32,000 nt of DNA from the NCBI RefSeq assembly GCF_000284115.1, contig NC_017080.1, positions 3,150,001-3,182,000 on the forward strand, given 5' to 3'. The DNA comes from Phycisphaera mikurensis NBRC 102666. Lineage in GTDB: Bacteria > Planctomycetota > Phycisphaerae > Phycisphaerales > Phycisphaeraceae. Shown here one piece after another: positions 1 through 32,000 of the stretch. The translations under genes were made by a program, and so were the position numbers. Under the pieces are notes generated by a model that was not told where the DNA came from, made no database searches, and saw only the letters and a list, made by a program, of their open reading frames with translations. Position 1 is the first letter of the stretch; every line of letters begins with the position of its first letter.

Positions 1-269
1 ACCTGCGCTTGAAGGCCATGGGCTCCGCCGGCGGCCACAACGGGCTCAAAGACGTCGAGCGGGTGCTGGGCACGCGGGCGTACGCGAGGCTGAGGATCGG
101 CATCGATGCCCCGGGCCGCATCCCGCAGGTCGACTACGTCCTCGGCAGGTTCACCGCCGATCAGCGGGAGCGGCTGGATCCGGCGCTCGACGAGGCTTGC
201 CAGGCCGTGGAGGCTTGGCTGACTCTCGGGATCGAGAAAGCGATGAACAAGGTGAACGACCGCTCGTGA
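1..269 (+). CDS. pth: peptidyl-tRNA hydrolase, C-terminal fragment (5' end outside window)
   Basis: ORF 9..269 contains GGHNGLKD...RLRIGI...VDYVLGRF, the conserved Pth core and C-terminus. The frame stays open to the window edge. Confidence 0.9.
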   Translation, partial: LRLKAMGSAGGHNGLKDVERVLGTRAYARLRIGIDAPGRIPQVDYVLGRFTADQRERLDPALDEACQAVEAWLTLGIEKAMNKVNDRS

Positions 270-277
270 GCCGGGTG

Positions 278-683
278 GGCTGCGTGGCGTCGCCACGCAG
301 TGACCGCGGCCAGACTGGCATCGAGAGCTGAGCGGCGACGCCGCTCTGTCTGCTTGTGCGCGAAGGAGCTGCATCGCGGCTCGGACAGCGTGGCGTCGCC
401 ACGCAGCGACCGCGGCCAGGCTGGCTGCGAGAGCTGAGCGGCGACGCCGCTCTGTCTGCTTGTGCGCGAAGGAGCTGCATCGCGACTCGGACAGCGTGGC
501 GTCGCCACGCAGCTAGCGCGGCCAACATGGCTTCGAGAGCTGAGCGGCGACGCCGCTCTGTCTGCCTTGTGCGCGAAGAAGCTGCATCGCGGCTCGGACA
601 GCGTGGCGTCGCCACGCAGCTAGCGCGGCCAGGCTGGCGGAGAGAGCTGAGCGGCGACGCCGCTCTGTCTGCTTGTGCGCGAC
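278..683. repeat. BIME/REP-like tandem array: four ~106-bp units, each with two related palindromes in opposite orientation
   Basis: GCGTGGCGTCGCCACGC starts at 282, 388, 494 and 601. GAGCGGCGACGCCGCTC starts at 330, 436, 542 and 649. The array fills the gap between convergent pth and pckA. Confidence 0.9.
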
Positions 684-692
684 GGGGCTGGG

Positions 693-2330
<1,638 letters not shown>

Positions 2331-2336
2331 GGGGCG

Positions 2337-2346
2337 AGATTACCGG
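2337..2346 (-). promoter_or_regulatory. -10-like box CCGGTAATCT, 6 nt upstream of the pckA GTG (putative leaderless promoter)
   Basis: Minus strand reads CCGGTAATCT-cgcccc-GTG. TANNNT is rare in this GC-rich DNA. Confidence 0.4.
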
Positions 2347-2461
2347 GGGGCCGGCGCGTAGCTGCTTCGACCAAGGGACGAAGCGACGAGGCGAACGGGG
2401 GTCGTGCGACGCGGCTGCACCGCCCGCGAAGGAAGACTCCGCGGGTTGAACCCCGCCGGGT

Positions 2462-2558
2462 GAGAGACGAAGAGACGAAGTCGGCAGGGCATCGCCTACG
2501 GCGATCAGCGCGCACTGCCCGTCTTCGTCTCTTCGTCTCTTCGTCTCTTCGTCTCTTG
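2462..2558. repeat. Long composite inverted repeat built from the 8-bp unit GAGACGAA (2 copies) and its complement TTCGTCTC (4 tandem copies)
   Basis: Left arm is 2462-2480 and right arm 2521-2558, with a nested hairpin ATCGCC-tac-GGCGAT. The element spans the hisF stop codon, and its right arm encodes the hisF tail [12 protein letters not shown]. Confidence 0.85.
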
Positions 2559-3407
2559 CCCCTGCCCCGGCTCTGGGCCCCGCCCCACCCGCCTCACCGG
2601 CAACCCCGCCGCCTCCATCTCCGCCTTGGCCTCGTCGATCGTGAACTCGCCGAAGTGGAAGATGCTCGCGGCGAGCACGGCGTCGGCTTCGGTCTGCTGC
2701 AGCACCTCGACCATGTGCCGCGGGTGACCGCAGCCGCCGGAGGCGACGACGGGGATGCCGACGGCGGCGGCGACGAGGCGCGTGACCTCCAGGTCGTAGC
2801 CGCTCTTGGTCCCGTCGCCGTCCATGGAGGTCAGCACGATCTCGCCGGCGCCGCGCCGCTCGCACTCGATCGCGAAGGCGACCGGATCCAGCCCCGTGGG
2901 CGTGCGGCCGCCGTGCACGTGGACCTCGAAGCCGAAGCCCGGCCGGTCCGCCGACTCCGTCGGGGCGTCGGCGTTCGTGAGCCGGTCGGCGAGGTCGGCC
3001 AGCGGGACGCGCTTCGGATCGATGTTCACGACCGTGGCGCACCGGCCGAAGCGCTTCGCCGTCTCGTCGACGATGCCGGGATCCTTGACCGCCGCGGAGT
3101 TGATGCTGACCTTCTCCGCCCCGGCCTGCACCAGCCGGGTCACGTCCTCGATCGTGCGGATCCCTCCGCCGACGGTGAAGGGCATGAAGCAGCGCTCCGC
3201 CACCTTCCGCACCACGTCGTGGATGATCCCGCGGCCCTCGTGCGACGCGTTGATGTCCAGGAACACCAGCTCGTCCGCCCCCTGCGCGTCGTACGCCGCG
3301 GCGATCTCCACCGGATCGCCCGCATCGACGAGGTCGACGAAGTTCACGCCCTTGACGACGCGGCCCGCGTGGACGTCGAGGCAGGGGATGACGCGGTGGG
3401 TCAGCAA
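2505..3407 (-). CDS. hisF: imidazole glycerol phosphate synthase cyclase subunit HisF
   Basis: The ORF 2505..3893 contains [11 protein letters not shown]...VVKG..F...GDP...DELVFLDI...GGGIR...[11 protein letters not shown]...ASGG...ASIFHFGE. I place the start at TTG 3407 ([12 protein letters not shown]) because it matches HisF N-termini and has a TAATCT box 7 nt upstream. Confidence 0.9.
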
Positions 3408-3414
3408 GCCGCAG

Positions 3415-3450
3415 AGATTAGAGCATCGTGCGCAGTTTTCCGATCGGCCT
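3415..3450 (-). promoter_or_regulatory. hisF promoter cassette AGGCCGA-N10-GCGCACGATGCT-c-TAATCT, 7 nt before the TTG start
   Basis: The same blocks at the same spacing recur at 5688-5723 upstream of the PspA-operon membrane gene. Confidence 0.4.
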
Positions 3451-3602
3451 GCGTCCGCGCGTCGTGTTCCTCGTGAGGAGGCGAAGCAGCCCTGCCCCTG
3501 CAGGGCGATGCAGCCGACGAAGCGAGGGGCACGACTCGCCCGCAGAGGCGATTGAAAAAATTGCGCGCGGTGCGACAAGGACCGCGCGGAGCGGCGTTGC
3601 TT

Positions 3603-3608
3603 TATCCT
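3603..3608 (+). promoter_or_regulatory. -10-like TATCCT, 6 nt upstream of the STAS gene ATG (3615)
   Basis: Plus strand reads gctTTATCCT-cccccc-ATG. Confidence 0.35.
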
Positions 3609-3614
3609 CCCCCC

Positions 3615-3956
3615 ATGCTCCAGCCCTGGTCCGAGTCCACGTGGGTGTCCTCGCTCGACGACGGGCGGGGAGAGCCGTCGGAGGCGCTCGAGACGCTGGA
3701 GCGGGCGCTGCAGGTGCGGGCGGCGAAGGGATCCGCGGCGCCGAACGTCGTGGTGGACCTCGCGGGCATCTCGCACCTCGGGACGGTGCAGCTCGACCGG
3801 CTCCGGCTCATGCGGCGCCGCCTCGCCCGCTCCGGCGGACGGCTGCGGCTGGCGGCGCCGACCGAGGCGCTGTGGGCGGTCATCCTCGGCCACGGCGCCG
3901 ACGAGGAGTTCCTCTGGAGCGAGGACGTCGTCGGGGCGTTGGTGGAGATGAGCTGA
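3615..3956 (+). CDS. STAS-domain protein (anti-sigma-factor antagonist-like)
   Basis: The segment [38 protein letters not shown] matches the SpoIIAA/STAS pattern. A 113-aa product from ATG 3615 is the typical size. The ORF track offers an alternative TTG start at 3552. Confidence 0.6.
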
Positions 3957-3980
3957 GCCCGCCCACGGAGCGGCGTTTTC

Positions 3981-4002
3981 CGGAGCGCGGACCGCGGCTC
4001 CG
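3981..4002. terminator. GC-rich hairpin between the convergent STAS and pspA genes
   Basis: CGGAGC-gCG-gaccg-CG-GCTCCG. It has no clear U-tract on either strand. The core GCGGACCGCGG resembles a zero-spacer version of the 46-bp element arms. Confidence 0.35.
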
Positions 4003-4004
4003 CC

Positions 4005-4838
4005 TCAGTTCTCCGGGAGCCGGGGCTCGCGCGAGGGGGCTTCCGGCTCGGCGTCCGCGGCGGGGGTGTCGGTCTCCTCGGCCAGGCCGATGAGCTGATC
4101 GAACTCGCTGGTCCGCGTGTCGGCCTGGGCGTAGGCGAGGAACTCGTTCTCCTGCACCTTGGTGTCGGTGCCGGCGACCTCGCGGCTGATGCGGGCCTTG
4201 GCCTTGCTCTCGGCGCGGAGGTCGCGCAGCTCGGCGAGCTCCTGGCTCGTGCGGTCTTCGGAGATGCCGGAGATCATGTCCGCGATCTCGGCCTCCTCCT
4301 TCGCCGTGATCATGTCGGCGACGGTGGCGGAGGACTCGTCCTTGAGCTTGTCGATCTCGCGGAGCAGCTGCTGCAGCTGCACCTTGTGGCCGCCGATCGT
4401 GCCGGACAGCTCGTTGATCTCGCTCTCCAGGTCGGCGATCTGCTCGGTGTGGCCGGCGATCTTCCCCGAGAAGTCGTTGTAGGCCGCCATGCACTGCTGG
4501 TAGTCCTCGTGCTGCTTGATCGCCGCGAGGTCCTTGCCCTCGCCCTTGAGCTCGTTGACGGTGATGCGGGCCTTGGCGGCGGCGCCCTCCTTGAGCTGCT
4601 CCAGGCGGTTGACCTCCTCGGAGAGCTGCTTGAGGCGGTAGCTCTTCTTCTCCTGGTTGGCGATCAGCCGGGAGACGGCGTCCTTGTACTGGTGGATGCG
4701 CTCCTTCTTCTCGGCGATGACGCGGTCGAAGGTCGCCCGGACGACGTGCGGGTTCGTCTGGATCGCACGCCGCGCCTGATCGATGCGACCGGTGAAGAGA
4801 TAGCCGATGGCCCTGAAGTATTTTCCGATCGCGCTCAT
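4005..4838 (-). CDS. pspA: PspA/IM30 (phage-shock protein A / Vipp1 / LiaH) family protein
   Basis: 277-aa all-helical, K/E/Q-rich coiled coil with a PspA-like N-terminus (MSAIGKYFRAIGYLFTGRIDQA...). ATG at 4838 is preferred over 4883. Confidence 0.7.
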   Translation of the reverse strand: MSAIGKYFRAIGYLFTGRIDQARRAIQTNPHVVRATFDRVIAEKKERIHQYKDAVSRLIANQEKKSYRLKQLSEEVNRLEQLKEGAAAKARITVNELKGEGKDLAAIKQHEDYQQCMAAYNDFSGKIAGHTEQIADLESEINELSGTIGGHKVQLQQLLREIDKLKDESSATVADMITAKEEAEIADMISGISEDRTSQELAELRDLRAESKAKARISREVAGTDTKVQENEFLAYAQADTRTSEFDQLIGLAEETDTPAADAEPEAPSREPRLPEN

Positions 4839-4845
4839 GACGCGG

Positions 4846-4851
4846 ACGCTA
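4846..4851 (-). promoter_or_regulatory. -10-like TAGCGT, 7 nt upstream of the pspA ATG
   Basis: Minus strand reads ctgcTAGCGT-ccgcgtc-ATG. Confidence 0.35.
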
Positions 4852-4916
4852 GCAGGCTCGGTGGGGCGGATCGGCCCGTCCACGCGGACCGGGGCCGGGC
4901 CGGGCCGGGCCGGGGT

Positions 4917-5681
4917 CTACTCCCGGATCCGATCTTCGTCGAGCTCGGCCAGGCGCTCTTCGACGCGGCGGGCGATCGCCATCGCGGCCCCGAGCTCCTC
5001 GGCCAGGTCGTCGAGGCCCTCGCGGCCGCCGGAGGAGGCGGAGGGGCCCGCGAGCGAGCGGCTCTCGAGGCGGCCGACCGCGACGGCCATGCGGGAGGCG
5101 GCGTCCTCGACGCCGGCGAGCAGCCGCTCGTCGGCGGCCTGCGCCTCCTCGGAACCCGGCCCGCCGCGGCCGGCCGGGGAGGCGCGGAGCGTCGCGAGGC
5201 GCTCGAGGGACGCCAACGCGGCGATGCGCATCCGCTCGACCACCGCCAGCACCTCCGCGTCGGCGGGGGCGAGGCGGTCAAGCCGCCCTTGCAGCCGCAG
5301 CGAGCGGGTGCCCAGGTCCCGCAGGCCGGCGAGGGCGCGCAGCGCCCGCGGCTCGCGGCCCGCGGCGAGCCGGTCCTGCAGGCGGTTGAGGCCGCGGTTG
5401 CGACGCTTCTCCGCCTCGTGGCGGAGGTCTTCGGCGAGGTCGCGGCGGAGGCTGTCGCCGAAGGAGATCCACCGCCACGCCATCGTCGCCAGCGCCGCGG
5501 CCAGCAGCACGCCTCCCAGCCCGAGCAGGTAGAGCCCCAGCGGGCCGCCGATGAGCAGCGTCGCCGCCCCGCCGCCCGCCGCGGCCCAGCCGCCCAGCCA
5601 CGCAAGCGCCGCGACCTGCGGGCTGTCGCCGAGCTTCCGGGCCCAGCGCCAGCCGCGTCGGAAGCTCTGCGGGATCGGCAT
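4917..5681 (-). CDS. membrane protein (2 predicted TM helices plus a helical cytoplasmic domain), upstream partner of pspA
   Basis: Two hydrophobic stretches (VAALAWLGGWAAAGGGAATLLIGG, LGLYLLGLGGVLLAAALATMAW) are followed by an Arg/Leu/Ala-rich helical region. It lies on the same strand, 78 bp upstream of pspA. Confidence 0.6.
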   Translation of the reverse strand: MPIPQSFRRGWRWARKLGDSPQVAALAWLGGWAAAGGGAATLLIGGPLGLYLLGLGGVLLAAALATMAWRWISFGDSLRRDLAEDLRHEAEKRRNRGLNRLQDRLAAGREPRALRALAGLRDLGTRSLRLQGRLDRLAPADAEVLAVVERMRIAALASLERLATLRASPAGRGGPGSEEAQAADERLLAGVEDAASRMAVAVGRLESRSLAGPSASSGGREGLDDLAEELGAAMAIARRVEERLAELDEDRIRE

Positions 5682-5687
5682 GCGCGA

Positions 5688-5723
5688 AGGCTAAAGCATC
5701 GTGCGCCCTCCCCTGGTCGGCCT
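5688..5723 (-). promoter_or_regulatory. promoter cassette AGGCCGA-N10-GCGCACGATGCT-t-TAGCCT, 6 nt before the ATG of the membrane gene
   Basis: Minus strand reads AGGCCGAccaggggaggGCGCACGATGCTtTAGCCT-tcgcgc-ATG. It is a paralogue of the hisF cassette. Confidence 0.4.
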
Positions 5724-5773
5724 GCCCGCCGAGGCAATCAGGCGAGGGGGCGCGGTGCGCTGATCCGGCCGCA

Positions 5774-5783
5774 CCGGTAGCCT
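5774..5783 (+). promoter_or_regulatory. -10-like CCGGTAGCCT, 8 nt upstream of the aroB GTG
   Basis: Plus strand reads gccgcaCCGGTAGCCT-cgcccgcc-GTG. Confidence 0.4.
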
Positions 5784-5791
5784 CGCCCGCC

Positions 5792-6934
5792 GTGCCCGAT
5801 GCCGCCCCGACCGCCGGATCCGAACGCTCCGTCCGCGTCACGCCCGGCGGCGACGCGGGCCTCGGCTACGAGGTCGCGGTCGGTCCGGGCCTGCTCGGCG
5901 GCCTCGGCGAGCGGGTCGCCGAGGCGGTGCCCGGGCTCGCGTCCGGCGGCCGGGCGGCGCTGATCAGCGACGAGAGCCTCGAGGCGTACGGCCACACGCA
6001 GCGAGCGGCGAAGAGCCTGCAGGCGGCGGGCATCGACACGACGGTGATGGTCATCCCCGTGGGCGAGCGGCGGAAGAACCTCAAGACCGTCGGCCACCTG
6101 CTGGACCTCTGCCTCGACGCGGGCCTGGAGCGGGGCCACCCGGTGGTGGCGCTTGGCGGCGGAATCGTCGGCGATGTCGCCGGCTTCGTGGCGGCCTCGC
6201 TGCTCCGCGGCGTGCCGTTCGTGCAGTGCCCGACGACCCTGCTGGCGATGTGCGACGCGTCGGTGGGCGGCAAGACCGGCGTCAACACGAAGCAGGGCAA
6301 GAACCTCGTGGGCGCCTTCTGGCAGCCGAGGCTGGTGCTCGCCGACGTCGATCTCCTCGCGACGCTGCCCGACGCGGAGCTCGCCTGCGGGCTGGCGGAG
6401 TGCCTGAAGCACGGGATCATCCGCGACGCCGCGCTGTTCCGCTTCATCGTCGAGCGGGCCGGGGCCTTCCGCTCGCGCGACGCCGCGGCGCTCACCGATC
6501 TCGTCGCCCGCAACGTGGCGATCAAGGCGGCGGTCGTCGCGGCCGACGAGCGGGAGCGTGGCGAGCGGGCCCACCTGAACCTCGGCCACACCTTCGCCCA
6601 CGCGATCGAGGCGACGTGGCGGCTGGGCAAGGCGTACCGGCACGGCGAGGCCGTCGCAATCGGCATTGCCGCCGCGACGCGGATGGCGGCCGCGCTGGGG
6701 CGTTGCCCCGAGGCACTGGTCCACGAGGTGGAGGCCGGGCTGCAGGCGGCTGCCCTGCCGATCCGCGGCGACCTCGCGCCCAACGCCGCCCTGCTCAAGG
6801 TGATGCTGCGGGACAAGAAGGCCTCGGGCGGGAGAGTCCGCTTCGTGCTCCCGACACGGATGGGGGCGTGCGAGATCGTCGGCGACGTGCCCGAGGACGC
6901 CGTCGCGGCGGCCTGGGACGCCGTCCGCGCGTGA
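5792..6934 (+). CDS. aroB: 3-dehydroquinate synthase
   Basis: GGGIVGDVAGFVAA...PFVQCPTTLLAMCDASVGGKTGVN...GKNLVGAF.QP...LKHG...HLNLGHTFAHAIE are diagnostic AroB motifs. Confidence 0.95.
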   Translation: MPDAAPTAGSERSVRVTPGGDAGLGYEVAVGPGLLGGLGERVAEAVPGLASGGRAALISDESLEAYGHTQRAAKSLQAAGIDTTVMVIPVGERRKNLKTVGHLLDLCLDAGLERGHPVVALGGGIVGDVAGFVAASLLRGVPFVQCPTTLLAMCDASVGGKTGVNTKQGKNLVGAFWQPRLVLADVDLLATLPDAELACGLAECLKHGIIRDAALFRFIVERAGAFRSRDAAALTDLVARNVAIKAAVVAADERERGERAHLNLGHTFAHAIEATWRLGKAYRHGEAVAIGIAAATRMAAALGRCPEALVHEVEAGLQAAALPIRGDLAPNAALLKVMLRDKKASGGRVRFVLPTRMGACEIVGDVPEDAVAAAWDAVRA

Positions 6935-6936
6935 GG

Positions 6937-6982
6937 CCGCGGACCGTTGCCGGTTTCCGCGCGAAACGGCCGCGGTCCGCGG
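6937..6982. repeat. 46-bp palindromic element CCGCGGACCG-N26-CGGTCCGCGG, copy 1
   Basis: Arms are exact 10-bp inverted repeats. The spacer ttgccggtttccgcgcgaaacggccg is itself hairpin-forming. The copy sits in the 55-bp gap between convergent aroB and the SMP-30-like gene, so it probably also acts as a bidirectional terminator. Confidence 0.9.
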
Positions 6983-6989
6983 GCGGGCG

Positions 6990-7904
6990 TCACCCGCAGG
7001 CGATGCGGGAGCGGTGCCGCGGGGCGCCGCGGACGCCGGGCATCTCGGCGACGAAGAGCGCCCCCTCGGGCGACGACGCGGGGTCTTCGGGGTTGCCCCC
7101 GGCGGTGGTGACGCAGGCGGTGGCGAGGCCGGAACCGGCGAAGGCGATCGCGGTCACCTTGTCCACGGGCAGCTCGATCGCCCGCGAGGCCTCGCCGGTC
7201 GCCGGGTCGTGCTCCCACACGCCGCGGCCGCCCCAGCGGGCGCTCCAGAGGCGGCCGGCCTCGTCCATCGCCATGCCGTCGCAGCCGCAGCCGGCCTCCT
7301 CGAAGAAGACCGCGCGGTCGGTCAGGTCGCCGGTGGCCGGGTCGTAGGCGTAGCGGTAGATGCGGCCGGGCGTGGTGTCCGTGAGGTAGAGGTGGCGTCC
7401 GTCGGGCGTGAAGCCCATGCCGTTGGGGATGCCGAAGCCCTCGTCGACGACCCGGGTCGAGCCGTCGGGGTCGAGCCGGAGGAGCTTCCCGGTCATGTCG
7501 GCGCCGTCGCCCTCGAAGTTGCTCATCGTGCCGCTGAAGAGGCGGCCGGCCGGATCGGCGAGGCAGTCGTTGAAGCGGGTGCCCGGGCACAGCCCCTCGT
7601 GGACCGTCGTCTGCCGGCCGCCGTCGAAACGCTGCACGTGGCCCTCGGCGCCGAGCAGGAGCAAGGCCCCGTCGGCCTCGAGCGAGGCGGCGCCGACGGG
7701 CGGGCCGGTGCGGACCGTCTCGGGTACCGCTCCCGCGGCCGGGGTGCCGTCGGCCTCGGTGGCGAGCCGGAAGAGCCGGCCGGTGACGATGTCGATCCAG
7801 TAGAGGGCCCGCTCGTCGGGGTGCCAGAGCGGGTTCTCGCCGCACGCGCAGCCCGTCTGCGCGACGCGGCGGGCGGGGACGGGTCGGTTCGGGGGGGCGT
7901 CCAT
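6990..7904 (-). CDS. SMP-30/gluconolactonase/LRE-like beta-propeller protein
   Basis: GENPLWHP...LYWIDI, RFNDC..DP.GR, GIPNGMGFTPDG..LYLTDT and DGMAMDE.GRLW are typical of regucalcin/gluconolactonase. ATG at 7904 is preferred over 8021. Confidence 0.85.
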   Translation of the reverse strand: MDAPPNRPVPARRVAQTGCACGENPLWHPDERALYWIDIVTGRLFRLATEADGTPAAGAVPETVRTGPPVGAASLEADGALLLLGAEGHVQRFDGGRQTTVHEGLCPGTRFNDCLADPAGRLFSGTMSNFEGDGADMTGKLLRLDPDGSTRVVDEGFGIPNGMGFTPDGRHLYLTDTTPGRIYRYAYDPATGDLTDRAVFFEEAGCGCDGMAMDEAGRLWSARWGGRGVWEHDPATGEASRAIELPVDKVTAIAFAGSGLATACVTTAGGNPEDPASSPEGALFVAEMPGVRGAPRHRSRIACG

Positions 7905-8011
7905 GGGGGCCGGGTTCCGTGCTAGATTCGAGATCTTCCGGCCGGATCGTAATCCCCGGCTTCCGCGCGGTTTCGCGTTTTCCCCCGTTTCCGGCCCCGA
8001 CACCCCGCGCC

Positions 8012-8629
8012 ATGGCTGCACCCACCCGAACCCTCGCCGCCGCGCTTCTGATCGCCCCGCTCGCCCTCGTTGGCTGCGGCGGCGAGGAGCCCGCCGCCGG
8101 GCTGGCGGACACGACCGACGGCCTGGTCGAGGCGTCGTCGGAGCGGCACGAGGCCTCGGAGGCGTTCACCGAGGCCGCCGCGGCCGCGGAAGCCGCGACG
8201 GCCGAGGCCGAGGCGGCGCTGGCCGAGCGGGCGCCGGCGATCGAGGCGGAGATCCAGGAGGACCTCGCCACCGCCACCGCCGAGCTCGACGCCGCGAAGG
8301 CGGCGCTGGGCCGCCAGGCCGACGATCTCTTCGGCGAGGTCGAGGCCGCCATCGCCGAGCGTCGCTACCCGCAGGCGCAGGCGGCCCTGGAGACGCTGGA
8401 GGCCATGCCCCACGCCGGGGGCGAGCCCGCGGCGGGCTTCACCGACCGCATCGCCGCGGCGGAGGCGGCGCTGGAAGAGGCCCAGGCCGGCGACGAGGCG
8501 ATCGGCTCGGCGCAGGCGGCCATCGATGCCGCGAAAGCGACGGCGGACCGGCCGCCCGCGGCGGCGGCGGAGGCCGCGCCGGAGATCGGGCGGCCGCCGG
8601 AGACGCAGACGCCGGCCCTGGAGAAGTGA
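8012..8629 (+). CDS. Ala/Glu-rich helical lipoprotein
   Basis: The signal peptide with lipobox MAAPTRTLAAALLIAPLALVGC is followed by a low-complexity A/E-rich helical sequence. Confidence 0.6.
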   Translation: MAAPTRTLAAALLIAPLALVGCGGEEPAAGLADTTDGLVEASSERHEASEAFTEAAAAAEAATAEAEAALAERAPAIEAEIQEDLATATAELDAAKAALGRQADDLFGEVEAAIAERRYPQAQAALETLEAMPHAGGEPAAGFTDRIAAAEAALEEAQAGDEAIGSAQAAIDAAKATADRPPAAAAEAAPEIGRPPETQTPALEK

Positions 8630-8647
8630 GCGGACCCGCTCCGCCGC

Positions 8648-10000
8648 TCAGCGGCGGGCCACCAGCAACGCGGCGATCGTGGCGCCCTGGAAGACCAGCG
8701 TCGCCAGCGCCCACCGCTGGAAGAGCGCGTCGTCGCCGGCCGCCATCCACAGAGCGCCGAGCAGGCAGACGAGCGTGAGGGCTTGGAGCACGAGCGCGAC
8801 GATCGTCGCGGCGGAAGCGTCGCCGCCGCCGCGGTTCCCCCGCAGCTCGTGGAGGATCTGCTGCAGGATCTTCGCCGAGGGCTCGGCGGGTGCGGCGGGT
8901 GCGGCGGGTGCGGCGGGTGCGGCCTCGCCGCGGACCGCGGGCGGATCCGGCGGATGGGGCCGACGGTCCGCGGTCTCCGCGGCTCCCGCGGGCGCGGGCG
9001 CGGGCGCCGGGGCAGCCGATGCGGCGTCGGGCGCGGGAGCCGGCGGCGCGGGATCGGCCGGCTTCGGAGGGTCCTGCCGGCCGCGGGCCCGCTGCATCGC
9101 CCGCTCGACCACCGGGCGTCCCCGATCGATCAGGGCGTTGACGGGTGCCTCGACGAGCGGGCCGCTCTCCTCCTCGGGCGGCAGGCTCAGCGGGCGGAAG
9201 GCCCGCCCCGGGGCCCGCTTCGGCTCCTGCGGAGGCGTGGGCGGATCCGCGGGCGGTGGCGTGGCGGAGGCCGGCGGAGCGGTCTTCACGGGCGGGCCCG
9301 CGGCGACGCGGTGGCGCTCGGTGTGGCGCTGCGAGGCGATCACCCGGACGGCCTCGACGAGCGTGCCGGCGAAGAAGTCGGGGCGGTGGGCTTCGGCGGC
9401 GGCCTCGGCGGCTTCGTCCCCGCCGCTGTTCTTCTTCGCTTGCTCGCGGGCCAGCTCCCCGAGCCGGGCGGGGGACAGGCGCCCGGCCTCGGGGTGCAGC
9501 AGCACGGTGCGGCAGCCGGCGGCTTCGCCGGCCTGCGTGTCGCGGAACGCGTCGCCCACCATCCACGAGCGGGCGAGGTCGAGCTTCAGGTCTTCGGCGG
9601 CGCGGAGCATCATGCCCGGGGCCGGCTTGCGGTCTGGGTGCTCGCGGGTGTACGCCTCGTCGCTGCCCTCGGGGTGGTACGGGCAGAAGTAGTAGCCGGC
9701 GACCGTCGCGCCGTTGGCCCCGTGCTCGAGCAGCGCGTCGATGCGGGCGTGCACCGCCTCGACGTCGGCCTCGCCGTACTTGCCGCGGGCCACGCCGCCC
9801 TGGTTGGTCACCACGACGACCTGGAAGCCGAGGCCGCGGAGCGAGGCGACGGCCATCGCCGCGCCCTGCACGAGCTCCACCTTGGCCGGGTCGCCCAGGT
9901 CGCCGGTGTTGTGGATCAGCGTCTCGTCGCGATCCAGGAAGACCGCGGGCGAGCGACCGGCCTCCGGCTTCGCGTTCGCGGGGGCGGCGGCCACGCTCAC
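8648..10000 (-). CDS. GmhB-like HAD-IIIA phosphatase fused to a Pro/Ala-rich linker and a C-terminal membrane anchor
   Basis: The N-terminus carries FLDRDETL, VVVTNQGGVARG, YFCPYHP, RKPAPGM and MVGD, as in D,D-heptose-1,7-bisphosphate or histidinol phosphatases. About 190 aa of P/A-rich sequence follow, then two hydrophobic helices (IVALVLQALTLVCLLGALWMAA, LATLVFQGATIAALLV). The GTG start overlaps the gmk stop (GTGA). Confidence 0.8.
   Translation of the reverse strand: MSVAAAPANAKPEAGRSPAVFLDRDETLIHNTGDLGDPAKVELVQGAAMAVASLRGLGFQVVVVTNQGGVARGKYGEADVEAVHARIDALLEHGANGATVAGYYFCPYHPEGSDEAYTREHPDRKPAPGMMLRAAEDLKLDLARSWMVGDAFRDTQAGEAAGCRTVLLHPEAGRLSPARLGELAREQAKKNSGGDEAAEAAAEAHRPDFFAGTLVEAVRVIASQRHTERHRVAAGPPVKTAPPASATPPPADPPTPPQEPKRAPGRAFRPLSLPPEEESGPLVEAPVNALIDRGRPVVERAMQRARGRQDPPKPADPAPPAPAPDAASAAPAPAPAPAGAAETADRRPHPPDPPAVRGEAAPAAPAAPAAPAEPSAKILQQILHELRGNRGGGDASAATIVALVLQALTLVCLLGALWMAAGDDALFQRWALATLVFQGATIAALLVARR
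8885..8920. repeat. perfect 9-bp tandem repeat (GGCGGGTGC)x4 inside the GmhB-fusion linker
   Basis: It encodes the (AAP)n run APAAPAAPAAPA on the minus strand and lies 7 bp from 46-bp element copy 2. Confidence 0.9.
8928..8973. repeat. 46-bp palindromic element, copy 2 (inside coding sequence)
   Basis: Both arms are exact, with spacer cgggcggatccggcggatggggccga. It is translated as ADRRPHPPDPPAVRG within the disordered linker of the GmhB-fusion gene. Confidence 0.9.
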
Positions 10001-10623
10001 GAGCCGGCGCCCGCCGCCTGCGATCGCTCGGCAACGCGGCGCGCCCGCTCGGCCTCCACCAGGCCGACGAGCTCCTCGAGCGCCCGGTCGAGGTCGTCGT
10101 TCGTGACGAAGCCGGCGTAGACGTTGCTGGTCTGGGCGGCGTGGATCTCCTCCTTCGCCTGGTTGAAGCGGCGGCGGATGACGTCCTCGTCGTCCTGGGC
10201 CCGGCTCCGCAGGCGGTCCAGCAGGGTCTGCTCGTCGGGCGCGAGGATGAAGATGCCGAAGGCCTCGGGCATCAGCTGCTTCACCTGCGCCGCCCCGTTG
10301 ACGTCGATCTCGAGCACGACGCAGCGGCCGGCGGCGAGGTGCTCGGTGACGAAGCGGCGCGGGGTGCCGTAGTGGTTGCCGTGCACGGCGGCGTGCTCGA
10401 GGAAGTCGTCCTCGGCGACCGAGTCTTGGAAGCTCTCCACGCTCACGAAGTGGTAGTGCTGCCCGTCGACGTCGCCGGGACGCAGCGACCGGGTGGTCTT
10501 GCTGATGGACAGCTCCGCGCCGATCCGCGGCAGCAGCCGGTTCACCAGCGTGCTCTTCCCGACCCCCGAGGGCCCGGAGACGATGACCAGAAAACCCGGG
10601 TTTCGTTCGCTTTGGTCGCTCAT
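9997..10623 (-). CDS. gmk: guanylate kinase
   Basis: The P-loop VSGPSGVGKSTL plus Y.FVS...F and E.A.VHGN.YGT motifs are present in a 208-aa product. Confidence 0.95.
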   Translation of the reverse strand: MSDQSERNPGFLVIVSGPSGVGKSTLVNRLLPRIGAELSISKTTRSLRPGDVDGQHYHFVSVESFQDSVAEDDFLEHAAVHGNHYGTPRRFVTEHLAAGRCVVLEIDVNGAAQVKQLMPEAFGIFILAPDEQTLLDRLRSRAQDDEDVIRRRFNQAKEEIHAAQTSNVYAGFVTNDDLDRALEELVGLVEAERARRVAERSQAAGAGS

Positions 10624-10629
10624 CGGCGG

Positions 10630-10635
10630 AGGATA
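10630..10635 (-). promoter_or_regulatory. -10-like TATCCT, 6 nt upstream of the gmk ATG
   Basis: Minus strand reads ccccgTATCCT-ccgccg-ATG, within the 25-bp gap after the upstream lipoprotein gene. Confidence 0.35.
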
Positions 10636-10648
10636 CGGGGCGGCCGCC

Positions 10649-11620
10649 CTACTCCGCCGAGGCGTCGGCGACGAGGCGGAGCGGGATGGAGCGTTCGTCG
10701 ACGGATCCGGAGACCCGGTCGGTGAGGCGGACCTTCAGGCGGTAGCGGCCGACGCCCAGGTTCGCCGGCAGCTCCAGCAGCTGGACCGACCAGAAGTCGC
10801 GGCGGCGGCGGCGGGAGGCGTCCTCGATGGCCTCGGCCGGGCGGCTCCAAACGACCAGGCCGTCGGCGTCGCGGAAGAGCAGCACCTCCTGTTCCAGGCG
10901 GACGCGGTGGAGCACGGCGTCCGCGTCGGCGGCCGCGCCCGGCACCGCGGCCGTCTCGGTGCCGAAGCCCTCGATCTCGGCGTAGAGCACCATCTGCACC
11001 GGCCGGCCGGCGGTGAAGGTGTTGCTGGCGAAGGGTTCGTAGACGCCGAAGCCGCCGACGCTGCGGCACAGCTGGACGTCGGCGATCGTCACCAGGTCGG
11101 GTGCGTCGGTGCCGGGTCCGGGCTCGGGCTCGGGCTCGGACTCGGCTTCGGCTTCGGCTTCGGATTCGGCTTCAAAGTCGACGGTTGGAGGCGGCGGAGC
11201 CGCGCCGGCGGGGGCGGCTCCGGCCGCCGCGTCGCCGCCGGGCGCGGCCTCCGACCCGGCGGGCGCGTCGGCGCTTGCCTCCTCGGCACTCACCGGAGCC
11301 GCGGGCGGCGTGTCGCCGGGGCCGCCGGGATCCAGCCACGACACCCGCTCGATCGCCGAGGGCGGCCGCGCGGTGGCGCCGGCACCGGCCGGCAGGTCGC
11401 CGCGCCGCGGCTCGACCAAGCCGGCCTCGCGGTACGCGGCGACGGCGGCGTCGATCTCCTGCCGCTCGGCCGGGGAGAGCCCGCCGCTGGGGCCCGGATC
11501 CGCCGCGGGCGGCGCCCCCGGCAGGGGGCGCGGGTCGGTCGAAGCGGCCGGCGCGGAGACGCACCCCGAGAGCGCCGCGAGCGCACAGGCGATCGCGGCG
11601 GCGGCCCGGCGAGCGCCCAT
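10649..11620 (-). CDS. lipoprotein with a disordered acidic linker and a C-terminal beta-rich domain of unknown function
   Basis: The lipobox signal peptide is MGARRAAAAIACALAALSGC. The ATG overlaps the holA stop (TGATG). The 5' part of the 687-aa track ORF is a shadow of holA. Confidence 0.7.
   Translation of the reverse strand: MGARRAAAAIACALAALSGCVSAPAASTDPRPLPGAPPAADPGPSGGLSPAERQEIDAAVAAYREAGLVEPRRGDLPAGAGATARPPSAIERVSWLDPGGPGDTPPAAPVSAEEASADAPAGSEAAPGGDAAAGAAPAGAAPPPPTVDFEAESEAEAEAESEPEPEPGPGTDAPDLVTIADVQLCRSVGGFGVYEPFASNTFTAGRPVQMVLYAEIEGFGTETAAVPGAAADADAVLHRVRLEQEVLLFRDADGLVVWSRPAEAIEDASRRRRRDFWSVQLLELPANLGVGRYRLKVRLTDRVSGSVDERSIPLRLVADASAE
11115..11174. repeat. degenerate hexanucleotide tandem repeat (GGCTCG/GCTTCG-type, ~10 units)
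   Basis: It encodes EAESEAEAEAESEPEPEPGPG in the lipoprotein linker. Confidence 0.8.
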
Positions 11621-12633
11621 CAAGCCGCCACCCCGACGCAGAACGCCTCGAGCAGCCGCCGAGGGTTGCCCAGCCCCCGCTTCGCCCGCCCGTCGACGCG
11701 GAGGGCGTCGGCGAACAGGCCGCGGGCCCGCTCCGGGCTGAGCCCGGCCGAAGCCCGGCCGAAGGCCGACGCCGCCGGGCCCCAGAGCTTCAGGGCTCTG
11801 CCGATCTCGCCGGCCCCCGCGCCCGCCGCCTTCATCTCCTCGGCCTGCGCGAGCTTCCGGCATAGGTCGGCCGCGGCCCACATCACCAGCACCTCGGGCT
11901 GTTTCGACCGATCGATCAGGTCCCGGATCGTCGTCAGGAGCGCCTCGGGCTTCCCGCGGCCGAGGCCCATGAGCAGCTCGTTCTGGATCACCCAAGCCTT
12001 CTCCTCGCTCGTCGCCTCGGTGTGGTCCCTCACCCGCTGCTCGGAGATCTCCGGCGTGCCGCCGCCGGGCGTGGCCGCCATCGCGGCGAGCTTCCCGAGC
12101 GCAGCGTCGAGCGCGAGCAGGTCCGAGCCGGTGCGGGCGACGAGGAGCTTCGCCGCTTGCGGGGGCAGCTTCGCGTCGTGCTTGTCCCGGGCCCGGGCCA
12201 CCGCCCACCGCTGGGCGTCCTGCCCCCGCAGCGGCTCGCACTTGACCACCTGCCCGACCTTCTTGATAGCCTTGTCGAGGTTGCCCGGCCGCCAGGCGTC
12301 GGCTTCGAGCAGCAGCGTCGCGTGGTCCACCGGGGCCTCGGCGTACCGCTCCATCGCGGCCCGGTGGGCCTGCACGAAGACCTCGGCGGAGGTCACGCTG
12401 ACCAGCTTGTGGCCGCCCATGAGCGAGTAGCCGCGGAGGCCGTCGAGCACGTCGGCGAGCCCGGCCGTGCGGCCGTCGACCTCCGCCACGTCCACCTCCC
12501 CGTGGGCCGCCTCCAGGGCCGCGACCAGGCTCCGCCGGTGCTCCTGCCGCAAGCCCGCCTCCGGACCGTGCAGCACCGCGACGCGGGTGTCGGAAGCCCA
12601 GGAGACGGGAGCGGAGGAGGGAGCGCGGGCCAC
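11620..12633 (-). CDS. holA: DNA polymerase III delta subunit
   Basis: The 337-aa product has HolA-like organisation: an N-terminal VLHGPE...L...L..A region, then LLLEAD....NLDKAIKK, then a C-terminal helical domain. The start is GTG. Confidence 0.8.
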   Translation of the reverse strand: MARAPSSAPVSWASDTRVAVLHGPEAGLRQEHRRSLVAALEAAHGEVDVAEVDGRTAGLADVLDGLRGYSLMGGHKLVSVTSAEVFVQAHRAAMERYAEAPVDHATLLLEADAWRPGNLDKAIKKVGQVVKCEPLRGQDAQRWAVARARDKHDAKLPPQAAKLLVARTGSDLLALDAALGKLAAMAATPGGGTPEISEQRVRDHTEATSEEKAWVIQNELLMGLGRGKPEALLTTIRDLIDRSKQPEVLVMWAAADLCRKLAQAEEMKAAGAGAGEIGRALKLWGPAASAFGRASAGLSPERARGLFADALRVDGRAKRGLGNPRRLLEAFCVGVAA

Positions 12634-12639
12634 GCCGGG

Positions 12640-12645
12640 ACTCTA
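12640..12645 (-). promoter_or_regulatory. -10-like TAGAGT, 6 nt upstream of the holA GTG
   Basis: Minus strand reads ccgTTTAGAGT-cccggc-GTG. Confidence 0.35.
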
Positions 12646-12683
12646 AACGGCCCGCCGCTGCCGCCGCTGCCGCGGGCTCGCCT

Positions 12684-13610
12684 TCAGAAGGCTGCCCCGG
12701 GGCGGCGGCCACGCGCCGCGCTCTCGCTGGGGTCGCTGCGGTCGAGCTCGTCGAGCACGCGCGGCAGCGTCTCGCGCCAGCAAGGCTCCGGGCCCAGGAG
12801 CGCCTCGGCGGTGCTCACGTCGAGGACGGCGTAGCGGAGGCGGCGGGCCGGCCGGGGGAAGTGCTCGTGCCCGACGGCCGCGACGTCCCCGGCCCGCCCC
12901 GCGTGGGCCGCGATCGCGTGGGCGAGCTCGAAGCGGGTGGCCGTGCCGCCGCCGGCGGCATGGAAGGTGCCGGTGGCCTCCCGCTCCGCCAGCGACAGCA
13001 GCCGGCTGGCGAGGCTCGCGGCGGCGGTGGGCCGGCCGACGCGGTCAACGACGGCGTCCAGCCGCGGCCGCACACTGAGCAGCCGCCGGGCGCTCCGCAC
13101 ATAGTGGTCGCCCCAAGCCGCGTACACCCAGCTGGTGCGGACGCAGCAGAAGCGGGCGCCCGAGGCGGCCAGCGCGTCCTCGCCCGCCGCCTTGCTGCGG
13201 CCGAAGGCGCTCACCGGCTCGCGCTCCGCGTCGACGGCGTAGGGCGTGCTCGCCTCGCCCGAGAACACCTCCGGGCAGGAGAGGTGCACGAGCGGCACCC
13301 CCGCGTCGCGGCAGCGCATCGCGAGCCGGCTCACGGCGGTCGCGTTGACGGCGAAGGCCTCGCGGTCGTCCCGCTCCGCCTCGTCGATGCCGGTGAAGCC
13401 GGCGCAGTTGACGACCGCGAGCAGCCCCGCGGGCAGCGGCGGCCAGGTGGCCGGCGTCCGCAGGTCCAGGCGGCGTCGATCCCACTCGACGACCCGCCAG
13501 CCGCGCTGACGGGCCGCCGCCACCACCGCCCGGCCGATGAGCCCCCTGGGCCCCAGCACGAGCACCCGCGGCGCATGCGCCGCCCCGAAAGTTGTTCCCG
13601 GAAGATTCAC
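12684..13610 (-). CDS. rfbD: dTDP-4-dehydrorhamnose reductase-like SDR (RmlD/RfbD family)
   Basis: VLVLGPRGLIGRAV is the Rossmann motif. VVNCAGFTGIDEAE, NA.AV..LA and S...VFSG...PY......P...FGRSK show the RmlD-type pattern. I take the GTG start at 13610; GTG 13565 is also possible. Confidence 0.8.
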   Translation of the reverse strand: MNLPGTTFGAAHAPRVLVLGPRGLIGRAVVAAARQRGWRVVEWDRRRLDLRTPATWPPLPAGLLAVVNCAGFTGIDEAERDDREAFAVNATAVSRLAMRCRDAGVPLVHLSCPEVFSGEASTPYAVDAEREPVSAFGRSKAAGEDALAASGARFCCVRTSWVYAAWGDHYVRSARRLLSVRPRLDAVVDRVGRPTAAASLASRLLSLAEREATGTFHAAGGGTATRFELAHAIAAHAGRAGDVAAVGHEHFPRPARRLRYAVLDVSTAEALLGPEPCWRETLPRVLDELDRSDPSESAARGRRPGAAF

Positions 13611-13616
13611 CGCCGA

Positions 13617-13624
13617 AAATTATC
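13617..13624 (-). promoter_or_regulatory. -10-like GATAATTT (TAATTT 6 nt from the start; GATAAT is 5/6 to TATAAT) upstream of rfbD
   Basis: Minus strand reads caggcGATAATTT-tcggcg-GTG, with an AT-rich patch further upstream. Confidence 0.4.
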
Positions 13625-13734
13625 GCCTGACCCGGCGGAAAGGAAGGGGCTGGAGGCCGCTTTTCTGCAAAAAAGTGCCGAGCCGCCCCGACCGCAACCC
13701 CCCCGGCCGCGGGGCTTTGCGATCGGCGACGAGC

Positions 13735-13780
13735 CCGCGGACCGCCGGCGCCAAACGCCCCGCACGCCCGCGGTCCGCGG
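13735..13780. repeat. 46-bp palindromic element, copy 3
   Basis: Both arms are exact, with spacer ccggcgccaaacgccccgcacgcccg. The right arm is partly duplicated (cggtccgcggtccgcgg). It lies 15 bp downstream of the 2-hydroxyacid dehydrogenase stop. Confidence 0.9.
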
Positions 13781-13794
13781 TCCGCGGATTCTCT

Positions 13795-14775
13795 TCAGCT
13801 CACGACGTTGCGGGGCTCCCCGTCGAGGTACGCCTGGACGTTGCCCGCGACGAGCCCCACCAGCCGCGACCGGGCGGCGCCCGTCGCCCAGGCGATGTGG
13901 GGCGTGACGACGCAGCGCGGGCAGCCGATCAGCGGGTGATCCGCCGGCGGGGGCTCCTCGGTGAGCACGTCCAGCGCGGCCCCGCCGATCCCGCCGGCCC
14001 GCAGCGCCGCGGCCAAGTCCGTCTCGTCGACGAGCCCGCCGCGCCCGGTGTTGACCAGGAGCGCCCCGGGCTTCATCCGCCCGAGCTGCGCCGCGTCGAC
14101 CATGCCCGCCGTCTCGGGCGTCAGCGGGCAGTGCAGCGACACGACGTCGGCTCCGGCGAACAGCGCGTCCCGCCCGACCCAACGCACCGGGACCGCGGCG
14201 TCGCGGCGGGTGCGGCTGTGCACGAGCAGGTCCATCCCGAAGGCGTGGCCGATCTCCGCCACCCGCCGGCCGATGTCGCCGAAGCCGACGACGCCCAGGG
14301 TCCGCCCCGCGAGCTCGGTCAGCGGGGCGACGCTGAAGGTGAAGTCCGCTCCGCCCGACCACCGCCCCGCCTCGACCGCGTCCGCGTGCTCGCGGACCCG
14401 GTTGGCGAAGCCGAGCACCAGCGCGAAGACGTGCTGAGCGACCGAGTCGGTGGAGTAGGCCGGGGCGTTGCAGACGGTGATGCCGCGCCCGCGTGCCGCG
14501 TCGAGGTCGACGGCGTTGGTGCCGGTGGACAAGAGAGCGATCAGCCCACAGGCGTCGAAGGCCTCGCCGGCGAGCGCTCCCGCGTCGAGGAAGGTCTTGT
14601 TGAGGACGACGACCTCCGCGCCGCGGACCCGCGCCGGCACCGCGGCCGGCGGCGTGCGGTCGTGCACGGTCACCGGCCCGATCGCCTCCAGCGGCGCCCA
14701 GGTGGGCCCGCCGGCCTCCCCGGGCACGACGGTGGTGATCCCGTCGAGCACCACGATCCGCGGGCTCTGGCTCAT
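13795..14775 (-). CDS. D-isomer-specific 2-hydroxyacid dehydrogenase (glycerate dehydrogenase/hydroxypyruvate reductase-like)
   Basis: LGVVGFGDIGRRVA is the NAD-binding motif. NTGRGGLVDE and TPHIAWAT are the catalytic-domain signatures. Confidence 0.9.
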   Translation of the reverse strand: MSQSPRIVVLDGITTVVPGEAGGPTWAPLEAIGPVTVHDRTPPAAVPARVRGAEVVVLNKTFLDAGALAGEAFDACGLIALLSTGTNAVDLDAARGRGITVCNAPAYSTDSVAQHVFALVLGFANRVREHADAVEAGRWSGGADFTFSVAPLTELAGRTLGVVGFGDIGRRVAEIGHAFGMDLLVHSRTRRDAAVPVRWVGRDALFAGADVVSLHCPLTPETAGMVDAAQLGRMKPGALLVNTGRGGLVDETDLAAALRAGGIGGAALDVLTEEPPPADHPLIGCPRCVVTPHIAWATGAARSRLVGLVAGNVQAYLDGEPRNVVS

Positions 14776-14781
14776 GCCCCC

Positions 14782-14791
14782 AACCTACCGG
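14782..14791 (-). promoter_or_regulatory. -10-like CCGGTAGGTT, 6 nt upstream of the dehydrogenase ATG
   Basis: Minus strand reads caCCGGTAGGTT-gggggc-ATG. Confidence 0.4.
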
Positions 14792-14800
14792 TGGGCCGCA

Positions 14801-14811
14801 CCCGGTAGCGT
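14801..14811 (+). promoter_or_regulatory. -10-like CCCGGTAGCGT, 7 nt upstream of the rpiB ATG
   Basis: Plus strand reads caCCCGGTAGCGT-gcctccg-ATG. It forms an inverted pair with the box at 14782-14791. Confidence 0.4.
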
Positions 14812-14818
14812 GCCTCCG

Positions 14819-15268
14819 ATGAAGGTTGCCGTCGCCGCGGATCATGGAGGCTTCTCCCACAAGCAGCGGGTCGTGGAGATCGTGCGCGCCGCCGGTCACG
14901 AAGCGGTCGACCTGGGCGCGCACGAACTCGACCCCGCCGACGATTACCCCGATTTCGCCGAACGCGTGGGCCGGGCGATCCAGCGGGGCGAGGCCGAGCG
15001 GGCGATCCTGCTGTGCGGCTCGGGCGTGGGCGCCTGCATCGCGGCCAACAAGCTCGACGGGGTCCGCGCGTCGGTCTGCCACGACGTCTACTCCGCCCAC
15101 CAGGGCGTGGAGCACGACGACATGAACGTGCTGTGCCTGGGCGCTCGGATCATCGGGCCGGCCCTCCTGGACGACCTCGTCGAGGCGTTCCTGAAGGCGG
15201 AGCTCGCCGCGGGCGAGCGCTTCCGACGCCGGCTGGACAAGGTGGCGGCGCTCGAAGCGGCACGATGA
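14819..15268 (+). CDS. rpiB: ribose-5-phosphate isomerase B
   Basis: MKVAVAADHGGF...LLCGSGVG..IAANK..GVRA..CHD..SA...VEHDDMNVL.LGAR is the canonical RpiB/LacAB pattern. The internal ATG of track ORF 14468..15268 is the start. Confidence 0.93.
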   Translation: MKVAVAADHGGFSHKQRVVEIVRAAGHEAVDLGAHELDPADDYPDFAERVGRAIQRGEAERAILLCGSGVGACIAANKLDGVRASVCHDVYSAHQGVEHDDMNVLCLGARIIGPALLDDLVEAFLKAELAAGERFRRRLDKVAALEAAR

Positions 15269-15313
15269 CGCGCCCCGAGGAGGCCGCGCCCGGGCGCTAG
15301 CGCGGCCGCCGCG

Positions 15314-17428
15314 TCAACGGCCCAGCTCGGCGAGCGACGCCCGCAGGGCGTCGATGGCGAGCAGGCCCGAGGCGGTCGGCCCGATCGGCAGGCGGGCGTC
15401 ATGGAAGGCCAGCCGCAGCCCGCCGACGGCATTCCGCGGCGAGCGGGCGTAGTAGAGGGACGGCCCGTCCATCGCCAGCTGCGCGAGGAAGCCGGCGGCG
15501 GAGCCGGCGCTGATCAGCAGGCCCGAGCGTGCCGCGTCCGCGGGGGTCGCCTCGCCGGATCCGAAGCCCGTGAGCCCCAGGCTGAGGAACTGCAGCAGCG
15601 GCGCGGTCGTCCAGGTGGGATCGGCATGGCCACCCGGCGGCGGCGGCCGCAGCAGGAAGCCGCCGAGCACGTCGGCGGGCGCATCGACCGGACGCTGCAC
15701 CACCTGCCGCTCCTGCAGGACCGGCAGCACGGCCTCGAGGACGCCCCGCCGGCGAGCGGCTTCCCCGGCCGGGACCAGGCCGCGCTCGACGAGCGCCGGC
15801 GTCACCTCAGCGGCGGCCCGGGCGACCCAGGGCAGCGAGAAGCCGGCGCCCACGACGGCGCCGTCGCCCTCCGCCCAGACGGCGTCGAGCACCTCTGCGC
15901 CCGCCGCCACCTGCGCCTCGTCGGCCGCCGCGAGCCCGTGCAGACCCAGCGCGTACCCGGCCATCGCGCGGACCGTCAGCGACACCCCGGCCGTCGGGGT
16001 GCCGTCCGCGGCCGGCCTCCGGCTCACCGCGCCGCCGCCGCAGCGGGCCAGCAGCTCCGCGGCGAAGCGACGGCTGATCGGGTCCGCCTCGCCCCCTCGG
16101 GTCGCGAGGCGGGCGAGCGTCAGCAGCGCGGCGGGGGCGGGATCCAGCGCCACCTCCGGCGCGGGCCCAGCGGCGTCGTCGCCCACGCCCAGGGCGCGGC
16201 GGGCCTCCTCGGGCGGCATGTCCAGAGCGGCGGCGATCTCCTCGAGGTAGCCCGGCACGCGGCTGGAAACGCGGGCCGGCGGCGGGCGATCCTCCGCGGC
16301 GGCGAGCTCGGCGTTGAGCCGGTCGTGCTCGGCGAGGGCGAGGCAGCCCAGCGCCGCGTCCTGGAGGTCCGCCAGCGAGGGATCGAAGCGGCCGCGGGCG
16401 GGCAGCCAGGTGCCGCGGACCGGACCGGCGGGCGGGTAGTGCCGCTCCAGGTGCCCCGCGAGGCGGTCGGCGAGGTCCTCCACCGTCGCGGCGTCGAGCC
16501 TGTGGCGCGGCAGCGGCACGTTCCCGCGCTCCAGCACCGCCACGGCGGCGCCCCGCGCCGGCCGCACGGCGTGCACCACCCGGAACCGGAACAGCGGCGC
16601 CCCGCCCGGCCGCCCCGGGGTGTCCGCCTCCGCCAGCGGGAGGCCCAGCGCCAGGGCCACCCGGTTGAGCTGGAGGCGCGGCCGGAGGTTCTGCGCCAGC
16701 GTGGTCGCCGGCCACTCCGCCGCGGGCGCCTCCCGCGCGTCCCCGGACAGCGCCATGAGCCCGTGGTAGCCGGGCACGAAGCGGTCGACCGGCCCCGCCG
16801 CCGGATCGCCCGCCGCCGGAGCCACCACCGCCTCCGCGCCGAAGGCGACCTGCACGTCCGCCTGGATCCGGTCCGCCACCTCCGGGAGCCGCGGGACCGC
16901 GCCGACGCCTTCCAGCGTCGGCCGCCGGCCCTGCTCCCGCGCCCGGGCCGCGGCCTCGGTGAGCCAGCCGGCGGCCGCGCGGAAGGCCTCGACGCCCGCC
17001 TCCTGCGTCAGCGCGTACGTGTCCGCCGGCGCGTCGTCCGGCCGGCCGTCCCGCACGTCCGCGAGCCGCGGCCGGAGCACCTCCGGCCGCACCCAGGCCG
17101 TGCCCGTGCCCAGCAGCACGCCGTCGCTCCGCAGCGTCACCCGCACCCCGAGCACCCCCGCCGCCTCGAAGCCCCGCTCCCGCTGCGCGTCGATCGCCCC
17201 CTCGGCCAGCCAGCGCTCCACCCGCCGCTGCAGCTGCAGGCCCAGGGCCGCATCCGGTCGCGGCGGGGGGAGCGGCGCGGCGGCCGGCGGCGACGCCTCC
17301 GCCTCCGGGAGCGCCGGGCCACCCGCCTGCGCCCCCGCGAGCGGGGCGGGGGCCGCCAGCAGCAGGCAGAGCAGTCCGGTCGGGAGGATCGTGCGGGATC
17401 GGGGGAATCGGGGCATCGGGTGCATCAT
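15314..17428 (-). CDS. large secreted protein of unknown function
   Basis: The signal peptide is MMHPMPRFPRSRTILPTGLLCLLLAAPAPLAGAQA, followed by about 670 aa with normal composition for this genome. The upstream third of the 1054-aa track ORF is antisense to lipB and was discarded. Confidence 0.65.
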   Translation of the reverse strand: MMHPMPRFPRSRTILPTGLLCLLLAAPAPLAGAQAGGPALPEAEASPPAAAPLPPPRPDAALGLQLQRRVERWLAEGAIDAQRERGFEAAGVLGVRVTLRSDGVLLGTGTAWVRPEVLRPRLADVRDGRPDDAPADTYALTQEAGVEAFRAAAGWLTEAAARAREQGRRPTLEGVGAVPRLPEVADRIQADVQVAFGAEAVVAPAAGDPAAGPVDRFVPGYHGLMALSGDAREAPAAEWPATTLAQNLRPRLQLNRVALALGLPLAEADTPGRPGGAPLFRFRVVHAVRPARGAAVAVLERGNVPLPRHRLDAATVEDLADRLAGHLERHYPPAGPVRGTWLPARGRFDPSLADLQDAALGCLALAEHDRLNAELAAAEDRPPPARVSSRVPGYLEEIAAALDMPPEEARRALGVGDDAAGPAPEVALDPAPAALLTLARLATRGGEADPISRRFAAELLARCGGGAVSRRPAADGTPTAGVSLTVRAMAGYALGLHGLAAADEAQVAAGAEVLDAVWAEGDGAVVGAGFSLPWVARAAAEVTPALVERGLVPAGEAARRRGVLEAVLPVLQERQVVQRPVDAPADVLGGFLLRPPPPGGHADPTWTTAPLLQFLSLGLTGFGSGEATPADAARSGLLISAGSAAGFLAQLAMDGPSLYYARSPRNAVGGLRLAFHDARLPIGPTASGLLAIDALRASLAELGR

Positions 17429-17489
17429 CGGGTGGGGCGCCGCCGCGCGTCGGCCTTGCTCCCCGGCGGGCGGATCGGAGGCTGGTGGC

Positions 17490-17606
17490 ATGACCCTCCG
17501 CACGCTCTTCGCCCCCGCGGCTTGGGCCGCCCGCCACGCCGCCCGCCACCCGCGGCGGCTGAAGATCGTTCTGCTGGCGGTGGCGACGTACCTCGCGCTC
17601 TGCTGA
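17490..17606 (+). CDS. possible 38-aa small membrane protein
   Basis: A GGAGG motif lies 8 nt upstream of the ATG, which is rare in this window. The C-terminus LKIVLLAVATYLALC is hydrophobic. There is no homology evidence. Confidence 0.3.
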   Translation: MTLRTLFAPAAWAARHAARHPRRLKIVLLAVATYLALC

Positions 17607-17623
17607 GGGCCGCGGGGCGTCCG

Positions 17624-17629
17624 TACGCT
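17624..17629 (+). promoter_or_regulatory. -10-like TACGCT, 6 nt upstream of an in-frame GTG (17636) of lipB
   Basis: Plus strand reads tccgTACGCT-cggcgg-GTG. Confidence 0.3.
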
Positions 17630-17635
17630 CGGCGG

Positions 17636-18397
17636 GTGCCTCCAGGTTCCCCCCCGCCAGCGCCGGCGTCGATGCTCCGGACCGAAGACCTCGGCGTCTG
17701 CCCCTACGAGGAGGCCCTGCGGATCCAGCGGGCCGCTCACGCCGAAGTCGCCGCCGGCGGCCCCGAGCGGCTGCTGCTCGTCGAGCACCCCGCCGTGATC
17801 ACCCTCAGCCGGCGCCGCGGCGTGCGCCGGAACCTGCTGGTCTCGGAGGACTGCCTCGCCACGCGCCGCATCGACCTGCAGGAGACCGACCGCGGCGGCG
17901 ACGTCACCGCGCACGGCCCCGGCCAGCAGGTCGTCTACCCGATCCTCCGGCTCGCGGACCACCGGCTGAACCTCTCCCGCTACATGCGGCTGCTCGAGGA
18001 GGCGGCCATCGCCACCGCCGCCGCCTTCGGCGTCGCCGCCCACCGCGAGGCCGGCGCCACCGGGGTGTGGGTCGCCCGCCCGGGGAGCCGCGGCGGCGAG
18101 GTGCAACCGACCGCGAAGCTCTGCGCCCTGGGCGTCCGGATCGCCAAGAACACCACCCTCCACGGCCTCGCCTTCAACGTCCGCACCGACCTGGGCATCT
18201 TCGCGTTGATCGACCCCTGCGGCCTCGGCGGGCGGCCGGTGACCTCCTTGCTCGACCTGCTCGGCGACGCCTGCCCGGGGATGGACGAGGTCCGCGAGGC
18301 GCTGGTCGGGGCCCTCGTGGACGCCCTCGCCGCCGCGGACCGCGGCGGATCCGGGCCGTTGCCGCCCGCGGTCCGCGGCGATAGGCTGCCCGCGTGA
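17636..18397 (+). CDS. lipB: octanoyltransferase (lipoyl(octanoyl) transferase)
   Basis: LRTEDLGV.PYEEAL..Q....LLLVEHP.V.TL....LQETDRGGDVT.HGPGQ.V.YPI...KL.A.GVR....T.HGLA.NV are LipB motifs. The start is GTG 17636 by the leaderless pattern, or ATG 17672. The last ~20 codons derive from 46-bp element copy 4. Confidence 0.9.
   Translation: MPPGSPPPAPASMLRTEDLGVCPYEEALRIQRAAHAEVAAGGPERLLLVEHPAVITLSRRRGVRRNLLVSEDCLATRRIDLQETDRGGDVTAHGPGQQVVYPILRLADHRLNLSRYMRLLEEAAIATAAAFGVAAHREAGATGVWVARPGSRGGEVQPTAKLCALGVRIAKNTTLHGLAFNVRTDLGIFALIDPCGLGGRPVTSLLDLLGDACPGMDEVREALVGALVDALAAADRGGSGPLPPAVRGDRLPA
18333..18378. repeat. 46-bp palindromic element, copy 4 (forms the lipB 3' coding end)
   Basis: Both arms are exact, with spacer cggcggatccgggccgttgccgcccg. 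It is translated as ADRGGSGPLPPAVRG just before the lipB stop. Confidence 0.9.
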
Positions 18398-18591
18398 TCG
18401 CCGCGCTGCTCCTCGCCCTACCGCCCGCCACGCCGGCCTGACCCCGAACGGGCCCGGCCGGCCGTGGCAAGCCGTCACGCCGGCCGGCCGCCGCGAACCC
18501 GCTCGCCCGCGAGCAACGTTGCCCCGCCGGTCCCGGCGGGGTGCTGTCGTTCACGCCCCGGCCGGGCCCGTCCCCAGAAGAAGAGCCTCCC

Positions 18592-20187
18592 ATGGAAGCC
18601 TCCCCCGCCCCCTCCGTCAAGATCTTCGACACCACCCTGCGCGACGGCGAGCAGTCGCCGGGCGCGTCGCTGGACCTCCGCGAGAAGCTGGAGATCGCTC
18701 GGCAGCTCGAGAAGCTCGGCGTCGACGTCATCGAGGCCGGCTTCCCGATCACCTCCGACGGCGACTTCGAGGCCGTCCGCGCGATCGCCGACGAGCTGAC
18801 CGGGCCGGTGGTCTGCGGGCTGGCCCGCTGCGTGGAGGCCGACATCGACCGCGCCGGCGAGGCGGTCCGCGGAGCCAGAGGCGGGGCGAGGATCCACGTC
18901 TTCTGCGCCACCTCCAAGATCCACCGCGAGCACAAGCTGCGGAAAGGCACCGCCGAGATCGTCGCGCTCTCGCGTCGCTCCATCGAGCGGGCCCGCGGCT
19001 TCGTCGACGACGTGGAGTTCAGCCCCGAGGACGCCAGCCGCACCGAACCGGAGGTGCTGGTGGAGATCTGCGCCGCCGCCATCGAGGCCGGCGCCACCAC
19101 GCTGAACCTGCCCGACACCGTCGGCTACGCGGTGCCCGCGGAGTACGGCCGCATCTTCGCGATGCTCCGGGCGCAGCTGCCGCAGATCGACCGCGACGGC
19201 GTCGTGCTCTCCTGCCACTGCCACGACGACCTGGGCCTGGCCATCGCCAACACGCTGGCCGCCATCGAGAACGGCGCCCGCCAGGCCGAGGTCACCGTCA
19301 ACGGCATCGGCGAGCGGGCCGGCAACGCCGCGCTCGAGGAGCTGGTGATGGCGCTGGCCGTGCGGGCCGATGCCGCCGGCGGCGGCGGCGTGAACACCGG
19401 CATCCGACGCCGGGAGATCTACAAGAGCTCCCGCATGGTCTCCACGCTGACCGGCCTCTCCGTGCAGCGCAACAAGGCCGTGGTCGGCGAGAACGCCTTC
19501 GCCCACGAGAGCGGCATCCACCAGGACGGGATGCTCAAGAACCCCGAGACGTACGAGATCATGGACCCCCGCTCGATCGGCGTGCCCGAGAGCAAGCTGG
19601 TGCTGGGCAAGCACAGCGGACGGGCCGCGCTGGCCGACCGGCTGCGCGACCTGGGCATCGAGGCGAGCGGCGAGGTCCTGCAGGCGGTCTACGACCGCTT
19701 CAAGACGCTGGCGGACCGCAAGAAGGAGGTCCACGACGAAGACCTCGAAGCGATCGTGGACGACCTGCACGCGTCCGCCGCGGGCCCCGCCGGCACCGGG
19801 CGCGGCGCCTGGACGCTGCACGGCTTCCAAGCGGTCGCCAACGCCGGCACGCCCAGCTTCGCCTTCGTGGAGCTGGTGGACCCCGACGGCGAGACCCGCC
19901 GCGAGGCGGCCTTCGGCGACGGGCCCATCGAGGCCTGCTACTCGGCCGTGCAGCTGATCACCGGCGTCACCGCCAGCCTCGACCGCTACGCCCACCGCGC
20001 CGTCACCGGCGGCAAGGACGCGCAGGGCGAAGTGCGCGTGGAGCTCTCCACGGACGACGGACGCAAAGCCCGCGGACGCGGGCTCTCGACCGACACGATC
20101 GAGGCCGCCGTCAAGGCGTACGTGGCCGCGATGAACCGGCTCGCGACGCGGGCGGCCGAGCCGGCGTCGGTGCCGGCTCAGCCCTGA
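18592..20187 (+). CDS. leuA: 2-isopropylmalate synthase
   Basis: VKIFDTTLRDGEQSPG, IEAGFP, HCHDDLGLA.AN.LAA and a C-terminal LeuA dimerisation/regulatory domain are present. ATG 18592 is preferred over GTG 18541. Confidence 0.95.
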   Translation: MEASPAPSVKIFDTTLRDGEQSPGASLDLREKLEIARQLEKLGVDVIEAGFPITSDGDFEAVRAIADELTGPVVCGLARCVEADIDRAGEAVRGARGGARIHVFCATSKIHREHKLRKGTAEIVALSRRSIERARGFVDDVEFSPEDASRTEPEVLVEICAAAIEAGATTLNLPDTVGYAVPAEYGRIFAMLRAQLPQIDRDGVVLSCHCHDDLGLAIANTLAAIENGARQAEVTVNGIGERAGNAALEELVMALAVRADAAGGGGVNTGIRRREIYKSSRMVSTLTGLSVQRNKAVVGENAFAHESGIHQDGMLKNPETYEIMDPRSIGVPESKLVLGKHSGRAALADRLRDLGIEASGEVLQAVYDRFKTLADRKKEVHDEDLEAIVDDLHASAAGPAGTGRGAWTLHGFQAVANAGTPSFAFVELVDPDGETRREAAFGDGPIEACYSAVQLITGVTASLDRYAHRAVTGGKDAQGEVRVELSTDDGRKARGRGLSTDTIEAAVKAYVAAMNRLATRAAEPASVPAQP

Positions 20188-20990
20188 GAAGACCCAGGCT
20201 GCGCCCGGGGCGCCTCCCGCTCGCGGGCGGCATCCATCTCCACCGCCCGAAGCGCCGCATACTTGAGCTGCGTCGTCGTCGCCGTCTTCTGCGCCATCAT
20301 CCACCCGAAGCTGCCGTCCAGGAGGCCCCGCTTGAGCACCAGCTGCTTGAAGACCGTCGCCGGCGGCCGGACCGCGAGGTCGAAGAAGCGCGTCCGCTTG
20401 CCCGCGGCGTGCATCTGGCGCGCCTGCATCATCAGCCGCGCGTCCAGCCGCGCTCCGCTGAAGTAGTCCTCGAAGCCGGCCGTGCTCACCCGCTTGTGGA
20501 GCAGGTGGCCCCTGAGCCGGCGGACCGCCCCGGGGCGCCTCGCCTCCCGCTGGTCGTGCAGCACGTGCCCCGTCCAGCTCACCCGGTCGCGGTGGAACAG
20601 CCGGCTCTGCCAGTCGGGGCTCCACGCCCGCACCCACCGCCCGAAGACGTAGTTCTTCCGCCGCATCCACGCAAGGTCGACCGACCGCTCGAAGCCGTCT
20701 CCGAGGGAGCACAGCTCGCGCTGGAGCACCGGATCCGCCTCCTCGTCCCCGTCGAGCACGAACGTCCAGGGGTTCCGCGTCAGCGTGATCCCGAACTCCT
20801 TCTGCTCGGAGTATCCCCGCCACGGCTCCTCCACCACGCGGGCGCCCGCGTCGGCGGCGATCCGCGGGGTCGCGTCCTCGGAGCCCGAATCCACGACCAG
20901 CACCTCGTCGGCCCAGGGCGTCACCGACGCCAGCGCCGCGGGAAGCGTGTCCGCCGCGTCGGCGCAACAAATCAAGACCGACAGCTTCAT
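20178..20990 (-). CDS. family 2 glycosyltransferase
   Basis: [23 protein letters not shown]...[10 protein letters not shown]...LDGDE is the GT2 DxD fold. Its 3' end overlaps the leuA 3' end by 10 bp (convergent). Confidence 0.85.
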
Positions 20991-20999
20991 CGTCGCCCG

Positions 21000-21010
21000 A
21001 AGCTACCGGG
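21000..21010 (-). promoter_or_regulatory. -10-like CCCGGTAGCTT, 9 nt upstream of the GT2 ATG
   Basis: Minus strand reads gcaaCCCGGTAGCTT-cgggcgacg-ATG. Confidence 0.4.
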
Positions 21011-21112
21011 TTGCAAGCCGACGCCTCCTTCGGCTACCCTCTCCGGCCGCCCTCCGCGTGGGCGCCCGCACGCCCCAACCCCGTTCAAGCCCACGCGAAG
21101 CGTGGAGATCTT

Positions 21113-21487
21113 ATGCCGACCATCAACCAGCTCGTCCGCAACCCCCGCCGCACCCCGACCGAGAAGTCCAAGGTCCGCGACCTCGACCAGTGCCCGCAGC
21201 GCCGCGGCGTGTGCCTGCAGGTGAAGACGGTGACGCCCAAGAAGCCCAACTCCGCCCTCCGGAAGGTCGCCCGCGTGCGTCTGTCCAACGGCGGCGAGGT
21301 CACGGCTTACATCGGCGGCGAGGGCCACAACCTCCAGGAGCACTCGATCGTGCTCGTCCGCGGCGGCCGCGTCCGCGACCTGCCGGGCGTGCGGTACCAC
21401 ATCGTCCGCGGCGCCCTCGACTCGCTGGGCGTCGACGGCCGCAAGCGGGGCCGCAGCAAGTACGGCGTGAAGAAGCCCAAGGGGTGA
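21113..21487 (+). CDS. rpsL: 30S ribosomal protein S12
   Basis: MPTINQLVR...[68 protein letters not shown] motif precedes the ATG. Confidence 0.98.
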
Positions 21488-21789
21488 ACCCGCCTCCGGC
21501 AAGGTGCGCTCGGGGCGTTTGGGGCTCCGACCGGGCGAAGCCCGGTCCGCGCGGGAGGCGGTCGGGTTCAGATTGGGCGGTGCTCCCGAGAGCCTCGACG
21601 CAGCGTGTCCCCGCCCTTTCCTCAGGCGTCTGCTCGTTCGGCTCGCCTTGCTTTTCGTTCTCTCGCTCGACGGCGGGATGGACGCGTTTCCAGCGGCAGT
21701 AATCCACCCCGGCGTTCGGGGCGGGTGAACGCAAGCGGACCGGCGTTGACCGGTCCACCCGCCGCATCAACCCTTCCGAAGGAAGACCC

Positions 21790-22380
21790 ATGGGACGTGG
21801 ATTCACCGCCTCCGAGACGCAGCTCAAGCCCGACCCCCGCCACGGCGACCTCGTGCTCAGCCGCTTCATCAACTGCATCATGAAGGACGGCAAGAAGACC
21901 CGCGCCCAGCGCGTGGTCTACGGCGCCTTCGACCTGATCGACGAGCGCCTCAAGGAGGACGCGGAGAAGGAGGCCGAGGCGAAGAAGAAGGCCGCGGAGG
22001 ACAAGGCCGCCGGCAAGGACGTGAAGCCCACCAACGCCCAGCTCACCGGCACCCCCGAGGAGGAGGAGGGCGAGCGCTCGGCCATCACCCTCTTCCACGA
22101 GGCGCTCGAGAACGTGCGGCCCAACGTCGAGGTGCGCTCCCGCCGCGTCGGCGGAACCAACTACCAGGTCCCGACGCAGGTTTCCAAGAAGCGGGCCCAG
22201 AGCCTCGCTTTCCGCTGGATCATCGACGCCGTCCGCAGCGAGAAGGGCCGCCCCACCGCCCAGAAGCTCGCCCGGGAGCTTTGGGACGCTTCGCACCGCG
22301 AGGGCCGCGCCATGTCCAAGCGCGACCAGACCCACCGCATGGCCGACGCCAACAAGGCCTTCGCCCACTTCGCCTGGTGA
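21790..22380 (+). CDS. rpsG: 30S ribosomal protein S7, with a ~40-aa charged insertion
   Basis: KDGKK..A..VVY.A, ALENVRPNVEVRSRRVGG.NYQVP and HRMA.ANKAFAHF.W are present. At 196 aa it is longer than the ~156 aa typical of S7. Confidence 0.97.
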   Translation: MGRGFTASETQLKPDPRHGDLVLSRFINCIMKDGKKTRAQRVVYGAFDLIDERLKEDAEKEAEAKKKAAEDKAAGKDVKPTNAQLTGTPEEEEGERSAITLFHEALENVRPNVEVRSRRVGGTNYQVPTQVSKKRAQSLAFRWIIDAVRSEKGRPTAQKLARELWDASHREGRAMSKRDQTHRMADANKAFAHFAW

Positions 22381-22489
22381 GCGGCCAAAAAAAGAGTCGA
22401 CGGCTCTGCGCATCCCGCCGCGGAAGCCTGTAAGCTCTTGGCCCCGGGGGAGCAAAACCCCGCGGCGACAACCATCCGGAACCGTCAAT

Positions 22490-22533
22490 GGAACCGCCTT
22501 CGTCATTGCCCGCCCCTTGACGAGGGCGGTTCC
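22490..22533. other. strong stem-loop (16-bp stem with one G-U, 12-nt loop) in the rpsG/flgH convergent gap
   Basis: GGAACCGCCTTCGTCA-ttgcccgcccct-TGACGAGGGCGGTTCC. It has no U-tract and lies 110 nt after the rpsG stop. Confidence 0.6.
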
Positions 22534-22790
22534 GCTATGGGCACTGCGCCATCGGCGGGCGTGACGGGCTGCCCCTACGCTCGCTCTTGCGGCTCGTTTG
22601 AGTCTCCGCGGGGATCACGGCGCCACTGCCGGCTCGCGCCGAACCGGGCACGCTTCAGCATCGGCCCGTGAGGGTGCCATCGTGGCGCCATGCCGGGTCG
22701 CTGCGCAACTTGTCCGATTCGCGGACGCGAGAGCCTCGCGTGCAGCCCAGGTCCGGGCAACGCCCGGCCCCCGCGCAGCGGGAGAGCACG

Positions 22791-22836
22791 CCGCGGACCG
22801 GACCGGTCTTCGGCTCTTTTGGATCACGGTCCGCGG
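22791..22836. repeat. 46-bp palindromic element, copy 5
   Basis: Both arms are exact, with spacer gaccggtcttcggctcttttggatca. It lies in the 667-bp non-coding gap. Confidence 0.9.
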
Positions 22837-22963
22837 ACCGGCGGTGCACCGCACCCACCCGCACCAGCGCGACAACCGCACCTTGACGGGCCGCGTGCTG
22901 ATGCGTGCTCCTGAACATGCTCGGTCCGGCGCGTGCCGGCAGTGGCCAGGTGCTCCACGCGCA

Positions 22964-22982
22964 GAGCGGGCTCCGCCCGCTC
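22964..22982 (-). terminator. hairpin GAGCGGGC-tcc-GCCCGCTC, 66 nt downstream of the flgH stop
   Basis: The 8-bp GC stem is perfect but there is no U-tract. Confidence 0.3.
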
Positions 22983-23047
22983 GAAGCTCAGAACGAGAAG
23001 CAGGAGCGCGCGGAGCGACGCGAGCGTGCCCCCGCGAGGCGGAGCCC

Positions 23048-23791
23048 CTAGAACGGGAACAACGCGTCGATCAGCTTGGTGAGCGGGCCCTTCTTGGTCC
23101 CGCGGCGGAGCTCGCCGTGGTGCTGCTTGGTGAGGTGCAGGTCGTAGAGCTGCGTCGAGAAGATCGTGTTGTCCAGCGTGATGTCGTCGACGCGGCAGGT
23201 GCCGGTGGCCACCAGGGTGACCTCCTCGTCGTCGCTGGCGAGGTGCTTGCGGGCCTCGAGCACGAGCGTGCCGTTGGGTTTCACGTCGATCACGCGGGCG
23301 GTGAGCCGGGCCGACATCGAGTCGCGCCGCTTGTAGTTGCCCTCGCCCTCGAAGCTCCGCTCGGCCTCCAGGTCGAGCGCGATCTCGGGCGTGATGGCCG
23401 ATTCGTTGATGCGCAGCTTCAAGAGGTCGCCCAGGTCGAAGTGGGGAAACTGCTTCACGCCGCCGTCCCACTCGGAGGCCTTCTCCACCTCCAGCTCGCT
23501 CGTGAAGTCGGTCGAGAGGTCCTCGCGGATCACGATCGTCACGAGGTCGTGGAGGCCGTAGGTCCGCGGCGCCGGGCGGGTGACCGCGAACCAGCTCGCC
23601 TGCGCGACGTCGGCGTGGATCGCCCGGAGGTCGGTCTGCCGGCCGGGGCTGGCGATCCGCGGCGTCAAGCGGGCCGGCGGCGGGGCGACCACCTCCGCGG
23701 CGGCCGCGAACTCGGAGAGTCCCTGGCCGGAGGCGGGGGCGGGCGTGGCCGCGAGGAGCAGCGCGGAAACGGCGGGGAAGAGGCGCTTCAT
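23048..23791 (-). CDS. flgH: flagellar L-ring protein FlgH
   Basis: The signal peptide is followed by DLVTI.I.E......TSEL...S.........F and G.G.Y.R.DS....LTA.V..V.PNG.LV.EA...L..D.E......TG..R..DI...NTI.S..L.D, the FlgH pattern. No lipobox Cys is visible. Confidence 0.9.
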   Translation of the reverse strand: MKRLFPAVSALLLAATPAPASGQGLSEFAAAAEVVAPPPARLTPRIASPGRQTDLRAIHADVAQASWFAVTRPAPRTYGLHDLVTIVIREDLSTDFTSELEVEKASEWDGGVKQFPHFDLGDLLKLRINESAITPEIALDLEAERSFEGEGNYKRRDSMSARLTARVIDVKPNGTLVLEARKHLASDDEEVTLVATGTCRVDDITLDNTIFSTQLYDLHLTKQHHGELRRGTKKGPLTKLIDALFPF

Positions 23792-23811
23792 GAAGGGGTT
23801 CCTGCGGGGTG

Positions 23812-24885
23812 TCAAAACCGGTCCACCCGGACCTCGTTCGCCCCGGTGACGACGGCATCCACGGTGCGGGCGCGGGGGCCGCGGGCTTCGCCCAGGCGGA
23901 CGGTGACCGCTTCGCCGAGCGCGGCGTCGCCCTCGGCGAAGCCCTCGGCGACGAGTTCGATGGCGCCGGCGGCGACGCGGACGGTCACGTGGCCGCCGCG
24001 ATCGACCAGCGCCGGCCGGGCGAGGTGGCCGGGCACCAGGCGGGTGCCGGGCCGCAGCGAGACCTCGGCTTCGGCGCCGAGCACGCCGTCGAGGGTTCTG
24101 AGCGGGGCCTCCGCACCGGCGGGCTCGCGGCCGATCGTCACGGCCCGCAACGCCACGTTGGCGGCGCTGAAGGTGTCGCCACGCCGGATCGGCCCGGTGG
24201 CCACGGCGGCGAGCACCTCGCGCTCGGTCTCCACGGAGACGGTGTGCAGCGTGAGGGCGCCTTCGGGATCGCGCTCCTCGATCCGCACGCTCACGCGGCC
24301 CAGCCGGGGCCGTCCCAGCGGCTCGACACGGAAGCGGGTCCCGTCCGCGGGCCGGGCAAGCAGCGCCGCGTCGTCGGCGGCGGCCGTGACGCGGAGGTCG
24401 TCGTGGTCGTCGGGGCTCAGGCCGAGCCAGCCCGCGAGCCGGTGGCGGAGGCGGTCGCCGAGGGGATCCGCCGCCGGCGGTGCGGGCGTGGCCCCCGCCG
24501 CCGGAGCGGGCGAGCCCGCCGCGACCGGGGCGGGCGTCGGGGGCGCTGCGGCCGGGGCGGGCAGGTTCCGCACCTCCACCGCGCAGGCCGCCACCCCGCG
24601 CAGCCGGAGCCGTCCCAGGTTCGCCCCGCTCTCCGCCAGCGCCACCCGCACCGCGTCCAGGGTCACCGAGACGGAGCCGCCCGCGGCGGTCGCGACGACC
24701 ACCGGCCCGAGGGTCTCCACCGCCCCGCCCCCGAGCTCCATCACGTCCGACACGCGGACCGTCGGCCCCGCCACCACCGCCGCCGGCCGGAGCGTCAGCA
24801 CCGCCTCCCCGCGGGCGGCACCCGCGGCGACGAGCACGCACAAGCACGGGAGCAGCCAAACCGGTCCGCGGGAGAGAGAGGGCAT
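23812..24885 (-). CDS. flgA: flagellar basal-body P-ring formation protein FlgA
   Basis: A signal peptide is followed by a C-terminal SAF/FlgA domain (I.RGD......V......V.........L.G.......L..G..L....L..P.LV.RG..V.V......I.....G.A...GA.GE.V.V). It sits between flgG and flgH. ATG 24885 is the start. Confidence 0.8.
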   Translation of the reverse strand: MPSLSRGPVWLLPCLCVLVAAGAARGEAVLTLRPAAVVAGPTVRVSDVMELGGGAVETLGPVVVATAAGGSVSVTLDAVRVALAESGANLGRLRLRGVAACAVEVRNLPAPAAAPPTPAPVAAGSPAPAAGATPAPPAADPLGDRLRHRLAGWLGLSPDDHDDLRVTAAADDAALLARPADGTRFRVEPLGRPRLGRVSVRIEERDPEGALTLHTVSVETEREVLAAVATGPIRRGDTFSAANVALRAVTIGREPAGAEAPLRTLDGVLGAEAEVSLRPGTRLVPGHLARPALVDRGGHVTVRVAAGAIELVAEGFAEGDAALGEAVTVRLGEARGPRARTVDAVVTGANEVRVDRF

Positions 24886-25054
24886 TGGCCTCCACGAAGC
24901 AACGCCCGTGCCGGCGGGGGGCCGCGCCGAATCCGCCGACCGCACCGCCCCAGCCGCGTGCCGGCACGGGCCTCGCTCGGTCCGCGACACCCGCGGCGGC
25001 CAGCCGCCGGGGAGCGCACCGGCGGCCGCGGAGCCGCCGGCGTGCCCCGGTGCT

Positions 25055-25864
25055 TCAGCGGCGGAGGTTGCCGACGACCTGGAGGACCTCGTCGGCGGCC
25101 TGGATCGTCTGGCTGTTCAGTTCGAACGCCCGCTGGCTCTTGATCAGGCCGACGAGCTCCTTGACGGTGTCGACGTTGGAGAGCTCCAGGTGCCGGTCGA
25201 GCATCGTGCCCAGGCCGGGGCTGCCGGGCTCTCCGGCGATGGCGGGCCCGCTGGCGTCGGTGGCGATGTACAGGTTGCCGCCGATGCTCTTGAGGCCGGC
25301 CTTGTTGACGAAGGTGTGGAGCTCGATCTGGCCGAGCTGCTGGGTCTGCCCCGCGGCGTCCGTGTAGCCGACGGTGCCGTCGGCGGAGACCGTGATGGCG
25401 TCCTCGGCGGCGTCTTCGGGGATGTTGATCCCGTCGGCGAGCAGGTTGCCCTGCGTGTTGCCGAGCACCACGTCGCCGTCGACGTTGCGGAAGAAGTTGC
25501 CCGCGCGGGTGAAGGCCTCGCCGCCGCCCTGGTCCCCGGGCAGCGTCACGCGGAAGAAGCCGTCGCCGTTGATCATGACGTCCAGCGGGCGGCCGGTCAC
25601 CTCGCTCGCGCCCTGCTGGAAGTCGTACTGCGTGTTGCTCACGCGCGTGCCCAAGCCGACCTGCACGCCCGCGGGCGTCACCTCGCCCGCGGCGTTCTCC
25701 ACGCCCGGCTGCCGCTTGTGCTCGTAGAGCAGGTCCTCGAAGTTCACGCGGCTGCCCTTGAAGCCCACCGTGTTGACGTTGGCGAGGTTGTTGGCGATCA
25801 CGTCGATCTCGGTGGAGAGTGCGGTCAGGCCGGTGGCGGCGGAGTGGAGGGCGTTGATGGCCAT
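25055..25864 (-). CDS. flgG: flagellar basal-body rod protein FlgG
   Basis: MAINALHSAATGLTA....IDVIANNLANVNT.GFK and the C-terminal LE.SNVD.V.ELV.LI..QRAFE.NS..IQ.ADE are present. Confidence 0.95.
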   Translation of the reverse strand: MAINALHSAATGLTALSTEIDVIANNLANVNTVGFKGSRVNFEDLLYEHKRQPGVENAAGEVTPAGVQVGLGTRVSNTQYDFQQGASEVTGRPLDVMINGDGFFRVTLPGDQGGGEAFTRAGNFFRNVDGDVVLGNTQGNLLADGINIPEDAAEDAITVSADGTVGYTDAAGQTQQLGQIELHTFVNKAGLKSIGGNLYIATDASGPAIAGEPGSPGLGTMLDRHLELSNVDTVKELVGLIKSQRAFELNSQTIQAADEVLQVVGNLRR

Positions 25865-25918
25865 AACGAGTCAGAGTGCGCGGCGGGAACGGTGCGGGGG
25901 ATCAAGGCTGTGCCCGCG

Positions 25919-26183
25919 TGGGAGGGCGGGTGCGGGGAGGGCGACTTTGCCCAGCGAGGAAGTGAGGAAGCGAGGAAGTCAGAAAGGCAGGGAGGCGGGA
26001 AACGAGAAGGTCAGGAAGCGTGGAAGCGGAGCGGTGAGCAGAGCGGGCGGAGCGTCCAGTTCGGATTGCTGACTTCTTCGCTTCCCCACTTCTTCGCTTC
26101 TTCGCCTCCCTACTTCTTCGCTTCCTCGCTTCTCCGCTTCCTCGCTTCTCCGCCTCCCTACTTCTTCGCTTCCCCCCCTCCCC
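25919..26183. repeat. large imperfect inverted repeat of GA-rich (left) and CT-rich (right) short-repeat arrays in the flgF-flgG gap
   Basis: Exact complementary blocks are GAAGCGAGGAAG 25967-25978 versus CTTCCTCGCTTC 26121-26132 and 26137-26148, and AGGGAGGCGG 25989-25998 versus CCGCCTCCCT 26150-26159 (9/10 at 26102-26111). CTTCTTCGCTTC recurs at 26073, 26089, 26113 and 26161. Confidence 0.85.
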
Positions 26184-26184
26184 A

Positions 26185-26961
26185 TCAAGCGACGCGCGCC
26201 AGCGTGTTGATCGCGCGGTCCATGAGCAGGTCGTGGTTCTGGATCATGCGGTAGTTGGAGCTGGCGGACTTGCCGGCGGACAGCATCGAGGTGAGCTGGC
26301 GGATCGGCTCGGAGGCGGAGCCCTCGGTGGCGCCGACCTCGAGCACGGGCCCGGCCACCGCGGCGGTGCCCGCGCCGCCGAGCAGCGCGAAGCGGTTGCC
26401 GCCGATGGGCCGCAGCGCGGCGGCGTCGGCGGCGGCGACCTCGACGACGCCGAGGCGGCCGGCGAGGCCGCCGCCGGCGGTCACGCGGCCGTCCGCCTCG
26501 AGCTGCGCGGGCACGCCTTCGGGCAGGCGGATCGGCAGGCCGCGGTCGTCGAGCACGCGAGCGCCGGCCTGGTTCACCAGCTCGCCGGCCTCGCTCACGA
26601 GGAAGCGGCCGTCGCGGGTGAGGGCGGGCTCGCCGGGGGTCTGCGTGTTCTCGACGGTGAAGAAGGCGTTGGCTTGGGGCAGCATCGCGTCGAGCGGGTT
26701 GCCGGTGGTGACGACCGGGCCGGCCTGCAGCGAGACGCGGCTCGCCGCGACGACTGTGCCGCCGCCCAGGCGCTCGAGCAGCTGGTTGGAGGTGCGCATC
26801 GGGGCGAGGTCCTCGACGGCCTCGGGCGGCCGGGCCTGGGCGGCGGCGAGCTGCGGCTTGAAGCCGACGGTGTTGACGTTGGCGAGGTTGTTCGCCGCGA
26901 CGTCCTGGCGGTGCGAGGCGGTCAGGGCGCCGGCGGCGGAGAGGTACAGGCCGTAGTTCAC
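26185..26961 (-). CDS. flgF: flagellar basal-body rod protein FlgF-like
   Basis: VNYGLYLSAAGAL......DV.ANNLANVNTVGFK matches the rod-protein N-terminus, and the C-terminal rod-protein heptads are present. It lies directly upstream of flgG. The GTG start at 26961 overlaps the stop of the upstream small ORF (GTGA). Confidence 0.85.
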   Translation of the reverse strand: MNYGLYLSAAGALTASHRQDVAANNLANVNTVGFKPQLAAAQARPPEAVEDLAPMRTSNQLLERLGGGTVVAASRVSLQAGPVVTTGNPLDAMLPQANAFFTVENTQTPGEPALTRDGRFLVSEAGELVNQAGARVLDDRGLPIRLPEGVPAQLEADGRVTAGGGLAGRLGVVEVAAADAAALRPIGGNRFALLGGAGTAAVAGPVLEVGATEGSASEPIRQLTSMLSAGKSASSNYRMIQNHDLLMDRAINTLARVA

Positions 26962-27194
26962 GCGGCCACCGCTTCCGCCGCCAGGGCCGCGAGCTTCGCC
27001 GCCTGGGTGCCGCCCCAGGCGGCCGCGAGCGTGGCCCGCCGGGCGTGTTCGGCCGCCGCCCGCTCCGCGAGCTCGGCGACGCACGCGTCCAGGTCCGCGA
27101 GGGCCGCGGCGTCGCCGGCCGCGAGGGCTTCGAGGTCGACGCCGCGCTGCGCGAGGACGTCGAGCCAGCACGAGGGGGTGGCGGGGATCTGCAC
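26958..27194 (-). CDS. small Ala-rich helical protein of unknown function, translationally coupled to flgF
   Basis: The open frame spans 26958..27221. I favour GTG 27194 (78 aa) because the first codons of the longer form coincide with a sigma54 promoter whose predicted transcription start site (TSS) is about 27194. Coding status is uncertain. Confidence 0.35.
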   Translation of the reverse strand: MQIPATPSCWLDVLAQRGVDLEALAAGDAAALADLDACVAELAERAAAEHARRATLAAAWGGTQAAKLAALAAEAVAA

Positions 27195-27205
27195 GCCCGG
27201 CTCAC

Positions 27206-27220
27206 GCAAGGCGGGTGCCA
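27206..27220 (-). promoter_or_regulatory. sigma54 (RpoN)-type promoter TGGCAC-N5-TTGC upstream of flgF
   Basis: Minus strand reads gTGGCACccgccTTGCg, matching the -24 GG/-12 GC consensus TGGCAC-N5-TTGCW at all 10 core positions. It lies 44 nt after the hydrolase stop and about 245 nt before the flgF start. Confidence 0.5.
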
Positions 27221-27263
27221 CGCCGGCGGCCGGCAGAAGCTGCGCTCCGGCGCACCGCGCGTT

Positions 27264-28358
27264 TCAGGCGAGGCCGAGGTCCTCGTAGAGCGCGGCCAGC
27301 GTCGTGTGCAGCCGCTGCTGGTGGGCCAGCTCGCCGGGCATCCCGTCCCAGACGACGGCGGCGGCGAGGCCGTGCGCCGGATCGGCGAAGCCGACCGCGC
27401 ACTGGTTGCCGCCGTGGCCGAAGGCCCCGTCGCTGGCGTGCGGCCCGAAGCCGTACGGCACCAGCTCGCGGCCGTGCCGCTTGGAGTCGATGGCGACGCC
27501 CAGGCCCCAGTCGATCGTCGCCTTGAAGGTCGCGTCCTCCAGGCCCTCCCGCTGGCGCGAGGACACGGCCGCGGCGGTGGCCGGTTCCAGCACGCGGACG
27601 CCGTCGAGCGTTCCGGCCGGGTCGGCCTCGTCCAGCAGCATCCGGTAGAGCCGGACCAGCCCCGCCGCGGGCCCGCGGTTGTTCGCGCCCGGCTTGGGGT
27701 TCGTGCACCAGGCCTCGGCCGCGTAGCCGGGATCCGCCGGCGGGTTCTGGGTGGTGTCCAGCGTTGCGACGAGCCGGCCGGCGTCATGGAGCGCCGCCCA
27801 AGCTGCGGGCGTCATCCCGCAGTGGCAGTCCCGCATGCCCAGCGGCCCCAGCGCCCGCGCCTCCGTCGCCTCGATGACGCCCAGGCCCGATGCCGTCTCC
27901 AGGAGCGCCCCCAGCGTGTACCAGCTCGTGTACACGTGATACCCGGCCCGCTCGCCGGGCGACCAACGCGGCTCCTGCCGCGCCGCGTTCACCGCCTCGA
28001 CGGCCTCCGCCCACGGCGTCCGCGGGTGATCCAGCACGGCCGCCCGGAAGCCGGACGTGTGCGTGAGCAGGTGGCGGATCGTCGTGCCCGCCTTCCCGTT
28101 GCGCTCGAAGCCGGGCAGGTGCGACGCCACCTCGTCGTCGAGGCCCAGCCGCCCCGCGTCCACCTCCGCGAGCACCGCCACCGCGGTCACCGGCTTGCCC
28201 GCCGACATCCAGAGCATCACGCCGTCGCGCGTGGCGGAGCCGAAGGCCTCGTCCGCCACCGGCTCGCCCCCGAGGAACGCGACGGCCTGCGCCCCCGCGT
28301 GCCGGCCCGCCGCCACGCCTTCCTCGAAGATCGCCCGGGTCCGGGTCAAGCCGCTCAT
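27264..28358 (-). CDS. beta-lactamase-fold serine hydrolase (class C beta-lactamase/esterase/DD-peptidase-like family)
   Basis: An SxxK motif (MSAGKPVTA) sits at the expected N-terminal position, with LLTHTSG and a C-terminal HGG motif as in the PF00144-type family. ATG 28358 is preferred over 28559. Confidence 0.8.
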   Translation of the reverse strand: MSGLTRTRAIFEEGVAAGRHAGAQAVAFLGGEPVADEAFGSATRDGVMLWMSAGKPVTAVAVLAEVDAGRLGLDDEVASHLPGFERNGKAGTTIRHLLTHTSGFRAAVLDHPRTPWAEAVEAVNAARQEPRWSPGERAGYHVYTSWYTLGALLETASGLGVIEATEARALGPLGMRDCHCGMTPAAWAALHDAGRLVATLDTTQNPPADPGYAAEAWCTNPKPGANNRGPAAGLVRLYRMLLDEADPAGTLDGVRVLEPATAAAVSSRQREGLEDATFKATIDWGLGVAIDSKRHGRELVPYGFGPHASDGAFGHGGNQCAVGFADPAHGLAAAVVWDGMPGELAHQQRLHTTLAALYEDLGLA

Positions 28359-28379
28359 GGAGACGTTGTACGGGCGGAT

Positions 28380-28425
28380 CCGCGGACCGTGGGGCTTTCC
28401 GCACGATCGGGCCCGCGGTCCGCGG
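28380..28425. repeat. 46-bp palindromic element, copy 6
   Basis: Both arms are exact, with spacer tggggctttccgcacgatcgggcccg. It lies between the rpsA terminator and the hydrolase start. Confidence 0.9.
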
Positions 28426-28550
28426 AGCGGGAGGCTCGCGTGAACCATCCGTGCCGGGACCGCTCGCGGCAAAACGCCGCCAGCGGATCGCACCCCCGGG
28501 AGGGCCGAGCCCGCGTCCGTGCGCGCCGCCCGGCGGGCCTCCGGGCGGCG

Positions 28551-28583
28551 CAAAATCAAAGCCGGTCGCTTCCGCGACCGGCT
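28551..28583 (-). terminator. intrinsic terminator of rpsA
   Basis: Minus strand reads AGCCGGTCGC-ggaa-GCGACCGGCT followed by TTGATTTTG, 57 nt after the rpsA stop. Confidence 0.7.
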
Positions 28584-28639
28584 CCGTCCCCGGCGGCCGG
28601 GCCGCCGGGCTCTCGTCGACGCTCACCCGCGGACCGGGC

Positions 28640-30433
<1,794 letters not shown>

Positions 30434-30947
30434 AGGAGTCGGATTTCCTACCGCGGGGAAGAGGCACCCGCGGCCGCCGCGCGGCGGCCGATGACGGGTC
30501 CGGAGGCGGCGGGAACGCCTCGCGAGCGACAGCAACCATCGGGAAGATGGGCGCCGACGGCACAGGATAGCGGGAGACGCGGCGGAAGATCCTGCATCGC
30601 CCCTTCCCACGCGACGCGCTGCAGCGGGGGCGGATTCCCGGCCCGGGAAGAACACCCGCACCGGCGGTCGCTGCCGCGGGCCGGCCCGAGGAGGACGCCT
30701 GGACACCGCAAGCCCTGGGGCGCCAGCGTGTTGCGAGATCCCGCGAGAGCTGCGGTGCCCGGAGGGCTTCGGCTCCGAAACCGACTGCGGGCTTCCGCCC
30801 CGCGGGGTAGGGGTATCCGCCTAGCATTCTCGGCTCGCGTGCCGCGGCACCCGCCCGGCAACGGCCCCCGACCGCGTCGCAGCCCGAGCCTGCGAGCGAA
30901 CCCCGCGGACCCCGTCGGAGTCCGAGAGAAAAGACTGGAATCTGATT

Positions 30948-31514
30948 ATGCAGACCAACCACATGCTCCCTTCCACGATCGCGTGCACCCTCGGCGTCTG
31001 CCTGCTGGCCACCGCCGCTTCCGCGGAGGATCACGCGTCGCACGCGATCCCGGAGCAGGACGTTCTGGACGTCCAGAAGGAGTGGGGCGAAGGCATCGTC
31101 GCCATCTCCAAGGTCCACAAGGAGGGCGGCGATTACACCGCCCGCGCCGAGGAGCACATCAACGAGCTCTACGCCTACGACCTCGGCGACGTGATGTTCA
31201 AGCCGACGCTTGCCGCTGAAGACCAGTTCCGCGAGACCTTCGAAGAGGCGCTGTCGTACTTCGTCGGCACCGAGGGCTCGGAAGACAAGGGCTTCGCCAT
31301 CTCCGGCTGGACCGACGTCCGCTGGGAGAGCAACGGCGTTTACACGGACGACAACTCGGCCACCGCGATGGGCAACTACTTCTTCAAGAAGGCCGACGGA
31401 TCGGAAACCAAGGTCGAGTACACCTTCGGCTACGTGAAAGACGACGACGGCAACCTCAAGATCAACCTGCACCACTCGTCGCTGCCCTTCGATCCCTCGC
31501 CGATCGCGGAGTGA
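30948..31514 (+). CDS. secreted NTF2-like (SnoaL/DUF4440-type) protein
   Basis: The signal peptide ...CLLATAASA is followed by W......I.......Y...........Y......FKPT, GN.YF.......KVEYTFGY and HHSS.P, reminiscent of NTF2-fold families. The assignment is from memory only. Confidence 0.5.
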   Translation: MQTNHMLPSTIACTLGVCLLATAASAEDHASHAIPEQDVLDVQKEWGEGIVAISKVHKEGGDYTARAEEHINELYAYDLGDVMFKPTLAAEDQFRETFEEALSYFVGTEGSEDKGFAISGWTDVRWESNGVYTDDNSATAMGNYFFKKADGSETKVEYTFGYVKDDDGNLKINLHHSSLPFDPSPIAE

Positions 31515-31518
31515 CGCC

Positions 31519-31554
31519 GGGGATCTGGGGGATCCGGGGGACAGGGAACCTGGG
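31519..31554 (+). other. G-quadruplex-type motif GGGGatctGGGGGatccGGGGGacaGGGaacctGGG
   Basis: Five G-runs of at least 3 are separated by loops of 3-5 nt, immediately after the stop at 31514. Confidence 0.4.
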
Positions 31555-31620
31555 AGACAGACCCCGGGACCCGTTGCCGGCACCGAACCGTCTTCCTCAA
31601 GGACCAGGGGCCAGGCCCCG

Positions 31621-31690
31621 GCGGACCCCGGCGGACCCGGGGCGGACCCGGAAGCGGGGCCCGCAGGCCGGTCGAGACCCGCGGACCCCG
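31621..31690. repeat. direct repeats of GCGGACCC (x4), related to the 46-bp element arm
   Basis: Copies start at 31621, 31631, 31642 and 31681, in the convergent gap before speA. Confidence 0.7.
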
Positions 31691-31705
31691 GGTGGGGGCA
31701 GCCGC

Positions 31706-32000
31706 TCAGGTGAGGTACGTGTACCCGGCCAGGCCTTCTTCGTAGAAGCGGCGGAGCGTCGCCGCCTCCTCGCCGGTCAGCCGGCCGTCGGCGGCCGCGG
31801 CCTCGACGCTCTTGCCGAAGCGGCGGGACAGCTCCTCGGGGCGGTACTGCACGTAGCCGAGCACCTCGGCGACGGTGTCGCCGAGCACGATCTCGTCGAT
31901 CCTGGCCCGCCCCGTGGCGTCGACTTCCACGTGGACGGCGTTGACGTCGCCGAAGAGGTTGTGCAGGTCGCCGAGGGTTTCCTGGTACGCGCCCACGAGG
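31706..32000 (-). CDS. speA: biosynthetic arginine decarboxylase, C-terminal fragment (5' part outside window)
   Basis: GAYQE.LGDLHNLFGD.NAVHV......I.....GDTV.EVL.YV.Y and the terminal GYTYL are the conserved SpeA C-terminus. Confidence 0.9.
   Translation of the reverse strand, partial: LVGAYQETLGDLHNLFGDVNAVHVEVDATGRARIDEIVLGDTVAEVLGYVQYRPEELSRRFGKSVEAAAADGRLTGEEAATLRRFYEEGLAGYTYLT

Follow-up and report, generated by a model that had tools for sequence, protein, structure and literature searches.

What is a 46-bp two-armed palindrome doing at six places between and within genes of Phycisphaera mikurensis, always with the same arms and the same spacer length? In the window (the whole 32,000-nucleotide stretch of the chromosome analyzed here), a sequence-only reading had listed six copies of CCGCGGACCG-N26-CGGTCCGCGG. 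It had proposed either a mobile or recombination-propagated element of the REP/RPE/MITE type or a recognition site for a protein of fixed geometry. All six copies were confirmed at the coordinates given, with exact arms and a 26-nt spacer, and none of 100 dinucleotide-preserving shuffles of the window contained a match.

Abundance and spacing of the element

The site consists of two exact inverted 10-bp arms lying 26 bp apart, and its density is about one per 5 kb. In 60.8 kb of P. mikurensis sequence, no other 10-mer is as frequent as the arm. It occurs 32 times, 22 times paired at N26 and 10 times as a solitary arm, the latter being a modest excess over a rough composition-based estimate. 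The N26 copies comprise 11 exact ones and two near-exact ones with one and two mismatches, respectively, and there is none with three. Spacings other than N26 are virtually absent from P. mikurensis, except for trivial shadows at 19 and 33. About 50 copies with N26 were found across P. mikurensis and its relatives, and the exact-arm exceptions are one N24 and one N25, both in relatives. In unrelated high-GC genomes, in contrast, the same arms pair at every spacing from 12 to 40, with no length favored (26 accounts for 3 of 121 pairs).

The P. mikurensis sequence surveyed amounts to about 1.6% of the genome, to which about 150 kb from relatives was added. Thus, the genome-wide copy number and the periodicity are extrapolations; at about one site per 5 kb, several hundred sites would be expected on the 3.8-Mb chromosome. 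The intervals between P. mikurensis sites are more even than under uniform placement (CV 0.50, P = 0.009, for 11 intervals over only 55 kb). No match to the element was found in 2.9 million viral contigs, and no Rfam match reaches the gathering score in the window. The literature search, which covered one paper collection, turned up no description of the element, in agreement with the earlier remark that no described family has this signature.

Copies, half-sites and gene contexts

According to the gene calls of the source assembly, the contexts are as previously described: copies 1 and 5 lie between convergent genes, copies 3 and 6 between same-direction genes, and copies 2 and 4 in coding sequence. 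Copy 1 (6937–6982) separates a 3-dehydroquinate synthase gene (stop at 6934) from a gene for an SMP-30/gluconolactonase-like protein (stop at 6990). Copy 2 (8928–8973) is inside an annotated 448-aa ORF on the minus strand (8648–9994), in its low-complexity C-terminal part, and is read in the frame xCC GCG GAC CGx. Copy 3 (13735–13787, with the N26 unit at 13735–13780) starts 14 bp after the stop of a 2-hydroxyacid dehydrogenase gene, and its right arm is tandemly duplicated by 7 nt (CCGCGGT), giving a second right arm with N33 at 13778–13787. An exact copy is also found 3′ of the orthologous gene in lineage L191 (11259). Copy 4 (18333–18378) lies within the final 21 codons of lipB, whose stop is at 18397, 3′ of the part for the catalytic domain, where it encodes A-A-D-R...A-V-R-G; L190 and L191 have copies immediately 3′ of lipB. 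Copy 5 (22791–22840, with the N26 unit at 22791–22836) lies between the convergent rpsG and flgH genes, and an additional left arm at 22831–22840 overlaps its right arm. No counterpart was found downstream of rpsG in L127. Copy 6 (28380–28425) is 214 bp 3′ of rpsA and 21 bp 5′ of the start of a beta-lactamase-family gene.

A degenerate seventh copy, GCGCGGACCG-N26-CCGTCCGCGG at 15966–16011, has one mismatch per arm. It is inside a 700-aa gene without a Pfam match and shares the reading frame of the other coding copies. The half-sites previously noted at 16413–16422 (plus strand), 24862–24871 (minus) and 28627–28636 (plus) are real, but those at 1604–1613 and 18863–18872 (both minus) had been missed. 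Two extra arms abut copies 3 and 5, as described above.

Including the rest of the 60.8 kb, six of the 13 P. mikurensis copies are inside annotated coding sequence, even in conserved parts of thyA and of a DUF389 gene, and intergenic DNA is about 8-fold enriched for copies. Intergenic copies are found between convergent, tandem and divergent genes alike, and the orientation of the copies is unrelated to the direction of transcription. Five of the six independent coding copies use the frame xCC GCG GAC CGx.

Phased A/T patches in the spacer

Is the spacer simply a variable loop? Its sequence does vary, as had been stated, and the similarities pointed out between copies hold (copies 1 and 6 share TTTCCGC[GA]CGA, copies 2 and 4 share GGCGGATCCGG, and the spacers of copies 3, 4 and 6 end in GCCCG). 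However, a positional pattern qualifies this description. The spacer is rich in G+C except for two A/T patches at positions 7–10 and 17–20, where the A/T fraction is 0.51 as compared to 0.19 elsewhere. There is also a Y/R preference at the first and last spacer bases; the half-site is CCGCGGACCG-Y. After symmetrization, the A/T peaks fall at element coordinates −3 to −1, 7, 11 and 17–20 and at the mirror positions. A/T thus recurs about every 10 bp over about 52 bp (peak spacing 9–12 bp, about 10 on average), in the arm centers, in the spacer patches and in the A/T-rich outer flanks, whose consensus is gaat/att. The distance between the arm midpoints, 36 bp, corresponds to a non-integer 3.4 helical turns. 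The A/T patches have random strand polarity (same in 29 cases, opposite in 22), which is what a feature of duplex DNA should give.

Excess complementarity is confined to spacer positions 1 and 26, while positions 2–13 are complementary no more often than expected from shuffles. Co-variation of positions 1 and 26 is mostly due to differing lineage preferences, and the pairing signal is marginal inside one metagenome (P = 0.03). The spacer also contributes little to fold stability (mean z −0.7). Its interior is neither random nor paired as a hairpin. In relatives, the oriented copies have a loose interior consensus, TCGsCGGTTTCG... In the BIME-1 (RIP/RIB) elements of Escherichia coli, a site for IHF, which bends DNA, lies between two inverted REPs. 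Unlike BIME-1 and RIP, none of 71 elements contains the IHF consensus WATCARNNNNTTR.

Conservation of position and origin in place

The relatives compared are metagenome-assembled lineages. Five of them (L127, L182, L183, L184 and L191) have the same arms and spacing at one copy per 2.6–5 kb, while a sister lineage (L128, L185 and L190) has only about two copies in 41 kb. Copies in thyA, in the DUF389 gene and in the divergent intergenic region upstream of the S30AE gene occupy orthologous positions across lineages. In the syntenic block, P. mikurensis has three copies, and L182 keeps them all. In the retained copies, 58 of 60 arm positions and 66 of 78 spacer positions are identical between P. 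mikurensis and L182, while only 59.7% of 4-fold sites (946 of 1584) are identical. The mismatched copies are changed on one side only, and a search among them for compensatory arm pairs found none. Together, these comparisons support purifying selection on the arms, although continuous homogenization, by gene conversion or a nuclease-repair drive, could mimic it. The element is non-random, clade-specific, nearly fixed in spacing and conserved in position.

Some gains differ among close lineages (L183:14312, L182:629, L182:6498 and copy 5 of the window). The flanks of these copies are too diverged to be aligned, and they may have been inserted. In addition, five copies in L183 are embedded in a tandem array.

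How did the thyA copy arise? Its spacer encodes the conserved segment R-T-[FI]-D-Q-I-S, including the DQI motif, and four lineages keep the exact arms though synonymous sites in the spacer vary. In L182 and L183, the A/T-ending codons GAA, GGA, TTG and ATT, which are uncommon in such G+C-rich genomes, make both the palindrome and the A/T patch longer. In the outgroup L185, whose thyA is 78% identical, there is the right side only (TCGTCCGCGG) and no left arm. Whether or not it carries the arms, the gene is equally long and its codons are homologous. Because the outgroup carries just a partial right arm, the copy arose in place via substitutions. It is thus not an insertion but native coding sequence that was changed where it stood.

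A candidate site for a symmetric DNA-bending protein

I favor, with a probability of roughly one half, a reading of the element as a bipartite recognition site in double-stranded DNA, with a symmetric DNA-bending protein as its candidate reader and the organization of the chromosome as its likely role. The near-invariant N26, the selection suggested for the arms, the phased A/T and the lack of self-complementarity support the fixed-geometry site proposed earlier. Since selection seems to preserve the site even within essential genes, it is probably a place where a putative DNA-bending protein docks, rather than a jumping element. This protein, two-fold symmetric as a dimer or as a dimer of dimers, would contact both arms and bend or wrap the DNA between them. 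Sites would be created in place by point substitutions where the local sequence permits, mostly in intergenic DNA, or in coding DNA in a single frame with preferred codons. They would be maintained by purifying selection or an equivalent drive, not spread by transposition. Protein binding, DNA bending and a cellular function are what I infer from these patterns, and chromosome architecture (nucleoid organization) is the most likely function, DNA uptake being less likely. To my knowledge, there is no established precedent among bacterial architectural proteins for sites of at least 20 specified bases at hundreds of copies.

The closest parallel may be HIP1 (GCGATCGC), a hyper-abundant palindrome of cyanobacteria. 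According to PMC5861425, HIP1 is conserved across genomes both inside ORFs and in the DNA between them, a pattern that favors selection over neutral replenishment. Its chromosomal spacing is non-random, and a role in nucleoid structure was proposed there, no gene-level role having been found. The present element likewise has conserved positions in coding and non-coding DNA and conservation beyond the neutral expectation (arms versus 4-fold sites), and its spacing, judged from 55 kb, may be non-random as well. Unlike HIP1, a single 8-bp palindrome present at up to more than one per gene, it is a 46-bp bipartite site in which 20–22 bases are specified and a 26-bp spacer of fixed length carries phased A/T patches, and it occurs about once per 5 kb.

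Alternative explanations

Could the element be mobile after all? As a non-autonomous REP/REPIN- or MITE-like element, its arms would be ends, as DNA hairpin or duplex, recognized by a single-copy transposase such as RAYT, and they would remain intact as only intact copies would transpose. The numerous dispersed copies, their intergenic enrichment, the lineage-specific ones, the L183 array and the loose interior consensus of the relatives would fit. So would the likeness to REPINs, which, according to PMC3116915 and PMC3337134, have inverted conserved ends around a less conserved middle of constant length and are dispersed, mostly intergenic and vertically persistent. REPINs, however, form a long hairpin, are extragenic, and have GTAG/CGTC heads and a cognate RAYT. 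Here, the interior is unpaired, intragenic copies seem made in place, and such a tetramer occurs within 10 nt in just 8 of 66 flanks, so that there is no consistent head. Palindromic repeats in-frame within functional genes are also known from Rickettsia RPE and intragenic REPs (PMC3733652), but those insertions add residues, while the thyA copy overlays pre-existing homologous codons. Nor is there a target-site duplication, flank identity being limited to 2-mers (9 of 66) and 3-mers (2 of 66), with no 4-mers or longer. Positions are conserved despite near-saturated synonymous divergence, and arm changes are one-sided and uncompensated. No transposase domain is among the Pfam matches recorded in about 60 kb of P. 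mikurensis and about 150 kb of relatives. The mobile reading, one of the two proposed at the outset, is therefore weakened and now unlikely; the three orthologous copies look largely like ancient, conserved parts of their contexts.

The same duplex-site anatomy could have another function and force behind it, if a transformation receptor preferred site-bearing DNA and alleles gained by mutation spread by recombination, as a DNA-uptake-type signal or another "self" tag under molecular drive. Uptake sequences (Haemophilus USS and Neisseria DUS) are likewise clade-specific, high in copy number (hundreds to thousands), of point-mutation origin, positionally conserved, enriched in intergenic DNA, often in inverted pairs, and found in coding DNA in favored frames and where the protein segment is tolerant (reported in part in PMC2817400). 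The frame bias of the coding copies and the absence of the element from viral contigs agree with this, and genes in the vicinity include one of the ComEA-like HHH_3 type and others for pili. In Haemophilus, helically phased A/T tracts flank the USS core. However, a single core of 9–12 bp suffices for USS and DUS, whose inverted pairs have variable short loops, while the unit here is the N26 pair, a 46-bp palindrome, and solitary arms are a minority (10 of 32). The density is about 4-fold below that of USS/DUS, more-even-than-random spacing is not predicted, and I know of no report of natural competence in Phycisphaerae. I consider an uptake signal quite unlikely. It is very improbable that the element is a transcribed or single-stranded hairpin, with a 10–11-bp G+C stem and a 24–26-nt loop, acting as a terminator, an mRNA 3′-end stabilizer or a processing site. 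Four of the six copies in the window are located at the 3′ ends of genes, predicted RNA folding energies are about −19 kcal/mol for the arms alone and about −30 kcal/mol for whole elements, and folds are slightly more stable than with shuffled spacers (mean z −0.7). But intrinsic terminators have a short loop and a U-run, whereas the loop here is long, does not vary in length and lacks self-complementarity, its A/T patches are strand-indifferent, and there is no T-run. Orientation without relation to transcription, the lack of compensatory arm changes and of an Rfam match, and the conserved copies in divergent promoter regions and in thyA and DUF389 coding sequence also speak against a hairpin. 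The earlier statement that a plain terminator is insufficient thus holds. A by-product of G+C-rich codon usage (Ala-Asp-Arg or Val-Arg-Gly words) has practically no probability. The arms do consist of preferred codons, and CCGCGG is the commonest G+C hexamer palindrome of the region (291 in 60.8 kb). Chance and codon usage are refuted by the shuffles, the exclusive N26 peak and the other high-GC genomes, and the copies are mostly intergenic.

Implications of a proposed duplex protein site

Few genome-wide motifs are known to be selected (USS/DUS, Chi, KOPS and HIP1), and such motifs each revealed a machinery, namely uptake receptors, RecBCD and FtsK, while the function of HIP1 is not agreed upon. 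For the docking site favored here, a more specific version is conceivable, though doubtful. A putative new sequence-specific DNA-wrapping protein would read a 46–52-bp two-armed site at several hundred roughly even positions and would organize the chromosome or mark or take up "self" DNA, with selection recoding essential genes such as thyA. If true, this would add a new class to the genome-wide architectural or recognition signals of bacteria, and the phylum is one whose cell biology is atypical and FtsZ-less. Since the site has 20–22 specified bases, a rigid spacer and a bendability pattern, DNA-affinity capture should easily find the reader protein. Cultures of P. mikurensis exist, as does its complete genome sequence (AP012338).

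The thyA case suggests that DNA-level selection can override codon preference in an essential enzyme gene, and that a family resembling mobile elements can be built in place. This is relevant to annotation and to models of the origin of dispersed repeats.

Two further features of the window had been related to the arms. The presumed zero-spacer relative is GCGCGGACCGCGG at 3985–3997, which differs by one mismatch from the 13-bp palindrome CCGCGGWCCGCGG. The direct repeats reported near the end of the window are present at 31616–31651 as about three units of a 10–11-bp repeat.

Form, abundance, and placement of the element

A search of the window for CCGCGGACCG and CGGTCCGCGG separated by 20 to 32 nt returned exactly six matches, at 6937-6982, 8928-8973, 13735-13780, 18333-18378, 22791-22836, and 28380-28425 (copies 1 to 6), and the spacer is 26 nt (N26) in every one of them, as had been noticed in the sequence-only reading. 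The same pattern had no match in 100 dinucleotide-preserving shuffles of the window, and chance is an extremely improbable account of the element. Single arms with at most one mismatch number 59 in the window vs. 28 ± 5.5 expected; the G+C content of the window is 69-80%. An extended 52-mer form of the element is gaatCCGCGGACCG-N26-CGGTCCGCGGattc, and nothing alignable is common to the six loci beyond 46 bp.

The readable P. mikurensis region, consisting of the window and adjoining sequence (60.8 kb in all), has 11 exact and two near-exact copies (35976 with one mismatch and 15966 with two), so that N26 pairs with 0, 1, 2, and 3 mismatches number 11, 1, 1, and 0. At up to two mismatches, no pair occurs at any other spacing between 18 and 34, bar trivial shadows at 19, due to the internal self-similarity of the arm, and at 33, due to a 7-nt duplication in copy 3. 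In this region, CCGCGGACCG is the commonest 10-mer, outnumbering GC-rich simple-sequence words; of its 32 occurrences, 22 sit in N26 pairs. Extrapolated rather than counted, 13 sites per 60.8 kb correspond to several hundred sites per chromosome.

By exact protein matches, the window belongs to contig JACHEL010000002.1 of assembly GCA_014207395.1, and identical LeuA and ThyA proteins carry the name P. mikurensis. The gene contexts were assigned by Pfam matches and the gene calls of this assembly. The window genes are ordinary chromosomal genes (pckA, hisF, aroB, gmk, rmlD, rpiB, lipB, leuA, rpsL-rpsG, flgHAGF, rpsA, and speA). Copies 1 and 5 lie between convergent genes and copies 3 and 6 between same-direction genes, and a start codon follows copy 6 after 21 bp; copy 2 is within a 448-aa ORF and copy 4 lies in the final 21 codons of lipB. 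Thus, the earlier assignment of four copies to sites just downstream of genes or between convergent genes and two to coding DNA agrees with the gene calls. Seven of the 13 P. mikurensis copies are intergenic, and since intergenic DNA makes up an estimated one-eighth or so of the region, the intergenic enrichment is about 8-fold. Convergent, tandem, and divergent intergenic regions all hold copies, and the element is thus no mere terminator; a plain terminator hairpin had already been judged a poor fit, and the copies in divergent intergenic regions and in coding DNA bear this out. Of six coding copies that are independent, five are read in the frame xCC GCG GAC CGx ... xCG GTC CGC GGx, the sole frame built wholly of preferred codons. 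The 11 intervals between neighbouring exact or one-mismatch sites (window -8103 to 46907 of the merged region) have a mean of 5.0 kb and a CV of 0.50, and seven of them are 4.4-5.6 kb long. The placement is more even than uniform random (P = 0.009), which is suggestive only, and gene structure may contribute to it.

Small repeats are found at some copies. At 13768-13787, the tandem duplication in copy 3 (CCGCGGT x2.9) supplies another right arm, at N33. At 22831-22840, an extra left arm overlaps the right arm of copy 5, resulting in a 14-bp palindrome, CGGTCCGCGGACCG. Copy 2 is directly adjoined by a 9-nt repeat (8884-8923, CGGCGGGTG x4.4), which codes for low-complexity sequence rich in Pro and Ala within the 448-aa ORF; a recognisable HAD domain covers only residues 30-170 or so of this ORF.

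Orthologous copies and in-place origin of the thyA copy

Between P. mikurensis and L182, a locus of a related metagenome-assembled lineage, 59.7% of the 4-fold degenerate sites are identical (946/1584), which, at a third-position G+C of over 90%, is close to saturation. In the syntenic block, L182 has all three P. mikurensis copies at matching positions: one in thyA, one in a DUF389 gene, and one between divergent genes, upstream of an S30AE ribosome-hibernation gene. Their arms are identical at 58 of 60 positions and their spacers at 66 of 78. The sequence-only reading had named ancient, conserved copies at orthologous loci as evidence against mobility, and these three copies are of that kind.

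The thyA element reads GS-ADRRTFDQISAAVRG-L, and its spacer codes for an [IF]-D-Q-I segment conserved in all ThyA proteins aligned. Both arms are exact in four lineages at 80-85% protein identity, and the spacer varies among them at synonymous or conservative sites (TTC/ATC/ATT, GAT/GAC, ATC/ATT, and GCG/ACG). In L182 and the related L183, thyA has GAA, GGA, TTG, and ATT (A/T-ending codons, uncommon at such high G+C), and these choices make the palindrome longer on its outer sides (gaat...att) and the A/T patch richer in A/T. One lineage further out, L185 (78% identity) has homologous codons of equal length; its right side has only TCGTCCGCGG, and there is no left arm. Thus, the thyA copy is not an insertion. 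It was assembled by substitutions in the native coding sequence and then held, and for the question of its origin this comparison is decisive. Turnover is seen for L182:629, L182:6498, L183:14312, and window copy 5, all of which are missing from the lineage compared. They may have arisen by insertion or by gain in place, which diverged flanks or a loss of synteny make indistinguishable, also in the filled/empty-site alignments of L183:14312 with L182 and of copy 5 with L127.

Distribution in other genomes

Is the N26 rule inherent in the arm sequence? As a background control, a genome collection was scanned with a variable gap of N12-40, and the matches listed are single ones in unrelated high-GC genomes. 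Their spacer lengths are flat over 12-40, with three of the 121 matches listed at 26. Thus, the N26 rule is lineage-specific and not inherent in the arm sequence.

Contigs of relatives, all from uncultured lineages, were reached via homologues of LeuA, ThyA, and 2-hydroxyacid dehydrogenase. L127 has four exact copies, L182 has four and degenerate ones, L183 has three and degenerate ones (leaving out a tandem array), L184 has one exact and one near-exact copy, and L191 has five exact N26 copies, two near-exact copies, and one exact-arm N24 copy. The density in these five loci is 1 per 2.6-5 kb. In L127, L182, L183 without the array, and L184 together, N26 copies with 0, 1, 2, and 3 mismatches number 12, 5, 3, and 3. 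The only exact-arm length variants are an N25 copy in intergenic DNA (L183 165-209) and the N24 copy, which lies within an ABC-transporter ATPase gene (L191 19470-19513). The loci L128, L185, and L190 of a more distant lineage have one exact and one one-mismatch copy in about 41 kb. From L128 and L185, a sister lineage without the element had been supposed, and this was ruled out by L190 of the same sample, which carries both copies; thus, the density there is low, not zero. By assembly, the ERZ25039505 bins are rich in the element, like P. mikurensis, and the ERZ27264759 lineage is poor in it. A fixed-N26 scan of metagenome contigs found 53 loci, 31 of them from ORX marine assemblies, and no viral contig had a match.

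In L183, a 164/223-bp tandem repeat (3902-4844), partly within a 227-aa ORF with no Pfam match, carries five near-identical element copies. It is adjoined by a 73-bp tandem repeat (2410-3133, x9.9), and MmeI-type restriction-modification genes follow. L127 has BREX-type genes (PglZ and BrxC/BrxD) at 953-3815, and the first 6.9 kb of this locus has no element copy.

Spacer pattern and possible roles

In 66 unique, oriented copies, a loose spacer consensus was found, which is clearest in the relatives; in P. mikurensis it has eroded further. The loop had been described as variable in sequence; its sequence does differ between copies, but its A/T composition is conserved by position. Spacer positions 7-10 and the mirror-image positions 17-20 have A/T fractions of 0.39-0.67, compared with about 0.15-0.24 at other interior positions and about half at positions 1 and 26. 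Over 77 copies, the A/T fraction is 0.51 in the patches vs. 0.19 in the rest, and the pattern is present within each lineage. Counted over arms and spacer, with negative values for the outer flank, the main A/T peaks are near -2, 7, 19, 28, 40, and 49, with half-A/T positions also at 11 and 36. Neighbouring main peaks are separated by 9 to 12 bp, with an average of about 10 bp, which is roughly one peak per helical turn. The strand polarity of the patches is indifferent (29 same, 22 opposite), which ruled out phased T-tracts on one strand, as the oriented alignment had suggested. The idea that GTTTC...GAAAC in copy 1 is parS-like was also dropped, since only a few copies have the inverted arrangement.

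The A/T pattern is characteristic of duplex DNA that bends or wraps around a protein with two sequence-specific arm contacts, not of a hairpin loop. I infer, with a probability of roughly 0.5, that the element is a bipartite site on duplex DNA that is kept by selection, is recognised by a protein, and has a bend built into it. The putative protein would contact the duplex at both arms, with the intervening DNA bent. A site read by a protein of fixed geometry had been one of the earlier proposals, and the near-exclusive N26, the conserved arms, and the phased A/T favour it.

A role as an RNA hairpin is quite unlikely. Each window copy can fold as RNA via its arms, with modest z values of -1.0 to -3.1 against shuffles of the 66-nt neighbourhood. 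When spacer position i was compared with 27-i, excess complementarity over the shuffle expectation was confined to positions 1 and 26 (42 Watson-Crick pairs vs. 26.7 expected), and the inner pairs had none. This signal mostly vanishes within lineages (5 vs. 5.5 expected in P. mikurensis; 21 vs. 15.2 in ORX contigs, P = 0.03), because the lineages differ in having C or T after the arm. Whole elements fold at -30.3 kcal/mol with real spacers vs. -28.3 kcal/mol with shuffled ones (mean z -0.7). Thus, spacer complementarity, the within-lineage re-test, and fold energies added little beyond the arms, and the hairpin reading was rejected. Mismatched copies have single-sided changes only. A 26-bp centre would disfavour cruciform extrusion.

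That the element is a mobile REPIN or MITE is doubtful. The REP/RPE/MITE-like proposal of the sequence-only reading draws some support from the overall architecture and the lineage-specific copies, but it failed several defining tests. No target-site duplication was found (direct flank 3-mers match in 2 of 66 copies and longer words in none), a GTAG/CGTC head is present in 8 of 66 flanks and is not consistent, and the genes recorded for the loci covered include none with a transposase domain. None of the elements has an IHF consensus, and the window has no Rfam match at gathering score. A DNA uptake sequence is a live alternative of low probability; the available text of PMC2817400 describes similar behaviour of uptake sequences in coding DNA. 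The nearest behavioural analogue is HIP1, whose sites are also conserved both inside and between ORFs and for which a role in nucleoid structure has been proposed, according to the available text of PMC5861425. The element works like known selection-maintained genomic words but is unlike them in being long and two-armed, in its rigid spacing, and in carrying a bendability code. Among the papers covered, literature searches found none with the motif string in a bacterial context and no account of palindromic repeats in Phycisphaera, in line with the earlier statement that no such family has been described; a single comparative-genomics study, on Isosphaeraceae, mentions both P. mikurensis and palindromic sequences.

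Other features of the window

A 106-bp tandem repeat (282-690; 3.8 copies, 92% matching) ends at the 3′ end of the PEP carboxykinase gene on the minus strand (stop codon at 693). Between flgG and flgF, AG-rich and CT-rich 16/24-nt tandem repeats (25953-26038 and 26072-26184) are reverse complements of each other; together they make up imperfect inverted repeats of considerable length, whose 24-27-nt arms are 83-85% complementary. Downstream of rpsG, a 79-nt non-coding block (22458-22536) is 94% identical to L127, vs. about 60% at 4-fold sites between such lineages. It has a hairpin with a 17-bp stem (fold z -3.6) and no Rfam match, and is possibly the terminator of the S12-S7 operon or a small RNA. 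In the surrounding region (21113-23791), rpsL-rpsG is not followed by fusA or tuf, and the flagellar flgH-flgA-flgG-flgF cluster converges on it; in L127, the downstream neighbour of rpsL-rpsG is ligA.
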